Source of the DNA: an uncultured Pseudomonadales bacterium
Lineage (GTDB): Bacteria > Patescibacteriota > Microgenomatia > UBA1400 > UBA12028
Length of the DNA stretch: 64,000 bases
Assembly (NCBI GenBank): GCA_964635905.1
Contig: CAZWPK010000001.1
Span: 68,894-132,893, forward strand
Reading direction: 5' to 3'
The notes under the pieces were generated by a model. That model worked only from the letters and a program-made list of their open reading frames with translations, was not told the DNA's origin and made no database searches. This document shows positions 1 through 64,000 of this stretch, one piece after another. A program made the position numbers and the translations under genes. Numbering within the stretch: position 1 is the stretch's first letter; each line of letters starts with the position of its first letter.

Positions 1-131
1 ACCAGAGTGTGATCACCATGCGACGCATGATTGATATGCTTGGCAAAGATGAACGCACCATGATTTTGCTAGACCGATTAAAGAAAACCAAGACCAACAA
101 AGAGTTCTTGGCCTCACTCAAAGAGGGGTAA
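1..131 (+). CDS. 3' end of an upstream gene (partial, product unknown)
   Basis: Open frame enters from the window edge and stops at TAA 129-131 (...MRRMIDMLGKDERTMILLDRLKKTKTNKEFLASLKEG*). No recognisable family from about 40 aa. Confidence 0.25.
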   Translation, partial: QSVITMRRMIDMLGKDERTMILLDRLKKTKTNKEFLASLKEG

Positions 132-191
132 GCACCTCTGGCACAGATCAACTAGCGTTTTTTCGTTGTATCGATTATCCTAGCAACACGC

Positions 192-1340
192 ATGACGATT
201 GGAAAACACGACAGTATTTTGGCGCAGTTTAAAACCTTTAACCAGTTTTTCAAACGATACTGGAAGGTTCGGGCGTACGCGTTGTTTTCTAAGTTTGAAT
301 TTCTAAAGGATCTGGTTGTTGATCTGCTCTACAAGCGACGCGGCAAGTATGCACGTCCCGTGTTGCATACACTCCTGTTTGTCACGCTCTTTTTTGGGAT
401 CACACTAGGACCATTAATTCTCAAGAATGAAACGGCCGAAGCAACCGCTCCGGACACCTTGCCTTCCGGGGTTCTGCTGGACTCCTCCGGTCAAGAAATT
501 GGTGGTACCGGAATTGTAACGGTGCAAGGAGAAGACGTCTTCAAATATCGGGGTGGAGAAATCTTTGAGCATGAAGTCTCCCAAGGTGAAACGCTGCAAA
601 CGATTGCCAAAAAATACAACTTGGAAGAAATCACCACGATAACCTGGCTCAACAACATCTCCGAAAAAGATCCCATTCGTCCTGGTCAAAAACTCCGTAT
701 TTTGCCAGTCGATGGAGTGTTACATAAAGTCAAGAAAGGCGACACGATCTGTTCGATCGCCAAAACCTACAGTTTGATTGAAAAAGGGGAAGACTGTGGA
801 TCGGGTGCCCAGCCTATCGTTGACTATCCCTTCAACACCTTTACCGATGATGAATTCGGTTTGCAAGTTGGTCAGTATCTTGTGGTTCCGCAAGGGGTAA
901 TGCCGACTCCAGTTCAAAGTCAAACCCGCCCAACTGTGTCACGTCCATCTACCCCCAACGCTGGATCGGTCAGTGCGACCGGCCAGTTCATTTGGCCAGC
1001 CTCTGGCCGCATTACTCAGGGCTATGCCTTCTATCACAAAGCTTTTGACATCGCCAATAAGGGTGGAGGTGCAATTCTTGCAGCCGATGCAGGGCGAATC
1101 ATTGTGGCAGGCTGGAAAGATAACTCCGGGTATGGAAACAGAGTCATGATCGATCACGGGAATGGCTTTGTGACCTTGTATGCCCATATGTCGTCGATTT
1201 CTGTCAAAGAAGGACAAACAGTTCGTCGTGGTGATGTTCTGGGCACTATGGGTTCTACAGGCCGTTCTACGGGTACACATTTACACTTTGAAATCCGCCA
1301 GGGTGGAGTCAATCAAAATCCAGGAACTTGGTTAAAATAA
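192..1340 (+). CDS. LysM-domain M23 family metallopeptidase (murein hydrolase/activator type), N-terminal TM anchor
   Basis: Two LysM-like segments (GETLQTIAKKYNL..., GDTICSIAKTYSL) and a C-terminal M23 core GYGNRVMIDHGNGFVTLYAHMS...GSTGRSTGTHLHFEIR (HxxxD / HxH zinc motifs). Confidence 0.85.
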   Translation: MTIGKHDSILAQFKTFNQFFKRYWKVRAYALFSKFEFLKDLVVDLLYKRRGKYARPVLHTLLFVTLFFGITLGPLILKNETAEATAPDTLPSGVLLDSSGQEIGGTGIVTVQGEDVFKYRGGEIFEHEVSQGETLQTIAKKYNLEEITTITWLNNISEKDPIRPGQKLRILPVDGVLHKVKKGDTICSIAKTYSLIEKGEDCGSGAQPIVDYPFNTFTDDEFGLQVGQYLVVPQGVMPTPVQSQTRPTVSRPSTPNAGSVSATGQFIWPASGRITQGYAFYHKAFDIANKGGGAILAADAGRIIVAGWKDNSGYGNRVMIDHGNGFVTLYAHMSSISVKEGQTVRRGDVLGTMGSTGRSTGTHLHFEIRQGGVNQNPGTWLK

Positions 1341-1341
1341 T

Positions 1342-1659
1342 ATGGTAGAAGTTTCAAAACTAGTCTTGCTCAAACCCGAACTATTTCGAGGGACGAAACT
1401 ACGTATTGTCCAACTCTTGATCGCGCACAATACGAGCACAAAAGAGATCGCAGAGAAGCTAGGAATGTCTGAAGATACCGTGCGTGCGCATCTGTACAAA
1501 CAGCCCGACACCAAAAAAGGAGATCCAAGGGAAACCATCTGGAGTATCGTCGAGGAATTGGCAGATGGAAGAAGAATTGAAAATCTGACAGGAATTCTGG
1601 AATACATGATCACGACAGGTATAGTGGCTGTTGTCCCAATTGATCATCTCCGCGATTAA
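1342..1659 (+). CDS. small LuxR/GerE-type HTH protein
   Basis: 105 aa. TKEIAEKLGMSEDTVRAHLYK matches the LuxR-type HTH consensus. ATG lies 2 nt after the upstream stop. Confidence 0.5.
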   Translation: MVEVSKLVLLKPELFRGTKLRIVQLLIAHNTSTKEIAEKLGMSEDTVRAHLYKQPDTKKGDPRETIWSIVEELADGRRIENLTGILEYMITTGIVAVVPIDHLRD

Positions 1660-1692
1660 GTGAAGTAGAAAAGTAGTTGCTTTCAAAATGAA

Positions 1693-3078
1693 TTACGTGG
1701 AGCTAGAAGGAGCTTCTGCGTTGGGGAGTTCAAACCAGAAAGTGGAGCCTTTTCCAACCTGCGAACTCATCCCAATACTTCCATTCATCATCTCCGCAAA
1801 TTGTTTTCCGATATAGAGTCCAAGCCCGGTTCCTTCAATTGTAGCCATTTGCTTGAATGATGTGCCGACACGAGAGAATTTCTGAAATAATTTTTCTTGA
1901 TCTTCCTCTGAGATTCCCATTCCCGTATCCGATACTAGGATACGAATTACAGAGTTACGTTGTTCAACCCCAATGGTGACAGAACCTTGAGGTGTGTATT
2001 TTATGGCATTGGAGACTAGGTTGTTTAAGACATCTCGAATCTTCATGTCATCGGCAAGCACATATAACTCAGTTTCTAGTAATCCCACATGATTGATGAG
2101 TTCGAGGTTTTTGGCTTTGGCTTGAGGATCATAAATCTCGATTGTTTCTTTGATGACCTTCGAGAGGGGAATGGGCTTGAGCTCTAAACTCACACGTCCA
2201 CTTTCTATTCTTGAAACATCGAGCAAATCATTGACCAGCACAATCAATCGCTGAATCGATTCATAGGCAATGGTCAGATATTCATCCAGCTTTTCGGGAT
2301 GATCTTTGCCTTTATGCAGCGCCATCCAAAGATAATTCTTTACCGCATTCATTGGACTCTTAAGCTCATGACTTGCCATGGAAAGAAATTCGTCCTTGAG
2401 CATATCCAGTTTTTGCAGCGCTTCGTTTGCTTGACGAACATTTTCGTGCAGTTGAGCCCGATCGATGGCGATGGCAATCAAATCAATCACTTCTTCGAGT
2501 GTCTGTTTTTCGGCTCTAGAAAGGTCATCCGCTGGTTTTGTTAGCCCAACGGTCAAACTTCCCACGCTTTTTGTCCCTAACGCGATGGGATAAATAATAA
2601 GGGTTTTAATGCCAGTCAGGTTCTCAATGTCATCAGCGACTTCCTGGCTGACAAACGGAGTTATGATATCTAATACGTTTCCGGTGATCTGGCGTTTATT
2701 TTGATGAATGGATTGTGCGATTAAATTTTGAGGATCATTAATTTCCAAACAGAGCTCTTGTAAGGGCTTGCCAATCAGTTCTAGTGATTTTGAGATACCT
2801 TCTGAATTGGTAATGGCAACGGGGTAGAAGTATTTTTCATCTGGCAATACCAGTGAGAGCATGGAAAATGAGATGCTGAGCTCTTCGGAGAGTGTATCGA
2901 CGATCTTTTGACAAACGTCCTTAACATCGAGAGTAGCCATGCTGATTTCATACAGCTTAGACAGCACCCCTAACGTTTTATTATGAATAGCCAGCTGTAC
3001 ATTTTGTTCATACAACTGTTTTGCAATATCTGTTGAGCCAGATGCATCGTTTGGAATTACAGCTGTAGGATCGGACAT
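1693..3078 (-). CDS. cytoplasmic sensor histidine kinase (GAF-like N-terminus, HisKA, HATPase_c)
   Basis: H-box SHELKSPMNAVKNYL. N/G1/G2 boxes NLVSNAIKYT, VSDTGMGISEE, GTGLGLYIGKQFAEMMNGSI. No TM segments. Confidence 0.85.
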   Translation of the reverse strand: MSDPTAVIPNDASGSTDIAKQLYEQNVQLAIHNKTLGVLSKLYEISMATLDVKDVCQKIVDTLSEELSISFSMLSLVLPDEKYFYPVAITNSEGISKSLELIGKPLQELCLEINDPQNLIAQSIHQNKRQITGNVLDIITPFVSQEVADDIENLTGIKTLIIYPIALGTKSVGSLTVGLTKPADDLSRAEKQTLEEVIDLIAIAIDRAQLHENVRQANEALQKLDMLKDEFLSMASHELKSPMNAVKNYLWMALHKGKDHPEKLDEYLTIAYESIQRLIVLVNDLLDVSRIESGRVSLELKPIPLSKVIKETIEIYDPQAKAKNLELINHVGLLETELYVLADDMKIRDVLNNLVSNAIKYTPQGSVTIGVEQRNSVIRILVSDTGMGISEEDQEKLFQKFSRVGTSFKQMATIEGTGLGLYIGKQFAEMMNGSIGMSSQVGKGSTFWFELPNAEAPSSST

Positions 3079-3127
3079 CCTTACATCCTAACAAATTCGA
3101 GAGCAGAAGGGAACAAAAGATCTGTTT

Positions 3128-3958
3128 CTAGCACTTTTGAAGTGACGCAGTAAATTTATCAAATCCTTCAGCCATCACATATTCAATCTGGAGTTCCACT
3201 TTTTCCGATTTGCTGACGTGCAGCTCGTTAAGCGGGATGATGACCGGCATATTCAGATCGGTGGTACCCCAAAGAGACTGGCTTGGCGTTAAATGTATTT
3301 TGGACTCGAGAACAAGAGCATTGCATGTGCCGGGATTTATAATATCGAGTGTCATTTTTGCATTCACATGCGTCTCGACCGGCTGGTAGAAATTCACATC
3401 AGCATAAACCGTTCTTTTTGAAAGGTACTGCTTAACTTTTTTTCTGACTCCAAAATTTCTGGCCTGAATGACAAAGGGCATGTGGAACCCATAGAAGTCG
3501 AAATCGTAGTCAATTAATGTGGCAACACATTGATAGCGAAAGGGAATGATTTTAGTCCCAGGATGGATAACTTTTTGTGCATGTAACGCATTAATGACAG
3601 GCGCTTGTTGTTCCCCAACCATGCCAGTATCCATGAGCTCCATGGTTATGACATCGACCGGGGGAAGGGTTGAGAGCGTTTTTGCATCTGCATGAATGAC
3701 CTCAACGATATTCTCCAGACCATTTTGTTTGACGTTTTTGCGCGCAAAATGGACGATGTCCTCTGCGATGTCAATCGCATACACTTTTTTTGCACCGGCA
3801 CGAGCACACATCATCGCAAGGATTCCGGATCCAGTGCCGATATCAAGTGCTGTACAGCCTGGAGTCACCACGTTTTTAATTGCGTGTTGAAAGGCTTTAG
3901 TGCGGCGGAAATCCAGCAAACATTCTCCCACGACCATTAGATTTGAAAATACATCCAT
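3128..3958 (-). CDS. class I SAM-dependent methyltransferase, protein arginine N-methyltransferase-like
   Basis: Motif I LDIGTGSGILAMMCARAGAKKVYAIDIAEDIV resembles PRMT1 [27 protein letters not shown]. An acidic loop TMELMDTGMVGEQ sits where the PRMT double-E loop is. A C-terminal beta-barrel-like region follows. Confidence 0.6.
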   Translation of the reverse strand: MDVFSNLMVVGECLLDFRRTKAFQHAIKNVVTPGCTALDIGTGSGILAMMCARAGAKKVYAIDIAEDIVHFARKNVKQNGLENIVEVIHADAKTLSTLPPVDVITMELMDTGMVGEQQAPVINALHAQKVIHPGTKIIPFRYQCVATLIDYDFDFYGFHMPFVIQARNFGVRKKVKQYLSKRTVYADVNFYQPVETHVNAKMTLDIINPGTCNALVLESKIHLTPSQSLWGTTDLNMPVIIPLNELHVSKSEKVELQIEYVMAEGFDKFTASLQKC

Positions 3959-3987
3959 ATTCGAAGTAGATTACACGTCCGAGAATA

Positions 3988-4278
3988 TTATTGCAAGATT
4001 AGAGGGAGGTCTTTTGTAGAAATAGTGATATTCGCCTCGCGCAGGGCATCTTTACATACTTCAATAGAAGTGTTCCCAAAGATCTGGGCGTACTTATCGA
4101 CTAACTCAATCAGAATCTGTTGGGGATCAGTATTCGTGTCTGGGATCTGGACTGAATTTTGCGAGACAATAACTCCTTTGACCTTACTAGCTTGTTGTGT
4201 GGCTAAAGGCCCGATGATCTCTGTTTGATGTTTAACAATTGCGGTAGCGATTTCGCTAGCAACTGAATTGCTCAACAT
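3988..4278 (-). CDS. hypothetical protein
   Basis: 96-aa ORF with no recognisable motifs. Position between two minus-strand genes supports it weakly. Confidence 0.35.
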   Translation of the reverse strand: MLSNSVASEIATAIVKHQTEIIGPLATQQASKVKGVIVSQNSVQIPDTNTDPQQILIELVDKYAQIFGNTSIEVCKDALREANITISTKDLPLILQ

Positions 4279-4283
4279 ATGGC

Positions 4284-5099
4284 TTATTTACTCTTACGCA
4301 ATCTCTGGTTTACTAATCGTAATTCTAGAACAGCAAGCGTCATCATTGTATAGGCGGTTAAATAAATATAGTCGTTTATTCGTCCACCTTCCCAGGTTCC
4401 TATACTATTCTGGTATAAGAAGGTGAAATCCGCTAAGTATTGTAATAAAAAGGCAATAAGTAGAAGAAAAATTCTCGAACGCATGATTCCGCCAAGATAT
4501 TTGAAACTGAGAACATACACAAGCAATGCTAGGGAAATATAGATGGCTTGACCAAACGGATTGCCTAAATCGATCAACGTTTTAATGGGTTCGGAAAGAT
4601 TTAATTCATACCCGCGTAAAAACAAAAAGTACGATGCGGATAATAAGAGGACCGGATACAGAATGACTTGGATCCGATTCTTTAGGGTGCTACTTCCCAA
4701 CTGTGCTCTCACTGCTTTTGCCAACAAGAGCATTCCGAAAATGTAGAGGGGAATACTTCCAAAAAAACCTAAGTCTCCGATGGAAGGATAGGGGATTTCG
4801 ACATGTAGGACGTAGGCATAATAGGAATAGGCGAGCTGTCCAAATTCTTGCGAAAGTAGTCCGCCGGCAAAACACAAAATTGCTTTTCCAAATACACTAC
4901 GAGATCCGCCCCATTCCTGAGCAGTTTGATATCCCCAAAACGCTCCCCACAATGCAATCAGTCCATACACTGCAGCAAATATAGATCGTTGATCTGGACT
5001 TGCGCTCGGAGCTTGCACCAGAAGCCACCACAGGCTCAGACCCCCAAAGAAAAGTCCTGTGATGACATGATATGGTCGCTCTTTTAGAAAAGACGTCAT
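4284..5099 (-). CDS. polytopic integral membrane protein (about 8 TM), unknown function
   Basis: 271 aa with hydrophobic helices throughout. Aromatic-rich. Confidence 0.6.
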   Translation of the reverse strand: MTSFLKERPYHVITGLFFGGLSLWWLLVQAPSASPDQRSIFAAVYGLIALWGAFWGYQTAQEWGGSRSVFGKAILCFAGGLLSQEFGQLAYSYYAYVLHVEIPYPSIGDLGFFGSIPLYIFGMLLLAKAVRAQLGSSTLKNRIQVILYPVLLLSASYFLFLRGYELNLSEPIKTLIDLGNPFGQAIYISLALLVYVLSFKYLGGIMRSRIFLLLIAFLLQYLADFTFLYQNSIGTWEGGRINDYIYLTAYTMMTLAVLELRLVNQRLRKSK

Positions 5100-5130
5100 A
5101 GATCCAGCCTACGGAAAATTTAAAAAAAAG

Positions 5131-5160
5131 TCAAACAGACGTACAGAAATACAGTATAAT
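5131..5160 (+). promoter_or_regulatory. sigma70-like promoter candidate for the 5187 gene
   Basis: TCAAAC (5131-5136), 18-nt spacer, TATAAT (5155-5160). This is 27 nt upstream of ATG 5187. Confidence 0.35.
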
Positions 5161-5186
5161 AGAAAGAATGTTTCTATTGTGCTCCT

Positions 5187-6098
5187 ATGATTCCTCAATT
5201 TCCTTTGTTTAAGGCTCTCGACCTTTCGGACAAAAATGACATTGAAGTGTTTACACAGCGCTATCCTCCATATTCAGACCATAACTTTACCGGGTTGTGG
5301 AGCTATGACACGAATTCACTGACACAACTATCGATATTGCAAGGGAACTTGTGCTTAAAGGTTCAAGATTATACGGATCTTTCCCTTTTTTATACGCTTT
5401 TAGGTGAGAATCAAGTTGATAGCACGATTCAAACCTTGTTAGAGCTAGCCAAGACTGAACCAGTAAAACCGTACTTAAAACTCGTTCCTGAAGCTGTCGT
5501 AGAGAAGATCATTCATCCAGAACTGTTTTACATCCAAAAGGACCGAGATAACTTTGACTACATTATTGATGCGGATGAATTTACTGCATTAGACGGTCGA
5601 GACTATCATAGTAAACGGAAAGACTACACGCATTTCTTTGACGAAAATAAAGATCCCATTGAGCTGACCGTGTTAAATATTTCTGATCCGCAACACCAGG
5701 CAGAAATTCTTCGCCTGTTCGAAGAGTGGAACGTGTTATCCGGCAAAGATGGAGACGAGAGTCTGCATGAGATGCAAGCGACCCAAAAAATCTTTTCGGG
5801 CGTGGGAGTCCTCAATCTTCATGCCTTTGGAATCCGTATTTCGGGAAAGCTTGTTGCCTATTTAATTGCAGAAGTGGTTCATCATTCTTATGCAGTTCTG
5901 CATTTCGGTAAATGGGATTATCGATACAAGGGGATCGGAACGGTCATTCAGCACCACAGCATCGACTCCTTAGGCAAACTTGGATGTAAGTATATTAACT
6001 ATGAGCAAGATTTGGGAATTGAGGGTATCCGGCGCGCCAAAGAGCTATGTAAGCCAGCTTTTTATTTAGAAAAGTATGTCATTTCGTCGTTGTCTTGA
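5187..6098 (+). CDS. DUF2156-like protein (standalone MprF/LysX C-terminal aminoacyl-phosphatidylglycerol-synthase-like GNAT-fold domain)
   Basis: C-terminal INYEQDLGIEGIRRAKELCKPAFYLEKY resembles the DUF2156 signature (N.EeDLGieGLRkaK...P). N-terminal YSDHNFTGLWSYD resembles its FxNLWxW-type motif. No TM domain. Confidence 0.5.
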   Translation: MIPQFPLFKALDLSDKNDIEVFTQRYPPYSDHNFTGLWSYDTNSLTQLSILQGNLCLKVQDYTDLSLFYTLLGENQVDSTIQTLLELAKTEPVKPYLKLVPEAVVEKIIHPELFYIQKDRDNFDYIIDADEFTALDGRDYHSKRKDYTHFFDENKDPIELTVLNISDPQHQAEILRLFEEWNVLSGKDGDESLHEMQATQKIFSGVGVLNLHAFGIRISGKLVAYLIAEVVHHSYAVLHFGKWDYRYKGIGTVIQHHSIDSLGKLGCKYINYEQDLGIEGIRRAKELCKPAFYLEKYVISSLS

Positions 6099-6115
6099 AG
6101 AGGAGATGATATACT

Positions 6116-7060
6116 TTGGCTATGTCCTCACTTTTCTGGGTAGTCCCCGCGCTTCTGTCTCCGATTTTTGCGGCTCTCGTCAATCACATCGATAAAGCGT
6201 TGTTATCGCGATATTTTAAAGGGGGCGGAGCAGGGGCCTTAGTGATTTTTTCTGCGTGTATTGGGTTTCCCATTGCACTCTTTATTGCGATATTTTCTTC
6301 ACAAATCTGGGTGATAGCCCCATCCGCTGTAGCGATCTTAATTGTCAATGGAATGATCTACATGGCAGGGATCGTTCCCTATCTGTATGCATTAATGGAA
6401 GATGAAGCTTCAATCGTTTCCCCTTTATCGCAAATGATTTCTCCCATCAGTCTTGTTCTCGGGTTGCTCTTTTTAAATGAGGCTATCGCCGTAGAGCAGA
6501 TGGTCGGTGGGGTGATCGTTATGTTGGGAGCGGTGTTGCTGTCAATAAAAGTAGGTGAATCAGGGAAACAAAAAAGACATATTAGTATTAAGAAAAAAGT
6601 TGTGGGCTTAATGTTTGTAGCCTCTTTTTTTGTAGCCTTAAACGGGCTTCTTTTTAAATCGGTTGCAATTCATGCGTCCTTTTGGACGACCGCATTTTGG
6701 GAGTATGTGGGTGTCATGGTGTTTGGACTGCTTGCGTTCTGTTTTATTCCTTCGTATAGACATCAGTTCATCGATGTTTTACGACAAAATAAGCTCTCCA
6801 TTCTTAGCATCAATGCGATTAATGAGGTGTGTGCGGTAGTTGCAAAACTTACCTTACATTTTGCCACATTATTAGCGCCGTTGGCTGCAGTATTCTGGAT
6901 CGCTGAAGGTTTTCAACCAGTTTTTGTGCTGGTATTTGGAATACTTTTAACGATGTTTTTCCCGCACATTTCAAAAGAAGAAATCAAAAGACAAGTTCTC
7001 TATCAGAAAATTGCAGCAATTTTTGCAATGTTGCTGGGAACGTATCTATTGGCAAAATAA
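6116..7060 (+). CDS. 10-TM membrane protein, DMT/EamA-like permease candidate
   Basis: 314 aa in two hydrophobic halves of about 5 TM each, suggesting a duplicated EamA-like architecture. Family assignment is tentative. Confidence 0.5.
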   Translation: MAMSSLFWVVPALLSPIFAALVNHIDKALLSRYFKGGGAGALVIFSACIGFPIALFIAIFSSQIWVIAPSAVAILIVNGMIYMAGIVPYLYALMEDEASIVSPLSQMISPISLVLGLLFLNEAIAVEQMVGGVIVMLGAVLLSIKVGESGKQKRHISIKKKVVGLMFVASFFVALNGLLFKSVAIHASFWTTAFWEYVGVMVFGLLAFCFIPSYRHQFIDVLRQNKLSILSINAINEVCAVVAKLTLHFATLLAPLAAVFWIAEGFQPVFVLVFGILLTMFFPHISKEEIKRQVLYQKIAAIFAMLLGTYLLAK

Positions 7061-7078
7061 ACGCGAACAGTTTAACAC

Positions 7079-7438
7079 TTATCGGGATAACGTGGTTTGT
7101 TTCATCTCTTCCGCTTTGAAGTACTCTTTGCAGTAGTCTGCGGCGTCTTGCGTGTCAAAATCCTTACACGAAAAAATATCAATAAAAGCTCTATTTTCGT
7201 ATTCATCCATATGCACGGTAATCGAGGAGGTTTCGATAAATTGAAGGGCAGAGTATCCAGGTCCTGGATGTTTGCTTGGATCACCAAAGCGTTCGATGTG
7301 CAGTGGGCCATGGGCTTTCATCTCAATATGTGGAATGATATCCGCAACAAACTGAGCGATATATGTCGGGTCACAAATGAGATCGTGTGCACACCCGTGA
7401 AGGTCGATTGCAACTGATTTTCCCCAAGGCTGATACAT
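7079..7438 (-). CDS. speH: S-adenosylmethionine decarboxylase proenzyme-like (pyruvoyl-dependent, class 1b SpeH-like)
   Basis: 119 aa. FIETSSITVHMDEYENRAFIDIFSC matches the AdoMetDC core (ES-H-TIHTWPE...DIFTC), including the serine expected to be the self-cleavage site that generates the pyruvoyl group. Confidence 0.7.
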   Translation of the reverse strand: MYQPWGKSVAIDLHGCAHDLICDPTYIAQFVADIIPHIEMKAHGPLHIERFGDPSKHPGPGYSALQFIETSSITVHMDEYENRAFIDIFSCKDFDTQDAADYCKEYFKAEEMKQTTLSR

Positions 7439-7599
7439 ACATGTTCTTTCTAACGGTAGCGAAATATGAAAGGTGAGTGCTACACAGCGTCAAAGACGGA
7501 TTATATAGCCTATATTATATATTTGTCAAATTATAGATTCTAAAAAAAGGTCTGTGACCTTTCATCAACAGTAGCGTAACCAGAACAAATTGAAAAGAG

Positions 7600-7989
7600 T
7601 TAGCCTAAAATACTATGAATTTTAGCGAGGAATTGTTCTGGAGTGATGTCTGTTTTGATGATATATCCGTCACTTCCCAGAGCCTTGGCATTCTCTAAGA
7701 CACTTTCCTGTCCCAGTGCAGATAACATATAGATCGGACCATGCTTGGCGCGAATCGGATTGTTGTGCAGGGCAGTCAAGGTTTCCATTCCATCTTTGAC
7801 TGGCATCACAACATCCAAGAGAATGAGGTCAAAATGCTCCGTTTTTTCGATGAGTTCTAAGGCTTGGGACCCATTTTCTCCGGTGAGGACCTCATAGCCT
7901 TCATCTTTGAGGATTTCTTGATAGAAATCCCGGTTGTAGACATCGTCATCAATAATGAGAATACGTTTTTTCGTTGGGGAATCGGCCAT
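7600..7989 (-). CDS. single-domain response regulator (CheY-like receiver)
   Basis: ILIIDDD...DLILLDVVMPVKDGMETL...K. Contains the DD pair, the phospho-accepting Asp, and T/K residues. Confidence 0.85.
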   Translation of the reverse strand: MADSPTKKRILIIDDDVYNRDFYQEILKDEGYEVLTGENGSQALELIEKTEHFDLILLDVVMPVKDGMETLTALHNNPIRAKHGPIYMLSALGQESVLENAKALGSDGYIIKTDITPEQFLAKIHSILG

Positions 7990-8162
7990 AGGTACTTGCG
8001 ATAGTACTCAGACTTTCAAGCCGCTGTCAAGCGTTGTTCTCACCAAAAAGCGTGTGTAAGAAAACCGCGCTCGTTATTCTGACGGCGACAGGATATACTA
8101 CACTTGAGAAAATGTAGCAGATGGGAAGTCTTTTTCAAGAGTCTTCTTGAACGTTCGATACT

Positions 8163-9506
8163 ATGGTTGATTTTGTCAAAATTCAGTTATCAGCAGGAAA
8201 CGGCGGAGATGGTCGGATTTCCTTTTTTAGAAATCGGTACCAGCCCAAAGGTGGACCCGATGGTGGAGATGGAGGAAAAGGCGGCAGTGTTATCGTTAAA
8301 GCCAACCCCCATCTGGCTACATTGCGCGATTATGCCGGGAAACAAGTGATTGCCGCGAATCATGGGGGAATGGGAGGCAAGGAGAAAATGCACGGCGCGG
8401 ATGCCGATGACATTATTCTTTCGGTCCCTGTTGGAACGCGCATTTGGAGTGTCATTGACACCTATTCACCAATACGACGAAAACGCATGTACACTGTGGA
8501 TCGCGATACCGGGAGAACAGAAACTCCGATCTATACAAAATCGCATCACACAGCGATTACGCAAAAAAATGGAGTCTTTGGGTTACAAGGTGCCTCTCAA
8601 TCTGCACGCGGAATTGAAGAGGAAGCGCAAGCTGGCATGAATGAGGAAGGTACGGAAGTCGAAGAGGTCACTCAGAGTGCGATTGATCAGACCGGATCAC
8701 AGCGCGTTATCAGAGTAGGGAGCCAGGAATTTTACGTCCGTTTAGTCGGAGATGTTATCGAGGAAGATCAAACGCTCTGTATTGCCAAGGGAGGGAAGGG
8801 CGGTCAAGGCAATTTTGAATTCCGATCCTCACGCAACACAACCCCACGACAAGCTGAAACCGGTGAAGACGGGGAACGCGGACTCTATATCTTTGAATTA
8901 CAACTTCTTGCCGATATTGGTCTGGTCGGATTACCCAACGCAGGGAAGAGCACGTTGCTTTCTGTGCTGACCAATGCCAGTCCCAAAATTGCGAACTACC
9001 CGTTTACCACCATTGAACCCAACTTGGGTGTCATTACCTTTGACTCTAAATACACGGATCGACATACGGCGGTGATTGCAGATATTCCTGGAATCATTGA
9101 AGGTGCGAGTGAAGGAAAAGGGTTGGGTCACGAATTTTTGCGCCACATTGCCCGCTGCGATGTCTTGGTCTTTGTCTTGGCATTAGAAGACTCGTTTATT
9201 CTTGAAAACTCTAAAAATACGCAAGTTATATTAGACGAACTGATCAAGCAATATCGACTGTTAGAAAAAGAATTGTCCTCATATGTTGAGGCCCATCCAA
9301 CCCAGGCTGCCGATGAATATGGGGTTGCGATGGATAAAAAAGAACGCGTAATTGTCTTAAATAAACGTGACTTATTATCAGAAGATCAACAACAGGACAT
9401 CTTTAAGGGAATGAAGGGAATTCAACCAACGATTTGTTGGACTTCTGGAGTGACTCAAGAGGGCATTGAAGAATTAAAGAAACTCCTGGTTTCCAAATTG
9501 CGATAA
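8163..9506 (+). CDS. obg: GTPase Obg/CgtA with an insertion of about 100 aa in the N-terminal Obg fold
   Basis: N-terminus FVDFVKIQLSAGNGGDGRISFFR. G-domain DIGLVGLPNAGKSTLLSVLTNASPKIANYPFTTIEPNLGV, DIPGIIEGAS, NKRD. Confidence 0.9.
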   Translation: MVDFVKIQLSAGNGGDGRISFFRNRYQPKGGPDGGDGGKGGSVIVKANPHLATLRDYAGKQVIAANHGGMGGKEKMHGADADDIILSVPVGTRIWSVIDTYSPIRRKRMYTVDRDTGRTETPIYTKSHHTAITQKNGVFGLQGASQSARGIEEEAQAGMNEEGTEVEEVTQSAIDQTGSQRVIRVGSQEFYVRLVGDVIEEDQTLCIAKGGKGGQGNFEFRSSRNTTPRQAETGEDGERGLYIFELQLLADIGLVGLPNAGKSTLLSVLTNASPKIANYPFTTIEPNLGVITFDSKYTDRHTAVIADIPGIIEGASEGKGLGHEFLRHIARCDVLVFVLALEDSFILENSKNTQVILDELIKQYRLLEKELSSYVEAHPTQAADEYGVAMDKKERVIVLNKRDLLSEDQQQDIFKGMKGIQPTICWTSGVTQEGIEELKKLLVSKLR

Positions 9507-9552
9507 CTATCGATTATTTGAATCTTGCTCTGCTCTAGAGTACGATTGTTTC

Positions 9553-10257
9553 ATGCATCGATATCCTAGCAGTCTTGTTACTAAAGCTAGAACGCTAAGA
9601 AGTACTGGGGTCACCTATTCTGCTATTCAGAGAGCTTTGAAAAGAAACATTCCGAAAAGCACATTATCGGATTGGTGCAGTGGTGTTACGTTGCCTGATT
9701 ACTATTCAGAAGATATCCAAGAATTAAACTTGTCTAACCTTCATAGAGGACGTGCAATTGCGGCTGTTTCAAACAAACATAAAATTGAGATGCAAAAGCA
9801 AGCCTTCTACGAAAAAAACCTGCCGATTTCAAATCACATACTGGATCCAGACACTGCAAAAATTGCGCTCGCTATGCTTTGCCTTGGTGAAGCCTCAAAA
9901 TCTAGAAAAGGTGGGACGACAGTTTTCTATTTGGGCAACACTGATCCGCGAATCATCGTGCTGTTTATACAATTACTAAAGTACTGTCTTCCATATGACA
10001 TTGAGAAAGTCCGTTGTACTGTTCAATGTAGGGCAGATCAAGACACTAAAGAGCTGGAGGAATATTGGATAGGAGTCACTGGAATTCCAAAAAAATACTT
10101 TTATAAACCTCAAATAGATCCAAGGACTTTGGGTAAACCTACTCAAAAGAAAAACTACAAAGGCGTTTTAAAAGTTGAATATCATGATAGAAGAGTTCAG
10201 CTTGAGCTGGAATCTTTAGCAGATCTGTCTTATAATCGGATATCTCAGGGCCCGTAG
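9553..10257 (+). CDS. hypothetical protein, N-terminal HTH-like segment and weak LAGLIDADG-like pattern
   Basis: 234 aa. LAMLCLGEASKS then IIVLFIQLLKY is loosely reminiscent of a degenerate LAGLIDADG block. The stop overlaps the 5' end of tRNA-Ala. Confidence 0.4.
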   Translation: MHRYPSSLVTKARTLRSTGVTYSAIQRALKRNIPKSTLSDWCSGVTLPDYYSEDIQELNLSNLHRGRAIAAVSNKHKIEMQKQAFYEKNLPISNHILDPDTAKIALAMLCLGEASKSRKGGTTVFYLGNTDPRIIVLFIQLLKYCLPYDIEKVRCTVQCRADQDTKELEEYWIGVTGIPKKYFYKPQIDPRTLGKPTQKKNYKGVLKVEYHDRRVQLELESLADLSYNRISQGP

Positions 10258-10318
10258 TTCACCGGTAGAATAATTCGATGGCATCGAATAGAAAGGGGTT
10301 CGATTCCCCTCGGGTCCA
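10248..10318 (+). tRNA. tRNA-Ala (anticodon GGC)
   Basis: Hand-folded cloverleaf. Acceptor GGGCCCG/CGGGTCC with a G3:U70 pair and A73. D-arm GTTC-ACCGGTA-GAAT. Anticodon stem ATTCG/CGAAT, loop ATGGCAT. T-arm AGGGG-TTCGATT-CCCCT. CCA is not encoded. Confidence 0.75.
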
Positions 10319-10351
10319 CAAAATCTTATTTTTCTTCCAGGGAAAATAGTA

Positions 10352-10735
10352 TTAAAGCATTCTCAATACATGGGGCAAGAAAATTCTGACTCCGATCACT
10401 GCAGCAGCTGTTGCAGCAATTAAGACTGCTCCCGCCGATAAATCTTTAGCTTTCCCAAGTTTCTTGTTTGCATACGGGACGTGGCAATCATCACGGATCA
10501 GATTAACGAGCTGCTCGATCGCTGTATTAAACGTTTCTGCGCTCAAAACTAACCCAATTGCAAATAATAATTCAACCCAGTCTGCAGAGGATAAGGGAAA
10601 GAAACAAGCCACGATTAGGACCACAATTGCGGCAATCGCATGCACTTTCATGTTTCGTTCTTGAAAAGAAAGCTTGACCCCGTTAAAGGCATAGATAAAT
10701 CCCTTAAAAAATTTCTTCATCCTTTGATGATACAA
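10352..10735 (-). CDS. dgkA: diacylglycerol kinase / undecaprenol kinase family (DgkA)
   Basis: 127 aa and 3 TM. SAETFNTAIEQLVNLI and KAKDLSAGAVL match the DgkA signature (E-x-NTAIE, KD-x-SAAV). Confidence 0.8.
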   Translation of the reverse strand: MYHQRMKKFFKGFIYAFNGVKLSFQERNMKVHAIAAIVVLIVACFFPLSSADWVELLFAIGLVLSAETFNTAIEQLVNLIRDDCHVPYANKKLGKAKDLSAGAVLIAATAAAVIGVRIFLPHVLRML

Positions 10736-10752
10736 TATCTACACATTCTTTG

Positions 10753-10823
10753 GGGCTGTTCGTATAGTGGTAATACATAGCATTCGCATTGCTAGAACGG
10801 GGGTTCGATTCCCCCACAGTCCA
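10753..10823 (+). tRNA. tRNA-Ala (anticodon CGC)
   Basis: Acceptor GGGCTGT/ACAGTCC with G3:U70 and A73. D-arm GTAT-AGTGGTA-ATAC. Anticodon stem TAGCA/TGCTA, loop TTCGCAT. T-arm GGGGG-TTCGATT-CCCCC. Confidence 0.75.
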
Positions 10824-10900
10824 CCCGTATCCTTCTTCAAATTTGGTTTTCCTTGTTTCGTTAAAAAGTGCTATTCTTATTCCTTAAAAAGGAGAATCCT

Positions 10901-11113
10901 ATGGCAACAATTGAAGAGCAAATGGAGAGAGCACATCATTTCGCTGACACCAGTTCAGTGATTGGTAGGGGATTTAGGCCATCACCTGGAGTAAAGGAAA
11001 TAGAACTCAATGATCCAGACCTAACGACTGAACCCGGAACAAAAGTAGATCTTTCAAAAGAAACGCAATCACCATTCATGCGTTTTCTACGAACGATACT
11101 CCGGAGCAGATAA
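10901..11113 (+). CDS. small hypothetical protein (70 aa)
   Basis: ATG at 10901 is preceded by AAAGGAGAATCCT (SD-like) and sits in frame within track ORF 10868..11113. Acidic N-terminus. Confidence 0.4.
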   Translation: MATIEEQMERAHHFADTSSVIGRGFRPSPGVKEIELNDPDLTTEPGTKVDLSKETQSPFMRFLRTILRSR

Positions 11114-11339
11114 CGGCTTATTTCCCAACCACTTGCTTTAGGGCATCAAGCACAAACTGGACCACAAACTTAATCAGTTGTGCGCCAAAGATAATCGTCT
11201 TTTCAAGAATTGACGTTCCTGCCTGTATAGCAACACGTTTAAAATCGTTTTTATCGGGTTGGTAGGGGGAGTTGTAGGCCATGGGCATAGTATACTCCAG
11301 ATACCGACATGTCGTCACGGTGCTACAATAGTAGGCTCT

Positions 11340-12311
11340 ATGTCCGTGATTTCTGTAAAAAATCTCACTAAAACGTTCCAAATTAGCCAAAAAGACCCTG
11401 GTTTTTGGGGTGCAGTTCAATCCTTTGTGCATCGGAAAACGATTCCCATGACGGCAGTGGATGGAGTATCTTTTAGCATCGATAGTGGCGAACTAGTTGG
11501 ATTTATCGGTCCAAACGGTGCGGGGAAAACGACCACTTTGAAGATGCTTTCTGGGTTACTTTATCCCTCAGATGGAAAAGTGAAGGTATTAGGGCATACA
11601 CCCTTTGAACGGAAGCGGGAATTCTTGCGGCAAATCTCGTTGGTGATGGGACAGAAAAATCAGCTATGGTGGGATCTTCCTGCAATCGATACTTTTTTAC
11701 TGAATAAAGAAATCTACGAAATTGAGACTGACAACTTCAAAAAAACGTTGGATCGTTTAATTGAACTTTTACATGTTGGTGATGTGCTAAAAACTCCGGT
11801 TCGAAAACTGTCCCTGGGGCAACGGATGAAAATGGAATTGATTGCGGCGCTCTTGCATCAGCCTAAGGTTCTCTTTTTGGATGAGCCAACCATCGGTTTG
11901 GATGTAGTAGCGCAATCCTCGATGCGCGAGTTTATCAAAGAATACAATACAACCTATGGGGCGACCATTATCTTGACGAGCCATTACATGGAAGACGTCA
12001 AGGAATTGTGCAAACGGGTCGTTATGATTGACCACGGAAAAGTACTCTTTGACGGTGCATTGACTGACTTGATTACCAAACACACGAAATGGAGGCGTAT
12101 AACGCTTCGACTTGAGAAGAAGGTGGATGAAAAAACGCTTGAAACGTTTGGAATTGTCAAAAAGAACGACCATCCCATCGTTGTCATCGATGTTGATCGA
12201 TCAGCAACCAAACGCGTTGCCTCCACAATGTTAGCTACACTCCCAGTTGCAGATATTGAAATTAGTGAACCGAAAATTGAAGATGTTATTCGGGATGTAT
12301 TTATGTCCTAA
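11340..12311 (+). CDS. ABC transporter ATP-binding protein (ABC-2 exporter type)
   Basis: Walker A GPNGAGKTT. ABC signature LSLGQRMK. Walker B LLFLDEPTIGLD. H-loop TSHYM. Start placed at MSVISVKNLTKTF; the longer track ORF is an upstream in-frame extension. Confidence 0.85.
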   Translation: MSVISVKNLTKTFQISQKDPGFWGAVQSFVHRKTIPMTAVDGVSFSIDSGELVGFIGPNGAGKTTTLKMLSGLLYPSDGKVKVLGHTPFERKREFLRQISLVMGQKNQLWWDLPAIDTFLLNKEIYEIETDNFKKTLDRLIELLHVGDVLKTPVRKLSLGQRMKMELIAALLHQPKVLFLDEPTIGLDVVAQSSMREFIKEYNTTYGATIILTSHYMEDVKELCKRVVMIDHGKVLFDGALTDLITKHTKWRRITLRLEKKVDEKTLETFGIVKKNDHPIVVIDVDRSATKRVASTMLATLPVADIEISEPKIEDVIRDVFMS

Positions 12312-12437
12312 CCAGAATGCGTGGAAACCACCATTTTCGGTAGACATGATCCGTTCTGCTGTATCTAGAAGTAGAAAGATGTGGATAGATCATGTCTTGA
12401 AGTACGCGGTGAATGTTCTGGTAATGGTTAGTATGAT

Positions 12438-13235
12438 ATGAAAAGACACGTTGCCTTATTTTTACTCCATATGCAGGATGTGCTGCAGTATAAGCTGCGT
12501 TCCTTGGTGTGGATGCTGGTCAACTGTACCGGAATTGGAATTTTAATCATTTTTTGGATGGCAAAAATACATTCCAATCCGTCCGCATACACCAACGCGG
12601 ACCTACAGACATTAATTTCGTATTACTTACTCATGCTTCTGTGTGGCAACGTATTGATTTCGCATACGGAGACTGATGTCTCGGTCTTGGATATCCAAAA
12701 AGGCGAACTTTCTAACTATTTGCTCAAGCCCATTTCCTATCTGGTCATGAAGTTCTATGGGGAGATTAATTGGAGAATTCTCTCTGGCTTTTGGGCAGTT
12801 CTTCTGCTGGTTGTGGTTTGGCTATCGGGATTTCCGATTCACATTACGCAGTCCCTTGGCTTGATGCTGTTGTTTCTGGTCAGTGCATGTCTGGGATTTC
12901 TCATTTCCTTTCTCCTTACCATGCTACTTGGATTAAGCGCAATCTGGGTTACCTCGACCAAAGGTTTGTTTGAGCTCTACGAGGTCGTCCTATTATTGTT
13001 CACCGGATCCATGATTCCGTTATCGCATTTCCCAGAGCAATTCAAGACCATGGCCTACCTTACACCGTTTGCCTCGATTCTTCCCATCCCTGTGGAATTC
13101 TTGCAGGGGATTCCGCACGGACCCACGATCTTGTGGAGATTGGTGCTGCAGCTTCTCTGGCTGACGATCTTGTACCTTGGATACCGGGTGATCTGGAAAG
13201 TTGGGGCTCGAGCCTATAGTGGGGTAGGACAATGA
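12438..13235 (+). CDS. ABC-2 family permease subunit
   Basis: 265 aa and 6 TM. It is translationally coupled to the next permease with a 4-nt overlap and lies downstream of the ABC ATPase. Confidence 0.7.
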   Translation: MKRHVALFLLHMQDVLQYKLRSLVWMLVNCTGIGILIIFWMAKIHSNPSAYTNADLQTLISYYLLMLLCGNVLISHTETDVSVLDIQKGELSNYLLKPISYLVMKFYGEINWRILSGFWAVLLLVVVWLSGFPIHITQSLGLMLLFLVSACLGFLISFLLTMLLGLSAIWVTSTKGLFELYEVVLLLFTGSMIPLSHFPEQFKTMAYLTPFASILPIPVEFLQGIPHGPTILWRLVLQLLWLTILYLGYRVIWKVGARAYSGVGQ

Positions 13236-14020
13236 AACGCATTGCAAACATCTATCGGCAATTGTTTAAAGCCAACTGGAGCAAAACCTTGGTCTATCGG
13301 ATGGACTTTATTAACAGTGTGCTCTCCGGTTTCTTATGGGGAGGCTTTAGCATCATCACGATTAGCTTATTAACCTCCAATGTTTCCCAAGTAGCGGGGT
13401 GGAAATCCGGAGAGATTCAGATGCTCAACGCCGCATACTGGGTGCTCGCTGGTATTTTTCATCTTTTCTTTACCAAAAACTTTTCAGCAGCCGCTCGAAT
13501 GCTTCATTTCGGAGAGATTGATAGCTTAGCCCTAAAACCCATCAACACGTTATTTCTGTTAACCACCAGCGAAATTGCCTATGCGTCGACGATTCGTATG
13601 ACAGCCGGGATCTTCTTTCTGTCCTGGTTAGCGGACCGTCAGGGGATCGCGTTATCGCCGGAACGCTGGGGACTTTTTTTCTTGATGGGGATTGCGGGGA
13701 TAGCAATCCTGTATGCCGTACACGTTTTGCTAATCTCCTTGTTACTCTGGAGGAGTTATCTTTCTAATCTGCTGGAGTTGGGGTCCCTATATATGTCCAC
13801 TGCGCGAAATCCCGTGGACTTACTCCGCTATGTGCCTTCCGTACTTTCTCCAGTCTTTTTTATCGCGCTGATAACCGTCAGTATCCCGACACAGTTTTTG
13901 CTTGGAAAGGGAACGCTGGAACGCGGCGGACTCTTGATCGGAACAGCAGTGATGTTACTTTTTTTTAGCACACGCTTTTGGAATTATTCCTTGAAACGGT
14001 ACACCGGTGCAAGTGGGTAA
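13232..14020 (+). CDS. ABC-2 family permease subunit (second)
   Basis: 262 aa and 6 TM. Start overlaps the previous stop. Confidence 0.7.
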   Translation: MKRIANIYRQLFKANWSKTLVYRMDFINSVLSGFLWGGFSIITISLLTSNVSQVAGWKSGEIQMLNAAYWVLAGIFHLFFTKNFSAAARMLHFGEIDSLALKPINTLFLLTTSEIAYASTIRMTAGIFFLSWLADRQGIALSPERWGLFFLMGIAGIAILYAVHVLLISLLLWRSYLSNLLELGSLYMSTARNPVDLLRYVPSVLSPVFFIALITVSIPTQFLLGKGTLERGGLLIGTAVMLLFFSTRFWNYSLKRYTGASG

Positions 14021-14176
14021 ATCGGTTCATCTCTGGCAAGTTACCCCCACCACAGCTTCGATGTTTCACTGGAGTAGTCCACACTCTTTTGCACAAAAGC
14101 ATTGACTGTGTGGATAACAACGATCGGGTTTTCGTACGACGACAACAAAAAGAGACGAGGTGCCGTCTTTGGGGGT

Positions 14177-14205
14177 TTGAGTACTGTCAAAAAACAGGCT
14201 ATAGT
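14177..14205 (+). promoter_or_regulatory. sigma70-like promoter candidate for the pilin genes
   Basis: TTGAGT (14177-14182), 17-nt spacer, TATAGT (14200-14205). ATG at 14219 gives a near-leaderless transcript. Confidence 0.4.
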
Positions 14206-14218
14206 AGGAAGATAGGCT

Positions 14219-14755
14219 ATGGCAGTGACACGTCAAAAATTCTTTCTCGATTCTGGTTTTACTCTTCTTGAGTTAATTGTTGTGATGGCAATTATTGGCA
14301 TCCTCGCAATGCTGGCGGTAGGCAACTTTCAATCCAGTCGAATCAAAGCTAACGATGCACGACGGAAGAGTGATTTAAAACAAATCCAGGCTGCTTTAGA
14401 ACAATATCATGCAGACTTTGGAAACTATCCTGGATCTGCCAGTAATGGAACTATCCTAGGTTGTGGAGCGGGGACGTCAACGTGCAGTTGGGGTGCTGCC
14501 TTTTCGATTACTGGAGGGGCAGTGTATATGAGTAAATTGCCCTCAGATCTGTCTCCTCAACGGTACTATTATGTGGGAAGCACAACAGGTCGATCTTACC
14601 AACTGTTTACCACCCTACAAAATACTCGAGATAATGACAATACCACCTTCACTGCGATTGCACCCAACTGTGCCTCCACGGGGACACTGGCGTGTACCTA
14701 TGGAGTATCCAGTTCAAATGTCACGATCGGTAGTGCTGTATCTACCATGCCATAA
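14219..14755 (+). CDS. type IV pilin / pseudopilin (prepilin-type N-terminal cleavage/methylation domain)
   Basis: N-terminus ...SGFTLLELIVVMAIIGILAMLAVGNFQ (class III signal, G|FTLLE). C-terminal Cys pairs (GCGAGTSTCSWG; CASTGTLACT). Confidence 0.85.
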   Translation: MAVTRQKFFLDSGFTLLELIVVMAIIGILAMLAVGNFQSSRIKANDARRKSDLKQIQAALEQYHADFGNYPGSASNGTILGCGAGTSTCSWGAAFSITGGAVYMSKLPSDLSPQRYYYVGSTTGRSYQLFTTLQNTRDNDNTTFTAIAPNCASTGTLACTYGVSSSNVTIGSAVSTMP

Positions 14756-14765
14756 AGGAAATGCT

Positions 14766-15263
14766 ATGAAGATCAAAGTGCTTTCGCGTTTTGTCCTCCA
14801 ACAGGGGTTTAGCTTAGTGGAATTGATTGTGGTTATTGCGATTATCGGAATCCTTACTGGACTAGTGGTAACCAATCTTTCTGGCGCTCGGGAGCGTGCC
14901 CGTGATGCACGACGAAAAGCAGATCTTCGGGCTATACGGGATGCACTACAGCTGTATCAAAATGATTATGGTGCATTTCCTGGAAATAATGCTTCTGGCC
15001 AAATCTTAGGTTGTGGAGCCTCCGGAACATCTGCCTGTGCCTTTGGCAGTGCATTTAGCGCAAATGGGAATGTCTATATGGGGCGTATTCCGCAGGATCC
15101 ACTCAATCGGAGTACCTATGTGTATCGCTATGCGGCAAATGCAACCGTCGATTATTTGTTGACAACAAACCTAGAAAACATCTCCGATCCGGATATCGCC
15201 AAATCACAAACGCGTTGTAACGTGTCGACAGGTGGAACACAATACGTGGTGTGTAACCAATAG
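14766..15263 (+). CDS. type IV pilin / pseudopilin paralog
   Basis: MKIKVLSRFVLQQGFSLVELIVVIAIIGILTGLVVTNL. Shares the YxxDxGxxPG...ILGCGA...C..G.AFS core with the upstream pilin. ATG 14766 is in frame with the longer track ORF. Confidence 0.85.
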   Translation: MKIKVLSRFVLQQGFSLVELIVVIAIIGILTGLVVTNLSGARERARDARRKADLRAIRDALQLYQNDYGAFPGNNASGQILGCGASGTSACAFGSAFSANGNVYMGRIPQDPLNRSTYVYRYAANATVDYLLTTNLENISDPDIAKSQTRCNVSTGGTQYVVCNQ

Positions 15264-15308
15264 GAATACTATTGACCCCAGTACACTTGAGACTATAATC
15301 AGATATCT

Positions 15309-15599
15309 ATGACAGAGACTACCCTTTATCGACAACTTACAATTGAACAGGTAACCGCAGCAATAGCTCGTAGTCTAGAGGATGCGCGATTCACTGACCA
15401 ACAACAGGTTTTAGTAATCCTACTTGCGCAGGCCCGCATGCTAGCACTAAACGCTCATGTAGGGATCTATAAAGTAGCAGAGGAGAAATCGCAAACTAGA
15501 AAAGTCCAAATCGCTTCCGCGTTGCAATATTTTGCCAGCCGAGCTGGAGAGTCTGATATCTTTGCCGCCTACGAAATCATTCCGGCACCACGGGACTAA
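15309..15599 (+). CDS. hypothetical protein (96 aa)
   Basis: ORF only. Position follows the pilin pair. Confidence 0.4.
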   Translation: MTETTLYRQLTIEQVTAAIARSLEDARFTDQQQVLVILLAQARMLALNAHVGIYKVAEEKSQTRKVQIASALQYFASRAGESDIFAAYEIIPAPRD

Positions 15600-15613
15600 T
15601 GATTGGTATGTAT

Positions 15614-15645
15614 TAAAACCGCCCCTGATGGAGCGGTTTCTTGCA
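15614..15645. terminator. hairpin between convergent genes (bidirectional terminator candidate)
   Basis: AAAACCGC-CCCTGATGGA-GCGGTTTC, with T-runs on both strands. It lies between the + gene ending 15599 and the - gene ending 15665. Confidence 0.35.
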
Positions 15646-15664
15646 TTCTATTTTTCAACTAACA

Positions 15665-17800
15665 CTATTCCTCCGGCACATCCGGAATCGCCGATGCGGA
15701 GGCAATCCCTGCGTCATCCGTCAAGCTGACGGGGGTGTTGACTTTTGGAGTGGCACTTTGGGTCGCCTCAATGGCTTGTGGTCGAGGCGTTGCTGTTGGC
15801 TTCGGGGTTGCAGAAGGCGTTGCTGTCTGTGTCGCCGCTGCGCTGGCGGCATCCCCCAGTTTCTTGCGTAAGGCATCTGCTTCTACTTTAATTTTTTCAT
15901 ATTGTGGATCATCTTGTTTGATCAGAGTGAGAGTCTTATCTAAGTAGGCAAGCTGTTGTGGTTCCTTTTTTACTTCTTTTGCAATATCAGCCAAGTTAAA
16001 GTACGCATTAGCGTAATCTGGTTTGAGTTGGACGGCCTGTTCTAATAATCGAGTAGCCTGGTCTAAGTTTTTCGCGCGGCGGAAAACACCGGCTAAATCA
16101 ACCCGGATTTTAGGATCCGATGGCGCTCGTTGAATGGCTTGAACATAGGCAGCAACTGTCCATTGGTCAGCTTGTTGTGCAGCTCCAATCAGTGCTTCAT
16201 AGATGGTTGCTAAGGTTTGCCAGTTGGCTACATTAGCAGGATCAAGCGCTACTGCAGCTTTTGCTTCATTAATCCCTTGTTGAATCAAGGTGAGCGCTGT
16301 CTTTCGATCATCCTCCGAAGGTTCTTTTTTTTGTGTTAATCCTTGGGCAATCAGTACGTTCGTGTTTGCAAAGGAACGGCGAAATTCCTCATGATGGGGA
16401 GCGATTTGAATTGCACGTCGTGTTAAATCGTACGCATCTTTTGCCTTATTTGCTCGAATGGCAGCTAATGATTGATTAAAAACAGTTTTGGCAATCGCTG
16501 AACGGATGTTAAAGAAAAGGGCAATTCCAGAAAGAGCGCACAAAACCACACAGACAAATCCCAAGACACCAAAAGCAACCTGACGTTCATCCTTACTTGT
16601 CTTATCCTTCGCGTTGACTAATGAGAATTCCGACTCCTCCACTCCCTCACTGGGAAGAGAATAGGAACGGGTATTTGTTGCCCATACCATTGCCAACAAG
16701 GTAAAGAGAGCAAGCAAAATGACATTGACGGGGAGAAGAAGGAAGAGAATGACGATCGTTAGGGTTGCGGCGGCAACAGGTAAGTCTTGTTTCTGTGTTT
16801 TTCTCAGTAACGCAAGAATTCCCAAGCCAATGAGAGCTAGTGCTGATAAACCGACAATTCCATGGGTCACCACAATATCGAGTGGGAAGCTACGAGCATT
16901 TGCGTATCGAATGAACCAGAACTCACCTTGGTTCATGGCAACAGGGCGCAAAATGCTAAAAGCATTGAGATAACTTTCAGTTCCAACCCCTAGGATTGCA
17001 GTACGTGGATTTTTAAGCACATCGAGCGCAATACTCCAACTTTGCTGAAAACTCATTAATACTGGACTTTGTGGTTGACCGGGAAGCAAGAGAGAGGCAT
17101 TGAGGAGCAATCCTAAGACCATGAGTCCACTCATCGCAGCGACAACCAATTTTTCTACAGTTTTCTTTGAAGTTACAAAAAATGTGAGTGTAGCAGCCAA
17201 TGCGACGATAAGCACCGTGGTATTGAGAAGAGGACCTCCATTGGGAAAGATTCCCGAGAGGGTGGAGTTGCCCGCACCAATCAAGGGGTTGAGGTTTATT
17301 CCAACCCGATCGAGCGCAGAAAGGATACTTATTATTACTCCACTGGCACCCAAGGCGTAGACAATTTTTGACGTTAATCGACTATGTAGCAACGCCGTTC
17401 CTAGGAAGTAAAGTAAAGCACAAGCAATATAAAACATTCCTGTCCCAGTCAGAGCTGCCATTTTATTTGGTGCGGAAACAACGATTGACATTAATGTCGA
17501 GAGGAGTAAGACAATAAATCCAAGGTTGAGTGGGGTGCGTGTGATCACTAACTTACGACGGAAAAAGGAAAGAACTGCAAAAAGAGTCAAACCAATCAAC
17601 GCTAGGGCAATGACAATCAGTCGTTTACCACCTTCAAAACTCTCCGGTAGAAAAGGGAGAAAAGCCAACGGAAGCAAGAATGTTAATCCGACAGCACTAA
17701 CGGCACTGAATTTGGAGAGAAGTGAGTTGCGCATAAATAAAACCCTTTGTAGAGCTAACAACCGGAGTATAAGGTTATCGAATATTCTTTCCTTCCACAA
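15665..17800 (-). CDS. O-antigen ligase-like (Wzy_C) polytopic membrane protein fused to C-terminal TPR repeats and a Pro/Thr-rich tail; candidate pilin/protein O-glycosylation ligase
   Basis: About 12 TM in the N-terminal 400 aa, with a loop motif RSFPLDIVVTHGIVGL resembling the ligase H-N-x-x-L...E-x-G-x-x-G block. The C-terminal 250 aa carry TPR-like helices (AYVQAIQRAP, DYANAYFNLADIAK). The tail is ATQTATPSATPKPTATPRPQ. Confidence 0.55.
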   Translation of the reverse strand: MWKERIFDNLILRLLALQRVLFMRNSLLSKFSAVSAVGLTFLLPLAFLPFLPESFEGGKRLIVIALALIGLTLFAVLSFFRRKLVITRTPLNLGFIVLLLSTLMSIVVSAPNKMAALTGTGMFYIACALLYFLGTALLHSRLTSKIVYALGASGVIISILSALDRVGINLNPLIGAGNSTLSGIFPNGGPLLNTTVLIVALAATLTFFVTSKKTVEKLVVAAMSGLMVLGLLLNASLLLPGQPQSPVLMSFQQSWSIALDVLKNPRTAILGVGTESYLNAFSILRPVAMNQGEFWFIRYANARSFPLDIVVTHGIVGLSALALIGLGILALLRKTQKQDLPVAAATLTIVILFLLLPVNVILLALFTLLAMVWATNTRSYSLPSEGVEESEFSLVNAKDKTSKDERQVAFGVLGFVCVVLCALSGIALFFNIRSAIAKTVFNQSLAAIRANKAKDAYDLTRRAIQIAPHHEEFRRSFANTNVLIAQGLTQKKEPSEDDRKTALTLIQQGINEAKAAVALDPANVANWQTLATIYEALIGAAQQADQWTVAAYVQAIQRAPSDPKIRVDLAGVFRRAKNLDQATRLLEQAVQLKPDYANAYFNLADIAKEVKKEPQQLAYLDKTLTLIKQDDPQYEKIKVEADALRKKLGDAASAAATQTATPSATPKPTATPRPQAIEATQSATPKVNTPVSLTDDAGIASASAIPDVPEE

Positions 17801-17839
17801 TAGCAGGTTTTTTAACTTATCTCTAGAGGGATCTCTATG

Positions 17840-20800
17840 CTATGGAGAACCACTGGACGGGCCAAATTTAACCGCACTTCCAGCTTGCATGAGCTTAAGA
17901 ATTTGAGCTTGTGTAAGGGGGTAACTGTAGATTCGAAAGTCATCAATTTTCCCTGTAAACCACGAATCGGGACTATTATCTTCAATTTCTCCGATTGTGG
18001 CATTCTCGGCATCTGTTGCAATATCATCAAACCAATCATCAAGAGTTCCGGTGCCTGCTAACGTTGTGGAAGCCCAGTTAACAGGTTTGGCATTGATGTA
18101 GAGATCGACGCCAGTGCCATCTTGCACATAACAGATATGTTCCCAGGTCTGTCGTCGGACTACATCGTTTGCTGAAAGATAGGTAATCTGATTTGATGTA
18201 GTGCTATTTCGAAGACTTGCGTAAACTGCAGCAGAGTCAGCGCCGGTGTCTGAGATAAAAAAGTTATGTTTGACATTCGATCCAGTGGAGTCAGAATAGG
18301 AAAAGAGTGTTCCTTGTGTCCCTACGTCTGTCGGAACGTCATAATAAAACCAGGAACACAGGGAACCGATAGTTTGGGTATCCATGATGTCATCCGGCAG
18401 CGCAACATAATCATCGGTCCCATCAAAATTAAGGGAGGCGTTAATTTTCCCCGTTGCCCCATTTCCCCAGGCAGTTGAACTTGTGTTACACGTGCCAACA
18501 GCTGTTTGAGACCCTGAACTTGTTCCAAACCAGGTTCCATGGTTTGTGTTTCCACTAACATCATTCATTGCGGTTCCTTGACATTCGTCAAATTGGTAGA
18601 AAAGAAACGGACCACCTCGATTATAGTCATATAGTATCTGTGTTGGTGTTCGTGCGTAGTTATAGATTACCGTGTGATCGATCGTGCCATCAAATAAATT
18701 GGATCCGGCGGATGACTGGCTTCCCCAAGTCAACGTGTTGGCAACTCCCAATCCAAGCCCCATCGTCGCGGTTCCCGTTTGGAGGACTCCGTTAATATAC
18801 AAACTCGGTGTATTACTGGCTCCCACGAAAACTCCAACCAAGTGGTACCAAGTATTGAGGGCGATAGCAGGATTACTCGTCGAACAGCCAGCGGTGTAGT
18901 TGGTATTTGACTTTTCAATTTCAAAGATAACGCGCGAGCCACAGGTTCCATTCGAGCTACCTACTAACGCAAGATGGTAGCCATCCGTACCTCCACTTCC
19001 AATTTGATAGGTCAAAATACGATGATTGATCGCGGCAGAAATCGTATCCACTTTTATCCACGTTTCGACAGTAAAGGATCCTGACCCAACTAGACCAAAG
19101 ATGGAGTTTGCCATCTGCATGACGTCATTATTGCCGTCAAACTGTAGACCGTTTCCAATTTTCCCGCGTAACCATCCCGTGTTTTTGCGATCCTGACCAA
19201 AGTTAGCATTCAGGGTAGCAGTATATCCGTTTCCGGAGGTATCAGGTGCGGACGTTCCACTCTTCTCGTCTAATTTCCATTCCCCTAAGGGAGGCCATCC
19301 CGCTCCATCCGCGAGTTGTCCAGATTCGCTGGCAGCAGTCACACCCAAATTCAAACTTGATCCGGCATTAAAATCCATGGCAATTTCTTGATCAGACATG
19401 ACTGTTTGGTAAATCTTAAACTCATCAATATACCCCTGATACCCATAGGTAGCCGAGGAAAGACCTTGGTATCCTCCAACATACGGTGTCCCGGTGTTGA
19501 CTTCAGCAGCACTATCAGAATAGGTGTCGGTATCAACATGTCTGCCGTTGTAATAGGTCTTGATAACTTTATTGACCCGATCATGAGAGATGGCGATATG
19601 CTGCCAGCTCCCCACCACAATTGGTGCCCCTAGCGTCACTTGAATTGCTGAACTCCCATTGGCGTATTGATACTGAAAGAGGGTTCCACTGACGTTAAAG
19701 TAGATCCAGTGAAACCCTACTGATGTGCTTTGTGCTCCGCGGTTATACAGTGTCGGCAGGGTAGAATTAGTCAAGGAAGTGGGATTAATCCACATACTAA
19801 AAGTGATGCCATCTTTGCCATCGATTGCAGGGCTGGATGTACCAGTGATAATGTCTCCAGAACCATCCATAGACAAGGATCCGTTTACTTTCCCATTCTT
19901 TTTAAAACTTGCGCCGGTAACTGTACCATTGTCCGTTCTACTTCCTGTATGGTGAGCAATAGCACCGGAGGATTCATCCATCGCCCAATACAAACTTGGA
20001 GAGAGGTTTTGGACGGTAGTCCGACTTCCATTGAAGTCTTGGTTGACTAAGCGATACGTTCGCTCGTAGTTGTAGATTATTATCTCATCTACGGAGCCAG
20101 TAAAATCATTCGAGGTGCCATCAGCATCAATTCCGATATACAGTGGATCGGAGTTGGTTAGCGTATTGGTTGCCGTCAACGAAGAATCGGTGGCAATCAG
20201 TAATCCATCGATATAGAGTTTTAGACTTGTAGCACCTAATTTCACACACTCTACATGATGCCAAGTATTGTCATCGTAGGTTGCCGCCGTGGACGTCGCA
20301 GAGTCGGTCGGTGACCAAGTCGAGTCATAATCTAACCCACACGTAATATCCCCATCCGATTCCATAATGACCTTGTAGCCAGCCTCGTTAAATTTGGACA
20401 GAATGACTTCTTGGGCAGAAGCGGTTTCATGTTTGAAAAAGAGGCTAATCGACATGTCCGCATCATCGGCAAAATCAAAATCAGCATCATCGGCACGTGT
20501 TAAATGCTGATTGGATCCAGCAAAGGCAATTCCTGATCCATATTTTCCGGTCTTCCAAGTCGGGGTATTCGTTAAGGTGAGCTCATTATCTCGTGTGGAA
20601 GTATCAAGCGCCGTACTCCCGCTATTATCGTCAAGATTCCAGTACCCAACAGGACTGGGGGGTGTGGCGTACAATTGCCGAATTTCTGCAGGACTTAACG
20701 CGCGATTATAGATACGTGGTTCATCGATTAGACCATCGTAATAGTCCGATCCCCCGAAGGAATAATGCGCAGCTCCCACGAGAAAGGTTTCACCGGTGTC

Positions 20801-22501
20801 CCCAATTGCGCTCGGAGCTCCAGTGGAAGTTGCTGCTAGTTCACCGTTGACAAAGACATTGGCAATCCGGGTTCGGGGGTCATAGGTTCCCGCTACATGA
20901 TACCAAGTTCCTGTCACTAAATTGCTGGTAGCTGTAGTTACCAAAAAGGTGTCTGTATCGATAAATAGGCGGACTTCATCGCCATATTGCGTCAGAAGAT
21001 AGCTTAAGTTCGTATCGTCCCACTTTCCGATGATATTAAAGTGTGTGGCTGCAGTAGTGGACTCCGGTTTGATCCATGCAGATAGGCTCAGGGCTCCGGT
21101 GACCGACAGAGTTGCATTGTCAGCAATGTACAAATAATTGAAGCTACCACGCTCGTTATCAATGCCATTTCCATATTTGCCATTGGCGTAGGCAGTGCTG
21201 TTGGCATTGGTTAACGTAAATCCATTTCCCGAAGCATCTGCGGCATTTCCGCTACTTTCATCCAGTTTCCAATAGCCAATTAAGCCATTGCTTAACGTAT
21301 CTTGGGGTTGTCCACCCAGCTTACCGGCGAACTGATTATAATCCGATTTAACCTGCGTTGCGCTGCGACCGTACGTATACAATTTAACTTCATCAATGCT
21401 TCCTAAAAACTTCTCTACACCATCGGCTCCTGCCGTTACGGCTCCAATCGTTAAGGCATAGGTATCATCCGACATGGCTTCAGTCACGCTACCTTCGGCT
21501 CGCTGCAGCCCGTTGACAAAAATACGTTCTGTTGTGCTATCGCGGCTGTACACCACATGGGTCCAGCGACTGGTTACGATATTTGCGGTGGTGGTTCGAA
21601 ACTCCTGCCAGCCATTCCCATTTTTGTAACTCACAGCAATTTCGTCTTGATCTAGATATAAGCTGTAGGCACGTGCATCCCAACTACTTGGAGTGCCTTT
21701 ATGCACAATGCCTTGCCAGTCAATGGTCGTACTGTTGGGGAAAATCCACGCTTCAATCGTCAGCGTATTTCCTAGATCCAACGTGGGATCATCGGTTGCC
21801 AGTACATAATCATTGGTACCATCAAAGCGTAAACACTTATCGACGACGCACTGACTATTGGTAACCCAGACAGGGTCATCGGTAGAGATGGAGGTCGAAC
21901 TTCCAAAGGTCGCATCATTGTCATTTGCGGTCGAATCTTGTGTCACTTGTCCGGTTCCTTCGTTAAATCCCCAGTACGCGACAGGACCTGGGGTAGATTC
22001 TTCGGACTGGAGGGCGAGAGAACCGAGGCCGGAGGCAGCGGAGGAGAAGTCAGCGGATTCAAATCCATTGGCAATGGTGGGGTTGCCATAATACATATAG
22101 TAGTTGGATTCCCCAGCTGGGAGGGAATCAAAGAGGACATGGATGTTGGCCGTGGCATCACAATCTACGACATAGAATTTGAGTAACTGTCCATTTTCTT
22201 TGGTGAAGCGGAGATCACCACAATCAGCTTGGAACTTGGTAGAGTCTGTGGCATCAAAGGAGGGGACAGAGACATAGACAGAGGATTCTAAGGAGGAATG
22301 GGAGGGGATGTTGACTCGTTTTCGATAGGCCCAATTGGCATCAAACCAGGCTGCTTGACTTAAGGGAGCTTGACGTAAGGAGAAGAATACCAAGGGGATG
22401 AGAATGAGTACAACAGGAAGAGTGATCGCCAAAATCAGGAGTCGAGAAAAACTCCGGGAACGTAATTTCCGGTGACCACTGCGAATGCGCTTCACTCTCA
22501 T
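17840..22501 (-). CDS. 1553-aa N-terminally anchored surface protein: DUF2341-like N-terminal module plus multiple LamG/concanavalin-A-like lectin domains
   Basis: N-terminal TM LILAITLPVVLILIPLVFF, then WAYRKRVNIP...CGDLRF...YYV (DUF2341-like). Repeated Laminin_G_3-like blocks with FDGTNDYV / FDGTDDYVALPD / LQFDGNNDVM / W..L..W.H. C-terminus ends FGPSSGSP. Confidence 0.8.
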   Translation of the reverse strand: MRVKRIRSGHRKLRSRSFSRLLILAITLPVVLILIPLVFFSLRQAPLSQAAWFDANWAYRKRVNIPSHSSLESSVYVSVPSFDATDSTKFQADCGDLRFTKENGQLLKFYVVDCDATANIHVLFDSLPAGESNYYMYYGNPTIANGFESADFSSAASGLGSLALQSEESTPGPVAYWGFNEGTGQVTQDSTANDNDATFGSSTSISTDDPVWVTNSQCVVDKCLRFDGTNDYVLATDDPTLDLGNTLTIEAWIFPNSTTIDWQGIVHKGTPSSWDARAYSLYLDQDEIAVSYKNGNGWQEFRTTTANIVTSRWTHVVYSRDSTTERIFVNGLQRAEGSVTEAMSDDTYALTIGAVTAGADGVEKFLGSIDEVKLYTYGRSATQVKSDYNQFAGKLGGQPQDTLSNGLIGYWKLDESSGNAADASGNGFTLTNANSTAYANGKYGNGIDNERGSFNYLYIADNATLSVTGALSLSAWIKPESTTAATHFNIIGKWDDTNLSYLLTQYGDEVRLFIDTDTFLVTTATSNLVTGTWYHVAGTYDPRTRIANVFVNGELAATSTGAPSAIGDTGETFLVGAAHYSFGGSDYYDGLIDEPRIYNRALSPAEIRQLYATPPSPVGYWNLDDNSGSTALDTSTRDNELTLTNTPTWKTGKYGSGIAFAGSNQHLTRADDADFDFADDADMSISLFFKHETASAQEVILSKFNEAGYKVIMESDGDITCGLDYDSTWSPTDSATSTAATYDDNTWHHVECVKLGATSLKLYIDGLLIATDSSLTATNTLTNSDPLYIGIDADGTSNDFTGSVDEIIIYNYERTYRLVNQDFNGSRTTVQNLSPSLYWAMDESSGAIAHHTGSRTDNGTVTGASFKKNGKVNGSLSMDGSGDIITGTSSPAIDGKDGITFSMWINPTSLTNSTLPTLYNRGAQSTSVGFHWIYFNVSGTLFQYQYANGSSAIQVTLGAPIVVGSWQHIAISHDRVNKVIKTYYNGRHVDTDTYSDSAAEVNTGTPYVGGYQGLSSATYGYQGYIDEFKIYQTVMSDQEIAMDFNAGSSLNLGVTAASESGQLADGAGWPPLGEWKLDEKSGTSAPDTSGNGYTATLNANFGQDRKNTGWLRGKIGNGLQFDGNNDVMQMANSIFGLVGSGSFTVETWIKVDTISAAINHRILTYQIGSGGTDGYHLALVGSSNGTCGSRVIFEIEKSNTNYTAGCSTSNPAIALNTWYHLVGVFVGASNTPSLYINGVLQTGTATMGLGLGVANTLTWGSQSSAGSNLFDGTIDHTVIYNYARTPTQILYDYNRGGPFLFYQFDECQGTAMNDVSGNTNHGTWFGTSSGSQTAVGTCNTSSTAWGNGATGKINASLNFDGTDDYVALPDDIMDTQTIGSLCSWFYYDVPTDVGTQGTLFSYSDSTGSNVKHNFFISDTGADSAAVYASLRNSTTSNQITYLSANDVVRRQTWEHICYVQDGTGVDLYINAKPVNWASTTLAGTGTLDDWFDDIATDAENATIGEIEDNSPDSWFTGKIDDFRIYSYPLTQAQILKLMQAGSAVKFGPSSGSP
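21971..22433. repeat. about 463-bp perfect direct repeat, copy 1 (5' coding end of LamG gene 1)
   Basis: Nucleotide-identical to 27035..27497 by direct comparison. It encodes the shared TM anchor and DUF2341-like module. Confidence 0.8.
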
Positions 22502-22645
22502 AGTATGCCAATTTTTTCTTGATTGTACTAGGGATAAATCAACAGTGAAGGAACAATCTACAAGATCATATTGCTACAAAAACATCCATACCATGACAAA
22601 AAAGACTCACAATATAGGGCGAAGCATCAGAACAAAACGACCATT

Positions 22646-25600
22646 CTACGGTGAACCCGAAGACGGTCCAAAGAACAGAGAGGCGTTGTTGTTATAGAGT
22701 TTGCGGGCGTGATAGATGGATAAACGATAGTTAAAGATTTGTAGTGCATCAATTTGACCGGTGAAATTATTACTACCAACCGTTGCTGCATACGTGCCAA
22801 TGGTTTTGCTACGTCCGGTTGTAGTGATGGTATTTCCGTTAAAACCAGCGCTTCCCGAGACAGTTTTACCATCTAAGAACATGTAGACCTCATGACTGCT
22901 CCCATTGTAACTGAGGGTACACACAAAGTGGTGCCAAGCACCGTCGTTGACCAGCGGGGAAGGAGAAACGGTCCCACTTCCGGAGGCATTGCCGACATTA
23001 CAAGCAACGCGATTGGTGGTGTTTACATAGATGTTAAATCGGTGGGTTGTAGTAGTCCCCACATTGGAAAAAATGTATCCAATGCCACCGGAATAATCGG
23101 CCGAAGTTTTGAACCAGACGCTTACTGATTGTTCTCCGACGTCGGGTGAAAAGATGCTGGTATCGGCAATCGAAACATAGTCATCACTCCCATCGAAGTT
23201 TAAGCTTCCATTAAATTTCCCAGTCGATCCATTTCCCCAGGCAGTGGAAGCGGTAGTGCAGGTACCAGCGGTGGTTTGGGAGCCGCTAGCCCCAACGGTA
23301 AGGGTGCCGTTGTTTCCTTTCCCAGAAGAGTCGTTTAAGGTGTTTCCTTGACATTCATCCAGTTTCCAATGAGCGATGGGAGCTCCCCGGCTAAAGTCAT
23401 AGGCAATTTGAGCATCGGTGCGGGCATAGTTATACAACTTGAATTCATCCACCGACCCATTCAAGAAAGAGTCGGGACTATTGTCTTGGATGTTGCCTAT
23501 CGTAACCGCTTCCACCGAGGCTGCACCATCATCAAACCAGTCATTTAAGCTCCCAGCTCCGCCATCGGTGGCGGTGACCGCAATCTTTACGCCGTTGACA
23601 AACATCTCGACTCCCAAGCCGCTCCCAGCTTGGCGCAGACATAGATGTGTCCAGGTAAGACGGGGAATGGCATTGTCGGCAGAGGTGTAATCGTACGCAT
23701 CATTGGCGGTGCCATCTTGTCGAATGTGGACGCGTAAACGGGCGATATCACTCCCCGTATCAGAGATATAGATCGAATGCTTGGTCACCGTTCCTCCGGT
23801 GTCGGCAACGGAGAAAAAGCTGCCCTGCGTCCCATCATCAGTAGGCTTATTGTAATAGACCCAACCACACACAGTGCCTACGGTGTGACTGTCCGTACTA
23901 TTGTCCGGAAGGGCAATAAAATCGTCGGTACCATCTAACCGCACCCCTGTCCCAATTTTCCCTTGCGTCCACACGGGTCCACTAGTCAGCGTCCCGGTGT
24001 TTCCCGTGCTACTGGTATCAACAGCAGTAGTGCCAGTATTGTCATCGAATTGTAAATAGGAAGCTGGGGGATTCCCGCTCCCATCCACGGATTGGGCACT
24101 CTCGGCGGTGGAGGTGCTATTGATATTTAAGGCTGCGTTGGCATTCGCATCCACACGAATTTCTTCGGAGCTAAGCTCACCGCTGTAGATTTTAAACTCG
24201 TCAATTCTTCCATCAAAATTTGCGGTGGTTGTTCCGCCAACCAGGAAATTTGCCGTATCTGTAATTGCAGGGGAACCCGATCCATTCGTGGAGGTTCCTT
24301 TCCGTATTCCATTTACCCACAGACTAATCTCATCGTCGCTATCATCTGTATATGTTAGGGCAATATGGTTCCAGGTGCCGGTAGTGATCGGAGAACTTAC
24401 ATTAAGCGTTGCGTCGCTTCCGGTTAAATCTAGACTACATTCAATATCCAGATTACTTCCTGACTGGGAATCTACCCGACACCAGGTAGTGGTGCCTTTA
24501 TAAAAAATTTGACCCACATCATTTTCGCCATCAGAATCGGCATTAATCCAAGAAGAGATCGTGACACCTTGTGTTAATGTCACATCAAAATCAATCGCAT
24601 CACCATTGGTGACTGTTAGGACGTCATCACTACCATCAAAGTCTAAACAACCATTGAGTTTACAGTCGGTTTTGGTTTTCCAAGTGGTGCCGGTTAAAGT
24701 CTCTGTAAACGCGATACTAGAGCGGGAGTTAATGGTGGTGCCTTGGACTTCATCCAATGCCCAATAGGCAATCGGAGAGCCAACCGGGGAACCGGCCAGT
24801 GGATGTCCCCCATTCATATCTTCAATAATTTGTTCACTGGTTCGCTGGTAGTTATATACACGAAGATCATCCATTTTCCCCGGGAACTGGGTTGAAACAC
24901 CACTGTTAAGAGCTCCTATCAAGATTGCAGCGTTGCTACTTATTCGTCCCGCGATCGCGCAGGTTTTTACCAGGACGCCATTTAAATAGATACGAACGTT
25001 CACTCCGGTTAGTGTATCTTCATAGGTGACGGCCGCATGACTCCAAGTATTGGCGGAGAGAATTCCTGTGGACGTATTGCAGCTAGTTAAGACCGATTGG
25101 GTTTGGTTGCGTACATTTCCAAACAGTCCGCCTCCAGCAAGCTGTGCCAGTCCAAACCCATATGTGGACCCATTTTCTCCTCCGGCAATCACTCCAGCAG
25201 GTGTGATTGTAGAAGGATTGATCCAGGCCATGACGCTGGCACTCCCGTTGGTGATGGTATATGGTGTGCCAACCGATCGTATATAGTCATTCACCCCATC
25301 AAAAAATCCAGCTTTGCCAAATTTCCCCTCGGCTCCACCCATGGGTCCAGTCGAATTTGGACACGCAATTGCTGAATAGGCATTTCCCGATTTTTCCTGT
25401 ACTGTGGCGGTTGAACAGTCATTGGTCCAACTCCCTTCATCCATGGGCCAGTACCCTATAGGTCCTGTAGCCCAGTTGGCAAGTTGTTCGATTGCAAGAG
25501 GTGAGAGGGCGCGGTTATAAATGCGAGCTTCATCGATAATTCCTTTGTACGGGTGGGTTGTGGGTGCACCTCCCAAGTACACGACTTCGGTTCCGGTATA

Positions 25601-27568
25601 TAAAGTGCCGGTATAGGTCGTGCTACTTTCCAATTTTCCGTCAATAAAAATAGACGCTCGAGTCCCATCCATGGTCGCGGCAACATGATGCCAAATTCCA
25701 TCATTGACTAGGGTTGTACCTGCGACTGCCACTCCATCGTTTACTCCTCCAACTTTGGAAAATAACACGATGGAGCCATCGGTTCCGTACGCACCTCCTG
25801 ATGTAAGACCGAGCCAATAATTGCGTGTGGTATTGCTATCGTTATCTTTGGATATAAACGTCTGTAAACTTCCTGAGGACGTCGTCTTCACCCAGGCGGC
25901 TAGAGTGAACTGTTGCAGTTGGAGGGAAGCAGCATTGGCAACGCTGATGTAGTCATTGGTTCCATCCATCCACACCGCGTTGCCAAAGCGCGCGGTGCCA
26001 GTTTTGTGGACAACTTGATAGTTACACGAGTTTAAGGTGGCAGCGAATGCATCCGTGGTAAAGGTTTTAGTACTCCCCACATAGTCGTTAATAACACGGA
26101 TGGTGTTAATCGTATTACCGCCACAGGTTGCGGTGATTTGCAGATACATTCCAACATACATGTCGTCAACGGACGACAGTGTTCCATCGGTATCAACTAA
26201 CACCGTTGTAGATCCACCGGAAGCATCGGCCGTCCCACCTTCATTTGTGCCGGTGATGGTGCCAGTATTCCCGATGCCCGAATCATCAACCACCGACGTT
26301 CCTGCCGTCAGTAGTTCATCCATCTTCCAGTAGCCAACGAGACCTTCCGAGAGAAAGGTGGTGGGGTCGTTTCCTCCTAGTTGAGCGGCCCGATTGCTAG
26401 CCATATCCATTTTTATCTGGGCGGGGGTACGCGCGTACCCATACATTTTGACCTCATCGATATATCCTTTATACAAATAGGTCGAACTATGGTTAAATCG
26501 ACCGATGCTTAAGGTTCCGGCGGTCGCGGTGTCGCGTGTTCCCGAAGTACTCGAGCTTGTGGCTACAGCTACACCATCAATGTACAGGGTCATTGTCGTG
26601 CCGGAAACCGTACATTCTAGATGATGCCATTTACTATCGCGATAATTCGTCGTTACGATGGCCTCTAGGTATGTGTTTCCTGAATTGGCTTGGTACACTT
26701 TACAGTGCAGAGTTTCATCGGTATGAAAAAAGATGGCATAGAGCCAGTCGTTGCTAGTTCCATAATTGACCAACACGTGACTGGACCCGGCGGGTCCAGG
26801 ATTTTTGAACCAAAGGGAAGTGGAAAAGTTTCCCGTAAACTCGAGCGCATTAATATCTCCCACGTTGACATAATCTTCCACTGCATCAAAGTATAAACAA
26901 CTTTCACTCACACAGCGATCTTTCGATTGCCAGACAGGGTCGGTGGAGTTAGCAGATGTCGAGTTGCCTAATGTGCCATCATAGTTTTTTGTCGTACTAT
27001 CTTCGATAAACTGTCCCTGGGCTTCATCCATCTTCCAGTACGCGACAGGACCTGGGGTAGATTCTTCGGACTGGAGGGCGAGAGAACCGAGGCCGGAGGC
27101 AGCGGAGGAGAAGTCAGCGGATTCAAATCCATTGGCAATGGTGGGGTTGCCATAATACATATAGTAGTTGGATTCCCCAGCTGGGAGGGAATCAAAGAGG
27201 ACATGGATGTTGGCCGTGGCATCACAATCTACGACATAGAATTTGAGTAACTGTCCATTTTCTTTGGTGAAGCGGAGATCACCACAATCAGCTTGGAACT
27301 TGGTAGAGTCTGTGGCATCAAAGGAGGGGACAGAGACATAGACAGAGGATTCTAAGGAGGAATGGGAGGGGATGTTGACTCGTTTTCGATAGGCCCAATT
27401 GGCATCAAACCAGGCTGCTTGACTTAAGGGAGCTTGACGTAAGGAGAAGAATACCAAGGGGATGAGAATGAGTACAACAGGAAGAGTGATCGCCAAAACA
27501 TAGAGCCGACGCAACGAACGAGATGCTGGTATGCGTTTTTGATGTCGTTTCATTAGTTGATAATCCAC
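22646..27568 (-). CDS. 1640-aa paralog of the upstream LamG/DUF2341 surface protein
   Basis: N-terminal 165 aa are identical to the 17840..22501 product apart from the first ~25 residues. Multiple LamG blocks (FDAVEDYV, MDGTNDYISV, FDGVNDYI, FDGSDDVLTV, LDGTDDFIALPD, FDGSDDYVSI). Same FGPSSGSP C-terminus. Start overlaps the giant gene's stop by 16 nt. Confidence 0.8.
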   Translation of the reverse strand: MDYQLMKRHQKRIPASRSLRRLYVLAITLPVVLILIPLVFFSLRQAPLSQAAWFDANWAYRKRVNIPSHSSLESSVYVSVPSFDATDSTKFQADCGDLRFTKENGQLLKFYVVDCDATANIHVLFDSLPAGESNYYMYYGNPTIANGFESADFSSAASGLGSLALQSEESTPGPVAYWKMDEAQGQFIEDSTTKNYDGTLGNSTSANSTDPVWQSKDRCVSESCLYFDAVEDYVNVGDINALEFTGNFSTSLWFKNPGPAGSSHVLVNYGTSNDWLYAIFFHTDETLHCKVYQANSGNTYLEAIVTTNYRDSKWHHLECTVSGTTMTLYIDGVAVATSSSTSGTRDTATAGTLSIGRFNHSSTYLYKGYIDEVKMYGYARTPAQIKMDMASNRAAQLGGNDPTTFLSEGLVGYWKMDELLTAGTSVVDDSGIGNTGTITGTNEGGTADASGGSTTVLVDTDGTLSSVDDMYVGMYLQITATCGGNTINTIRVINDYVGSTKTFTTDAFAATLNSCNYQVVHKTGTARFGNAVWMDGTNDYISVANAASLQLQQFTLAAWVKTTSSGSLQTFISKDNDSNTTRNYWLGLTSGGAYGTDGSIVLFSKVGGVNDGVAVAGTTLVNDGIWHHVAATMDGTRASIFIDGKLESSTTYTGTLYTGTEVVYLGGAPTTHPYKGIIDEARIYNRALSPLAIEQLANWATGPIGYWPMDEGSWTNDCSTATVQEKSGNAYSAIACPNSTGPMGGAEGKFGKAGFFDGVNDYIRSVGTPYTITNGSASVMAWINPSTITPAGVIAGGENGSTYGFGLAQLAGGGLFGNVRNQTQSVLTSCNTSTGILSANTWSHAAVTYEDTLTGVNVRIYLNGVLVKTCAIAGRISSNAAILIGALNSGVSTQFPGKMDDLRVYNYQRTSEQIIEDMNGGHPLAGSPVGSPIAYWALDEVQGTTINSRSSIAFTETLTGTTWKTKTDCKLNGCLDFDGSDDVLTVTNGDAIDFDVTLTQGVTISSWINADSDGENDVGQIFYKGTTTWCRVDSQSGSNLDIECSLDLTGSDATLNVSSPITTGTWNHIALTYTDDSDDEISLWVNGIRKGTSTNGSGSPAITDTANFLVGGTTTANFDGRIDEFKIYSGELSSEEIRVDANANAALNINSTSTAESAQSVDGSGNPPASYLQFDDNTGTTAVDTSSTGNTGTLTSGPVWTQGKIGTGVRLDGTDDFIALPDNSTDSHTVGTVCGWVYYNKPTDDGTQGSFFSVADTGGTVTKHSIYISDTGSDIARLRVHIRQDGTANDAYDYTSADNAIPRLTWTHLCLRQAGSGLGVEMFVNGVKIAVTATDGGAGSLNDWFDDGAASVEAVTIGNIQDNSPDSFLNGSVDEFKLYNYARTDAQIAYDFSRGAPIAHWKLDECQGNTLNDSSGKGNNGTLTVGASGSQTTAGTCTTASTAWGNGSTGKFNGSLNFDGSDDYVSIADTSIFSPDVGEQSVSVWFKTSADYSGGIGYIFSNVGTTTTHRFNIYVNTTNRVACNVGNASGSGTVSPSPLVNDGAWHHFVCTLSYNGSSHEVYMFLDGKTVSGSAGFNGNTITTTGRSKTIGTYAATVGSNNFTGQIDALQIFNYRLSIYHARKLYNNNASLFFGPSSGSP
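27035..27497. repeat. about 463-bp perfect direct repeat, copy 2 (5' coding end of LamG gene 2)
   Basis: Identical to 21971..22433. The two copies are 5064 bp apart. Confidence 0.8.
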
Positions 27569-30500
27569 CAGTTAAACTCCACATCCTTACTCAAGGCTTG
27601 GTCCAGCGTGACCGTAAACCCACCCACGGTAGTAGTTGTCTCGTCTTGACCTTGTTTGCCAGAGACATACAAGACTTGGTTATTCGTACTGCTCGTTGGT
27701 GTGATATAGATTAACGAGTCCGAGGACACTTGAGTGGTATAAATAATGACATCGGTTTGTCCTTGCTTCAAGACGGCTTTTCCAGTACTTGCGTTTGTTG
27801 CCGATCCACTCGCTGTGGTTGGGGCGCTCAAGGTCAGTTTAGCAAAAGTTGCAGATCCACTGGCATCAATAGAGGCAACTTCTGTCATCCCGCTCTTGAT
27901 GGCAAGTTTGCCACTTTCACTGGAAAGAACCCCACTCTCACTAGCCAGTTGAATCCCTAAAATCTTGGATTCCGGAGCAATCAAGGTTGTTGACAGTTGA
28001 CCCTGGACGGTCACGTCTTGGGTAAAGAGAGCGTCGGTTGTCACCACTAATCCACCTTCGCGATTAAGGGTGAGAGCCCCAGCTAACAGATCTAAGGTTC
28101 CAGTCCCGGTAGCTTGGACATAAAGGGTCGACTCGGTGTCGGAAATAAGATTAATCGAGTTTTTGTCAAATGCCATACTGCTTCCTACAATGAGGGCCGT
28201 ATTGATGTGAGCATTGGTGATACTGGCCGTGCCTTGGACGTTTAAGTATTCGTTAGCAAAAACCGCATCGGCCGAAATCAGATCCGCAGAACTGCTAGCC
28301 TCTGTATTCCAGTCGGCACTGTCGGAAAGCAGATCGGAGACAATCAATTTAATTTCTGGATTCAAACTCGCAAGCAATTCATCCTTTTGTTGTCCGGAGA
28401 TTGTGGAATCCTGAGCCAACAGGGATGAAATGGAAGCTTCTGCGGTAATTAGCCGATTTGCCATTTCGGTGATATTTTTAGCTGTCAAGTTTCCAGAGAT
28501 GGTGGCCTCGGCAGCCGTCAGAATTCCAGAGATGGAGGCTTCTCGAGTATCCACGCGCTCACTCTGGGAAACTAAGTATCCATTTTGTGCAATCGTATCG
28601 ATGACTAAGTTATGCAGACTCTTTCCCCCAACGGTTAACGTGTCTGTTTGAATCGACGAAGATTGAATAGTTCCAGCAATCAACGTGGTAAAGACATTAC
28701 TCGTAGACTCCACAATTTCGGAGAGGGAAGCGGCAATCGAACGAATCAGCGTTTTATTGGCTTCTGCTTCTGGATTACTGGCAAGTTGTGCTAATCCATC
28801 AGCAACCATTTGGCCTTGGTTATCCAGTGCCATCGTGGGATCAGCAAACGATGGATTCACATACACTAAGACGTCACGATCTCCAGAGCCTGGGGTCCAA
28901 GCTTCCAAGGCATATCCGATAATATAGCCTGGTTTATTGGCTTTGGTAGCGCGTCCCGATTGTGTCGAAGGTCGCAGCGGATCTCCGGGGCGAATGGAGC
29001 CTTCTTGATCGTCTAGTTTAACATCGAGCTGTCCAGTGAATCCAACCAAAGCATAACTGGCAGCAATTTGTTCATCGGTTTTCCCTTTAGGGTAGTTTCC
29101 AACAAAACCAGCGCGATTGGAGGTGATACCTAAGAGTTTGTCTCCGGACTGGAATCGACGCACTTTTCCAGTTTCATAGTTAATACCCACGACTTCATTA
29201 GTGGGCAGGTCGCCTTCCTTTTCAAAGTATTCTGCAAGGTCGGCACCCGTAGTTTGGAAGGCAGCTTCACCATAGACTGTTCCATCGGCTCGGACGCGGA
29301 AGACTGAAGCAGCATCAGAACGTGTTAAGGAATTGTACGCGGTAATTAAGTTGTAGGCAGTGGTAGATGATCCAGCCCCTTCAACAGTCAATACACCTGG
29401 ATCACCTTGGGCGCCAGCGGTTCCTACGTTGGTCATGGTGATCGCTCCCGTGTTTCCGTTACGCACCAATAATGAGATGGTATCCAGATCATTGGTGGTG
29501 ATAAATCCACCCGCCACATTAAGATCAGTGGCGGTTGTGCCGGTTACCGATGTGGAGGTGTTACTAACCACAAAGTTCCCCGTACCTGTTAGGTCGGCGA
29601 CGATATCGCCTCCATTGTAGGTGCGTAGAGTCAAGTCGTTACTCTCATAATTTTCTCCGGCTTCAATGTAGAGCGGAGCCTTGGACTTGATAGAAGATGT
29701 CGTTTGATTGGTAAACTGCAAATCATATGCCATTGAGACATCCCCAGGGGCATTAAAGGCGACTGGTAAGGCGGCAGTGATAGCAGTCTCAGAGACAGAG
29801 AAGAGAGATGAGGCCGTGTCAGCAACCGAGAACAAGTTGCCACTGGTACTGCCATTGGTGCCAATGTTGATTCGGAAGAGATCTCCAGTGGCAGACGTTG
29901 CCGATCCCGGACTCCAATCGAAGTTGGCTAAGAAACCGGAAGTAAAGGCTGTAGAGGTAGAGGCGAGGGAGAGACCGGTACCGGAGGAGAGGGCATTAAC
30001 GCTGAGCGCTAATCCAGTCCCTGTAGCCGTTGCAGACTGAATGAGCATACCGGAGGTACCAGCGGTGACTAATTCCAATCGATCATCAGTGGCTTCATCA
30101 TAGCCCAAGGTCCAATCTTGATCCAAGCCGAAAGCAATTCCATTGTCGTCACCCAAGAACAACTGCTCCCATTCCGCAGCTGCAGATCCTAGTGAATTTC
30201 CTTCGGCGGCGCCAGCTGTCAAGTTGGTGGCATTCAGGGCTAGTTCGGCAACAGAATTGATGTAGAAGGTAGCGGTATCTGCCGTGGCTTCTCCTAAATC
30301 GATGTTTTCACCACCTGCAGTGGTAATGTCACCACCGCCTACACTCAAATCTCCAGAGACTGCTGTGGTTGGTGCGGTAATGGTAACAGTTCCATCCGTA
30401 TCGTTATCAATTTTTTCTCCATTCGCAAAGGTGATATCTCCACCAACCCCTGAAAGTGTTAATCCTGTGGTCCCGGAAATGGTAGTATTTCCAGACAGCG

Positions 30501-33500
30501 TGAGATCTCCACCAGAGGGAGCGATGGTCAGATCCCCGTTCGTATCGGTGGTCAAGTCGGAGTAGGTAGACCCATCAGCATAGGTTAGTCGTAATTGAGA
30601 ACCGGAGGTAGCTAAGACATCGAGTTTTCCATCCGGTCCGGTGGTTCCGATTCCCACATTTCCAGAGGTGTTGATCGTTAAGAAGGCATTGGTACCTGGT
30701 GTTGTTCCATCACCAATCTGGAAAAGGTCGTCATCATCCGACCCTGCATCTTCTTGAACACCTAACCAGAAATCGGTATCGGTGGCTGTCTTCGTATCCA
30801 AAATAATGTTGGGATCTGCAGAGTTGATCACCACATCTCCGGTTCCTTGGAAATCAAAGACGGCATTTCCAGTTCCATAGGTTTGGAAGGAAAGGTTGTT
30901 GTTTTCAAATGATTCACCAGCTTGCAGAATCAATGGTCCATAAGACTTGATATAGGCTGCTGTTTGATTGGTAAAGAGGAGATCGTAGGCCATCGAGACA
31001 TCCCCAGCTGCCGTAAAGGAAGTTGGGAGATTTGCAGTGATTGCAGATTCTGAGACCGAGAAGAGGGAAGAACCAGTGTCTTCAATATCAAAGAGATTTC
31101 CAGTTGTTGTCCCATTCGTACCAATATTGATTCTAAAGAGATCTCCAGAGGCTGTTGTGGCTGATCCTGGACTCCAGTCCAAACTTGCAAGACTTCCGGA
31201 AGTTAAGGCTGTAGATGTAGAAGAGAGAGCCAAACCCGTTCCGGAGGAGAGGGCATTAAAGGTGGTGGCAAGACCAGTCCCTGTAGCTGTTGCAGACTGA
31301 ATTAGCATACCGGAGGTACCAGCGGTGACTAATTCCAATCGATCATCAGTGGCTTCATCATAGCCCAAGGTCCAATCTTGATCCAAGCCGAAAGCAATTC
31401 CATTGTCGTCACCCAAGAACAACTGCTCCCATTCCGCAGCTGCAGATCCTAGTGAATTTCCTTCGGCGGCGCCAGCTGTCAAGTTGGTGGCATTCAGGGC
31501 TAGTTCGGCAACAGAATTGATGTAGAAGGTAGCGGTATCTGCCGTGGCTTCTCCTAAATCGATGTTTTCACCACCTGCAGTGGTAATGTCACCACCGCCT
31601 ACACTCAAATCTCCAGAGACTGCTGTGGTTGGTGCGGTAATGGTAACAGTTCCATCCGTATCGTTATCAATCTTCTCACCGTTGGCAAAGGTGATGTCTC
31701 CACCAACTCCTGAAAGAGTTAATCCTGTGGTCCCCGATACAGTCAGGTTTCCAGCTGCGGTAATCGCGCCAGCAGTTAACGTCATGGAATCGGAGGCAAA
31801 GGCGAGAGTTGGATCGGTAGCACCTGCATCAAAGGTCCAGGTAAATCCAGATCCGGATCCATAGGTGGTAGTGCCAACTTCGGTAGAATCCCAGGCAATG
31901 TCATCGGCGTTAATATCAATCGCGGTTCCTTCACCGACATTCAAGGTCACATCGCCGGTGATTCCACCACCCGTTAATCCGGAGCCAGCGACTACACTGG
32001 TAATATCTCCACCGGATCCTGCGATCGCCGCATCCAGGTCATCGAGGACATCTTGCACGGTTGTCGAAGCGGAATTACCAAACTCATCAAAGACGCCAAC
32101 TAACGAAGCTCCAGAAGTAATATTGTCTGTTCCCACATCATTGAGGCCAATGGCACCGATGGTTAAGTCTCCACCGGTATTGATGGTGAGATTCACGACA
32201 TCCGAGACAGTACCGGTGTTAATATCGATACCATTAATTGTTTCAGCAGTTGCTGCGGTGATGGCTCCGGAGGCATCAACTTGGAAGGCGTTTGCGGTAC
32301 CAGAGATTAATGTTCCCGATACATCCAAGTTTCCAGTGATTCCAGTAGAACCAGCAGTAATGGTGAGGGCATCGGAGGCAAAGGCGAGTGTTGGGTCGGT
32401 AGCACCTGCATCAAAGGTCCAGGTGATTCCTGATCCACTTCCGAATGTGGTAGTTCCTAGTTCTGTGGAATCAAAAGTCACGGTGGGACTCCAGGCTTCT
32501 CCAGCGGAACCAGAGACATCGATGGCTGTTCCTTCCGTGAGTCCGGCGATATAATTCCCAGTGGTGTCGGTGCCGAGGGCAACCGAGTCTGAAGCAATGG
32601 TGAGTGCGGTTGTATTAGCTGCACCCAAAGTCGCAGTCACATCACCGGTGAAGGTGTGACCAGAGAGAAGTACCGTACCTGTTAAGTCAGGGAAGGTAAT
32701 GGTCTTGTCCGCACTCGTTGCATCGGCAACGGAGAAGTACGTTTCAATCGTGTTGGCAGTGGCCCCTTCAAAGATGAGTCCTGACACACCAAACTTGGAT
32801 TCATTCGCCGCGAGGGTGTGATCTCCAGATAATGCTGCAGTGAAATCGAAGGCGATGGCATCCGCAGCAACACTAATTCCGGTTCCCGCTCCAATGTTGA
32901 GTGTTAATGCTCCAACTGTTCCACCACCTGTGAGCCCTGATCCTGCAGTGACTCCAGTTGTTGCATACGTTGCCACGTTGTTGGAGTCTACCAGCGTTCC
33001 GGATCGTCCATCGAGGAGTAAGAGTTCTGCTGTAGAGAGAGTTCCACCAGTAACGGTGACATTGTTGGATCCTAATGCCAACGTTCCAGCTGCAGTGATT
33101 GTGCCAGCCGTGAGGGTCAGACTATTGTTACCAGCAGCGAGGGTGGGATCGGTTACTCCAGAGCCATTCAAGGTCCAGGTGAAGTCAGAACCGGATCCAT
33201 AGGTGGTTGTTCCAACTTCCGTCGAATCCCAAGCGATATCATCCGCGTTAATATCGATAGCCGTGCCTTCACCAATATTTAAAGTGACATCTCCAGATAC
33301 TCCTCCGCCTGTTAATCCTGAACCAGCAGTCACAGAGGAGATATCTCCCGCCAAAGCTGTAGTGATCGAGGCATCGAGGTCATCTAAGACATCTTGAACG
33401 GTTGTTGAGGCTGAGTTTGCGAATTCATCAAAAGTTCCAACCAAGGATGAACCAGAAGTAATATTGTCTGTTCCCACATCATTGAGGCCAATGGTTCCGA

Positions 33501-36500
33501 TGGTTAAGTCTCCACCGGCGTTAATGGTTAAGTTCACCACGTCACTGACGGTTCCCGTGGTGATATCAATGCCATTAATTGTTTCGTTGGTTGCAGCAGT
33601 GAGTGTCCCAGTTGTATTTAGGTTTCCGGAAGCATCAACTTGGAAGGCGTTTGCGGTGCCAGACGTCAGAGTACCCGAGACATCAAGATTTCCAGTGATT
33701 CCAGTAGAACCAGCCGTAATGGTGAGAGCATCCGAGGCAAAGGTAAGCGTAGGATCGGTAGCACCAACATCAAAGGTCCATACTACTCCAGAGCCGGATC
33801 CGAATGTTGTCGTTCCCAATTCCGTAGAGTCAAAGGTCACGGTGGGACTCCAACCTTCTCCCGGAGTTCCAGAAACATCGATAGCGGTGCCTTCGGTTAA
33901 GCCCGCGACATAATTACCCGTTGTATCAGTTCCTAAGGCTACAGAATCGGAGGAGATGGTGAGGGCGGTGGTGTTGGAGGCTCCAAGTGTAGCTGTGATG
34001 TCCCCAGTGAATGTATGACCGGATAAGAGAACGGTTCCTGAGAGGTCAGGGAAGGTAATGGTTTTGTCACTGGTGGTTGGATCCGTGACAGTGAAATAGG
34101 TTTCGATCGTGTTTGTGGTTGCTCCTTCAAAGATCAAGCCGGACTGACCAAACTTCGCGTTGTTGGCTGAGAGAGTGTGATCTCCAGAGAGGGCAGCGGT
34201 GAAATCAAAGGCAATATCATTCGCGTTCACAGCAATGCCGGTTCCAGCACCGATATCAAGGGTTAAGGCTCCGACGGTTCCACCCCCAGTTAAACCGGAT
34301 CCGGCAGTGACACCGGTTGTGGCATAGGTTGCCACATTGTTGGAGTCTACTAAGGTACCAGATCGACCATCGAGGAGCAATAATTCTGCTGTGGAAAGTG
34401 TTCCACCTGTAATCGTCAAATTGTTCGAGCCTAGAGCTAGAGTTCCTGCAGTGGTTATGGTTCCAGCAGTCAGTGTCATGGTGTCGGAGCCAAATGCGAT
34501 TGTTGGGTCGGTTGCACCCGCATCAAAGGTCCAGGTGATTCCTGATCCGGATCCATAGGTCGTTGTTCCCACTTCGGTAGAATCCCAGGCAATATCATCC
34601 GCATTAATATCAATCGCAGTTCCTTCTCCAACATTTAGGGTCACATCTCCAGAAACACCTCCTCCGGTCAACCCAGATCCCGCAGTTACCGATGAAATAT
34701 CTCCAGCTGCCCCAGCTGTGATGGCAGCATCTAAATCATCCAAGACATCTTGCACGGTGGTTGAGGCAGAGTTTCCGAATTCATCAAAAACACCAACTAA
34801 CGATGCACCAGAAGTAATGTTGTCGGAACCGACGTCATTTAATCCGATCGTTCCAATCGTTAAATCCCCACCCGCATTCACCGTAAGGTTGACGACATCC
34901 GTGACTGTCCCGGAAGAGATATCGATGCCATTGATGGTTTCTGCCGTGGCAGCGGTGATGGCTCCAGAGGCATCCACTTGGAAGGCATTTCCGGTTCCAG
35001 ATGTCAGTGTTCCAGAAATATCGAGGTTTCCGGCGATCGCGGTAGATCCAGCCGTGATCGTCAAAGCGTCAGATGCAAAAGCAAGCGTAGGATCGGTAGC
35101 TCCCACATCAAAGGTCCAGGTGATTCCTGATCCACTTCCGAATGTGGTCGTTCCCAATTCCGTAGAGTCAAAGGTCACGGTGGGGCTCCAAGCTTCTCCA
35201 GCAGTGCCTGAAATATCGATCGCAGTTCCTTCGGTAAGTCCTGCTACGTAGTTACCGGTTGTATCGGTACCTAGTGCCACGGAATCGGCCGCAATGGTCA
35301 GTGCGGTTGTGTTACTTGCTCCCAAGGTTGCAGTCACATCACCGGTGAAGGTATGTCCCGACAATAGTACTGTTCCTGACAAATCGGGGAGAGTAATGGT
35401 CTTGTCGGTTGTGGTTGGATCTGTAACTGCTAGGTAGGTTTCAATCGTGTTGGCAGTGGCACCTTCAAAGATGAGTCCTGATTGACCAAACTTGGATTCA
35501 GTGGCGGCTAGTGTGTGATCTCCAGAAAGAGCAGCAGTGAAGTCAAAGGCAATCGCGTCAGCGACAACACTAATTCCAGTTCCAGCACCAATATCCAACG
35601 TGACGTCTCCGCTTACTCCGCCGCCTGTTAATCCAGATCCAGCAGTCACGGAGGAGATATCTCCTGCAGAAGCTGTGGTGATGGCAGCATCTAAGTCGTC
35701 TAGAACATCTTGGACGGTTGTTGAAGCGGAATTACCGAATTCATCGAATACTCCAACCAAGGATGCACCGGAGGTAATATTATCTGTTCCGACGTCGTTC
35801 AAGCCAATAGCGCCGATCGTTAAGTCACCACCAGCATTTATCGTCAAGTTGACCACATCCGACACCGTTCCCGTGGTGATGTCGATCCCATTAATTGTTT
35901 CGTTGGTTGCAGCCGTTAATGTGCCTGTGGTGTTTACATTTCCCGAGGCATCAACTTGGAAGGCGTTCCCGGTTCCCGATGTGAGCGTTCCCGATACATC
36001 CAAGTTGCCTGCGACTGCTGTGGATCCAGCTGTGATGGTGAGGGCATCGGAGGCGAACGCTAAGGTAGGATCTGTCGCACCAACATCAAATGTCCAGGTT
36101 ACTCCAGAGCCAGATCCAAAAGTTGTTGTACCAAGTTCGGTAGAGTCGAACGTTACGGTGGGACTCCATGCTTCACCTGCGGAGCCAGAAATATCAATGG
36201 CAGTACCTTCGGTTAATCCTGCAACATAGTTTCCAGTGGTGTCTGTCCCTAGTGCTACAGAATCGGCGGCAATCGTTAACCCCGTCGAGTTATCAGAATC
36301 GAGTGTTGCGGTCACATCACCAGTAAATGTGTGGCCTGAGAGTAGTACAGTACCGGACAGATCAGGGAAGGTGATGGTTTTGTCAGAGGCTGTGGGATCG
36401 GTGATGGCAAAGTAGGTCTCAATCGTGTTCGCGGTTGCGCCTTCAAAGATCAAACCTGATACACCAAATTTGGATTCGTTGGCGGCCAGTGTGTGATCTC

Positions 36501-39500
36501 CAGATAATGCTGCAGTGAAATCAAAGGCGATCGCGTCAGCCGCTACACTGATTCCAGTTCCAGCACCAATGTTGAGTGTTAATGCGCCAACAGTCCCACC
36601 ACCGGTGAGTCCGGATCCTGCGGTAACTCCGGTGGTGGCATAGGTTGCCACATTGTTGGAGTCTACTAAGGTACCTGATCGACCATCGAGGAGCAATAAT
36701 TCTGCTGTGGAAAGTGTTCCACCCGTAACCGTCAGATTGTTGGATCCAAGAGCTAACGTTCCTGCTGCCGTAATGGTTCCTCCAGTGAGTGTGATGCTAT
36801 CGGAGGCAAAGGCAATCGTAGGATCGGTTGCCCCTGCATCGAATGTCCAGGTGATTCCCGATCCCGATCCAAAGGTCGTCGTTCCAACTTCCGTCGAATC
36901 CCAAGCGATATCATCCGCGTTAATATCGATAGCCGTGCCTTCACCAATATTTAAAGTGACATCTCCAGATACTCCTCCGCCTGTTAATCCTGAACCAGCA
37001 ACGACGGAGGTAATATCTCCAGCACCACCGATACCGGTAACATCGATCCAACTTAAGACTCCGGCGCCATCCGTAATCAAGACCTGGTTGGAACTTCCAT
37101 CGTTAGTTGGGAGGGTGTAGGTTACATCTTGGGTTTGGGTTCCAGTTTGGAACACGGTGGAATAGGCATTGTCACCATTGGAGATCAAAGCTAATTTTCC
37201 AGGGACGTTACTACTACCACTGCCAATGTCGGTTCCGATGGTGATTCCTGTTGCTCCGGCGACATGGAGTGCAGAGGAGGGTGTTTGGGTTCCAATTCCT
37301 ACGTTGGCGGCAATGATGTTGACCTCATCCGTCGCTTGATCATCAAACTCAATGCGTCCTGCAGAAGCACCCAATCCTAACCAGTCATCATCCGCAGTGG
37401 CATCGGTAAACACGTCGCCAGTTGCCATCGAACCGACAGTAGTGATGTCGCCAGTTCCAGCACCAATTCCAGTTACCGATTGCCAAGAGAGAACGCCACT
37501 CCCATTGGTAGTGAGCACATAATCACTGGTACCGTCATCCACGGGTAAGGTGAGGGAATAACTACCTGTTTGAGAGGCGCTTGGTTGGAGAGTCACTGAG
37601 TAATCGGTAGCTCCAAGTTCGTTGTAAACAACGATTGATCCGTCTGTTCCATTACTTCCAAAAGTTGCAGTTCCACCGTTCACCGCGAGTGTACCAGACG
37701 TAGAAATGTTTCCAGAACCATCAACTTGGAATGCATTAGCGGTTCCACTTGCTAATGTTCCTGAGACATCGAGATTTCCAGTAATCCCTGTTGAAGTTGC
37801 TGCAATGGTGAGCGCATCGGAGGCAAAGGTAAACGTCGGATCGGTGGCTCCGACATCAAAGGTCCAGACGACTCCAGATCCTGAACCGAACGTGGTTGTT
37901 CCCAGTTCGGTGGAATCAAAGGTCACGGTGGGACTCCAAGCTTCTCCGGCAGTTCCAGAAACATCGATGGCTGTGCCTTCGGTTAAGCCCGCGACATAAT
38001 TACCGGTTGTATCGGTACCTAGTGCCACGGAATCGGCTGCGATGGTGAGGGCGGTGGTGTTACTTGCCCCTAAGGTTGCAGTCACGTCGCCAGTGAACGT
38101 GTGGCCAGAGAGAAGTACCGTACCTGTGAGGTCAGGGAAGGTAATGGTCTTGTCTGCACTCGTTGCATCCGCAACCGAGAAATACGTTTCAATCGTATTG
38201 GCCGTCGCACCTTCAAAGATAAGCCCCGAGACACCAAACTTTGATTCGTTAGCGGCTAGTGTGTGATCTCCAGAAAGAGCAGCCGTGAAGTCAAAGGCAA
38301 TCGCGTCAGCGGCTACACTGATTCCCGTTCCCGCTCCGATATCCAGGGTGACGTCGCCGGAAGCTCCGCCGCCAGTGAGTCCTGATCCAGCCGTTACAGA
38401 AGAAATATCTCCAGCAGCTCCTGCGGTAATGGCGGCATCTAAATCATCCAAGACATCCTGAACGGTAGTGGAATTGGAATTGGTAAACTCATCAAAGACT
38501 CCAACCAGTGAGGAACCGGAGGTGATGTTTGTTGTACCCACATCGTTTAAGCCGATCGTTCCAATCGTTAAATCTCCACCGGCATTGACGGTGAGGTTGA
38601 CGACATCCGTAACAGTTCCGGTGTTGATATCAATCCCATTGATGGTTTCATCGGTGGCGGCACTGATGGTACTGGCTGTGACAATGGCACCAGCCGTTGA
38701 AATAGACCAATCATCCCCACCTGTTAACGCCAGCGTTGTAGAAGCGTTGTTGTTCCCAATCGTAATCACATCCGCAGCTGTACTGTTGGTTGCGATGTTA
38801 ACGGTATCTGCAGCAGAGGAGCTGACACCCGCAATATCGATCGTCTTTCCGGTGGTGTTGTCCCCGATGTTAATTCTCCCCGTTCCTTCAATCAAAATAT
38901 CATTGCGGACATCGGTGTTATTGGCGATGACAAAGTTATCGGCATCCACACTGATGTAATAATCTTCAGCTGCAGAAGTGGTGTCATTAAAATAGAGGGT
39001 AGGATCAGCCTGTTGGAATGAATGATCACTGGTCCACACAAAGGCATAGGCCTGATCAACGGCAACGCTATCCGTTGCAACGGTAATTCCATTTCCAGCT
39101 CCAACATCCAAGACTCCGGTAGTCAAGGTAAGTCCATTTCCGGCAGTGGTACTGGCCAGCTCTAGTGCGGCTGTCCATCCTTCCCCAGCAGTTCCGGTTA
39201 CGGTAATTCCATTGGTACCAGTGACGTTGGCGACATAATTTCCGGTTGTATCGGTACCTAGTGCCACGGAATCGGCTGCGATGGTGAGGGCGGTGGTGTT
39301 ACTTGCCCCTAAGGTTGCAGTCACGTCGCCAGTGAACGTGTGGCCAGAGAGAAGTACCGTACCTGTGAGGTCAGGGAAGGTAATGGTCTTGTCTGCACTC
39401 GTTGCATCCGCAACCGAGAAATACGTTTCAATCGTATTGGCCGTCGCACCTTCAAAGATAAGCCCCGAGACACCAAACTTTGATTCGTTAGCGGCTAGTG

Positions 39501-42500
39501 TGTGATCTCCAGAAAGAGCAGCCGTGAAGTCAAAGGCAATCGCGTCAGCGGCTACACTGATTCCCGTTCCCGCTCCGATATCCAGGGTGACGTCGCCGGA
39601 AGCTCCGCCGCCAGTGAGTCCTGATCCAGCCGTTACAGAAGAAATATCTCCAGCAGCTCCTGCGGTAATGGCGGCATCTAAATCATCCAACACATCCTGA
39701 ACAGTGGTTGACGCGGAGTTTCCAAATTCATCAAACACTCCAACTAGTGAGGCTCCGGAAGTAATGTTATCCGTTCCAACATCGTTCAAGCCAATCGTGC
39801 CAATGGTCAGATCTCCACCGGCATTGATGGTCAAATTCACCACATCCGAGACGGTACCGGTCGTAATATCAATGCCGTTAATCGTCTCATTGGTTGCAGC
39901 GGTGAGTGTCCCCGTGGTATTGAGGTTCCCTGATGCATCCACTTGGAAGGCGTTGGCAGTTCCAGAGTTGAATGTTCCGGAGACATCGAGGTTTCCTGTA
40001 ATTGCGGTAGCGCCTGCGGCAATGGTGAGTGCATCGGAAGCAAAGGTCAGGGTGGGATCGGTGGCACCAGAGCCATCGAAGGTCCAGGTGAAGTTCGAGT
40101 TCGCTCCAAAGATGGTGGTGCCGACTTCAGTCGAATCAAACGTGACGGTGGGACTCCATCCTTCACCTGCGGCACCGCTAATATCAATCGCAGTTCCTTC
40201 GGTGAGTCCGGCAACATAGTTCCCAACGGTCTGGGTACCTAAGTCAACGGCATTATTGGCAATCGAAATATTGGCTTCATTGGACGGTGAGGCGATCAAG
40301 GAAAATTCTGTGCCAAAATCCAAGGTATCCACGTTGGTGCCAACCGCAACATCATTATTCTCCACGTTGACCACGGCAAACGAAGCACCCGTATCGGATC
40401 CACATTCCCACAAACTGGTCGCATCATTCCATTTCAGAACTTGGCCATCCGAACACCCTTGGAGTAATCCAATGCGATCGGTGTCGACTTCTAGTCCCGA
40501 TGCAGATCCCGTGGATCCCGTACCATCGGCCGAAATCAATTGCAGGGCATCGGCATCCAAATATCCTGTGGCGGTTGTCAGCGTAACTGGTGTAGACCCA
40601 GCCAGCAATTGACCACTTACCAGGACGTTTCCACCGGAGAAGACAAATTGATCAGAGGTATTATAGGACAAACTACCAGTATCTCCAGTGGATGAATACA
40701 GCGACAGGGTTGCATCGGCAGTGGCGCCAGTCCCAATCCGAACCAGGTTACTTGCCACATTCACGGAAAAAGAAGAGGCTAGGGTAGAGCCACCAATCGC
40801 AACGTCATCCGTCGTGGCGGTAAGGTAGGAGAGGGTTCCGGAGTCTGTCCACTTGGAAGCACCCGATCCCATGGCAGAGTCAAAATCATCCAAGACGTCT
40901 TGAAGCGTCGTTGCATTGGAGTTATTAAATTCATCATACACACCAATCAAGGCTGCTCCGGAGGTGGTGTTACTGGAGCCGATGTCATTGAGTCCAATCC
41001 CGCCAATCGACAGATCTTGACCCGCTGTTAAGTTCAGAGAACCCGCACTGTTAATGGTTAACACGTCGGTTCCATCCGAAGCTTCGATCACAAAGTAGTT
41101 TGCAGTTTGGGTGCTGTTTCCTTGAATGAGGAATTGGATCTCATCGCTATCGCCATCAATGCCTAGTTTTGCTAAGTCGAGTGTCGAGCCAATAGTCAGA
41201 TCATCCGTGGTTGCGGTCAGATAGGTTACATCTCCACCATCCGTGAAGAGATTTAAGGATGCGCCATCGCCCCAACTGAAGCCACCGGTTGCAGAGTTAT
41301 AGGAGAGCAGCGCCCCATTAGCTGCGGTTCCAGAGACTTTGATATCGACAGCTGCGATACTGCCATCTTCTAACTCAGCGGAAGCAATCGAGGTCCCTAA
41401 ACTGGTTTGCAAGGATCCATTGGAGACTAAGAGTCCCGTGCCGGTCAAGTCCGTAAAGGAATCTCCATTCAGTGAGAGGGTACCAATCGTTGCCGTGGTG
41501 AGTTGGGCGTTGGGACCATACAAGGTGCCGTCCAATTCAATGTCCCCTGAAACGAATAAATCTCCGGCTGCGGAGTCAATACTTCCTGGAGTGGAATCTC
41601 CAATCAACACCGCTCCACCACCCGGATCAATGACAAGATCTCCCGGCGTTGAAAGCGTATTCCCCGCAATGGTTAAGTCTCCGCCTACGGTTGTGGTACT
41701 CGTGGCGGATCCAATGGTGATGAGCTGGGCAATCGACGGGAAGATGGAAGCGGATGTTACGGAGGTGAGCAACTGTCCACTTTCCAGGGTTAAGGAGCCA
41801 GCAATGGTTGCGTCTTTTGCCACACGGAAATTCTCATTGAGCACGGTATCAACGTTGAGCGAGAAGCGTGTGTACTCTAAGGCGGTGCTACCTAAGATAA
41901 CCGACGGCATCTGCACTGATTCCGGAGCTTTTTTGCCCAAAACGAGGAATCTAGGAGCTTGTAATCGAGGAAGACGGAAGCCTAAGGCAATCGTCTGTAG
42001 TTTTGCAAACTCCACACTGGGAGTACTCGTCACGATCAAGGACGAGAGAGCAAGTAGGGCAATACAACACACCGTTACCAAGGCTGGGCGCAGATCCGCA
42101 ATACTGAGGCTTGGAAACGACACCGTGGGGAGATGGAAAGAAGGTAGCCGTAAGGAGAGCTGCTTGTGCGTGGAAACGGAGTGGGTGATCGAGGACCTCT
42201 CAACGAGTGGTGCGGATACGATGGGTGTACTGGTGGTTGCCACTACAGTAGGGGTGACCGCCGTTTCGCCATAGGGAACGGAAGTGGAGACTGGGGCAGT
42301 ATATAACCCGCGTTCGATGGCTTTCTTGTGTTTCTTGAATTCCTGAAGTTGGAGATACGAATAGCGTCGGTGACCTCCCAAAGTTCGAAGCGGTTCTAAG
42401 ATTCCACGATCTTCCCAGCGTCGGAGAGTTTTTTCAGAAACTTTAAGGATCCTGGCGGCCTCTTGAATGGAAAGTGAGCTAGTATCGAAGTGATTTTCCG

Positions 42501-42510
42501 GCAAACTCAT
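27553..42510 (-). CDS. giant (4985 aa) repeat-rich surface protein: N-terminal MerR-type HTH, single TM anchor, long tandem-repeat ectodomain, phage tail-fibre-like modules
   Basis: Uninterrupted 14958-nt ORF. Residues 13-52 (SIQEAARILKVSEKTLRRWEDRGILEPLRTLGGHRRYSYLQL) match the MerR/excisionase HTH. TM at residues 143-162. At least 8 near-identical units of about 410 aa (NETINGIDITTGTVSDVVNLTINAGGDLTIG...). Motifs NVGIGTQTPSSALHV and NVGIGTTGPDGKLDV resemble the fibre-module signature GNVGIGTTxPxxKLxV. Gly/Thr/Ser-rich beta-solenoid-like composition. Confidence 0.8.
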   Translation of the reverse strand: MSLPENHFDTSSLSIQEAARILKVSEKTLRRWEDRGILEPLRTLGGHRRYSYLQLQEFKKHKKAIERGLYTAPVSTSVPYGETAVTPTVVATTSTPIVSAPLVERSSITHSVSTHKQLSLRLPSFHLPTVSFPSLSIADLRPALVTVCCIALLALSSLIVTSTPSVEFAKLQTIALGFRLPRLQAPRFLVLGKKAPESVQMPSVILGSTALEYTRFSLNVDTVLNENFRVAKDATIAGSLTLESGQLLTSVTSASIFPSIAQLITIGSATSTTTVGGDLTIAGNTLSTPGDLVIDPGGGAVLIGDSTPGSIDSAAGDLFVSGDIELDGTLYGPNAQLTTATIGTLSLNGDSFTDLTGTGLLVSNGSLQTSLGTSIASAELEDGSIAAVDIKVSGTAANGALLSYNSATGGFSWGDGASLNLFTDGGDVTYLTATTDDLTIGSTLDLAKLGIDGDSDEIQFLIQGNSTQTANYFVIEASDGTDVLTINSAGSLNLTAGQDLSIGGIGLNDIGSSNTTSGAALIGVYDEFNNSNATTLQDVLDDFDSAMGSGASKWTDSGTLSYLTATTDDVAIGGSTLASSFSVNVASNLVRIGTGATADATLSLYSSTGDTGSLSYNTSDQFVFSGGNVLVSGQLLAGSTPVTLTTATGYLDADALQLISADGTGSTGSASGLEVDTDRIGLLQGCSDGQVLKWNDATSLWECGSDTGASFAVVNVENNDVAVGTNVDTLDFGTEFSLIASPSNEANISIANNAVDLGTQTVGNYVAGLTEGTAIDISGAAGEGWSPTVTFDSTEVGTTIFGANSNFTWTFDGSGATDPTLTFASDALTIAAGATAITGNLDVSGTFNSGTANAFQVDASGNLNTTGTLTAATNETINGIDITTGTVSDVVNLTINAGGDLTIGTIGLNDVGTDNITSGASLVGVFDEFGNSASTTVQDVLDDLDAAITAGAAGDISSVTAGSGLTGGGASGDVTLDIGAGTGISVAADAIAFDFTAALSGDHTLAANESKFGVSGLIFEGATANTIETYFSVADATSADKTITFPDLTGTVLLSGHTFTGDVTATLGASNTTALTIAADSVALGTDTTGNYVANVTGTNGITVTGTAGEGWTAALELASTTAGNGLTLTTGVLDVGAGNGITVATDSVAVDQAYAFVWTSDHSFQQADPTLYFNDTTSAAEDYYISVDADNFVIANNTDVRNDILIEGTGRINIGDNTTGKTIDIAGVSSSAADTVNIATNSTAADVITIGNNNASTTLALTGGDDWSISTAGAIVTASTISAATDETINGIDINTGTVTDVVNLTVNAGGDLTIGTIGLNDVGTTNITSGSSLVGVFDEFTNSNSTTVQDVLDDLDAAITAGAAGDISSVTAGSGLTGGGASGDVTLDIGAGTGISVAADAIAFDFTAALSGDHTLAANESKFGVSGLIFEGATANTIETYFSVADATSADKTITFPDLTGTVLLSGHTFTGDVTATLGASNTTALTIAADSVALGTDTTGNYVAGLTEGTAIDVSGTAGEAWSPTVTFDSTELGTTTFGSGSGVVWTFDVGATDPTFTFASDALTIAATSTGITGNLDVSGTLASGTANAFQVDGSGNISTSGTLAVNGGTATFGSNGTDGSIVVYNELGATDYSVTLQPSASQTGSYSLTLPVDDGTSDYVLTTNGSGVLSWQSVTGIGAGTGDITTVGSMATGDVFTDATADDDWLGLGASAGRIEFDDQATDEVNIIAANVGIGTQTPSSALHVAGATGITIGTDIGSGSSNVPGKLALISNGDNAYSTVFQTGTQTQDVTYTLPTNDGSSNQVLITDGAGVLSWIDVTGIGGAGDITSVVAGSGLTGGGVSGDVTLNIGEGTAIDINADDIAWDSTEVGTTTFGSGSGITWTFDAGATDPTIAFASDSITLTGGTITAAGTLALGSNNLTVTGGTLSTAELLLLDGRSGTLVDSNNVATYATTGVTAGSGLTGGGTVGALTLNIGAGTGISVAADAIAFDFTAALSGDHTLAANESKFGVSGLIFEGATANTIETYFAITDPTASDKTITFPDLSGTVLLSGHTFTGDVTATLDSDNSTGLTIAADSVALGTDTTGNYVAGLTEGTAIDISGSAGEAWSPTVTFDSTELGTTTFGSGSGVTWTFDVGATDPTLAFASDALTITAGSTAVAGNLDVSGTLTSGTGNAFQVDASGNVNTTGTLTAATNETINGIDITTGTVSDVVNLTINAGGDLTIGAIGLNDVGTDNITSGASLVGVFDEFGNSASTTVQDVLDDLDAAITTASAGDISSVTAGSGLTGGGVSGDVTLDIGAGTGISVVADAIAFDFTAALSGDHTLAATESKFGQSGLIFEGATANTIETYLAVTDPTTTDKTITLPDLSGTVLLSGHTFTGDVTATLGASNTTALTIAADSVALGTDTTGNYVAGLTEGTAIDISGTAGEAWSPTVTFDSTELGTTTFGSGSGITWTFDVGATDPTLAFASDALTITAGSTAIAGNLDISGTLTSGTGNAFQVDASGAITAATAETINGIDISSGTVTDVVNLTVNAGGDLTIGTIGLNDVGSDNITSGASLVGVFDEFGNSASTTVQDVLDDLDAAITAGAAGDISSVTAGSGLTGGGVSGDVTLNVGEGTAIDINADDIAWDSTEVGTTTYGSGSGITWTFDAGATDPTIAFGSDTMTLTAGTITTAGTLALGSNNLTITGGTLSTAELLLLDGRSGTLVDSNNVATYATTGVTAGSGLTGGGTVGALTLDIGAGTGIAVNANDIAFDFTAALSGDHTLSANNAKFGQSGLIFEGATTNTIETYFTVTDPTTSDKTITFPDLSGTVLLSGHTFTGDITATLGASNTTALTISSDSVALGTDTTGNYVAGLTEGTAIDVSGTPGEGWSPTVTFDSTELGTTTFGSGSGVVWTFDVGATDPTLTFASDALTITAGSTGITGNLDVSGTLTSGTANAFQVDASGNLNTTGTLTAATNETINGIDITTGTVSDVVNLTINAGGDLTIGTIGLNDVGTDNITSGSSLVGTFDEFANSASTTVQDVLDDLDASITTALAGDISSVTAGSGLTGGGVSGDVTLNIGEGTAIDINADDIAWDSTEVGTTTYGSGSDFTWTLNGSGVTDPTLAAGNNSLTLTAGTITAAGTLALGSNNVTVTGGTLSTAELLLLDGRSGTLVDSNNVATYATTGVTAGSGLTGGGTVGALTLNIGAGTGISVAADAIAFDFTAALSGDHTLAANESKFGVSGLIFEGATANTIETYFSVADATSADKTITFPDLTGTVLLSGHTFTGDVTATLGAANTTALTIASDSVALGTDTTGNYIAGLTEGTAIDVSGSAGEAWSPTVTFDSTELGTTTFGSGSGITWTFDAGATDPTLAFASDALTITAGSTGITGNLDVSGTLISGTANAFQVDASGAITAATAETINGIDINTGTVSDVVNLTINTGGDLTIGAIGLNDVGTDNITSGASLVGVFDEFGNSASTTVQDVLDDLDAAIAGSGGDITSVVAGSGLTGGGITGDVTLNVGEGTAIDINADDIAWDSTEVGTTTYGSGSGFTWTFDAGATDPTLAFASDSMTLTAGAITAAGNLTVSGTTGLTLSGVGGDITFANGEKIDNDTDGTVTITAPTTAVSGDLSVGGGDITTAGGENIDLGEATADTATFYINSVAELALNATNLTAGAAEGNSLGSAAAEWEQLFLGDDNGIAFGLDQDWTLGYDEATDDRLELVTAGTSGMLIQSATATGTGLATTFNALSSGTGLALSSTSTALTSGSLASLDWSPGSATTASGDLFRINIGTNGTTTGNLFDIEDTGSSLFSVSESAITANLPTSFTAAGDVSMAYDLLFTNQTAAYIKSYGPLILQAGESFENNNLSFQTYGTGNAVFDFQGTGDVVINSADPNIILDTKTATDTDFWLGVQEDAGSDDDDLFQIGDGTTPGTNAFLTINTSGNVGIGTTGPDGKLDVLATSGSQLRLTYADGSTYSDLTTDTNGDLTIAPSGGDLTLSGNTTISGTTGLTLSGVGGDITFANGEKIDNDTDGTVTITAPTTAVSGDLSVGGGDITTAGGENIDLGEATADTATFYINSVAELALNATNLTAGAAEGNSLGSAAAEWEQLFLGDDNGIAFGLDQDWTLGYDEATDDRLELVTAGTSGMLIQSATATGTGLALSVNALSSGTGLSLASTSTAFTSGFLANFDWSPGSATSATGDLFRINIGTNGSTSGNLFSVADTASSLFSVSETAITAALPVAFNAPGDVSMAYDLQFTNQTTSSIKSKAPLYIEAGENYESNDLTLRTYNGGDIVADLTGTGNFVVSNTSTSVTGTTATDLNVAGGFITTNDLDTISLLVRNGNTGAITMTNVGTAGAQGDPGVLTVEGAGSSTTAYNLITAYNSLTRSDAASVFRVRADGTVYGEAAFQTTGADLAEYFEKEGDLPTNEVVGINYETGKVRRFQSGDKLLGITSNRAGFVGNYPKGKTDEQIAASYALVGFTGQLDVKLDDQEGSIRPGDPLRPSTQSGRATKANKPGYIIGYALEAWTPGSGDRDVLVYVNPSFADPTMALDNQGQMVADGLAQLASNPEAEANKTLIRSIAASLSEIVESTSNVFTTLIAGTIQSSSIQTDTLTVGGKSLHNLVIDTIAQNGYLVSQSERVDTREASISGILTAAEATISGNLTAKNITEMANRLITAEASISSLLAQDSTISGQQKDELLASLNPEIKLIVSDLLSDSADWNTEASSSADLISADAVFANEYLNVQGTASITNAHINTALIVGSSMAFDKNSINLISDTESTLYVQATGTGTLDLLAGALTLNREGGLVVTTDALFTQDVTVQGQLSTTLIAPESKILGIQLASESGVLSSESGKLAIKSGMTEVASIDASGSATFAKLTLSAPTTASGSATNASTGKAVLKQGQTDVIIYTTQVSSDSLIYITPTSSTNNQVLYVSGKQGQDETTTTVGGFTVTLDQALSKDVEFNWWIIN
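30041..31680. repeat. direct duplication of about 1.26 kb inside the giant gene (type B unit x2)
   Basis: 30041-30420 is base-identical to 31301-31680. It encodes two copies of TISGTTGLTLSGVGGDITFANGEKIDNDTDGTVTITAPTT...GMLIQSATATGTGLA. Confidence 0.75.
32600..40250. repeat. tandem array of near-identical coding repeats of about 1.24-1.34 kb inside the giant gene (type A, at least 7-8 units)
   Basis: Identical stretches can be seen directly, e.g. 38042-38266 = 39281-39505. Repeated protein blocks AT[N/D/A]ETINGIDI[T/N/S][T/S]GTV[S/T]DVVNLT[I/V]N[A/T]GGDLTIG recur. Array boundaries are approximate. Confidence 0.7.
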
Positions 42511-42557
42511 ACATGGGTAAGTTTTTAACTCAGTCTCTTTTCGTTAACCTCTTGATC

Positions 42558-42669
42558 AAATGTCCAATTCTTGTTTTCGTTTTATGTCCAAATTTAGTAG
42601 ACCATTTTTTCGCACCCGGTGTCAAGCATGGAAATTGGACATTTTTATGAGTAAAAGTCCAAGTTTTTA
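42558..42669. promoter_or_regulatory. cluster of four AAATGTCCAA(A/G)TTT-like motifs in the divergent intergenic region upstream of the giant gene
   Basis: aaatgtccaattc (42558-42570), tatgtccaaattt (42583-42595), inverted aaattggacattt (42633-42645), aaagtccaagttt (42654-42666). A fifth copy aaatgtccaagttt lies at 43252-43265. Confidence 0.45.
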
Positions 42670-43427
42670 TAGGCAGATGCAATCCCGTCTTTTTTGTGTC
42701 AAAAACCTCAAATTTGATGGCAAATTGACTAAAAATACTCTGGAAATGAAATGAACTGCATAGTGCTCTGAATACCTAAAAACCTGCGGTAGTAGCGCGG
42801 TAATATCACAAGAATACGAATCTCTTGCTTTCAAGATGTAGACAGGTAAAAAATAGTTATCACCGCAGATTAAATCAGAGATAACGCGGCAGTATTATTT
42901 GCAAGAAGTATGGAAATGGATTTTTTGTGCTGTAACCGAACTGAGTAGCTTTTTTCTTCACTTTAGTATCCAAACAGCACTTTTTTTAAACTGTCTCAAC
43001 ACGTTCTTGCAATCCCCGTACTCAGAAAATGGAGTTTTTCCGACCAAGGGGGTACGCAAACGGGGAATACCGCACGCTCATTCTCCTCGTCTCCCGTCGA
43101 TTGCGGTGGGAAGCCAGCCTATCGGCATACCCAACATATAGCGACATCTACTTTGGGTGCAACCCAATCTCAATGAGTGCGTCGATTACTACGATGCAAA
43201 GAAGAGCTCCTTAATCCAACCGTAGGTTTATGATCAATCTTCTTATAGAGTAAATGTCCAAGTTTCGCGGCACGAAATGTTCTAAATACATTGTGTTCAT
43301 CGGTAATTTAATACGCACTGTCGTTGCGTAAAATGGCCAATCTACTGCCGAACGATGCTTCGGGTATTCATTCCTCGGTGTGGAACCACTTTGCATATCG
43401 ACCAAGAACAACGCTATACTAAGCCTA

Positions 43428-44198
43428 ATGCATCGTATTGGAATCTATCTACTAGCGGCTCTATTTCTTCTCTTCGTTTCTTCGCGCAGTGTCTCTGCTC
43501 AAATAAGTTCATCGGGAGTCGCAACACCCGTGATCGTGGGGGGGACTGCGCCCTCCCTTGGAAGCGTAATCTGTTCTGGAAAGGGAAGTTATGAACTCTG
43601 CTCCAATACCTATGACACTTCTATCTTTGGTGTCGTTTCGACGATTCCTGCAGCCTCGTTTGACATGGAGCCGCAAGAGAATCAGTACTTGGCTGTTACC
43701 CATGGAAAGACGATCGTCCAAGTTGTGGGAAGTGGAGGAGCGATTAAAAATGGAGATTTGCTAACGAGTTCCGAGCGACCGGGGTTTGCCCAGAAAGCCG
43801 ATCGCAATGGCTATGTTTTGGGGATGGCTCTGGAAGATTTTAACCCGAATAGTCCGGATGAAACGACAACGCTGCTCGTGTCCTTAAACATCCATCCCAC
43901 GACCATTTTTATTGACGTCAAGAACAATTTGTTTAAAGCACTTCAACAAGGATTGTCCGCACCGATTTTGACGCCACTAGCTGCCATGCGCTATATGATT
44001 GCGGCGTTGGTCACCGTACTCTCGTTCATTCTTGGGTTCGTCTATTTTGGCCGATTTGCAAAAACCGGAATTGAAGCGATCGGACGAAATCCTCTGGCGC
44101 GGTTTCAAATCCAAACCACTGTTATTTTTAACTTATTCTTAATGGCAGGAATCTTTGTGGTCGGACTCGCGCTCTCGTACTTTATCTTAGTCTTGTAG
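43428..44198 (+). CDS. secreted protein (signal peptide) with a C-terminal two-helix membrane hairpin resembling F-ATPase c-subunit but lacking the ion-binding carboxylate
   Basis: MHRIGIYLLAALFLLFVSSRSVSAQ is the signal peptide. C-terminus GIEAIGRNPLARFQIQTTVIFNLFLMAGIFVVGLALSYFILVL compares with Bacillus-type subunit c [41 protein letters not shown], with the Glu position replaced by Met. Start placed at the Met after the in-frame track extension. Confidence 0.55.
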   Translation: MHRIGIYLLAALFLLFVSSRSVSAQISSSGVATPVIVGGTAPSLGSVICSGKGSYELCSNTYDTSIFGVVSTIPAASFDMEPQENQYLAVTHGKTIVQVVGSGGAIKNGDLLTSSERPGFAQKADRNGYVLGMALEDFNPNSPDETTTLLVSLNIHPTTIFIDVKNNLFKALQQGLSAPILTPLAAMRYMIAALVTVLSFILGFVYFGRFAKTGIEAIGRNPLARFQIQTTVIFNLFLMAGIFVVGLALSYFILVL

Positions 44199-44217
44199 TG
44201 AACCGCGTTGGTTTAAA

Positions 44218-45912
44218 GTGATTATGCTCAGTTTCTTACGACCATTGTTTGCTCCCAAGTTTCGTCCGGCTGCCAATGCCATTCCGCCCGTGGTGCTGAT
44301 TTCTCTGGACGGGTGGGGCATTGCCCCCGATTCTCATGGAAATGCGATCACCCAGGCAAAAACACCGAACTGGGACAGCTATCTTTCCACCTACCCTAAC
44401 TCGCAGCTCATTGCATCGGGAGAATCGGTCGGATTACCAGCCAATGAAGTCGGTAACTCGGAGGTGGGGCATTTAACCATGGGGGTAGGACGCGTGATCT
44501 TTGAGAGTTTGCTGCGGATCAACAAAGCCATTGAAGATGAATCTTTTTTTCGTAATGAAGCACTCCTTGCGGCCATCGACTACGTGCAGGCCCATCACAG
44601 TACATTACATTTGTTGGGACTGGTGGGAGCAGGGAACGTTCACTCTTCTGTCTCGCATCTGTATGCCTTATTAGAACTTGCTAAACGCGCGAAGCTTCCC
44701 AAGGTTTGTTTGCATGTCTTTACGGATGGGCGTGACTCTCCACCGCATGATGGGGTCAATGTAATTACCAAACTAGAATATGAGATTAAGGAACACTATC
44801 CCTTTGCGCGGATTGCTACAGTCTCAGGACGCTACTACGCGATGGACCGGGACACCCGTTGGGAACGCACGCAGAAAGCCTACGACGCAATTGTGATGGG
44901 GAAGGGAGTCCAAGCCCACAATGCAACGACGGCGGTCAGTGCCTCGTATAAAGACGGGAAGACGGATGAGTTTATTGAAGCAACGGTGATTGTGGACGCG
45001 GCTGGAAACTGCAGCCCCGTCAATGACAATGATGCCTGCATTTTCTTTAATTTCCGTGTCGACCGTCCGCGTCAGTTAACCAAAGCGTTTGTGCTCCCCG
45101 ATTTTGAATCCGGTGCATTTCAATTCGAAGAAGAGAAGAAGACTCCTTCCGCATTTCATCAACCCAAGCCTACATTTAAACGGGAAAAGCGGCCCGCCAA
45201 TCTGTTTTTTGTGACGATGACGGAGTATCAACAGGGGTTGCCAGTGAGTAAGATTGCATTTCCCAACGATACCGTACAGCACTCGCTCCCCGAAGTTCTT
45301 GCTGCAGCAAAACTCCGTCAGTTTCATCTAGCAGAAAGCGAAAAGGAACGAATGGTGACCTATTATTTCGATGGTCTACGCATCGACAAATTTCCCGGAG
45401 AAGACACCTTAATCATTCCATCTCCATCCGTGGGAACCTATGATCGAAAGCCAGAAATGTCACTTCCCGCAATCGTGGATGCTTTTAAAACGGCTCTTGC
45501 GTCCAATACCTATCACTTCTTCATGCTCAACTTTGCCAACCCCGATATGGTCGCGCACAGTGGCAAACTCAAAGCCACCATTAAGGCGTGTGAGATTGTC
45601 GATTGGGCGCTGGGGGACATGGTGCCGATGGTGTTGTCAGTAGGAGGGACCGTGTTTATCACCGCTGATCACGGCAATGCGGAGGAACTTCTAACCTTTG
45701 ATTCTTCCGGGTTCTTCTTTACCACCAGAGAAGGGGCGATGAATACCGAACACTCTAATAATCCGGTTCCATTCGTCATGATTAATACTGCCTATCAAGG
45801 AAAAACCCAAGCGTTGGCTGACGGAAGTTTGGCGGATGTTGCTCCCACCATTTTGACCCTCCTACAACTTCCAATCCCGGAACAGATGACCGGGCAAAAC
45901 CTACTCAAGTAA
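44218..45912 (+). CDS. gpmI: 2,3-bisphosphoglycerate-independent phosphoglycerate mutase (iPGM)
   Basis: VVLISLDGWGIAPDSHGNAITQAKTPNWD, NSEVGHLTMGVGRV, TDGRDSPP, ITADHGNAE. These are the iPGM metal-binding blocks. Confidence 0.85.
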   Translation: MIMLSFLRPLFAPKFRPAANAIPPVVLISLDGWGIAPDSHGNAITQAKTPNWDSYLSTYPNSQLIASGESVGLPANEVGNSEVGHLTMGVGRVIFESLLRINKAIEDESFFRNEALLAAIDYVQAHHSTLHLLGLVGAGNVHSSVSHLYALLELAKRAKLPKVCLHVFTDGRDSPPHDGVNVITKLEYEIKEHYPFARIATVSGRYYAMDRDTRWERTQKAYDAIVMGKGVQAHNATTAVSASYKDGKTDEFIEATVIVDAAGNCSPVNDNDACIFFNFRVDRPRQLTKAFVLPDFESGAFQFEEEKKTPSAFHQPKPTFKREKRPANLFFVTMTEYQQGLPVSKIAFPNDTVQHSLPEVLAAAKLRQFHLAESEKERMVTYYFDGLRIDKFPGEDTLIIPSPSVGTYDRKPEMSLPAIVDAFKTALASNTYHFFMLNFANPDMVAHSGKLKATIKACEIVDWALGDMVPMVLSVGGTVFITADHGNAEELLTFDSSGFFFTTREGAMNTEHSNNPVPFVMINTAYQGKTQALADGSLADVAPTILTLLQLPIPEQMTGQNLLK

Positions 45913-45953
45913 TCCCGCGAACTCTCGTTGCAGTACGGTTTGATTTTGAATTT

Positions 45954-46589
45954 TTGGTTGCTTTAGTTCACAATGAAACAATGGAGTTAACGCCCTTACT
46001 GATTTACGAATCATTCATCCTGATCATCGGAGTTTCTGCCGTCCTTGCCTTTGCGGCGTTCTACTATCGACTCTTAAAAGGCTACACGCTCCTGCGCCAA
46101 GACTACATCGCCCTGGAAGCCAAAACGAAAAAAGATTCTGCTGCGCTTCTGGAAGACTCACAGCAGCAAGCGATTCGGATTATTCGGGAATCCCGTGTTC
46201 TCTCCGAAGAACTCAAAGAAAAATTGGCAACCATCCTGACAGCCGCAGCCAAGAGTGAAGGGAAAGCCTACGAAGAAGTACTGGAGGGTGTGGAAGAAGA
46301 TCTCAAACGAGAATCACTGTCCAAAGTGGATGCGTTTGCCAAGAGTCTTGAAAAGGAAACTGTGTCTTCCCAGCATGAGATCGAGAAACGACTGGAATCC
46401 GCGTATGCCGCTGTGGATACCGAGGTGGAGATGGTAAAGAAAGCAAAACTAGCCAAGTTGGATACGCAAATTGCTGCCATCGTCACCGAGGTGATTTCTG
46501 CCTCTACGGGGAAAGTAGTTTCTTTGCAAGATCACGACGATTGGATTCGAAAGGCCCTCAAGGATGCAACCAAGCAAGCTGGACTCTAA
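45954..46589 (+). CDS. atpF: F-type ATP synthase subunit b-like (single N-terminal TM plus long charged coiled coil)
   Basis: N-terminal helix LLIYESFILIIGVSAVLAFAAFYY, then an Ala/Glu/Lys-rich helical region. Lies immediately upstream of the delta/alpha/gamma/beta/epsilon genes. The true start may be the internal Met (MELTP...). Confidence 0.55.
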   Translation: MVALVHNETMELTPLLIYESFILIIGVSAVLAFAAFYYRLLKGYTLLRQDYIALEAKTKKDSAALLEDSQQQAIRIIRESRVLSEELKEKLATILTAAAKSEGKAYEEVLEGVEEDLKRESLSKVDAFAKSLEKETVSSQHEIEKRLESAYAAVDTEVEMVKKAKLAKLDTQIAAIVTEVISASTGKVVSLQDHDDWIRKALKDATKQAGL

Positions 46590-47049
46590 CCTCAAGCAGT
46601 TCCTGGTCACCATCGATGATAAAGTGGCGATGCTGCAAGCGATTGCCAAATTAAAACTGGTGCAGTTCTCCACGAGTTCGGATGCCTTGGCTTCGACGCT
46701 TAAAAACGACGTTTCCTATGATGTGGCAACCGCACTTTCCGGATTACTCAAAGAGGAAACTCCTCCTAGTTTTGAAGCGATTGAAACATGGCTCACCAAA
46801 CTTCCAGTCGTTTCGTTGACGTTGCCATTTTCCCCAACACGAAGTCAGTTGCAAGCCTATCAAGAAATTCTGCAAACAGAAGGGAAACAGGAAACGATCC
46901 TCTTGCAGATTCAGGTGCGTCCCCAACTCCTTGCAGGGGTGCAGATAGAGATTGCGGGGTCGTATCGTGATTATTCACTCCAAACGGCTCTGGATTCTTT
47001 TGTACATACCCCGGCGTATCAAGCCATACTCACCAAACATCTGCAATGA
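46564..47049 (+). CDS. atpH: F-type ATP synthase subunit delta (OSCP)
   Basis: 161 aa. C-terminus LLAGVQIEIAGSYRDYSLQTALDS resembles the delta consensus (GG..v..Gd...DgSvr..L). Position fits between b and alpha. Confidence 0.6.
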   Translation: MQPSKLDSNLKQFLVTIDDKVAMLQAIAKLKLVQFSTSSDALASTLKNDVSYDVATALSGLLKEETPPSFEAIETWLTKLPVVSLTLPFSPTRSQLQAYQEILQTEGKQETILLQIQVRPQLLAGVQIEIAGSYRDYSLQTALDSFVHTPAYQAILTKHLQ

Positions 47050-48507
47050 AAACCTTTCAGGACTACCTTACCAGTACGCAGGAAATCGGCTATGTTGAAA
47101 AGCTGTTACATGGATTAGTGACGGTCACGGGGATTCCCAGTGTGCGCTTGTTTGAACTTGTGATATTGGAATCCGGTGAGATGGGACAAGTGATTAGTTT
47201 GACTCCAGAAATGGTTGAAGTCTTGTTGTTTACCGCAACTCCCATTCAGGCTGGTACCCGGGTCGTGCGAACGAATGAGCGGTTATCCGTAGGCTTGGGT
47301 CAGGGGATCTTGGGAAAACGTCTAAATGCGCTCGGTGAAGTCACTGGACTGTATGCCCCGATTCAAGTCGATGAATACCGTGGGATTGATATTCGTCCGC
47401 AAGGAATCATGGCTCGCGCTCCCATTGAAAAGCCTTTAGAAACCGGGGTTGCCGTTGTCGACTTGATCATCCCCTTAGCCAAAGGTCAGCGTCAGCTGAT
47501 TATCGGAGATCGAAAGTCCGGGAAAACCACCTTCTTACTGCAGACCCTTTTAACCCAAGCAAAAAACGGATTAGTTTGTGTGGTGGCGGCGATTGGGAAA
47601 CGCGCAATCGAGATTCGACAACTGGAAGACTTCATCAAGGCCAATGGAATTGAGTCGCAAGTGGTGATTGTCGCCTCCGCTTCCTCGGATCCTTCTGGCC
47701 TCATCTTTTTAACTCCCTATACCGCAATGACAGTGGCCGAGTATTTCCGTGATCAGGGCAGGGACACGCTGATCATCATGGATGATCTGTCGATGCATGC
47801 GGCAGTCTACCGCGAAATCACGCTGATTGCCCGACGGTTCCCCGGTCGTGCTGCCTATCCCGGAGATATCTTTTACACCCATGCCCGCTTGATGGAACGG
47901 GGAGGAAACTACAAGTCAAAATCAGGCAGTTCGGTGTCTATCACAGTCTTACCCGTCATTCAAACCGCAATGGGGGATTTGGCTGCCTACATTACCACGA
48001 ATATCATGTCCATGACCGATGGCCATTTGTATTTTGATACCCAGCTATTCGATCAGGGACGTCGACCCTCGGTCAATCCCTTTCTCTCGGTTACGCGTGT
48101 GGGACTGGAAGCCCAAACACCCATTCAACGCGATGTTTCAAGAAGCCTGCAAAGTTTCTTAGTCCAGCACGAGAAAATGAAACAATATACCCACTTTGGC
48201 GCCGAAGTCTCGCAGGGTGTTCGTGATACCTTGGCCTTAGGGGATCGGATCTATACCTTCTTTCAACAGCTCTCCGATGAAGTCTATCCCATCCACGTGA
48301 GTATCTTAATCTTGGCGCTACTCTGGGGTGGACTCTGGGCAGAGTTAGAACCGGAAAAAATGAAAGCGCTCATGAAAAAAACGATTCAACGTTACCAGGA
48401 AGAAGCCAGCTTTACCTCGCAAGTCGATACGCTGATTACGCAAGCGGCTGATTTTACCCAGCTCGTTGCTACCGCCAAATCACAGATAGATACACTCAAA
48501 GTTCGCT

Positions 48508-48518
<11 letters not shown>
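47046..48518 (+). CDS. atpA: F-type ATP synthase subunit alpha
   Basis: P-loop GDRKSGKTTFLLQTLL. DDLSMHAAVYREITLIARRFPGRAAYPGDIFYTHARLMER. Confidence 0.9.
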
Positions 48519-50755
<2,237 letters not shown>

Positions 50756-50760
50756 TCACT

Positions 50761-51021
50761 ATGGCAACGTACCCCCCAATGATGCTCACGGTTAAAAGCC
50801 GCGAAAAGACGCTTTTTGAAGGTGAAGTGACATCGATAACTTCCTATAACGAAAAAGGTAAATTTGACGTTCTACCGCTCCACAGCAATTTTATTTCTCT
50901 AATCGGTGAAAAAATCATCATCCAACCCACCGTAGGTCCTACGCAAGAAATTCAGCTAGATAATGCCGTGCTGCGTGTGATAGAAAACACGATCCAAATC
51001 TTCATTGGCATCGAGCGCTAA
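50761..51021 (+). CDS. atpC: F-type ATP synthase subunit epsilon (short form)
   Basis: 86 aa. LTVKSREKTLFEGEVTSITSYNEKGKFDVLPLHSNFISLI is an epsilon-like beta-sandwich. Confidence 0.7.
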   Translation: MATYPPMMLTVKSREKTLFEGEVTSITSYNEKGKFDVLPLHSNFISLIGEKIIIQPTVGPTQEIQLDNAVLRVIENTIQIFIGIER

Positions 51022-51359
51022 CACCAATTTTTAAACAGTTCTTTACTTGTCCCACGAGTTATCCACATTGTGTACTCCACAAACCAATCTTTTTACACGT
51101 TTCACAACGATCAGACTCTCTCATACCCATTCAACTATCATGATTATCGGGGAAAAAGCACGATCTATACACAACAAAGAAAAAACTGTATATTGTTGTG
51201 TTAGTACCATAGAAAAGAGATCGAAACACAACATTGCAATTTACTTGAGTACAATCCACAATCGTGTGAGCATTGTACCCAATGGGGGATCTGTGTCATT
51301 TTCATTTCACCTTACAAGAATGTGATTATTGAACCCTTTATCGCAATCAAAGACACACT

Positions 51360-52160
51360 ATGAAGAAATTAAAAAAAGAACTGTTACTCACGCTGTATTG
51401 TGTGCGCAGCAGTACCCATCCCGCACTTTCCGTGGGTGTGTCGTATCCTTTCCTGAATTCCATCCTTGAGTACTCTTCTAGCTCTATTCGGGAAGTCATC
51501 TCGAGCTGGGTTGCGTTGGGAGTGGTAACTGTAGTGCGTCACAACTCTATCCTGCACTTTACGCTTTCTTCCCGAGGTATGGAGCTCGTGACAGCCTCAT
51601 TTCCGGCATTTTTTGCACCAAATGGACGACAGGAGCCTGAGCAAGTGACGGTCTGTATCTGTACTGCCAAAACTAGTTCCAAAGAGTATCAAGACGTAGC
51701 GTCAACACTAGCGCAGTGGGGAACACAACTCACACGGACTGTATGGATTGGACCACCGCTCTCCACCATCCAACAACAGAAGCTCTATCACAACACAAGC
51801 GTTGTCGTAGTTACTCAGGGAATTCTTGCAGGAAATCTTTCTCAAGTGGGAGGAATCGACGCAGCACTCCAGCATCGACTGCAACAATATGTGAAAAAAG
51901 TCTCTACAGAGCTGCTTGCGTTAAAGCAGATGAAAGTGGCAAAATTCCCACGTCCCACTTCCGCGGTAAAAAAGATGCAATTATTGCTCCAAATATTTAC
52001 GCAAAACGACTGGAAGTTGGCGGCAATAGCAGGCAATATATTACCGCATAGTCAAGAAACCAGCACTCACTTCGATGAATTCTTAACACTGACGTCAATT
52101 CTATTCGTTCATCTATTACTGCATGATAAAACCAGAAGAATACCCAATGCGTCAATATAA
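51360..52160 (+). CDS. hypothetical protein
   Basis: 266-aa ORF with no motif recognised. Confidence 0.4.
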   Translation: MKKLKKELLLTLYCVRSSTHPALSVGVSYPFLNSILEYSSSSIREVISSWVALGVVTVVRHNSILHFTLSSRGMELVTASFPAFFAPNGRQEPEQVTVCICTAKTSSKEYQDVASTLAQWGTQLTRTVWIGPPLSTIQQQKLYHNTSVVVVTQGILAGNLSQVGGIDAALQHRLQQYVKKVSTELLALKQMKVAKFPRPTSAVKKMQLLLQIFTQNDWKLAAIAGNILPHSQETSTHFDEFLTLTSILFVHLLLHDKTRRIPNASI

Positions 52161-52394
52161 CTACGTATTTCATGCGACAAAGATCGATTCACGAATTCAC
52201 GATAATTTGCGATATACGTTACTACTATAAGATAATTGATGCAAAAACTCCTACGAGATCACCATTCCAGTGTATACTGAGACTAAGAAAAGAAAAGACG
52301 GATGATTCAAGCTAATTTGAATTCAAATTCGTTAGCACTAGCATGAACCAAGTGATTTCCCCTCAAGTGATAATTTTTGATGGAATATTGCAAT

Positions 52395-52855
52395 AAATCA
52401 GCGCGATTCTGTAGAATGGGGAATATTTAGGGTGCATTGTCCGATTTGTCCCAGCCTTTCTCCAGAGTAGAAGCCTATGCGCAGGAAACTCGGAAAAAAA
52501 CAGCTCCTGTTCATCACAACCGTCTCGATCTTCACCTTTCCACTGTGCTCGCGCTTCGTACAACATTGCGGCTTAATAACAGAAAGCACAACCATCCCCA
52601 ATCGATGGAAAGAACCGAAACCTCATTGGGAAAGAGTAGAGTAATGGAATGGTAAGGGTAAAATCAAAAAGGGTGGATGCATCCAAGCGCAAAGAGGGAT
52701 GAAATAGTTAGCGGAAGACGGTTGACGCTGCTACTCGTTCGGGTTGGTATAACTCTTATACCCAAGTGAAACGAATGAAAAGGATTGTGGAGCAAACACT
52801 CTTACAAATAGGCCTATAGCAGTTGAGTTTTCTTTACATAAATGATACAATTCTC
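52395..52855 (+). ncRNA. rnpB: RNase P RNA (rnpB), bacterial type; ends approximate
   Basis: Five blocks match RNase P conserved regions in order. GTAGAAGCCTATGCGCAGG aligns with GGAAAGUCCGGGCUCCAUAGGGCAGG (P4 5' strand region). TAATAACAGAAAGCACAACCATCC aligns with CAACAGARAGCAAACCGCC. CCAATCGATGG aligns with CCGAUGG. GGTAAGGGTAAAATCAAAAAGGGTGGATGCATCC aligns with GGUAAGGGUGAAAGGGUG-hairpin. ACGAATGAAAAGGATTGTGG...ACAAATAGGCCTATAGCAGTTGAG aligns with GAUGAAUGACUGUCC...ACAGAACCCGGCUUAUCGGUCAGUUUC. GCCTAT (52474-52479) can pair with ATAGGC in the 3' block, giving a P4-like helix. No plausible ORF in the region. Confidence 0.55.
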
Positions 52856-53269
52856 TTTTGATTGAGATCAAACAAGAACTAGAGCCCTAGGTCCCTACCG
52901 ATCTCGACTCTTCTTCTTTTTGTTATCTCCATCAGATTCGCTTTTTTACAAGCTAAAATCGCGCTCTCACTGTCTTGCCAGGCAGGGAGAAAAGACTCTC
53001 ATTCTTGAGCCTAGGATCCTACACACCCTGTGTTTTCGATCATAGATTCAAGCCGGCGCCTAAACTAATATTTAGGCTCTGGAAGAGATAGACGGCACAT
53101 TGGATAGATGCGGGGCGATACGCCCCGTTTTACGTTCATGAGCCTGTCTGTCAGCCCTTTACAAAGTTCATGTTACTAAGCCTAAAACTCCTTCATCTAT
53201 TTGGCTTGCATTGTGGGTTCTACTGGAATCTAGAATGCAGGTCATATAGCTATAGGGAGCGAAAAGAAA

Positions 53270-54190
53270 ATGACCCAGCAGAGCACTGACCAAGACCAGG
53301 TCTTTATTTCGGAATTTTTCGCACGTTATCCATGGTTGACAGATGAGACAAACATCAGTCGGATCCTCATGGATCGGTGGTATCAGGAGTATCGGGCGGA
53401 GCTTCCCCACACGACTGCTCTCGCGGCGCATTTCTTAAAGCAGGTGGAGAAGAATCTACTCTATCTGCTTTCAGAGGCACAGGGACTGGAGTTAAAGGCT
53501 CCCGCCCGCTATCCATTGCCCGTGCCCGCATCGAAGTGGGAAAAGCCAGGTGATCTCGCGAATCAGCTCTTCAAACCAGGGAGCTACGGGAACGCAACCG
53601 TGCCTCAGCCCATCGAGGCGAAGGAGGTAGAGGAACCCAAACCGGTCGATCCGGAAGACCCCATCCCTGACATGGACCTCCCGCCACGTCTGGAGCGTTG
53701 GATCGTCAACATGATCACCGTCCTGGACCCGGATGCGGAGATCCGGAGCAGGTTGGTAATCGCCTACGGTGCGGACATTGCGACCTCGATCGTCACTGCG
53801 ACCCGGAACACATGGGGGGCAGACCCAGGATCTGTTGCAGTTGCGGTGTTTCTCAACGTCATGGGCAGTTTCTCTGAGCTCGTGTTCCGGTTCGGCTTCA
53901 CAAGCTTCATGCATCGGATTCGCAGGTGGGACACGCGCAGTGCTGGCGATTTTGTCTTGCATCTCATTTATCTAGGGATGGCGCTCTTCGTTGCGCTCTT
54001 GGGCGGCGGAGGCTTCGTGTATAACTTTTCGATGACCGTCGAGTTCTTCGATAACCTGGCGCCAGCGGCGCTGGTGGTCTTCGAGATCGCGATGCCCATC
54101 AGCGTAGGCGCACTGTTCGGACTCCTCGTTACCTCGATCATGACAATGATCGAGTTGGAGTACCTCCTGGACAAGGTTCGCAAGAACTAA
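53270..54190 (+). CDS. hypothetical protein with C-terminal membrane helices, encoded in a GC-rich island
   Basis: 306 aa. Local GC is clearly higher than the flanks (frequent GCG/CGG/GGC codons). 2-3 C-terminal TM helices. An intrinsic terminator follows. Confidence 0.55.
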   Translation: MTQQSTDQDQVFISEFFARYPWLTDETNISRILMDRWYQEYRAELPHTTALAAHFLKQVEKNLLYLLSEAQGLELKAPARYPLPVPASKWEKPGDLANQLFKPGSYGNATVPQPIEAKEVEEPKPVDPEDPIPDMDLPPRLERWIVNMITVLDPDAEIRSRLVIAYGADIATSIVTATRNTWGADPGSVAVAVFLNVMGSFSELVFRFGFTSFMHRIRRWDTRSAGDFVLHLIYLGMALFVALLGGGGFVYNFSMTVEFFDNLAPAALVVFEIAMPISVGALFGLLVTSIMTMIELEYLLDKVRKN

Positions 54191-54211
54191 ACATGAACAA
54201 GGTAAAGGGAA

Positions 54212-54241
54212 AAGCCCCGGGATAAAATCCGGGGCTTTTTC
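54212..54241 (+). terminator. rho-independent terminator
   Basis: AGCCCCGG-GATAAAAT-CCGGGGCT followed by TTTTT (54236-54240). Confidence 0.7.
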
Positions 54242-54292
54242 ATATCTAGATACGAAAATGGCGCCCATTACTGAGCGCCATTTACTGAATAT

Positions 54293-54481
54293 TCACTTCT
54301 GACGGAAGTTTCGCGAAGCAGACGACGGTGAAGTCCTTTTGGCATTACGATAGTTTTCCATTCTTTCAAAATTTAGCCGCGTCGCGCGCGGCTTAAAGAA
54401 AGCGATCCCCACCAGGGTGAGGATCCCGAAGCCCGCGCATCCCAGCGCGAGGCCAACTGTTAGTAAACTATTAACGTCCAT
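54293..54481 (-). CDS. small single-TM protein (62 aa) in the GC-rich island
   Basis: MDVNSLLTVGLALGCAGFGILTLVGIAFF, then a basic tail. GC-rich like its neighbour. Confidence 0.4.
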   Translation of the reverse strand: MDVNSLLTVGLALGCAGFGILTLVGIAFFKPRATRLNFERMENYRNAKRTSPSSASRNFRQK

Positions 54482-54675
54482 CTTTTCTCCTCTCCGTGGA
54501 CGGGATCAAGAAACTGTAAGTGATTCCTAATCCTATCCACCGAGTGGATTTAAGCTTATTCAGTATTAAAGAGCTTCTCTATGCACTCAACTCTAGACGC
54601 CTTGTCTAAAAGAGAACTATAGAATCCTATAGTGTATTACTTTGCGGGGATTTATTCAAGAATTAATTCAGAATT

Positions 54676-56880
54676 TTAATCTTCAACCGGTTTTGTTGTC
54701 TCAACTTCTTCTTTCTTTTCTTCCTGTTTCTCCTGACTCTTTGGTCCTGCCATCATGGTTTTCTTCTTGGCATATTGTTCTCTGGAGGAGCGTAACACCT
54801 TGGCTTTGTTTTGATTATTGGAGCTTGCTAGCCCCAGCGTATGGGCGGGGAATGGTCTGGAGGTGGTCCCATCTATCATGAGCTTGATAATGATCTGGTA
54901 GCGGGAGAGGGAGACTAAGTCCTCTTGGGTATACATATTCCCGTATTCTTGCTGCAACTGTGCCGCATCGGAAGCTCCCAGGATGAAACTGGCAATGGTG
55001 CCAGCATTTCCAAAGATTGCAGATTTTACCTCTGGAGGGATCTGGTCCATGTACTGGTTGGCCAGGATTAAGTTGAGGCGATACTTTCGTGCCTCGGAGA
55101 GAATCTTGATGAAACTGGTGGTGGCAAAGTTTTGAAACTCATCGATATAGAGATAGAAATCCTTGCGATCGGCTTCTGCTTTGTAGACGCGATTCATGGC
55201 GGCTAACTGAATCTTGGTAATCAACATGGCGCCTAGAAGGGCGGCATTATCTTCACCCAGTTTTCCCTGGGAGACGTTAATCAAGAGAATCTTGCCGGAA
55301 TCCATGATGTCTTCGATGTTGATGGAGCTGTGTTGGGCGTTGACCACATCGCGGATGATCGGGGAGGTCACAAACTGTCCCACCTTGTTTAAGATCGGGG
55401 AAATCGCCTCGGTCCGCAGGCGTTCCTGCATGGGGTTAAACTCCTTGATCCAGAAGTTCTTTAACACGGGATCTTGCAGATTCTCTACCACGCGTTCTCG
55501 ATACTTCTCATTGGTCAGCATCGTAATTACGTCTTCTAATCGTGCTTGCTTGGACAGCAGGGTTAACAGGGTATTGCGCAAGATATATTCCAGTCGTGGT
55601 CCCCAAGAGTGGGCATACATCTTCTGAAAGATAGCCACAATTCCGGAGGCAATCAGTTCGCGATGGACTTCCGAGCCTCCCTCAAAGAGGTTGATCTTGA
55701 CTACGGCCTCGGGGTCGGATGGATCCAGATAGATCACATCGTTGATGCGGTGTTTGGGAATGTAATCGAGGATCGTCTCGATTAAGTCTCCATGCGGATC
55801 AATGACTGCCAGCCCTTTACCATGCTTTAAATCATTAATGATCATGTTGGCAAGTAACGTGGATTTTCCGGTACCAGACTTTCCCACCACATACATGTGA
55901 CGCCGTCGATCTTCTTCTTTGATTCCAAAGATCTGCTGAGCGTTCTTTAACTCGGTCTTGGCAAACAGATTGACATTATTTTTCTCTTCCTCAGGTAATG
56001 TGGCAAAGATAGGCAGGGTATCCGGTGGTTCTCCCCGTAGTGATTTTCCCCAGGCAATATTCTTGACGGAATTTACCAGCTTGTGGGGGAGATGACAGAG
56101 GGCAGCTAACTCTTCTTCGCTACAGTACAGTTTTCCAAACCATGGGGTGCGTGTCGTCATCAGGGAAAGCAATTTCTTATTCCCAAATAAACTGCTCTTT
56201 AATTCCAGACTATTCGTCTCACTGCTAAAGGCGTTATACGCATGATCTAAATCATGCACGATCTGGGTGGCACGTTCCGGTGTTGCTGCCTGTGCCAATA
56301 TTCCAATCCCACACTCAAACCCGACTTGGGCTAACTTTTTACTGATCTGTTCTTTGTGGGGATGCATTTTGGCAGGATCCGCAATTACCGATTGACCGGT
56401 ACTCTTCCAGGATTCCTTGGCTTTGCGCAAATGAATCTGAATCAAGGCACATTCTTCGGGCATGAGCTTGCTTAGATTCGAAAACACCGAGGCCAACAGA
56501 TCACTATCCGGATTCGTGGAGACCGTCTTTAGGGGCAAGTAGGCCGCATTCCGCAGCTTTAATTCGCGTGCATGCTTGGGTCTGGTATGCAAAAACTCAT
56601 CAAGAGGGTTATGTTCCAGCTTGGTAATCAGTGCTTCGGGGTAGGCTGCCGTTAACTGGCTATGAATGAAACTCTCCAGATGAGCAGGGATGGTCAAGAA
56701 GGTATAGATTGTTTGTCCCTGATTAAAGAACTCGACCGTAATGGATGGAGCTTGCTTGAACACATCTAGTAATCCGTGGGGAGGTGAAGGGAGGGTAGCA
56801 AAAAACTGCGCAGCCGCAGAAGATCCTTGCGGGCTTTCTCGATGATTTCTGATCTCAAAGGTGATGCTCTGCGCACTCAT
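54676..56880 (-). CDS. soluble P-loop ATPase of the TraD/VirD4/TrwB (type IV coupling protein) / DUF87 AAA-like superfamily
   Basis: Walker A YVVGKSGTGKSTLLANMI. Walker B FYLYIDEFQNFAT. Arginine-finger-like ARKYRLNLILANQY. 734 aa with no TM helices. Acidic/lysine-rich C-terminal tail. Confidence 0.7.
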   Translation of the reverse strand: MSAQSITFEIRNHRESPQGSSAAAQFFATLPSPPHGLLDVFKQAPSITVEFFNQGQTIYTFLTIPAHLESFIHSQLTAAYPEALITKLEHNPLDEFLHTRPKHARELKLRNAAYLPLKTVSTNPDSDLLASVFSNLSKLMPEECALIQIHLRKAKESWKSTGQSVIADPAKMHPHKEQISKKLAQVGFECGIGILAQAATPERATQIVHDLDHAYNAFSSETNSLELKSSLFGNKKLLSLMTTRTPWFGKLYCSEEELAALCHLPHKLVNSVKNIAWGKSLRGEPPDTLPIFATLPEEEKNNVNLFAKTELKNAQQIFGIKEEDRRRHMYVVGKSGTGKSTLLANMIINDLKHGKGLAVIDPHGDLIETILDYIPKHRINDVIYLDPSDPEAVVKINLFEGGSEVHRELIASGIVAIFQKMYAHSWGPRLEYILRNTLLTLLSKQARLEDVITMLTNEKYRERVVENLQDPVLKNFWIKEFNPMQERLRTEAISPILNKVGQFVTSPIIRDVVNAQHSSINIEDIMDSGKILLINVSQGKLGEDNAALLGAMLITKIQLAAMNRVYKAEADRKDFYLYIDEFQNFATTSFIKILSEARKYRLNLILANQYMDQIPPEVKSAIFGNAGTIASFILGASDAAQLQQEYGNMYTQEDLVSLSRYQIIIKLMIDGTTSRPFPAHTLGLASSNNQNKAKVLRSSREQYAKKKTMMAGPKSQEKQEEKKEEVETTKPVED

Positions 56881-56898
56881 ACAGTGTTAAGTGTAGCA

Positions 56899-57213
56899 TT
56901 ATTCTTGTTTGCGAAGTTTGCGCAACTCCGATTGTGTATGCTGATGGACAATCGAAATGATGTAAGTCTGGTAGGGAAGGCGACGTTGATTTGCCACGGT
57001 CTGGATGTCTGCCAGATCTGCTTCACTGATACGGAGTGAGATCATTTTATTTTTCCGCTGTTTTGCAGAGTTTGCAGCAATTTTTTGATACCGTTTTTTT
57101 TCTTCCTCGAAGTTGGGAATTGTTGTTAAGGAACCGCTTTCAAACGCATCTTCGATTTCTTGCTCTTGTGGATCTAAGATAATGGTGTGCTCGTCAGGAT
57201 TATAGTTTTTCAT
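56899..57213 (-). CDS. ribbon-helix-helix protein, BrnA/CopG-like antitoxin-type
   Basis: C-terminus ISLRISEADLADIQTVANQRRLPYQTYIISIVHQ matches the BrnA-type RHH (I.LRl.eelle.lk..A...G.pYQtli...l..). Start ATG at 57213 has GAAGAGGT 6 nt upstream. The longer track ORF is an in-frame extension. Confidence 0.55.
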   Translation of the reverse strand: MKNYNPDEHTIILDPQEQEIEDAFESGSLTTIPNFEEEKKRYQKIAANSAKQRKNKMISLRISEADLADIQTVANQRRLPYQTYIISIVHQHTQSELRKLRKQE

Positions 57214-57533
57214 AATTACCTCTTCGATAAATAATATTTTGTTGCTTTTCGACTTGGGTAGCACGTCTTTATAAATATTTTTTCTGCATCCTCTACGAAG
57301 GGGACAAAGAAAACATAGGCCTCTATTTCAATTTTTCTCTTCATTCCACCGAATCGTCTTCATACATTCTCAATCCACCCATAGTGTAATACGGCGTATA
57401 TACAATGTCAATTCATCGCATTACAGTATTGAGTTGCTTTCTCGACCGATAAGACCTATAATAACAATCTACTCTCACCCCATACTACATGGGGAATGAG
57501 AGTCTTGTCCTTTGATTTCTAGCGGAGGCAAAA

Positions 57534-57809
57534 ATGTTCGGGAATGCACTACTGATTGCTGGTATCGGGATCCTGACGATGATTCCACTCTCGTTTGCGG
57601 TCGCGGTACTCTCGAAGAGAACGGGAGAAGACTTCTTAGGGTCTGTGCTAAAAACTATCGTCGTCAACGGTGGACTTGGGGTAGTTTACTACCTCATTTT
57701 CATCAAGGCAGGGGTGCCCTACGACCCCTGGCAAACGCTCCTGACTGCTGGGTCGGCCATTGTGGCTGCCCTTATCAGTAATGTTGTCGTTTTCGTCTTC
57801 CGCCGCTAG
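57534..57809 (+). CDS. small 3-TM membrane protein (91 aa)
   Basis: Hydrophobic ORF followed by a GC-rich hairpin. Confidence 0.45.
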   Translation: MFGNALLIAGIGILTMIPLSFAVAVLSKRTGEDFLGSVLKTIVVNGGLGVVYYLIFIKAGVPYDPWQTLLTAGSAIVAALISNVVVFVFRR

Positions 57810-57816
57810 ATCTCAT

Positions 57817-57856
57817 GGCCCGCCCCCACAGTGGGGCGGGCTAGTACGTTTCTTTC
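57817..57856 (+). terminator. GC-rich hairpin, terminator candidate
   Basis: GGCCCGCCCC-ACAGT-GGGGCGGGC (9-bp stem) followed by a T-rich stretch GTTTCTTTCC. It separates the small membrane gene from leuS. Confidence 0.4.
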
Positions 57857-57950
57857 CTCTGATTTCCTTTTGTATTTTTTCCCATATATTCCTCTCGTTT
57901 GTTGCGGGATTTCATTGCACACAAATTCAAGATACAATAACGCCTACACT

Positions 57951-60473
57951 ATGAACCCATATAACCCACAAGAAATCGAAGAAAAATGGTTACACACTTG
58001 GGAAGAGAATCATCTCTTTCAGGGAACTGCAAAATCCCTTGCGACCAAATCGCTAGAAAATAAGTTCTACGCGCTCTTTGCCTTTGCCTATCCTTCTGGC
58101 TCAGGACTCCATGTGGGACATGTTGAATCCAAAACCGCGTTAGACATTCTGGTGCGCTACTTACGCATGCAGGGGAAAGATGTCTTTTTCCCCGTTGGTT
58201 GGGATGCCTTTGGACTTCCGGCAGAAAACTATGCCATCAAAACCGGTGTTCCTCCAGCTACAACCACCAAAGATGCAATCAATACTTTTCGCCGTCAGAT
58301 TAAACGCGTCGGGATCTCGTATGACTGGGAAACCGAGATTGCCACCTGTCATCCTGGCTACTACAAGTGGACGCAATGGATCTTTGTGCAGTTGTTCAAA
58401 GCCGGGTTAGCATATAGGGACAAAGGCTGGGTGAACTGGTGTCCATCCTGCAAGACCGTGCTTGCCAACGAGCAAGTCGTCAACGGCACTTGTGAACGCT
58501 GTGGGTCGGCGGTCATCCAAAAAGAACTAGAACAGTGGAAATTCAAAATCACCAAGTACCAAGATGAATTACTCGAAGGCCTGGAAACCGTTGACTGGCC
58601 AAAAGCAACCAAAGACCAACAGATGAACTGGATTGGAAAATCCAAAGGTCTCTCGATTGATTTTGCCCTGCAAGAAAAAGACATCCAACTGACAGTCTGG
58701 ACTAAGTTCTGGGAAACCGTGTTTGGTGTGACATTTGTGGTGATTGCTCCCGAGAAATTTAACGAACTGGAACTCATGGATGTTGTTCCCGTAGAGCATC
58801 AATCCAAAGTCGCTACGTATCTGGATGCCGCATTCCATATGACGGAAGAACAACGCAGAATCGGGGAGAAACATAAAACCGGTGTGGATACTGGCTTAAC
58901 CGTCAAAAACCCCGTCAATGGTGTCTTGGTTCCGCTGTATGTCGCAGACTACGTGCTCCGCAATGTCGGTACTGGAGTGGTCATGGGTGTTCCTTCTCAT
59001 GATGAGCGCGACTTTGCCTTTGCCAAGAAATTTAATCTTCCCTTGATTCAAGTTGTTGCGTATGCCGATGCAGAATTAAACGCCAAAGTCGCCTCTGGAG
59101 ACTCTTGGGCAGAAGGAGAGGGAAGGCTCCTACATTCTGGAGAATTTGATGGACAGTCCGCATGGGGTGAGGGAAAAGCTGCCATGGCGGAATGGATGAT
59201 CGAAAAAGGGGTTGCCAAGTGGCAAACCACCTACAAACTCCGTGACTGGCTAATCTCTCGACAACGCTATTGGGGTGCTCCCATCCCGATGGTTTTCTGT
59301 GAGACGTGTAAGGCAGCCAATAAAGGCGAACAGGAAGCGATGCCTGGCTGGTATAGCATTCAAGAGACGGCGTTACCTGTCCTACTTCCCGAGGTACCCG
59401 ATTTCCGTCCCACTGACGACGGAAAGTCTCCCATCGAAAAAGCTCCGGAAGAGTGGAAATACACCACCTGTCCCGGATGTGGCGGGCAAGCCAAACGCGA
59501 AGTCGACACCATGGATACCTTTGTGGATTCCAGTTGGTATTACTTGCGCTACGCCTTCTCCCGTGATGAATCACAGATCTTTAATCCTGAGGTGACCAAC
59601 GCACTCCTCCCAGTGGATATGTACTTAATTGGGCCTGAACATATCGTCTTACATCTTCTCTATGCGCGGTTCTTTACCAAGTTCTTGCGTGATCAAGGGT
59701 ATCTCTCCTTTGATGAACCATTCCAAAAAATGCGTCATCAAGGCATGATCTTGGGTCCTGACGGCAAGAAGATGAGTAAGAGTAAAGGGAACGTCATCAA
59801 TCCGGATGATGTGATCGAAAAGTTTGGCGCTGATACACTACGCGTCTACGAAATGTTCATGGGTCCTCTAGATGCCGACAAGGCCTGGGACATGAGTAGT
59901 GTTGCGGGCGTCTATCGGTTCCTGAACCGTGTGTACAGCCTATTTTCAAAGAATCAAGAATTACTCAAGGGAGCTCCACAAAAATCCAGCAAAGATCCGC
60001 TGCGCATCAAACTGCATTGGGCAATCGAGAAGGTAGGGAAGGATCTGCCAGAATTGAAGTTTAATACCGCAATTGCGGCCTTGATGGAACTCCTCAACGT
60101 CTGGCAAGCAAGTCTGGAAACGTCGGTGGGCTTGACATCCAAAGAATTGGAAACGGTTGCCAAGCTGCTTGCACCACTCGCCCCATTCCTTTCTGAAGAG
60201 CTCTGGAGCAGTCTAGGGAATACCGAATCCATTCATCAACAGTCTTGGCCAGTACTTGATCAGGATATGTTGACTCAAACAGCGATTGAAATTGCGGTGC
60301 AATTGAACGGGAAAGTGAAACTGCGACTGCAGCTTCCCATTGCGGCTGCAAGCGAATCGGAGTCCCTAAAACAGGCAGTCTTGGACCATTCGGAAGTGAG
60401 AGAACTTCTCGCAAGCCAAACGCCAAAAATGGTCGTAGCCGTGCCAACCAAGCTCGTGAACCTGGTGATCTAA
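57951..60473 (+). CDS. leuS: leucyl-tRNA synthetase
   Basis: MNPYNPQEIEEKWLHTWEE start. HVGH (HIGH motif), KMSKS, CP1 and zinc-binding CxxC blocks. Start set at the Met matching the LeuRS N-terminus; the track ORF extends upstream in frame. Confidence 0.9.
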   Translation: MNPYNPQEIEEKWLHTWEENHLFQGTAKSLATKSLENKFYALFAFAYPSGSGLHVGHVESKTALDILVRYLRMQGKDVFFPVGWDAFGLPAENYAIKTGVPPATTTKDAINTFRRQIKRVGISYDWETEIATCHPGYYKWTQWIFVQLFKAGLAYRDKGWVNWCPSCKTVLANEQVVNGTCERCGSAVIQKELEQWKFKITKYQDELLEGLETVDWPKATKDQQMNWIGKSKGLSIDFALQEKDIQLTVWTKFWETVFGVTFVVIAPEKFNELELMDVVPVEHQSKVATYLDAAFHMTEEQRRIGEKHKTGVDTGLTVKNPVNGVLVPLYVADYVLRNVGTGVVMGVPSHDERDFAFAKKFNLPLIQVVAYADAELNAKVASGDSWAEGEGRLLHSGEFDGQSAWGEGKAAMAEWMIEKGVAKWQTTYKLRDWLISRQRYWGAPIPMVFCETCKAANKGEQEAMPGWYSIQETALPVLLPEVPDFRPTDDGKSPIEKAPEEWKYTTCPGCGGQAKREVDTMDTFVDSSWYYLRYAFSRDESQIFNPEVTNALLPVDMYLIGPEHIVLHLLYARFFTKFLRDQGYLSFDEPFQKMRHQGMILGPDGKKMSKSKGNVINPDDVIEKFGADTLRVYEMFMGPLDADKAWDMSSVAGVYRFLNRVYSLFSKNQELLKGAPQKSSKDPLRIKLHWAIEKVGKDLPELKFNTAIAALMELLNVWQASLETSVGLTSKELETVAKLLAPLAPFLSEELWSSLGNTESIHQQSWPVLDQDMLTQTAIEIAVQLNGKVKLRLQLPIAAASESESLKQAVLDHSEVRELLASQTPKMVVAVPTKLVNLVI

Positions 60474-60519
60474 CTCCTGCTTGAACAACTAAAAGAGTTG
60501 CTATTAGATAATAGGCAGC

Positions 60520-61113
60520 ATGGATGATTCGTTGCCTCCGTTTGTCCAGCCGTCTGCATCAAAACAAGCGCTTGTGCTTCTAAGCCTCGTTGGAGTGGTC
60601 CTCATTGTCAGTGGTGGGATGTGGTTGTGGCGATCAACTCCTGCACCAATTGTTCCATCTCCAACGCCCTTTGCTCCTAAACGAACGATCGTCGTCGATG
60701 TCCAAGGAGCAGTGCATCATCCTGGCCTTCAAACCCATGAACGTGCGTTTGGCGTGGATTTGCGCGTTGGTGAACTCCTTGCCAGTGCAGGAGGACTGCT
60801 AGCAACCGCTGATCAAGACTATGTGAGTAAACAGATCAATCTCTCTGCCAAGGTAGAGGACGGAGAAAAGATCTACATCCCGACAAGTGGAGAAGTCACC
60901 GTTGCCACGAACCAAGTAATCGCCCAAAAAAACGGAAGGGTTGCAATCAACACGGCATCAAAAGAAGAAATTCTCAAACTCAAAGGCATTGGTGATGTAC
61001 GCGCAGAGACCATTTTGTCCACCCGACCGTTTCGTTCCTTTAGCGACTTTAGTGAAAAGACTGCATTTCCCCAATCAATCCTCACCGCGCTAGAATCGGT
61101 GCTTAGTTTTTAA
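60520..61113 (+). CDS. comEA: competence protein ComEA (TM anchor, SLBB-like domain, C-terminal helix-hairpin-helix DNA-binding domain)
   Basis: INTASKEEILKLKGIGDVRAETILSTRPFRSFSDF is the ComEA HhH signature. N-terminal TM. Confidence 0.75.
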   Translation: MDDSLPPFVQPSASKQALVLLSLVGVVLIVSGGMWLWRSTPAPIVPSPTPFAPKRTIVVDVQGAVHHPGLQTHERAFGVDLRVGELLASAGGLLATADQDYVSKQINLSAKVEDGEKIYIPTSGEVTVATNQVIAQKNGRVAINTASKEEILKLKGIGDVRAETILSTRPFRSFSDFSEKTAFPQSILTALESVLSF

Positions 61114-61124
61114 CGACACAACCT

Positions 61125-62441
61125 ATGAAGGGTATTCTTCGCCAGTTTTTGCACACGTACTCTGGAGTCTTGAATGGACATAGAATGCTATGGATACTAG
61201 GCATTCTGATCTGTTTTGGACTAATATATTTCCCGCGGTATACGCTAGAGTTTGCGTTACGGCAAAAAAATCTTGAGGATGGATGGTCGGGAAATGGCAT
61301 GGTCACGCGAGCAATTACGAAGAATCCGGGACGATTCGTGTACAGTTTTGAGGGAATGGAGCTCTCCTCAACTCAAGAGCTAGCCGTTGGAAGCGTCTAT
61401 TCTGTTGTCGCCACCGTGCAACGAGAAGAGAAGCCTACGGCGATAGTCCGGTTACAGGCGAAGTCAATCCAAGCACAACCTACTCAAGGCAGTCAGCAGC
61501 TTCTCGGAAGCTATTTCAAGGCAATTGATGGCTTACAAACGCGCATGCAGCACCGTGTCTTTCAGGCATTTTACCCCGACACCGCCCAATTGTTATTAGG
61601 CTTTGCCATTGGAAAGCGCCCAGAAGCTACGTCGTCCTTAAACCAATTGCTTCAAGATACAGGGCTTCTCCATGTCGCGGTTGCCTCTGGTGCAAACATC
61701 GTGGTGATGGCCGCGTTGTTTCATGCGGTAATAAAGTATTTCACTCCCAAGAAGGTGTCAATAATACTGACGCTGTTTTGGGTATTCTCGTACGCAATCC
61801 TTACGGGCTTTGATCCATCGATTTTACGAGCTTTTTGGATGTTTGCCATTGTCCTTGCAGCGACTTGGGTCGGTAGAAGTGTGCCGGGGATACTAGCTCT
61901 TATCTACTCAGTGATGATTGGATTGATCTATCAACCTTTTTTAATCTATTCCTTATCGTTTCAGCTGAGTGTAGCAGCCACTGCAGGAATTTTATGCATT
62001 CATCCACTCTGGTTTTCCTCTGCCAACGAAGCTCTAACAGGAGTGCGATCGAAGCTGCAATCCCTGTTGCTCGATTACGCTGGAATCACCCTTTCCTCGA
62101 GTATCTGTGTGGCGCCGTTGCTACTGGTAGCCAAGGGTAGCTTCAATCTAGGCGGAATTTTGGCCAATACAGTAGTTGGTTGGATCTTGGAGCCCTTACA
62201 ATTCCTCTCGCTGGTCTATGCCATGGGATTTTTGGTTCCCAGAGGTAATCCGCTCCAATTCCTCGAGATTCCGTTGTGGTTTCTCTCGCAGCTGTGTCTT
62301 GGAGTTCTCACTGTCATTCGACCGAGCATCCAAGTCCCGATCCAGACAGAAAATCTCTCGGGACTCATTGTTGCATGCTATTACGGAATCCTCGTTTTGG
62401 GCTATCTTTTCCTTCTGGCACAGAGGGGTCGTAAGCGCTAG
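61125..62441 (+). CDS. comEC: ComEC/Rec2-family DNA internalisation channel, short form lacking the C-terminal metallo-beta-lactamase domain
   Basis: Polytopic. LLLGFAIGKRPEATSSLNQLLQDTGLLHVAVASGANIVVMAALF is the competence-domain core. 438 aa only. Confidence 0.7.
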   Translation: MKGILRQFLHTYSGVLNGHRMLWILGILICFGLIYFPRYTLEFALRQKNLEDGWSGNGMVTRAITKNPGRFVYSFEGMELSSTQELAVGSVYSVVATVQREEKPTAIVRLQAKSIQAQPTQGSQQLLGSYFKAIDGLQTRMQHRVFQAFYPDTAQLLLGFAIGKRPEATSSLNQLLQDTGLLHVAVASGANIVVMAALFHAVIKYFTPKKVSIILTLFWVFSYAILTGFDPSILRAFWMFAIVLAATWVGRSVPGILALIYSVMIGLIYQPFLIYSLSFQLSVAATAGILCIHPLWFSSANEALTGVRSKLQSLLLDYAGITLSSSICVAPLLLVAKGSFNLGGILANTVVGWILEPLQFLSLVYAMGFLVPRGNPLQFLEIPLWFLSQLCLGVLTVIRPSIQVPIQTENLSGLIVACYYGILVLGYLFLLAQRGRKR

Positions 62442-64000
62442 CTAGTCAGGCAGGGTGTATGGATTGATCAATAGGACTAAACCCACGTTTTTTATGGGTA
62501 AAGATCGGGACGCAATTACTCGAGGTAAAATAGCGAGTAATCGTTGCTAAAAAGTATATCGGTTTCGCCTATTCTGCGTACTTTGAAGTCTCTGTAGCGA
62601 CACTCTCTAATGGCTTGAATTCCGATTATTTTGAAGCTTAGTATAGAACTGTAGGCCCCCAACCTGTCAATAGGAAAGAAAAAGGTAAGAATCAAAAACG
62701 ACAATAACAACAACTACTGCATGATGACCATTGGGATGGTTTGTAGGGAACAACTCCCTACAACGGGCCAGTTTCTTACAAAAGTATCCGGGATCGTTGA
62801 TCCCATTCCACATCCATGGACCAAAAACCCTCAATGAAACTAAACACCAACGACAACCACGATGTAAAGCTGGTCCCAAAATAGCTCAAAATCCACGATC
62901 GCGGTTAGCAAAAGCAACCCACCTCAATACATCCTCTAATAAAAATACTTATAAGATAATGGGTGAAGTTTCGGGTCTAAGGGAAGGGGTGTTTAATTAC
63001 CTCTGGTAGATAATCCACTTTTAGCACTAGCGTGGCTACTACCTGAATCTTTGTAGTGGGTAGTTTAGCTTGATGTATCAAGCTAAAACGCAATTAAGCG
63101 GGAAATAAAGGAGAGTAGAGAGGCCGAAGCAGAAAAATAGGCCTAGTATAAAATGCTATGAAGCTTTTGAGTTGTCTCCCGCAAAAACTGTGTTTTTTTA
63201 GTGATACCATGCCACCACGGGAATCGTCAATCCCAGACTCCGTTGTGGTGCCATCTTCCGAGCGCCTTCCACCGAATATTCATCGAAAATGAACAAGCCT
63301 CTCAAACGCCCATTTTGGTGTTTTTTACCGGATTACCTCATAAGAGGTGGACAGTAAAAATGACAAAACAACGTAAGATACTCGAGTAAAATCGCAGTCC
63401 GAACGAGTGATCTTTCTCTATTTTCGCAATTCTTCTCGAGAGAGGGCAATGGTTGCTACCACCGTTCTTGGCAAAACAATAAATGAATTCTTTTCAACAA
63501 ATCTATCGGAGGTAGTACCAAGCAGTCCTCCGATTTCCGCACTGGGTAGAACGTCAATCTTTTAGGGTAAACTGCCAACACTATTGCCTACGAAATCGAA
63601 ATGACGTTCCCAATGGCGAGGTAGTAACGAAAAGACAAAGCGATCGTCGTCTTTGCGAAAAACTAGTGAGACCATGACGATACAAAAACGATCATCAGTA
63701 ACACTAATAAAAAATGGGATGGGCCAATAGGACCTATAGTGGACAGAAAAACTATTGTTTTCTTCATACGATTTAAACAGCAGTAAAAGAGTAATAATAG
63801 TGAACATCGAAATAGACGGATAGAACAAGTAAAAACGGATAAAGAATGAGTTCTAAAAATAAACAAAAAGGAAACGATAAAAAGTGCAAGAACACTAAAC
63901 GTGTTCAATATAGCGTCAACTATTCGGTACTGTTACGGTAAATGAGCTAGTATGTTCGGGGAAAGACAGTGTATTGAGTACCGTGGACCATAAAACCACA

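Follow-up and report, generated by a model that had tools for sequence, protein, structure and literature searches.

A highly diverged WaaL/PglL-superfamily membrane-TPR protein beside pilin and giant surface protein genes in Microgenomates: a possible glycosylation or maturation factor

Organization of the locus

The window, which is the whole 64-kb stretch of DNA analysed here, was checked for ORFs, and all of the genes described in the first-pass annotation are present. Two pilin genes and a short ORF occupy the forward strand, while the gene for a membrane-TPR protein (F) is the last on its own strand, after three giant surface proteins. The principal features are as follows.

14219..14755, forward strand: pilin 1 ("type B"), 178 aa; leader ...DSG/FTLLE, class III signal G13/F14 with E18
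14693..14725, forward strand: pilin 1 C-terminal motif, C159-T-Y-G-V-S-S-S-N-V-T169
14766..15263, forward strand: pilin 2 ("type A"), 165 aa; leader ...QQG/FSLVE, C-terminal end ...SDPDIAKSQTRCNVSTGGTQYVVCNQ
15309..15599, forward strand: 96-aa ORF, soluble and helical by sequence
15616..15641, both strands: bidirectional terminator-like hairpin separating the two convergent units; each strand carries U-rich tracts
15665..17734, reverse strand: membrane-TPR protein F, 689 aa plus stop
15668..15832, reverse strand: C-terminal tail of F, residues 635-689, Ala/Thr/Pro/Ser-rich
15833..16504, reverse strand: TPR domain of F, residues 411-634; Pfam TPR_17/19/11/14, helical repeats in the AF2 model
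16661..17734, reverse strand: WaaL/PglL-fold membrane domain of F, residues 1-358, 10 TM helices
16850..16990, reverse strand: extracytoplasmic loop and signature helix of F, residues 249-295, conserved in the family
17840..22501, reverse strand: surface protein of 1553 aa; signal anchor, DUF2341, six LamG (Laminin_G_3) domains
22646..27568, reverse strand: surface protein of 1640 aa; DUF2341, six LamG domains
27553..42510, reverse strand: giant protein of 4985 aa; MerR-type HTH at the N-terminus, Peptidase_G2 intramolecular-chaperone domain at residues 4384-4472

The convergent arrangement of the F and pilin genes was correctly described, and the hairpin between them is likely a bidirectional terminator, with fold energies of -16.7 kcal/mol on the forward strand (z -3.7) and -17.7 kcal/mol on the reverse strand (z -5.3). 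A near-consensus promoter-like sequence (TTGACC-16-TATAAT, 11/12) at 15272-15299 precedes the 96-aa ORF that follows the pilins, found at 15309-15599 as expected. The ORF has no family match in Pfam or NCBIfam and is lineage-specific, being conserved only in one related locus, L001 (64% identity over 92 aa).

The opposite-strand protein was originally given as 711 aa. That open frame exists, extending to a TTG at 17800 (15665-17800, reverse strand), but gene calls in databases, like the alignment of the family, start at the Met at 17734, and F is probably 689 aa long. The same-strand neighbour directly upstream is the 1553-aa protein, 105 bp from Met 17734 and 39 bp from the TTG. The 4985-aa protein is the window's member of a family designated 'I'; in clustering, its last 82 aa group with 'I' proteins from 49 of the 81 loci, and an 'I' protein of locus L060 matches Peptidase_G2 at E 1.9e-9. 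No glycan-synthesis genes (glycosyltransferase, flippase or phosphoglycosyl-transferase) were detected within the 64 kb, and none of these recurs beside the F gene in related loci.

The two pilins

Both pilins match Pfam N_methyl and T2SSG as well as NCBIfam IV_pilin_GFxxxE and GspG, and they are 49% identical to each other (E 1e-31), which supports their description as paralogous type IV pilins with class III signals. The reported cysteine pairs are also present, with four cysteines in two pairs in each protein (C82/C89 and C151/C159 in pilin 1). Of the Ser/Thr-rich C-termini ascribed to both, that of pilin 1 is clear and that of pilin 2 is not.

The C-terminal motif of pilin 1 was compared among 12 type-B pilins that are 43-53% identical outside it. 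The C, Y, S, N and T of the motif are kept in at least 80% of these sequences, and N-x-[ST] is found in 11 of the 12, making C159-T169 a candidate acceptor or recognition site.

Superfamily assignment of F

The AF2 model of the membrane domain (pLDDT 80, pTM 0.81) does not reproduce the 12-TM core first predicted; it contains 10 core TM helices, with one more before the TPR domain, and residues 216-282 form a large loop on the outside. The TPR domain itself is upheld by Pfam matches at about residues 411-634 and is predicted to lie outside the membrane. The Pro/Thr-rich tail is likewise present, as residues 635-689; it is predicted to be disordered (pLDDT <50), and its Pro-rich positions are conserved across the family.

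The proposed Wzy_C assignment fails on the single F sequence, for which neither Pfam nor NCBIfam returns Wzy_C even at E<=10 and Pfam returns neither PglL_A nor PglL_B, but it survives as remote homology detected by fold and by family profiles. The top Foldseek match to the membrane model is WaaL, 7tpg_B (E 3e-3, prob 1.00, TM 0.56/0.51), and it is the sole credible one, with all others at prob <=0.16. A profile of 166 family members, with canonical Wzy_C sequences excluded, matches the solved O-oligosaccharyltransferase 9rmk_A at E 9.4e-7, with a large contribution of composition bias (17.5 bits) in the score, and a profile with two canonical Wzy_C members does so at E 4.8e-6. The numbering of 9rmk_A agrees with every PglL residue named in PMC3643930. 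Wzy_C is the sole recurrent Pfam family among 27 aligned domains, appearing at E<=1 in seven of them, including the canonical Wzy_C proteins P0041 and P0042. The loop motif SFPLDIVVTHGIVGL singled out in the first-pass annotation is present in F, and aligns to the Wzy_C/PglL signature helix.

Fold and remote homology place F, though highly diverged, in the WaaL/PglL (Wzy_C, GT-C-B) superfamily, with its membrane domain fused to a TPR domain. Comprising 1285 cluster representatives at E<=1e-30, the F family is large, uncharacterised and typical of Microgenomates (Patescibacteria).

Conserved and missing residues

Residues 249-295 of F hold G249xG251, F259, R263, N268, W273, R281 and G292xxG295. 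In the 166 F-family sequences, K37, K/R263, N268, W273 and the GxG are each at least 99% conserved, and the family's invariant residues are all located on the predicted outer face. The GxG aligns with PglL G316/G318, whose conservation in PglLs does not extend to WaaL (PMC3643930). Mean pairwise identity is 0.39 in the TPR domain, the most conserved part of the protein, versus 0.28 in the membrane domain. The presence of strictly invariant outer-loop residues amid an average identity of 28% points to a conserved site for ligand binding or catalysis.

The canonical Arg/Arg/His residues essential in WaaL and PglL are absent throughout the F family. R224 falls in a two-TM segment that the family is missing, the R298 column contains Phe, Tyr or Leu, and the canonical His column (PglL H349) contains Arg in F (R281), Ser in most members and His in only 3 of 166. 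No His, Asp or Glu that might act as a base is invariant in the membrane domain of the family. Because the usual catalytic residues are missing, sugar attachment by F is plausible and should be put no more strongly.

These losses would suit a pseudo-enzyme or scaffold, in which a WaaL-fold anchor without catalysis carries an outside TPR domain that docks, organises or retains surface appendages, either pili or giant fibres, at the membrane or cell wall. The disappearance of all three catalytic residues with no invariant acid or His left, the higher conservation of the TPR domain and the absence of glycan genes nearby are consistent with such a role, but the near-complete retention of K37, K/R263, N268, W273 and GxG in so divergent a membrane domain speaks against it, and the explanation is considered unlikely.

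Gene neighbourhoods of the F family

Within 1 kb of the F gene, pilin ORFs number 2.09 per 10 kb, versus 0.07-0.09 at 3-10 kb (80 loci), a roughly 25-30-fold difference in density. Adjacent pilins are found at 27-31 of 81 F loci, in convergent, divergent or co-directional arrangement, and this cassette of two or three pilin genes is present in about a third of genomes. Orthologues of pilin 1 adjoin the membrane-TPR gene in other Microgenomates loci, as do orthologues of pilin 2 with the same C-terminal pattern (L007-L009, L021, L022, L035, L051, L063 and L082). In a reciprocal search from pilin 1, the F gene was detected within 3 kb of all four closest relatives, which are from metagenomes, and near none of 62 generic pilin loci. 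The linkage between F and pilin genes is real and more than a single coincidence. There is precedent for such placement, with 21 of 31 PglL homologues adjoining pilin genes (PMC3643930).

About two thirds of F loci have no adjacent pilin, and at 37 of 56 well-flanked loci there is none within 4 kb. A large same-strand surface protein is encoded upstream of F, in operon-like fashion, at 44 of 56 loci (median gap 62 bp); its counterparts in the window are the 4985-, 1640- and 1553-aa proteins. The 'I' family is upstream in most related loci, and of the 19 loci with pilins, 18 encode giant proteins upstream as well. The large upstream surface protein is a more constant partner of F than the pilins are. 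Housekeeping synteny around the F gene (Obg, Rho, LeuRS, LysM-M23) is partly conserved.

Possible roles of F

The first-pass annotation suggested pilin O-glycosylation; the superfamily and the pilin linkage on which it drew both stand, but a simple pilin O-oligosaccharyltransferase (O-OTase) is disfavoured because Arg/Arg/His is absent, two thirds of the loci lack an adjacent pilin, with a same-strand giant surface protein the commoner neighbour, and the window has no glycan-synthesis genes. A dedicated enzyme of the TfpO/PilO type, modifying only the adjacent pilins, might be expected from the sharp enrichment of pilin genes beside F, the recovery of F from pilin 1, the conserved Ser-rich motif right after the last disulfide of type-B pilins and the frequent placement of PglL homologues beside pilins (PMC3643930). 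Such an enzyme is nevertheless quite improbable, given that the F family and its TPR domain stay highly conserved although most well-flanked loci have no pilin within 4 kb, that pilin-bearing loci nearly always have upstream giants too, and that F is co-directional with the giants and separated from the pilins by the terminator-like hairpin.

It is similarly doubtful that F acts on a non-protein acceptor as a ligase or polymerase, attaching or polymerising an Und-PP-linked surface glycopolymer onto the cell wall or a lipid and sharing only an envelope theme with its neighbours. WaaL is the best solved fold match, the F gene is widespread and in conserved housekeeping synteny, and the O-antigen-ligase family is known in Gram-positive bacteria, with a capsule-to-peptidoglycan role proposed for GT121 members (PMC10920833). 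However, the conserved Arg plus His/Asp/Glu of related polymerases and ligases (PMC10920833) are absent in F, the GxG motif is PglL-like and not WaaL-like, and a protein acceptor is better suited to the TPR domain and to the close linkage with exported proteins. Inherited gene order with no functional link to pilins or giants, which the retained synteny might suggest, is very improbable in view of the three differing positions and orientations in which pilins abut F, the steep fall in pilin density within 3 kb and the recovery of the pairing in unrelated metagenomes.

The explanation tentatively favoured is that F, a divergent PglL-like protein, may serve in glycosylation or maturation of a surface-appendage module to which pilins belong. 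In Microgenomates genomes F is the final gene of a cell-surface module with one or more giant exported proteins of an IMC-fibre type and LamG type. Its membrane domain would bind an outer-face polyprenyl-diphosphate-linked glycan via K37, K/R263, N268, W273 and the GxG loop, while the TPR domain would hold an exported protein substrate, and the glycan would then be passed to Ser/Thr residues of the module's proteins. Candidate substrates in the window are the three giant proteins and pilin 1, with its conserved C-terminal S-S-x-N-x-T motif; pilin 2 may be another.

Comparison with known systems

The WaaL of Cupriavidus metallidurans (PDB 7tpg) resembles F in that its signature helix follows a large outer loop. 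Its acceptor is lipid A-core, which CPR bacteria are not expected to make, and it has no TPR domain, unlike F. WaaL has 12 TM helices, and its Arg-191, Arg-265 and His-313 serve in Und-PP binding and acceptor activation (PMC10920833); these residues are not conserved in F.

Like the pilin-specific O-OTases TfpO/PilO of Pseudomonas aeruginosa 1244 and TfpO of Acinetobacter, F adjoins a pilin gene, and the candidate acceptor of pilin 1 is near the C-terminus, right after the last disulfide loop. The residue that TfpO modifies is the very last of the pilin, whereas the Ser motif of pilin 1 is 9-14 residues from the end. In addition, the F gene is convergent with the pilins and not co-transcribed, its commoner partners are giant non-pilin proteins, and the catalytic residues are not conserved.

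PglL, the general O-oligosaccharyltransferase of Neisseria meningitidis, belongs to one superfamily with F according to the profile search against 9rmk_A. F W233 aligns with PglL W302, and the F signature helix (...L..L...G..G) with PglL 353-362. Genes for PglL homologues frequently adjoin pilin genes (PMC3643930), and a C-terminal TPR motif has been reported in PglL (PMC2943079). In contrast, PglL R224, R298 and H349 have no equivalent in F, which has two fewer TM helices, a long and highly conserved TPR domain and a monoderm-type CPR host.

WsfB of Paenibacillus alvei, a Wzy_C and TPR O-OTase for the S-layer protein (PMC2943079), is encoded within an S-layer glycan biosynthesis cluster, whereas the window around F has no such genes. 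By its description, WsfB resembles F in combining a Wzy_C-type membrane domain with a C-terminal TPR domain in a cell without an outer membrane, and its acceptor is an abundant surface protein (PMC2943079), as is proposed for F.

Layout of the pilin genes and the membrane-TPR gene

The first-pass annotation described two pilin genes with class III signals, a 96-aa ORF and a 711-aa frame on the opposite strand, and all of these are present in the window:

14219-14755 (+), pilin 1, 178 aa, class III signal …DSG/FTLLELIVV
14766-15263 (+), pilin 2, 165 aa, class III signal …QQG/FSLVELIVV
15309-15599 (+), 96-aa ORF following pilin 2
15665-17800 (-), 711-aa open frame of the membrane-TPR protein (F), 689 aa from the Met at 17734

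Both pilins have a short basic leader, Gly at -1, Phe at +1, Glu at +5 and a hydrophobic N-terminal helix. They match Pfam N_methyl (E 5e-7 and 1e-6, respectively) and T2SSG, as well as NCBIfam IV_pilin_GFxxxE and GspG, with TIGR02532 scoring above its cut-off. The two sequences are 49% identical and each contains two cysteine pairs, in keeping with their description as paralogues with conserved cysteines. The open frame of F is as described, but the protein is probably shorter than proposed: gene calls in databases and the alignment of the family both begin at Met 17734, and residue numbering throughout refers to this 689-aa version.

No family match to the 96-aa ORF was found in Pfam or NCBIfam, and no relatives are detectable beyond one close genome (locus L001), where it is 64% identical and has diverged faster than the neighboring pilins (87%). 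The ORF is preceded by a near-consensus promoter-like site of its own (TTGACC-16 nt-TATAAT, 11/12; 15272-15299, +). Between the convergent units lies a hairpin (15616-15641) that is predicted to be stable on both strands (z -3.7 and -5.3) and looks like a bidirectional terminator.

Fold and remote homology of the membrane domain

The membrane domain of F had been described as an O-antigen-ligase-like core, with the absence of a Wzy_C assignment by profile search named as refuting evidence, and that absence is literally what was found. Pfam Wzy_C (PF04932), the profile of a CAZy GT121-like superfamily of GT-C-B fold, does not match the whole protein or residues 1-450, even at E<=10, nor is there a Wzy_C match in NCBIfam, and the two databases detect only TPR repeats. 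The relationship itself is nonetheless supported by a fold match, by family profiles and by recurrent weak Wzy_C matches. A ccoS match of the membrane domain in the single-sequence Pfam/NCBIfam search is due to chance, and weak NCBIfam matches of F to PilW, MamA, FlcA and PrsT, all far under their cut-offs, reflect generic TPR similarity.

A Foldseek search with the full-length model was uninformative, returning only TPR proteins (OGT, SPY, APC), and the ligase match was seen once the membrane domain was modelled alone. The AF2 model of residues 1-358 (pLDDT 80, pTM 0.81) has one credible match in the PDB, the O-antigen ligase WaaL (7tpg_B; probability 1.00, TM 0.56/0.51), with all other matches at a probability of <=0.16 and TM <=0.23 (the next at 0.14 and 0.15). 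The modelled domain has a polytopic fold of the WaaL type, and its signature helix is preceded by a large extracytoplasmic loop. A PMT/ArnT-type GT-C protein with TPR (TMTC-like) was also considered and rejected, having no support in Pfam, with WaaL the sole credible fold match.

A profile of 27 aligned membrane domains, comprising 25 family members and two canonical Wzy_C proteins (P0041 and P0042), matches a single PDB sequence, 9rmk_A, annotated 'Oligosaccharyltransferase' (E 4.8e-6). Because that profile included the two canonical proteins, the HMM was rebuilt from 166 family members only, and the profile-level similarity to this solved O-oligosaccharyltransferase (O-OTase) persisted (E 9.4e-7; 31 bits, 17.5 of them bias). 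The numbering of 9rmk_A agrees with every residue of Neisseria meningitidis PglL given in PMC3643930. A nine-sequence profile (A2) has no PDB match. Wzy_C is the sole recurrent Pfam family among the 27 aligned domains, detected in seven of them at E<=1, P0041 and P0042 included; Pfam PglL_A matches neither F nor the aligned domains.

The number of transmembrane helices requires revision: the model shows a core of ten, rather than twelve, plus one before the TPR domain. An extra segment of about two helices that is present in canonical Wzy_C members and in PglL is missing from F. The TPR domain itself is confirmed by Pfam matches at residues 519-634, so that a domain of WaaL-like fold (1-358) is followed by a C-terminal TPR region.

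Family size, hosts and conserved residues

With clusters defined at 50% identity, an exhaustive profile search detected 14,368 representatives at E<=1e-3, of which 1,285 reach E<=1e-30. The majority of representatives are 650-720 aa long and therefore have the same membrane and TPR architecture. The few source names attached to members are 'TPR protein' or 'hypothetical protein'. The 80 retrieved loci are assigned to Microgenomates or Patescibacteria in every case with an informative label, including Woese-, Ames-, Roizman-, Pace-, Shapiro-, Beckwith-, Collier- and Chisholmbacteria, and the best match to F among them comes from a Woesebacteria genome (51% identity). Gene content and synteny are typical of Microgenomates at many loci (L007, L012, L013, L016, L019-L021, L024 and many others) whose records bear the title 'uncultured Pseudomonadales' or 'uncultured Gammaproteobacteria'. 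The organism names given to these TPA MAG entries do not seem reliable.

In WaaL and PglL, the functional core consists of two arginines, which bind the diphosphate, and one histidine, which activates the acceptor: R215/R288/H338 in Escherichia coli WaaL, R224/R298/H349 in PglL and R191/R265/H313 in 7tpg (PMC3643930, PMC10920833). In related polymerases and SEDS proteins, Asp or Glu occupies the His position (PMC10920833). The F family lacks this Arg/Arg/His set. The His column of the 166 sequences contains S (95), R (41), T (7), Y (5), A (4), G (4) and H (3), with R281 in the F of the window; the PglL R298 column contains Phe, Tyr or Leu; and PglL R224 falls in the two-helix segment that is missing. 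No invariant His, Asp or Glu occurs anywhere in the membrane domain of the family.

A different set of residues is invariant or nearly so in the 166 members: P22, K37 (100% K/R), G166, G249xG251, F259, K/R263 (99%), N268, W273, G292xxG295 and P335. Applying the positive-inside rule to the modelled helices would place all of these, and the TPR domain, on the outer face. G249 and G251 (100% and 99% conserved) align with PglL G316 and G318, which are conserved in PglLs and not in WaaL (PMC3643930). The alignment near PglL Q178/N180 and H400-P406 (H400, E404, P406) differs between profile runs. Given the absent canonical residues and the PglL-like GxG, the family has the fold and the signature helix together with a different set of conserved outer-face residues. 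Mean pairwise identity is higher in the TPR domain (0.39) than in the membrane domain (0.28).

Pilin linkage across related loci

The first four distant loci (L002-L005) contain no pilin genes and suggested a merely local linkage, a view that was overturned by the 80-locus sample. There, the density of ORFs with the pilin motif is 2.09 per 10 kb in the first kilobase from the F gene and falls to 0.93 at 1-2 kb, to 0.24 at 2-3 kb and to 0.07-0.09 at 3-10 kb, so that the first kilobase is enriched about 25-30-fold. Homology clustering places a same-cluster pilin in 31 of 81 loci, and the F gene is adjacent to a pilin gene in the window and in 27-31 of the 81. A reciprocal metagenome search with a profile of one pilin type (type B, below) identified 17 loci with full-length matches; an F gene lies within 3 kb in six of them, including all four closest matches, and is also found at one additional locus whose pilin is truncated. 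Generic pilin loci used as a control contain no F gene (0/62, 446 kb). Pilin density and the reciprocal search thus agree that the proposed pairing of a Wzy_C-like protein with pilins recurs.

Three arrangements are found: a divergent triple (I> A< B< C< F>, where I is a large upstream surface protein), a co-directional single Cys-rich pilin (C> F>) and the convergent form seen in the window (F> A< B<). The recurring pilins are type A, matching pilin 2; type B, matching pilin 1; and the Cys-rich type C, of 205-280 aa, which is missing from the window and from its close relative L001. Type C pilins contain 12-20 cysteines and are most often the pilins that directly abut the F gene (L010 9181-9879, L021 9190-9867, L022 5366-6079, L036 9222-9911, L057 7337-8128 and others).

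Type B pilins share a C-terminal motif, C-x-Y-G-V-S-S-x-N-x-T, just past the last disulfide (window 14693-14725, +), which is listed for loci L008, L009, L010, L013, L022, L030, L044, L051 and L063 in addition to the window; N-x-[S/T] is preserved in 11 of 12 sequences. This is the N-glycosylation sequon of eukaryotic and archaeal type. No gene resembling STT3, PglB or AglB was noticed in the window, and a structural role for the motif is just as conceivable.

Giant surface proteins and the remainder of the window

F is the last gene of a minus-strand run behind three giant proteins:

27553-42510 (-), 4985-aa protein, with a MerR-type HTH (residues 14-69) and a Peptidase_G2 intramolecular-chaperone domain (4384-4472)
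22646-27568 (-), 1640-aa protein with DUF2341 and six LamG domains
17840-22501 (-), 1553-aa protein with DUF2341 and six LamG domains

Between the 1553-aa gene and F there are 105 bp if F starts at Met 17734 and 39 bp if it starts at the TTG at 17800. The 1553-aa protein also matches NCBIfam TafC, a haloarchaeal Tat-fimbria subunit (E 1.4e-61; 209 bits, below the 410-bit cut-off), probably through common LamG-type domains and not orthology.

The 4985-aa protein is the window's member of family I, which is defined by a common C-terminal region containing the Peptidase_G2 domain (E 1.9e-9 in a 548-aa member). Family I is found directly upstream of F in 49 of 81 loci, as ORFs of 170-2487 aa. In the window's giant fibre-like surface protein, an N-terminal HTH of a cytoplasmic DNA-binding type is joined to an autocleavage domain near the C-terminus; a 1430-aa relative in L005 has N-terminal Phage_int_SAM domains in place of the HTH.

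Upstream sequence of at least 3 kb is available for 56 loci: a large same-strand upstream protein (family I, a LamG giant or any protein of at least 800 aa) is present in 44 of these, pilins in 19, both in 18 and neither in 11, and the median gap between F and its same-strand upstream gene is 62 bp. The more constant partner of F is therefore the large upstream protein, not the pilin. Downstream synteny (Obg, LysM-M23, Rho) is also conserved, and part of the neighborhood is thus inherited gene order. In 14 loci, mostly with Amesbacteria titles, an IS200-like Y1 transposase (Pfam Y1_Tnp; e.g. L014 9202-9897) lies immediately upstream of F, with only short family I ORFs (170-400 aa) beyond it, which may indicate that the giant gene has decayed or been rearranged.

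The other window ORFs scanned encode an ABC transporter, Obg, DAG kinase, histidine kinase, ATP synthase, iPGM, LeuRS, ComEA/ComEC and a VirD4-like ATPase. Neither genes for type IV pilus machinery nor genes for glycan synthesis (glycosyltransferase, nucleotide-sugar, flippase) were found among them, and no lipid-linked-glycan genes in the window. The VirD4/TraG-type coupling ATPase (TrwB_AAD_bind; 54676-56880, -) adjoins a CopG-like small gene (56899-57264, -), and ComEA-like (HHH_3) and ComEC (Competence) genes follow further on (60520-62441, +); these represent DNA-transfer and DNA-uptake functions.

Interpretation and comparison with known systems

Type IV pili are central to host attachment and DNA uptake in CPR/Patescibacteria, and hardly anything is known about how the surface proteins of these bacteria are modified after translation. 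No publication linking CPR or Patescibacteria to O-antigen ligase and pili emerged from the literature searches, nor did the recurrent partnership of F with giant fibre/lectin proteins and a pilin cassette.

The best-supported reading, with no more than moderate confidence, is that F is a divergent PglL/WaaL-fold protein that acts on the proteins of a surface-appendage module. Its outer-face pocket and TPR domain would act on the pilins and the three giants in the window. Transfer of a glycan from a polyprenyl-diphosphate donor would be the most economical activity, given the fold, the PglL-like GxG and two precedents, namely that 21 of 31 PglL homologues are encoded beside pilin genes (PMC3643930) and that the S-layer O-OTase WsfB combines Wzy_C and TPR (PMC2943079).

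Confidence is no higher because the canonical Arg/Arg/His set is lost, which leaves room for F to be a scaffold or pseudo-enzyme, or a ligase whose acceptor is not a protein. The third alternative, an enzyme strictly specific for pilins, is less likely, since most loci contain the F gene without adjacent pilins. It also seems improbable that the family is a mechanistically new branch of the PglL/WaaL fold, in which a Lys/Lys-Arg/Asn/Trp site replaces Arg/Arg/His and the extracellular TPR is conserved, serving as a dedicated maturation factor for a CPR-specific appendage made of a three-pilin cassette and giant fibre/lectin proteins. Such a factor might modify the pilin C-terminal S-S-x-N-x-T motif, or it might couple the appendage to the envelope by a chemistry unlike that of known O-OTases.

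The analysis defines a large unannotated family that is missed by standard Wzy_C profiles and is linked with cassettes of pilin genes and with giant adhesin-like proteins. Should F glycosylate these proteins, as the preferred reading would have it, Microgenomates would gain their first proposed system of protein glycosylation, and F would be an O-OTase working without the canonical His and Arg, of relevance to mechanism across the whole GT-C-B class as well as to glyco-engineering. If F is a pseudo-enzyme, a glycan-ligase fold would have been re-used as an appendage scaffold.

Of the known systems, WsfB has the same architecture as F, a Wzy_C-type membrane domain with a C-terminal TPR (PMC2943079). 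WsfB-like O-OTases of monoderm bacteria are encoded inside a surface-layer glycan cluster, whereas no such genes accompany F among the window ORFs scanned. PglL-type O-OTases move an Und-PP-linked glycan en bloc onto Ser/Thr of a protein. Adjacency to a pilin substrate holds for many, though not all, PglL-type O-OTases, and F is likewise adjacent to pilins. The F family is a large unannotated PglL/WaaL variant of CPR bacteria and not a new kind of system, and the chemistry of its conserved site is unusual.

What the first reader, a model, noticed from the sequence alone, without database searches (positions are those of the whole stretch)
15665..42510. A co-directional 27-kb block of surface genes abutting type IV pilin genes: a candidate host-attachment module
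Four minus-strand genes follow one another with almost no spacing. The giant gene's stop overlaps the LamG-2 start by 16 nt. There is a gap of about 145 nt between the LamG-2 stop (22646) and the LamG-1 start (22501), then 39 nt between the LamG-1 stop and the Wzy start. The gene order is giant (4985 aa), LamG/DUF2341 protein 2, LamG/DUF2341 protein 1, then a Wzy_C-TPR ligase-like protein. Convergent on it are two type IV pilin genes with their own promoter, preceded by an ABC-2 exporter. All three large proteins are N-terminally anchored and lectin- or fibre-like. This would make sense as machinery for attaching to a host cell or surface and for glycosylating surface filaments. It is plausibly the main accessory system in this window and, as an ensemble, undescribed.
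Basis: inference. Interest (0 to 1): 0.8.

Follow-up and report, generated by a model that had tools for sequence, protein, structure and literature searches.

The report
Membrane-tethered giant fibre with lectin partners
An ultrasmall (Patescibacteria) bacterium encodes a 4985-residue phage-tail-fibre-like surface protein next to two fast-evolving lectin-array proteins, a likely host-attachment kit, and the fibre unexpectedly starts with a DNA-binding domain whose probable binding sites sit at its own promoter.

Summary
The four co-directional minus-strand genes are real, with small corrections to the spacings. The organism is a Microgenomates-type Patescibacterium.

- **Conserved core.** A giant-family gene lies just upstream in 25 of 43 informative related loci.
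- **Accessory genes.** The WaaL-fold/TPR protein follows the LamG genes in only 3 of 30 informative loci, plus the window's own clade. The pilin and ABC genes are neighbours only in close relatives, with one exception.
It has a cytoplasmic MerR/BldC-like HTH, then one transmembrane helix, then about 4250 acidic Thr/Gly-rich residues. It ends in a phi29-gp12-type autoproteolytic chaperone domain with an invariant D-x-A-E motif.
- **Operator-like box.** AAnTTGGACAt is five-fold enriched within 300 nt upstream of genes for this HTH family, mostly within the last 100 nt. It occurs upstream of 60 of 72 non-redundant loci and four times before the giant here.
- **LamG paralogues.** They share about 430 identical nucleotides at the 5' end and evolve much faster than their neighbours.

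Verdict: a new variant of a known kind (surface adhesin modules of episymbionts), with a possibly new membrane-tethered autoregulatory feature. The function remains inferred.

The parts
42511..43379 (.). 869-nt non-coding region between the giant gene and the divergent orf272. It carries a cluster of AAnTTGGACAt boxes at 42558-42567, 42582-42591, 42635-42644, 42653-42662 and 43252-43261, and a TTGACA...TACTAA promoter-like element.
   Evidence: 5 of the 7 TTGGACWTWW sites in the 64-kb window lie here. There is a perfect 12-nt inverted repeat at 42558-69 / 42633-44. The same box is enriched upstream of homologous HTH genes elsewhere.
27553..42510 (-). Giant gene: 4985 aa, 496 kDa. Layout: HTH, linker, TM helix, acidic Thr/Gly/Ala/Ser-rich repeat ectodomain, Peptidase_G2 autochaperone, C-terminal domain ending FNWWIIN.
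   Evidence: Single uninterrupted ORF. Pfam MerR, HTH_17 and Peptidase_G2 hits. Composition and pI. Family of 2000-4500-aa relatives with the same N-terminus.
42304..42474 (-). MerR/BldC/excisionase-like helix-turn-helix, residues 13-69 of the giant. Predicted cytoplasmic; residues 1-135 have pI 9.9.
   Evidence: Pfam MerR 44.0 bits against a cut-off of 28.2, and HTH_17 35.2 bits against 27. NCBIfam BldC 40.2 bits, below its cut-off. The KTLRRWE and GGHRRY motifs are invariant in the family.
42013..42090 (-). Single predicted transmembrane helix of the giant, about residues 141-166.
   Evidence: Hydropathy scan. A TM-like segment follows the HTH in 70 of 80 homologous ORFs.
31685..41025 (-). 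Six to seven imperfect copies of a roughly 1.0-1.8-kb (mostly ~1.3-kb, about 450 aa) coding repeat inside the giant, 60-100% identical at the DNA level.
   Evidence: Direct-repeat families D1-D16. Diagnostic peptide motifs recur 5-6 times.
29593..31329 (-). Two copies of a roughly 160-aa module (residues 3728-3886 and 4148-4306). Apart from the HTH motifs, this is the part of the giant that matches distant homologues best (48-64% identity).
   Evidence: tblastn against related loci. 1260-nt direct repeat D18.
27556..29241 (-). C-terminal fragment, residues 4424-4985, beginning at the predicted autocleavage motif D4424-L-A-E-Y-F-E. It is a phi29 gp12-type intramolecular chaperone followed by a beta domain shared with orf272 and a conserved C-terminal end.
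   Evidence: Pfam Peptidase_G2. PDB 3GQH aligned from its residue 1. A family profile hits phi29 gp12 6QZ9 residues 685-747 at E 2.3e-5, with D-x-A-E invariant. The motif and the C-terminal end are conserved in homologues.
22646..27553 (-). LamG-2: signal/anchor helix, DUF2341, and at least six ConA-like LamG domains. 1635 aa from the ATG.
17840..22501 (-). LamG-1: signal/anchor helix, DUF2341, and at least six LamG domains. 1553 aa.
22005..22434 (-). 5' segment of LamG-1 that is 100% identical over about 430 nt to 27069-27498 in LamG-2. It covers the end of the anchor helix and the DUF2341 module, a trace of recent gene conversion.
   Evidence: Local DNA alignment. Protein identity over residues ~20-175 and about 30% afterwards.
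15665..17734 (-). Ten-helix membrane protein with a WaaL/O-antigen-ligase-like fold, an extracytoplasmic TPR domain and a Ser/Thr/Pro/Ala-rich tail. 689 aa.
14219..15263 (+). Two tandem type IV (pseudo)pilin genes, 14219-14755 and 14763-15263, convergent on the block.
   Evidence: N_methyl, T2SSG and GspG-like hits. Prepilin motifs.
15309..15599 (+). 96-aa ORF of unknown function between the pilins and the Wzy-like gene. It is conserved in L005 at 62.5% identity. It is preceded by the best sigma-70-like match in the region and followed by a hairpin terminator shared with the convergent gene.
11259..14020 (+). ABC-2 type exporter: one ATPase and two ABC2_membrane_6 permeases. A neighbour of the block, not a conserved part of it.
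   Evidence: Present only in the close relative L005.
43380..44198 (+). orf272: signal peptide, a beta domain homologous to the giant's post-cleavage domain, and three C-terminal TM helices. Divergent from the giant.
   Evidence: A conserved homologue lies next to iPGM in L010.

Best explanation
The conserved unit is a two-component cell-surface apparatus of Microgenomates-type Patescibacteria. The rest of the 27-kb block is looser company.

(1) The giant protein is a type II membrane protein.
- A basic MerR/BldC-like HTH stays in the cytoplasm and one helix crosses the membrane.
- About 4250 acidic Thr/Gly/Ala/Ser-rich residues built from ~450-aa repeats form a long extracellular fibre.
- By analogy with phage phi29 gp12 and other tailspikes, the C-terminal Peptidase_G2 intramolecular-chaperone domain would nucleate folding of the fibre, probably as a trimer. 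It would then cut itself off before D4424, exposing the distal tip (inferred).

(2) The translationally coupled DUF2341-LamG proteins are exported by an N-terminal signal or anchor. They consist of a constant docking module (DUF2341, kept identical between the two paralogues by gene conversion) and variable arrays of lectin-like LamG domains. These arrays would bind glycans or glycoproteins on a host cell (inferred). Constant anchor plus variable binder is the layout of phage receptor-binding proteins.

(3) The giant's HTH most likely binds the AAnTTGGACAt boxes that bracket its own promoter. That would make the fibre a membrane-tethered autoregulator of its very costly gene (inferred from the motif statistics).

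(4) The WaaL-fold/TPR protein is a recurrent but optional partner. It may attach a lipid-linked glycan to a surface protein or the envelope.

(5) The pilin and ABC genes are neighbours without demonstrated functional linkage here. DUF2341 is, however, linked to type IV filaments elsewhere.
For: - **Architecture of the giant:**
- **The family is real.** 29 cluster representatives match at E<1e-30, several of 2000-4500 aa, some of which align from the HTH through the TM to the start of the fibre. 217 confirmed relatives were found in metagenomes. Of the 80 ORFs examined (75 of them from the 80 metagenome loci kept), 70 have a TM after the HTH and 71 run beyond the 2.5-kb flank.
- **Autochaperone.** Pfam Peptidase_G2 is above its cut-off. 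Alignment to phi29 gp12 starts exactly at its post-cleavage residue. A family profile hits gp12 at E 2.3e-5 with D-x-A-E invariant. The motif is present in 13 homologous giants.
- **Giant-to-LamG linkage.** TAATG overlap. 25 of 43 informative loci. Same order and same chromosomal backbone in L010.
- **LamG variability and constant N-module:**
- **Operator boxes.** 5 of 7 window sites lie in the 869-nt upstream gap. Density is 4.6 boxes per kb upstream of HTH genes, against 0.93 upstream of other ORFs in the same loci. 60 of 72 non-redundant loci carry at least one. The top three enriched 6-mers all overlap the box. 96 of 112 boxes lie within 100 nt of the start. Both orientations occur, with recurrent spacings of 13 nt (direct) and 18-22 nt (inverted).
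- **WaaL fold:**
- **DUF2341 and type IV filaments.** Prepilin-DUF2341 fusions occur in Minisyncoccus archaeiphilus (L081) and L084. Archaeal Epd pilus loci carry DUF2341 genes (PMC4858521, PMC10133366).
- **Functional analogues:** Bdellovibrio MAT fibres (PMC10769870) and the LamG operons of nanohaloarchaea (PMC10266531).
Against: - There is no experimental data for any member. Surface location, trimerisation, self-cleavage, DNA binding and host binding are all inferred.
- I could not obtain a confident structure for any part of the giant. The only usable model is of the Wzy-like protein.
- The residue before the predicted cleavage site is Ala here, whereas gp12 has Ser.
- 18 of 43 informative loci have LamG genes without a detectable giant upstream, so the partnership is not obligatory.
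- The TTGGACA boxes could be bound by another regulator. They also occur upstream of family members whose ectodomains I did not characterise.
- The HTH scores below the NCBIfam BldC cut-off and lacks the MerR dimerisation helix.
- The ligase-like protein lacks invariant His/Arg in its membrane domain in a 10-sequence alignment, so it may not be catalytic.
- The internal repeats are up to 100% identical over 300 nt, so the repeat number in the assembly may be wrong.
Confidence: 0.55

Rival explanations
1. Giant, both LamG proteins, the Wzy-like ligase, the two pilins and the ABC-2 exporter form one functional system that builds and glycosylates an attachment filament.
For: - In L012, at 24-49% identity, the order is giant, LamG, a co-directional pilin gene, then Wzy-TPR.
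- Wzy-TPR follows the LamG genes in L015 and L055 and in the window's clade.
- Three adjacencies in 30 loci is far above the roughly 0.1 expected for a single-copy gene (the expectation is my estimate).
- Wzy_C-family enzymes include pilin O-glycosyltransferases (established knowledge: PilO, PglL).
- DUF2341 is fused to prepilins in L081 and L084.
Against: - The pilins and ABC genes are missing at the equivalent place in the 47%-identity relatives L001/L002, although the flanking OBG and response-regulator backbone is retained.
- Among 66 downstream neighbours from the related loci, N_methyl is not among the 25 most frequent families and TPR occurs in only 4.
- Wzy-TPR occurs alone among housekeeping genes in L006-L009.
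- There is no PilB/C/D/M/T in the window.
- The pilins are convergent, so they are on a separate transcript.
Confidence: 0.2
2. The giant and the LamG proteins are structural envelope components (a sheath, S-layer-like coat or matrix) or nutrient-capturing glycan binders. They are not host-attachment devices.
For: - The proteins have an acidic, Thr/Ser/Gly-rich, low-Cys composition typical of surface-layer and matrix proteins.
- LamG/ConA-like domains also occur in glycan-degrading and glycan-binding enzymes. Weak Pfam hits to polysaccharide lyase and 3-keto-disaccharide hydrolase are seen.
- No host is known for this organism.
Against: - Rapid divergence and gene conversion of the LamG genes relative to their neighbours are more typical of partner recognition.
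- The fibre has a phage receptor-binding-protein style autochaperone.
- The genes are absent from some relatives that keep the same backbone (L006), so they are not an essential envelope component.
Confidence: 0.15
3. The block is a prophage or tailocin remnant. The giant and the LamG proteins are tail fibres or virion proteins rather than cellular genes.
For: - The Peptidase_G2 chaperone is a phage tailspike domain.
- The LamG arrays hit PHROG 'virion structural protein' families.
Against: - No capsid, terminase, portal, integrase or tail-tube genes are present. The flanks are iPGM, ATP synthase, OBG, tRNAs and an ABC transporter.
- The same chromosomal position is kept in a distant relative.
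- Scanning 2.9 million viral contigs with the giant's C-terminus found no relative.
- An N-terminal HTH plus a TM anchor is not a virion-attachment design.
Confidence: 0.03
4. The N-terminal HTH does not regulate the giant's own promoter. The TTGGACA boxes belong to another regulator or promoter element. The HTH instead serves as a cytoplasmic docking or chromosome-tethering domain, or is a domesticated excisionase without sequence specificity.
For: - The domain also matches excisionase and IS607 HTH models.
- It lacks the MerR effector and dimerisation region.
- No binding data exist.
Against: - The box tracks genes encoding this HTH across 60 of 72 non-redundant loci, while neighbouring genes in the same loci show background density.
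- The recognition-helix and wing residues are invariant although the rest of the protein diverges to about 30% identity.
- The boxes occur in both orientations and in multiples, unlike a -35 element.
Confidence: 0.3

Closest known systems
Bdellovibrio bacteriovorus MAT (mosaic adhesive trimer) fibres (PMC10769870)
   Same: These are cell-encoded, phage-tail-fibre-like fibres used by a bacterium that lives on other bacteria. They have a conserved cell-proximal N-terminal part and variable distal binding parts. Some members carry a C-terminal autoproteolytic chaperone, and some tips are lectin folds.
   Different: MATs are about 1000 aa, have a signal peptide followed by a conserved beta domain, and use the S74 (Ser-Lys) chaperone. 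The giant here is 4985 aa, is anchored by a TM helix preceded by a cytoplasmic HTH, and uses the G2 (Asp/Glu) type. The lectin domains are on separate partner proteins.
Phage phi29 gp12 pre-neck appendage / Peptidase_G2 intramolecular chaperone (PDB 3GQH, 6QZ9)
   Same: There is sequence homology around the cleavage site, with D-x-A-E aligned to D692-F-A-E695 of gp12. The domain lies C-terminal to a long beta-rich fibre region.
   Different: Only about 65 residues align. The residue before the Asp is Ala, not Ser. About 560 residues follow the site, against about 160 in gp12. The host molecule is a cellular membrane protein.
Membrane-bound one-component transcription factors (ToxR/CadC type) and eukaryotic MYRF (PMC3742440)
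   Same: The order is an N-terminal DNA-binding domain, a single TM helix, then an extracytoplasmic part. MYRF additionally combines a DNA-binding domain, a phage-type intramolecular chaperone and a TM helix in one protein.
   Different: ToxR and CadC use winged-helix OmpR-type domains and small periplasmic sensors. [quoted passage not shown] Here the chaperone is ~4250 residues beyond the membrane helix, on the extracellular side, so its cleavage cannot release the HTH.
BldC / minimal MerR-like and excisionase HTH proteins
   Same: A roughly 60-residue MerR-type HTH without an effector domain. BldC binds arrays of direct repeats (my recollection of Schumacher et al. 2018). Direct GTCCAA repeats 13 nt apart recur here.
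   Different: BldC is a free 68-aa cytoplasmic protein. The match here is below the NCBIfam cut-off (40.2 against 77 bits), and the domain is fused to a giant membrane protein.
DUF2341 proteins of archaeal Epd type IV pilus loci (PMC4858521; PMC10133366)
   Same: Large DUF2341 proteins, often two per locus, are proposed as pilus-associated adhesins. One is required for transformation in Methanococcus maripaludis.
   Different: Those genes lie inside pilus assembly loci. Here no assembly genes are nearby, and the conserved partner is the giant fibre rather than pilins.
LamG-array operons and giant 'SPEARE' surface proteins of nanohaloarchaea (PMC10266531)
   Same: Ultrasmall episymbionts devote several per cent of the genome to giant membrane-anchored proteins and to multi-LamG proteins encoded in operons with fibre-like adhesins.
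   Different: They are not homologous to the giant here. SPEARE proteins carry a VirB4/TraG-like ATPase. No HTH or G2 chaperone is reported for them.
WaaL / Wzy_C O-antigen ligase superfamily (PDB 7TPJ), including the pilin O-glycosyltransferases PilO and PglL
   Different: The window protein does not hit Wzy_C. About 80 residues of the domain seem to be missing relative to P0008. No His or Arg is invariant in the membrane part. It has a long extracytoplasmic TPR domain.

Membership tests
Peptidase_G2 intramolecular chaperone (phi29 gp12 type) | Sequence match above the curated Pfam threshold | tested here: met
   PF11962 scores 37.8 bits for the whole protein and 48.5 bits for the 240-aa segment, against a cut-off of 25.
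Peptidase_G2 intramolecular chaperone (phi29 gp12 type) | Asp and Glu of the D-x-x-E cleavage motif aligned with gp12 D692/E695. That these are the catalytic residues is my recollection of Xiang et al. 2009. | tested here: met
   D4424-L-A-E4427 aligns to residue 1 of the cleaved gp12 fragment 3GQH. D, A and E are invariant in 12 family members. The profile hits 6QZ9 residues 685-747 at E 2.3e-5.
Peptidase_G2 intramolecular chaperone (phi29 gp12 type) | Self-cleavage and trimerisation of an upstream beta-helical fibre | not testable with these tools
   No deep alignment was permitted for structure prediction of the giant, and there is no experiment.
MerR-family transcription regulators | MerR-type HTH above the Pfam threshold | tested here: met
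   PF00376 scores 44.0 bits against 28.2. PF13411 scores 40.8 bits against 21.6.
MerR-family transcription regulators | C-terminal coiled-coil dimerisation helix and effector-binding domain | tested here: not met
   The HTH is followed by a Ser/Thr/Pro/Val-rich linker and a TM helix. Only positions 1-57 of the 69-position MerR_1 profile match.
BldC family | Score above the NCBIfam cut-off; a small free protein | tested here: not met
   NF033787 scores 40.2 bits against a cut-off of 77. The domain is part of a 4985-aa protein.
Membrane-tethered autoregulator (functional class, not a sequence family) | Cognate operator at its own promoter | tested here: inconclusive
   The AAnTTGGACAt box is 5-fold enriched upstream of HTH-family genes, in 60 of 72 non-redundant loci, and occurs 4 times within 152 nt of the giant's ATG. 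Binding itself is untested.
Wzy_C / O-antigen ligase superfamily | Pfam Wzy_C match | tested here: not met
   No hit even at E<10 for residues 1-450. Homologue P0008 does hit: 48.3 bits against 31.7, residues 251-403.
Wzy_C / O-antigen ligase superfamily | WaaL-like multi-helix membrane fold | tested here: met
Wzy_C / O-antigen ligase superfamily | Conserved catalytic His/Arg in the extracytoplasmic loop | tested here: inconclusive
   The invariant membrane-domain columns of A1 contain no His or Arg; the only charged one is K37. The position of the usual H-N motif reads R-S here and F-N in P0008, by my reading. There is no residue-level structural alignment.
DUF2341 (PF10102) | Pfam match above threshold | tested here: met
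   31.7 and 34.7 bits against 23.4. The CGDLRFT motif is conserved in 77 related loci.
Laminin_G_3 / ConA-like lectin superfamily | Repeated domain matches | tested here: met
   Six stretches in each protein, at E 1e-131 and 4e-124.
TafC (haloarchaeal Tat-fimbria subunit) | Score above the NCBIfam cut-off | tested here: not met
   208.7 and 144.8 bits against a cut-off of 410. Only the LamG-like C-terminal part of the model matches.
Type IV pilins / pseudopilins (the two convergent genes) | Class III signal peptide G|F(T/S)L(L/V)E followed by a hydrophobic helix; pilin globular domain | tested here: met
   N_methyl scores 29.6 and 27.5 bits against 21.2. T2SSG scores 21.2 and 25.2 bits against 21. 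The motifs are seen.
Type IV pilus gene cluster (the block as a whole) | Assembly ATPase, platform protein and prepilin peptidase in the locus | tested here: not met
   No T2SSE, T2SSF or peptidase_A24 hit among the ORFs of at least 150 aa that were scanned, which cover most of the window. The rest of the genome was not available.
Prophage / tailocin | Capsid, terminase, tail-tube or integrase genes nearby; relatives in viral contigs | tested here: not met
   The flanks are housekeeping genes. The viral-contig scan found none.

The most novel reading that the evidence does not exclude
The giant is both an adhesion fibre and a transcription factor. Three HTH domains, clustered at the membrane by the trimeric fibre, occupy the TTGGACA boxes at the gene's own promoter. 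The state of the fibre would then feed back directly on transcription. That state could be a nascent chain, the assembled fibre, or a fibre under load or clipped after host contact. One version is cis-autorepression by the first 70 residues made, which would allow only one round of this 15-kb gene at a time. Another is release of the HTH by intramembrane proteolysis on attachment. The evidence here points to a widespread, undescribed class of 'HTH-TM-giant ectodomain' proteins in Patescibacteria: 217 confirmed metagenomic relatives, most of those examined large and membrane-anchored, sharing one operator motif.
Probability: 0.3. Interest if true: 0.85.

Novelty: new variant of a known kind. 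Interest (0 to 1): 0.62.

Why it matters
How ultrasmall Patescibacteria recognise and hold on to host cells is largely unknown outside a few cultured Saccharibacteria.

This locus defines a recurrent gene pair in Microgenomates-type lineages: a phage-fibre-like giant plus fast-evolving DUF2341-LamG lectin arrays with a constant docking module. It gives concrete candidates for host-range determinants and for antibodies or labels in enrichment cultures.

The N-terminal DNA-binding domain, with a conserved operator-like box, gives a directly testable idea. A giant adhesin may control its own expression from the membrane. That could also explain how tiny cells with about 1-Mb genomes budget the synthesis of a 0.5-MDa protein.

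The work also corrects the picture of a unified pilus and glycosylation system. Those genes are optional neighbours.

Tried and rejected
- **Whole-giant homology search:** timed out.
- **Exact-sequence look-ups** of LamG-1 and of the Wzy-like protein: not on record.
- **Tandem Repeats Finder:** missed the giant's repeats because their period exceeds 500 nt. The repeat finder was used instead.
- **DUF2341 plus first LamG model:** low confidence (mean pLDDT 58; about 79 for the DUF2341 part). Foldseek gave only weak LamG/galectin-like beta-sandwich matches, none at E<=0.001. Nothing could be learnt about what DUF2341 docks to.
- **TafC:** the NCBIfam similarity is generic LamG similarity below the cut-off.
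- **Prophage idea:** rejected.
- **Promoter and terminator scans:** not above chance, so no statement on operon boundaries can be drawn from them.
- **LamG N-termini as cryptic prepilin signals:** considered and rejected. They lack the G/S-F-T-L-x-E motif and the Glu5. They look like Sec signals with a small-x-small site just before the conserved Trp.
- **Small ORFs between giant and LamG in other loci:** these are four-helix-bundle (23S-IVP-like), GIY-YIG and transposase-like inserts, not pilins.
- **Literature:** searches for an HTH-fused giant protein in Patescibacteria found nothing. The library is incomplete.

Full report
**Observation**

The junctions need three corrections.
- The giant ends ...AAC TAA and LamG-2 most plausibly starts at the ATG embedded in TAATG (27553). 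That is a 1-nt stop/start overlap. The 16-nt overlap belongs to the longest ORF, which starts at a GTG.
- The gap between LamG-2 and LamG-1 is 144 nt, as stated.
- The last gene starts at the ATG at 17734. This is the start of a 100% identical database protein of 689 aa. The gap to LamG-1 is therefore 105 nt, not 39.

Pattern scans for promoters and terminators give no more hits than shuffled sequence, so they say nothing about transcription units. A hairpin terminator lies between the convergent 96-aa ORF and the Wzy-like gene.

**Organism and setting**

Database names for relatives of the last gene identify a Patescibacteria (CPR) bacterium. Related loci come from Levy-, Davies-, Shapiro-, Roizman-, Gottesman- and Woesebacteria, CPR3, WWE3 and similar groups.

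The block sits in a housekeeping backbone. On one side are LPG synthase, EamA, OBG, two tRNA-Ala genes and the ABC-2 exporter. On the other are iPGM, ATP synthase, LeuRS and ComEA/ComEC. No phage genes and no pilus assembly genes are in the window.

**The giant (4985 aa, 496 kDa, pI 4.05)**

- Residues 13-69 are a MerR/HTH_17-type helix-turn-helix. Pfam gives 44.0 bits against a 28.2 cut-off. The best NCBIfam match is BldC, below its cut-off.
- Residues 1-135 are basic, with pI 9.9.
- A single TM helix follows at about residues 141-166.
- Next come about 4250 residues rich in Thr, Gly, Ala, Ser and Asp with almost no Cys. They are organised as six to seven copies of a ~450-aa unit that are 60-100% identical in DNA.
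- Two copies of a 160-aa module follow. Apart from the HTH motifs, it is the part that matches distant homologues best (48-64% identity).
- At residue 4424 the sequence D-L-A-E-Y-F-E aligns with the first residues of the self-cleaved C-terminal fragment of the phage phi29 gp12 appendage (PDB 3GQH). Pfam Peptidase_G2 is above threshold. A profile of 12 family members hits full-length gp12 at residues 685-747 (E 2.3e-5), and D-x-A-E is invariant.
- The C-terminal end (...FNWWIIN) is also conserved.

The combination is not an artefact of ORF calling. An exhaustive HMMER search with residues 1-420 finds 29 cluster representatives at E<1e-30. Several of them (2022-4486 aa) align continuously from the HTH through the TM helix into the fibre.

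**The LamG proteins**

Each has a positively charged N-terminus and one hydrophobic helix. A small-x-small motif lies directly before the conserved Trp that opens DUF2341, so a cleavable Sec signal is as likely as an anchor. At least six Laminin_G_3 domains follow.

The two paralogues are identical over residues ~20-175 and about 30% identical afterwards. At the DNA level, about 430 nt are 100% identical, starting inside the coding region. This indicates recent gene conversion of the DUF2341 module.

Against the close relative L005, LamG-1 and LamG-2 are 58.6% and 63.3% identical. The flanking genes are 86-97% identical. A constant N-terminal module with rapidly diverging lectin arrays is the design of receptor-binding proteins.

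**The last gene**

Pfam sees only TPR repeats. Wzy_C is not detected even at E<10. A homologue at 28% identity does pass Wzy_C.

The fold is therefore ligase-like. About 80 residues of the domain seem to be missing relative to the homologue, and no His or Arg is invariant in the membrane part. Catalytic competence is open.

**Which genes belong together**

I anchored on the Wzy-like protein, the giant's N-terminus and the DUF2341 module.
- A relative with 86% identity (L005) has the same order, including the 96-aa ORF, both pilins and the ABC genes.
- Relatives at 47% identity (L001-L004) keep LamG-LamG-Wzy/TPR. They have no pilins or ABC genes, although the OBG and response-regulator backbone is retained. 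L001 has no giant upstream.
- At 24-28% identity the Wzy-like gene stands alone among housekeeping genes.
- L010 is a metagenomic contig at about 30-40% identity. It has LeuRS, ATP synthase, iPGM and an orf272 homologue on one strand. On the other it has an HTH-TM gene (532 aa), a 2919-aa fibre gene and a DUF2341 gene overlapping it by 11 nt.

A scan of 185,579 species genomes with the DUF2341 module gave 77 loci. Fifty-two Patescibacteria loci, including L010, were used for the census.
- 25 of 43 informative loci have a giant-family gene within five ORFs upstream on the same strand.
- There are one to three LamG genes per locus.
- Only 3 of 30 informative loci have Wzy-TPR within three ORFs downstream: L012, L015 and L055.
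- A Pfam census of 66 downstream neighbours shows no common partner. TPR occurs in 4, 23S-IVP in 4, NDK in 3 and M23/LysM in 3. N_methyl is not in the top 25.
- L012 is the one distant locus with the full order: giant, LamG, pilin, Wzy-TPR.

The conserved core is therefore giant plus DUF2341-LamG. Wzy-TPR is a recurrent accessory, far above chance but in a minority of loci. The pilin and ABC adjacency is local synteny.

**Link to type IV filaments**

DUF2341 is fused to a canonical prepilin N-terminus in the cultured Minisyncoccus archaeiphilus (L081) and in L084. It marks large proteins in archaeal Epd pilus loci, one of which is needed for transformation (PMC4858521, PMC10133366). A relation between DUF2341 proteins and pili is plausible in general. 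It is not shown for this locus.

**An operator-like box**

The 869-nt gap upstream of the giant holds five of the window's seven TTGGACWTWW sites. Four lie 48-152 nt before the ATG, around a TTGACA...TACTAA element, and they include a perfect 12-nt inverted repeat. L010 and L088 showed the same box before their HTH-giant genes.

I then scanned metagenomes with the N-terminal alignment and found 217 confirmed relatives, of which 80 loci were kept.
- In the 300 nt upstream of 81 such genes the box occurs 4.6 times per kb. Upstream of other ORFs in the same loci it occurs 0.93 times per kb.
- 60 of 72 non-redundant loci carry it, and 29 carry two or more.
- In an unbiased 6-mer ranking the top three words are TGGACA, GGACAT and TTGGAC.
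- 96 of 112 boxes lie within 100 nt of the start codon.
- Both orientations are equally common. The recurrent spacings are 13 nt (direct) and 18-22 nt (inverted).
- The HTH recognition residues (KTLRRWE, RTxGGHRRY) are invariant while the rest of the protein drifts to about 30% identity.
- 70 of 80 ORFs have a TM helix after the HTH, and 71 run beyond the 2.5-kb flank.

The simplest reading is that this HTH binds the box at its own promoter. This is inference; nothing has been measured.

**Mechanism proposed**

What the sequence shows directly: the domain order, the conservation of the gene pair, the D-x-A-E motif, the constant/variable design of the LamG proteins, the WaaL-like fold, and the box enrichment.

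What is inferred:
- The fibre is extracellular and probably trimeric, folded from its C-terminal chaperone, which then removes itself.
- The LamG proteins dock through DUF2341 and bind host glycans.
- The HTH autoregulates the gene from the membrane.
- The Wzy-like protein modifies a surface acceptor.

**Comparison with known systems**

The closest functional precedent is the MAT fibre family of Bdellovibrio (PMC10769870). The closest sequence relative of the C-terminus is phi29 gp12. The HTH-TM order recalls ToxR/CadC. The combination of a DNA-binding domain, a phage chaperone and a TM helix recalls eukaryotic MYRF (PMC3742440), but the topology differs. Giant and LamG proteins of episymbionts have been noted before (PMC11809585, PMC10266531).

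I found no description of this family or of the box in the searchable literature.

**Verdict**

This is a new variant of a known kind. The membrane-tethered HTH and its operator are the most interesting and most testable element.

Noticed in passing
window 42511-43379: Unusually long (869 nt) non-coding gap for a ~1-Mb-genome organism. It holds a cluster of AAnTTGGACAt boxes and a perfect 12-nt inverted repeat. Rfam finds no known RNA there. The equivalent gap in L010 is 526 nt.
   Followed up: yes
window 22005-22434 and 27069-27498: About 430 nt are 100% identical between the 5' parts of the two LamG genes. The identity starts inside the coding sequence and decays abruptly. This indicates recent gene conversion that keeps the DUF2341 module constant.
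   Followed up: yes
window 43380-44198 (+): orf272 has a signal peptide, a beta domain homologous to the part of the giant just after its predicted cleavage site, and three C-terminal TM helices. It is divergent from the giant and has one TTGGACA box 128 nt upstream. Homologues occur next to iPGM in L010 and downstream of the LamG genes in L063. It could be a membrane receptor or dock for the fibre.
   Followed up: partly
window 29593-30069 and 30853-31329 (giant residues 4148-4306 and 3728-3886): A duplicated ~160-aa module is 48-64% identical to distant homologues, far more conserved than the rest of the fibre. It has no Pfam or PDB match and its function is unknown.
   Followed up: partly
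window 37991-38290 vs 39230-39529: Two 300-nt stretches inside the giant are 100% identical. The repeat copy number in a short-read assembly could be wrong.
   Followed up: no
L012 9477-9908, L063 9036-10037, L018 5601-6678, L059 3978-5053, L076 5279-5968 and others: In related loci the short space between the giant and the LamG gene is repeatedly occupied by four-helix-bundle (23S rRNA IVP-like), GIY-YIG and transposase-like ORFs. This may be a hotspot for selfish inserts.
   Followed up: partly
L081 9509-10792 and 12780-16079 (Minisyncoccus archaeiphilus chromosome); L084 8672-9940: Canonical prepilin N-termini are fused directly to DUF2341 (427 and 422 aa) and to a LamG-containing protein (1099 aa).
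   Followed up: partly
window 54676-56880 (-): A 734-aa TrwB/VirD4-type coupling-protein ATPase. [quoted passage not shown]
   Followed up: no
window 10248-10825: Two tRNA-Ala genes (GGC and CGC anticodons) lie about 430 nt apart, with a 127-aa minus-strand ORF between them.
   Followed up: no
window 15272-15599 (+): The best sigma-70-like match of the region (TTGACC-16-TATAAT, 11 of 12) precedes the 96-aa ORF of unknown function. That ORF diverges as fast as the LamG genes (62.5% identity to L005).
   Followed up: no
record titles of L012, L014-L016, L027, L030 and others: Many public MAGs that carry these clearly patescibacterial loci are labelled 'uncultured Gammaproteobacteria/Pseudomonadales bacterium' in their record titles. 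This is probably mislabelling.
   Followed up: no

Follow-up and report, generated by a model that had tools for sequence, protein, structure and literature searches.

Genes A and B are tandem paralogs that encode two predicted surface proteins of the same layout, and the perfect identity of their 5' segments is best read as the trace of a gene conversion. We regard as probable, taken as one whole, an explanation in which the paralogs are old, the conversion is recent, complete LamG domains have been replaced and the resulting LamG array is a putative surface-binding device. The genes lie in a 64-kb stretch of DNA (the window) from an ultra-small Patescibacteria/CPR bacterium, together with a giant gene directly upstream:

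17840–22501, minus strand: gene A, 1553 aa (ORF, translation and Pfam), identical to database protein P0264.
22502–22645, minus strand: B–A spacer, 144 nt, with a weak sigma-70-like match (TTCACT-16-TACAAT).
22646–27553, minus strand: gene B, 1635 aa from the ATG at 27553 (ORF and Pfam), identical to P0268 (1635 aa), which is on the same NCBI contig as P0264.
27553–42510, minus strand: giant upstream gene, 4985 aa, with an N-terminal MerR-type HTH, one TM segment, repeats of ~1.3 kb and Peptidase_G2/IMC near the C-terminus.

The initial annotation described two tandem reading frames of 1553 and 1640 aa. Both are present on the minus strand as complete ORFs, each with its own start codon, but gene B more likely encodes 1635 aa. 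Its ORF reaches back to a GTG at 27568, which would give 1640 aa; the ATG at 27553 is the most likely start and yields the length of P0268. This ATG overlaps the stop codon of the giant gene as TAATG, suggesting translational coupling of gene B to its upstream neighbour. A scan of the B–A spacer detected no terminator-like site, and promoter-like matches in the scanned region were not commoner than in shuffled sequences.

Both proteins consist of a signal peptide, a DUF2341 module, six LamG domains and a C-terminal FGPSSGSP. The N-terminal part comprises:

22352–22501, minus strand: N-terminal signal sequence of A (aa 1–50), with a charged n-region unlike that of B, a hydrophobic core of ~22 residues and the site SQA↓AW.
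21971–22351, minus strand: DUF2341 module of A (aa 51–177), a predicted seven-strand β-sandwich.
27035–27415, minus strand: DUF2341 module of B, identical to that of A.

The hydrophobic segment was at first taken for a TM anchor. In both A and B it is followed by SQA↓AWFDANWAYR, a site of the signal-peptidase-I type (AxA) placed directly before an invariant Trp. The site recurs across the family described below, with A at -2 in 86 and A/S/T/V at -4 in 80 of its 92 complete members. Because the signal-peptidase site is conserved, an anchor is doubtful, and a cleavable Sec signal peptide is more likely than a permanent membrane segment. Surface location, ligand binding and signal-peptide cleavage of the family members are predictions. 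The module itself had been noted to resemble DUF2341, and a Pfam scan of both proteins bears this out: DUF2341 (PF10102) is matched at aa 93–145 with 31.7 and 34.7 bits, above the gathering cut-off of 23.4. AlphaFold2 modelling of the module alone, using a 93-sequence alignment, reached a pLDDT of 86. A model of the module with LamG 1, based on a 13-sequence alignment, was discarded (pLDDT 52).

The remainder of both proteins is accounted for by the LamG array. Pfam assigns Laminin_G_3 (PF13385) with 434.7 and 410.6 bits (E-values of 1e-131 and 4e-124, cut-off 27.6). Thus the LamG content proposed initially holds, with the number of domains corrected from 6–8 to exactly six per protein, as delimited by separate Pfam stretches and by motif segmentation. 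Between A and B, the LamG domains are 25–37% identical. The only NCBIfam match of either protein is TafC (NF052521), a subunit of haloarchaeal Tat-fimbriae (PMC11821415), with 208.7 and 144.8 bits against a cut-off of 410. It corresponds to the six LamG repeats (profile positions 149–369). A and B share the LamG domain with TafC but are not members of that family, and an assignment as TafC was rejected.

The concanavalin-like fold is also found in glucanases and lyases, and A and B could be secreted carbohydrate-active enzymes or nutrient-capture proteins whose array varies with the substrate and not with the host. In favour of this, Pfam gives weak hits below threshold for 3keto-disac_hyd, Polysacc_lyase and a sialidase N-terminal domain, and an arabinanase LamG-like domain is among the closest sequences in the PDB. 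A search for PDB neighbours of the predicted module structure returned none that was informative; the closest were accessory β-sandwiches of glycosidases. However, all matches to enzyme families fall on the LamG fold itself, most of them below or near the cut-offs, and a search of the 1553 and 1635 aa for a catalytic domain detected none. The partners in the gene cluster are a giant fibre-like protein and pilins. We therefore consider an enzymatic or nutrient-capturing role unlikely and favour surface binding.

A and B belong to a large family of predicted exported surface proteins in Patescibacteria that has no established name. A search with the module alone as query retrieved 2916 representatives at E<1e-3 and 101 at E<1e-30, mostly 1450–1700 aa in length. 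Named members are annotated at NCBI as 'DUF2341 domain-containing protein' of Daviesbacteria, Woesebacteria, Moranbacteria and others. We defined the family operationally by a hydrophobic signal with AxA before W-x-D-x-x-W-x-Y-R, and by a length of ~1500–1650 aa, about six LamG domains and a C-terminal RFGPxxGxP. A and B show both the N-terminal signal and module and the size, domain complement and tail. The 92 complete members have a median length of 1541 aa and most often six LamG domains. The FGPSSGSP tail, initially regarded as unusual, does end both proteins (KFGPSSGSP in A, FFGPSSGSP in B) but is common in the family: 84 of the 92 complete relatives carry a C-terminal motif, 56 of them ending in [FY]GPxxGxP and 28 others in RFG. 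A and B use different codons for the tail, which indicates that it is kept by selection on the protein and not by conversion.

The two genes share one exact repeat:

21971–22434, minus strand: repeat copy 1 (gene A), exact over 464 nt, encoding aa 24–177.
27035–27498, minus strand: repeat copy 2 (gene B), exact over 464 nt, a direct repeat 5064 bp from copy 1.

The block corresponds to 154 identical codons, so that aa 24–177 of A equal aa 20–173 of B. It spans the h- and c-regions of the signal peptide and the complete DUF2341 module, and ends at the YW that opens LamG 1. The initial annotation had described an identical N-terminus of 155–165 aa. The identity is confirmed for these 154 codons, but the first ~20 residues lie outside the block and the charged extreme N-termini of A and B differ. 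Directly beside the block, DNA identity drops to about 50–60%. Exact identity over 464 nt is far beyond chance expectation.

The comparison with relatives indicates how this identity arose. In the closest syntenic genomes, here L044 and L049, each paralog has its own orthologue; the A/B duplication thus predates the lineages of the source, L044 and L049, and we infer that A and B are old tandem paralogs. While the 5' modules of A and B are 100% identical at the DNA level in the window, the corresponding paralogs are 72% identical in L044 and 68% in L049 (68–76% overall). The longest exact run between paralogs is 464 nt in the window, as opposed to 16 nt in L044, 19 nt in L049, 19 nt in L002 and 107 nt in L047. 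Because the modules have diverged between the paralogs of the syntenic L044 and L049, the 464-nt identity is, on this comparative evidence, the product of a recent, lineage-specific gene conversion in the source lineage and not a built-in feature of the locus. The conversion tract would coincide exactly with the stretch over which the paralogs had remained similar enough for recombination. The evidence on the direction of the transfer is mixed: overall identity favours the B type as donor (80–81% versus 69–75%), and ten diagnostic sites divide into six of the B type and four of the A type. The paralogs of L047 are a second case of homogenised ends, in an independent lineage. Their module and domain 1 are 82–98% identical and their last ~170 aa 90–98%, with 14–48% in the middle.

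The sequence derives from an uncultured-organism assembly, and consensus polishing is known to be error-prone at exact repeats. It is conceivable that modules that are merely similar, or two strain alleles joined together, were homogenised during consensus building. We consider such an artefact very unlikely. Three syntenic genomes bear out the tandem arrangement, the B–A spacer and the two unique flanks each have a sequence of their own, and the 464-nt block stops exactly at the end of paralog homology. The same contig, ~505 kb in length, resolves other long exact repeats of 449, 368 and 120 nt in the giant gene, and mis-mapping that would homogenise modules of ~70% identity is implausible. 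Gene conversion remains the preferred reading, and the 464-nt block as such is an ordinary mark of this process between tandem paralogs.

A parallel is given by babA, babB and babC of Helicobacter pylori. The ends of these paralogous adhesin genes are nearly identical at 5' (and also at 3'), their middles diverge and bear the specificity, and gene conversion has been shown experimentally to homogenise the ends and reshuffle the genes. Both systems comprise paralogous surface binders with converted 5' ends, surface binding of A and B being presumed from their domains. The Bab proteins are unrelated to A and B, reside in a diderm outer membrane and are encoded at dispersed loci, whereas A and B are in tandem and their conversion is deduced from comparative genomics only.

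Unlike the module, the LamG arrays differ between A and B and between orthologues:

21281–21982, minus strand: A LamG 1 (aa 174–407), a variable position.
18608–21280, minus strand: A LamG 2–5 (aa 408–1298).
17843–18607, minus strand: A LamG 6 and tail (aa 1299–1553), orthologous to domain 6 of the L044 A protein (73%).
26339–27046, minus strand: B LamG 1 (aa 170–405), a variable position.
22649–26338, minus strand: B LamG 2–6 (aa 406–1635), colinear with the L044 B orthologue at 55–71% identity.

Identity profiles along the orthologues fall to 12–40% exactly over domain 1, in both A and B, and over domain 5 of A, and stay at 55–95% elsewhere. A LamG 1 is unrelated to domain 1 of the L044 and L049 A orthologues (32%, or 41% over a head segment of 138 aa only) and is 51–52% identical to their domain 5. 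Over A LamG 2, 3 and 4 the L044 A orthologue is colinear (60, 75 and 66%), while LamG 5 (18608–19288) is without a counterpart there (~33%) and finds its top match in P0135 (54%). In the B series, LamG 1 is 35–39% identical to domain 1 of the L044 and L049 orthologues and 31% to that of P0272. An insert of ~80 aa in B LamG 2 is present in the orthologue as well. Three domain-1 types occur in the A orthologue series and three in the B series. The similarity of the final LamG domains of A and B, pointed out initially, holds for the head and tail but not for the core. A6 is a mosaic relative to B, with a head of ~70 aa and an 8-aa tail like those of B6 and a core like that of B5; A6 and B6 are 35–37% identical overall, while the A6 core is 41–45% identical to B5.

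The localized loss of similarity suggests that whole LamG domains are swapped along domain borders, with the first LamG behind the module affected most. Alternatively, the dissimilarity of domain 1 could in principle reflect extreme local divergence of an orthologous domain. This reading fails where length and content differ grossly, as in the L049 A orthologue, which carries a repeat insert of ~320 aa. Among the relatives compared, the LamG arrays have changed at a higher rate than the genes around them. Domain replacement in colinear orthologues thus supports, on an evolutionary scale, the divergent middles and the constant module with a variable lectin array that were recognized at the outset. 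The comparison with relatives proposed at that stage shows that middle regions vary, and so does copy number: one DUF2341-LamG gene is found per locus in L001, L013, L016 and L046, and two in the window, L044, L049, L047 and L002.

The locus was originally seen as a set of exchangeable adhesin cassettes, in which recombination between the identical 5' segments would cause loss, duplication or exchange of genes. Read as a programmed system, these segments would be a maintained handle through which the cell rearranges its lectin arrays in this way and changes the adhesin that it expresses. A perfect 464-nt direct repeat at a distance of 5064 bp is an efficient substrate for homologous recombination. 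In addition, copy number alternates between one and two among relatives, the most often replaced domain is the one beside the constant module, and the ends are homogenised in the L047 pair too. The handle is not conserved, however: in L044 and L049 the paralog modules are 68–72% identical at the DNA level, with no common run above 19 nt. A and B are both intact and separately startable, and a deletion between direct repeats would be irreversible. A search of the window revealed neither silent partial cassettes nor additional pieces of module or LamG, nor any TR/VR-like repeat pair, the exact 464-nt block being the only A–B repeat. Domain scanning of all window ORFs of ≥150 aa, except two that lie inside other genes, identified no recombinase, invertase or reverse transcriptase. 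Cassette systems such as pilE/pilS or vlsE combine an expression site with silent, promoter-less cassettes or a dedicated recombinase, and the A/B locus is not organized in this way. Targets of diversity-generating retroelements require a nearby RT and a TR/VR pair, and the A/B locus has neither. Such an element was also considered for the relative L048, where Avd-like four-helix genes adjoin, and was rejected, as no RT or TR/VR pair is present there. We judge programmed switching improbable, and hold to conversion between ordinary paralogs. Through homologous recombination, the direct repeats could give rise to a 5064-bp deletion or a duplication; such an event would be a by-product and not a dedicated switch, and the deletion would yield a gene with the B leader and the A array.

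The genes are part of a conserved cluster, which continues downstream with:

15665–17734, minus strand: membrane protein of ~689 aa (counted from the Met at 17734), polytopic and with TPR repeats at its C-terminus.
14219–15263, plus strand: two type-IV-pilin-like genes (N_methyl and T2SSG), conserved beside the cluster in L044 and L049.

L044, L049 and the window share the order giant gene, B orthologue, A orthologue, TPR protein, two pilins and ABC2, and the flanking proteins of the two relatives are 78–91% identical to those of the window. A large gene upstream of the DUF2341-LamG gene or genes is also found in L001, L002, L013, L016, L044, L047, L048 and L049, and its MerR N-terminus recurs in L016 and L048. 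Orthologues of the TPR membrane protein lie downstream of the LamG genes in L001, L013, L044 and L049. This protein was considered as a candidate O-antigen-ligase-like glycosyltransferase, on weak similarity: two of its orthologues match the O-antigen ligase family Wzy_C with E-values of 0.003 (L001) and 0.012 (L013), below the cut-off, and PDB profile searches with the protein gave TPR matches only, or none. The pilin-like genes are located 2.4 kb from A/B and are syntenic in L044 and L049, while no pilin genes adjoin the LamG genes in L001, L013 and L046.

Earlier work suggested that DUF2341 is a component of type-IV-pilus-like systems (PMC4858521; PMC11809585). The archaeal pilus-locus proteins of the MJ1470/arCOG03508 type (Makarova et al. 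2016, PMC4858521) are likewise large and extracellular and contain DUF2341, and pilins adjoin the cluster in the window, L044 and L049. In contrast to these proteins, A and B have a signal of the Sec/AxA type and not a class III (prepilin) signal. The 64-kb window contains no PilB/PilC-type genes for a pilus ATPase or platform, and pilin neighbours are absent in the more distant relatives. The tip-adhesin role of the archaeal proteins is itself only a hypothesis (PMC4858521).

A further comparison is offered by the LamG/concanavalin proteins of CPR and DPANN organisms, which are generally assumed to mediate attachment (PMC11310336; 10.1101/2025.02.25.640227) and already treated as candidate adhesins (PMC11310336; 10.1101/2025.02.25.640227; PMC9563170). 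Like A and B, these are exported multi-LamG proteins, and the organism carrying A/B is ultra-small and presumably host-dependent; they are putative attachment proteins, none of which has been characterized. An adhesin function of A and B is suggested by the domain type and by this literature. The LamG array may bind glycans or further ligands on the surface of a host or partner cell, with LamG domain 1 as the specificity determinant, while the DUF2341 module may have a constant role, such as docking to a fibre, the envelope or a pilus.

It is possible, although we consider it rather doubtful, that the giant MerR-HTH/TM fibre, the one or two DUF2341-LamG6 proteins and the TPR membrane protein together constitute a host-attachment organelle specific to Patescibacteria. 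The module would dock the array, either to the fibre or to the envelope. The first LamG domain would be a swappable host-specificity cassette, and paralog conversion at the module would bring new arrays under the same mounting and expression context. We found no published description of the fixed layout, the MerR-HTH giant cluster or the replaceable first LamG domain. For the choice of host by the ultra-small CPR bacteria, LamG surface proteins are the usual suspects. With a fixed scaffold and an exchanged first LamG domain, A and B offer a small, testable candidate specificity determinant, and the conserved cluster is a target in the few genetically tractable Patescibacteria. The evolution of A and B probably follows an ordinary route for surface-binding proteins and provides a useful lead on host recognition.

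A further protein carrying the module, P0006, comprises 227 aa with the module fused to a LamG fragment and occurs on 11 contigs. It was examined as a possible recombinant of the A/B locus and rejected as such; it is a decayed remnant located elsewhere.

Genes A and B, tandem paralogs encoding a signal sequence, an N-terminal DUF2341 module, LamG (Laminin_G_3) domains and a C-terminal tail, belong to a run of four consecutive minus-strand genes.

Features of the cluster
27553-42510, minus strand: giant gene, 4985 aa, directly upstream of B
22646-27568, minus strand: ORF of gene B, probable start ATG 27553, 1635 aa
17840-22501, minus strand: gene A, 1553 aa
15665-17800, minus strand: 711-aa ORF directly after A (15665-17734 as listed for the protein), polytopic membrane protein with C-terminal TPR
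14219-14755 and about 14766-15263, plus strand: two type-IV-pilin-like genes (N_methyl and T2SSG), divergent from the cluster

The ATG of B at 27553 overlaps the stop codon of the giant gene (TAATG) and is taken as the likely start, which sets the length of B at 1635 aa. Exact database copies of both proteins (P0264 for A, P0268 for B) derive from one 504,786-bp NCBI contig. All named relatives are Patescibacteria/CPR, among them Daviesbacteria, Woesebacteria, Collierbacteria, Moranbacteria and WWE3. In each of the two proteins, a Pfam scan recovers DUF2341 above the cut-off together with six stretches matching Laminin_G_3, and motif segmentation agrees. The domain assignment of the initial annotation is borne out, while its count of 6–8 LamG domains is reduced to six. 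The architecture of A and B and their family membership are established.

The 133-aa module alone, searched against 1.84 billion cluster representatives, gave 2916 matches at E<1e-3 and 101 at E<1e-30, mostly proteins of 1450–1700 aa with the module at residues ~35–200. In 92 complete-looking members, the median length is 1541 aa and the modal LamG count six. The C-terminus reads [FY]GPxxGxP in 56 of the 92 and a shorter ...RFG in 28 more; the FGPSSGSP tail, previously considered unusual, is therefore a hallmark of the family. Its codons differ between A and B, including serine TCG versus AGT, indicating that the tail is kept by selection on the protein and not by recent conversion. The C-termini had been described as conserved. 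This holds only for a ~70-residue head of the last LamG domain (ECQG...SGSQT..GTC..STAWGNG) and the 8-residue tail, but the last domain of A is otherwise closer to the fifth domain of B (41–45% identity) than to the last (35–37%). Between A and B, LamG domains are in general 25–37% identical, the background level for any pair of LamG domains from the two proteins. A cut-down family member, P0006 (227 aa; L036-L043), occurs on 11 contigs from several samples. Its module stops at '...SLPAG' and passes into part of a LamG domain, after which comes a further LamG piece of 88 aa. This protein has the appearance of a copy that decayed or underwent deletion.

Upstream of the invariant Trp, Ala is found at two residues' distance in 86/92 members and A/S/T/V at four in 80/92. 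AxA is the classical signal-peptidase-I pattern, and its conservation favours a predicted long, cleavable, Gram-positive-style signal peptide as more likely than the TM anchor originally proposed. A and B would then be exported via Sec with signal cleavage.

Two contigs of related genomes, L044 (SRR21621036) and L049 (SRR25168019), share the gene order of the window, in which the giant gene is followed by the B and A orthologues, the TPR membrane protein, a small ORF, the two pilins and ABC2 permeases. The flanking proteins of L044 are 78–91% identical to those of the window. A pairs with P0013, and B with P0012 and P0274. With a separate orthologue for each of the two genes, the duplication predates the L044 and L049 lineages. 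Among relatives, copy number and LamG arrays both differ, with one gene in L001, L013, L016 and L046 and two in the window, L044, L049, L047 and L002.

The identical N-terminal stretch noted earlier is exact over 154 codons, as a single 464-nt DNA repeat (21971-22434 and 27035-27498), but the charged first ~20 residues differ. The block spans aa 24–177 of A and 20–173 of B. It covers the hydrophobic core and c-region of the signal sequence and the whole DUF2341 module, and ends at the YW that opens LamG 1. Its flanks fall immediately to 50–60% identity.

Similarity of paralogs over the block region (amino-acid identity; DNA identity; longest exact shared run)
Window: 100%; 100%; 464 nt
L047: 86%; 82%; 107 nt
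L044: 76%; 72%; 16 nt
L002: 71%; 68%; 19 nt
L049: 68%; 68%; 19 nt

The window module is 74–81% identical to the L044 copies in protein but only ~70% in DNA, so protein-level constraint cannot explain 464 identical bases. Since the paralogous modules of relatives are much less similar, the identity reflects a recent, lineage-specific conversion between the paralogs, or an equivalent recombinational replacement, as read from these comparisons. The window module is overall nearer to the B orthologues (80–81%) than to the A orthologues (69–75%), whereas ten diagnostic sites bearing on the donor split 6 to 4. An assembly artefact could also produce an identical block, but it is unlikely because the contig resolves other long exact repeats, within the giant gene.

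Exact direct repeats in the giant gene
38003-38451 and 39242-39690: 449 nt
30044-30411 and 31304-31671: 368 nt
33209-33328 and 36881-37000: 120 nt

Beneath these lie ~1.3-kb repeat units of 70–85% identity, which suggests very recent duplication or conversion here too. Repeat homogenisation is evidently active across the locus.

It is physically plausible that the 464-nt direct repeats recombine: a 5064-bp deletion would leave one gene with the leader of B and the array of A. The initial annotation read the pattern as exchangeable adhesin cassettes, with recombination deleting, duplicating or swapping the genes. However, the identity is missing in the nearest relatives, A and B are both complete genes, no silent cassettes were found, and the scanned ORFs of at least 150 aa in the 64-kb window include no recombinase or reverse transcriptase. 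Nothing points to a dedicated switch; the feature is real and was correctly spotted, but somewhat over-interpreted. We regard A and B as uncharacterised paralogous lectin-domain surface proteins evolving in a known mode, by gene conversion and domain shuffling.

The arrays evolve faster and by replacement of whole domains. Sliding identity between orthologues is 55–95% over most of their length and drops to 12–40% across entire LamG domains, and the breakpoints coincide with domain boundaries. The affected domains are domain 1 of both genes and domain 5 of window A; domain 1 of window A is 51–52% identical to domain 5 of its orthologues. Across five or six related genomes, domain 1 occurs as three unrelated types in each series (A: window, L044 and L049/P0265/P0266; B: window, L044/L049 and P0272). 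The first LamG position thus appears to be a cassette that can be replaced while the scaffold stays conserved, within a conserved Patescibacteria surface-protein cluster. Its identification is the most useful by-product of the analysis. The L049/P0265/P0266 type is a LamG domain into which ~320 aa of propeller-like repeats are inserted. In the L049 A orthologue (L049:8341-14010, aa ~280–700), about six ~55-aa repeats (…SAWTTQTAPDG…KLYYAAY.H…) look like β-propeller blades, and P0015 carries a comparable array (WDGS.FSWPTG) within a LamG domain.

Some LamG types are strongly conserved, as domain 3 of window A is 71–76% identical to domains in P0016, P0067 and P0113 despite modules only ~50–72% identical to that of the window. 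The L047 tandem pair (L047:4712-14686) shares 82–98% over the module and domain 1, 90–98% over the last ~170 aa and 14–48% in the middle. Its ends are homogenised independently of the window, indicating that the family has repeatedly evolved constant ends with a variable middle.

LamG or concanavalin-like proteins of CPR/DPANN are presumed attachment factors (PMC11310336; 10.1101/2025.02.25.640227; PMC9563170), and DUF2341 is a predicted component of pilus-like systems (PMC4858521; PMC11809585). The LamG array is predicted to bind a ligand or host, with DUF2341 in a constant docking or mounting role.

Most relatives have a large gene immediately upstream of the DUF2341-LamG gene(s), and functional coupling of its product to A and B is proposed. 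In the three cases that show the N-terminus of this protein (window, L016 and L048), a MerR-type HTH comes first and a TM segment after it. Close to the C-terminus of the window protein (aa 4384–4472) lies an autoproteolytic Peptidase_G2/IMC domain, as in phage fibre and spike proteins. The predicted layout of the window protein has the HTH in the cytoplasm, then a single TM segment and a long, repetitive extracellular stretch before Peptidase_G2/IMC; a DNA-binding domain joined to a giant surface fibre is an odd combination. The ~870 nt upstream (42511-43379) hold no convincing ORF and match no Rfam family.

Orthologues of the TPR membrane protein are found at L001:15362-17353, L013:15199-17127, L044:12571-14643 and L049:14115-16187. 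Two of them give weak, sub-threshold Wzy_C (O-antigen ligase) matches, and in L001 a GT2 glycosyltransferase follows the gene. The protein may act in glycosylation, partnering the surface proteins or the pilins. L001 (CAZGEA010000002.1) is labelled 'uncultured Gammaproteobacteria bacterium' although its cluster is of the Patescibacteria type, with the giant gene, a DUF2341-LamG gene, the TPR membrane protein and GT2. An error of binning or taxonomy probably accounts for the label.

The pilin-like genes, 83–92% identical to those of L044, adjoin the cluster only in the three closest genomes (window, L044 and L049); the second probably begins at residue 66 of its ORF as listed. In several relatives, four-helix-bundle genes ('23S rRNA-intervening sequence protein' or bAvd-like) adjoin family members (L048:5583-6143, L048:10639-11004, L036:9025-9903, L046:7034-7375). 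A DGR, considered because of the Avd-like neighbours in L048, was rejected, as neither a reverse transcriptase nor a template repeat lies beside these genes.

The remainder of the window is the ordinary chromosome of a small-genome bacterium, with Obg, an ABC transporter, ATP synthase, iPGM, LeuRS, ComEA/ComEC and two tRNA-Ala. A TrwB/VirD4-like coupling ATPase and the ComEA/ComEC competence genes were also observed, with spans given as 54676-56880 (minus strand) and 60520-62441 (plus strand).
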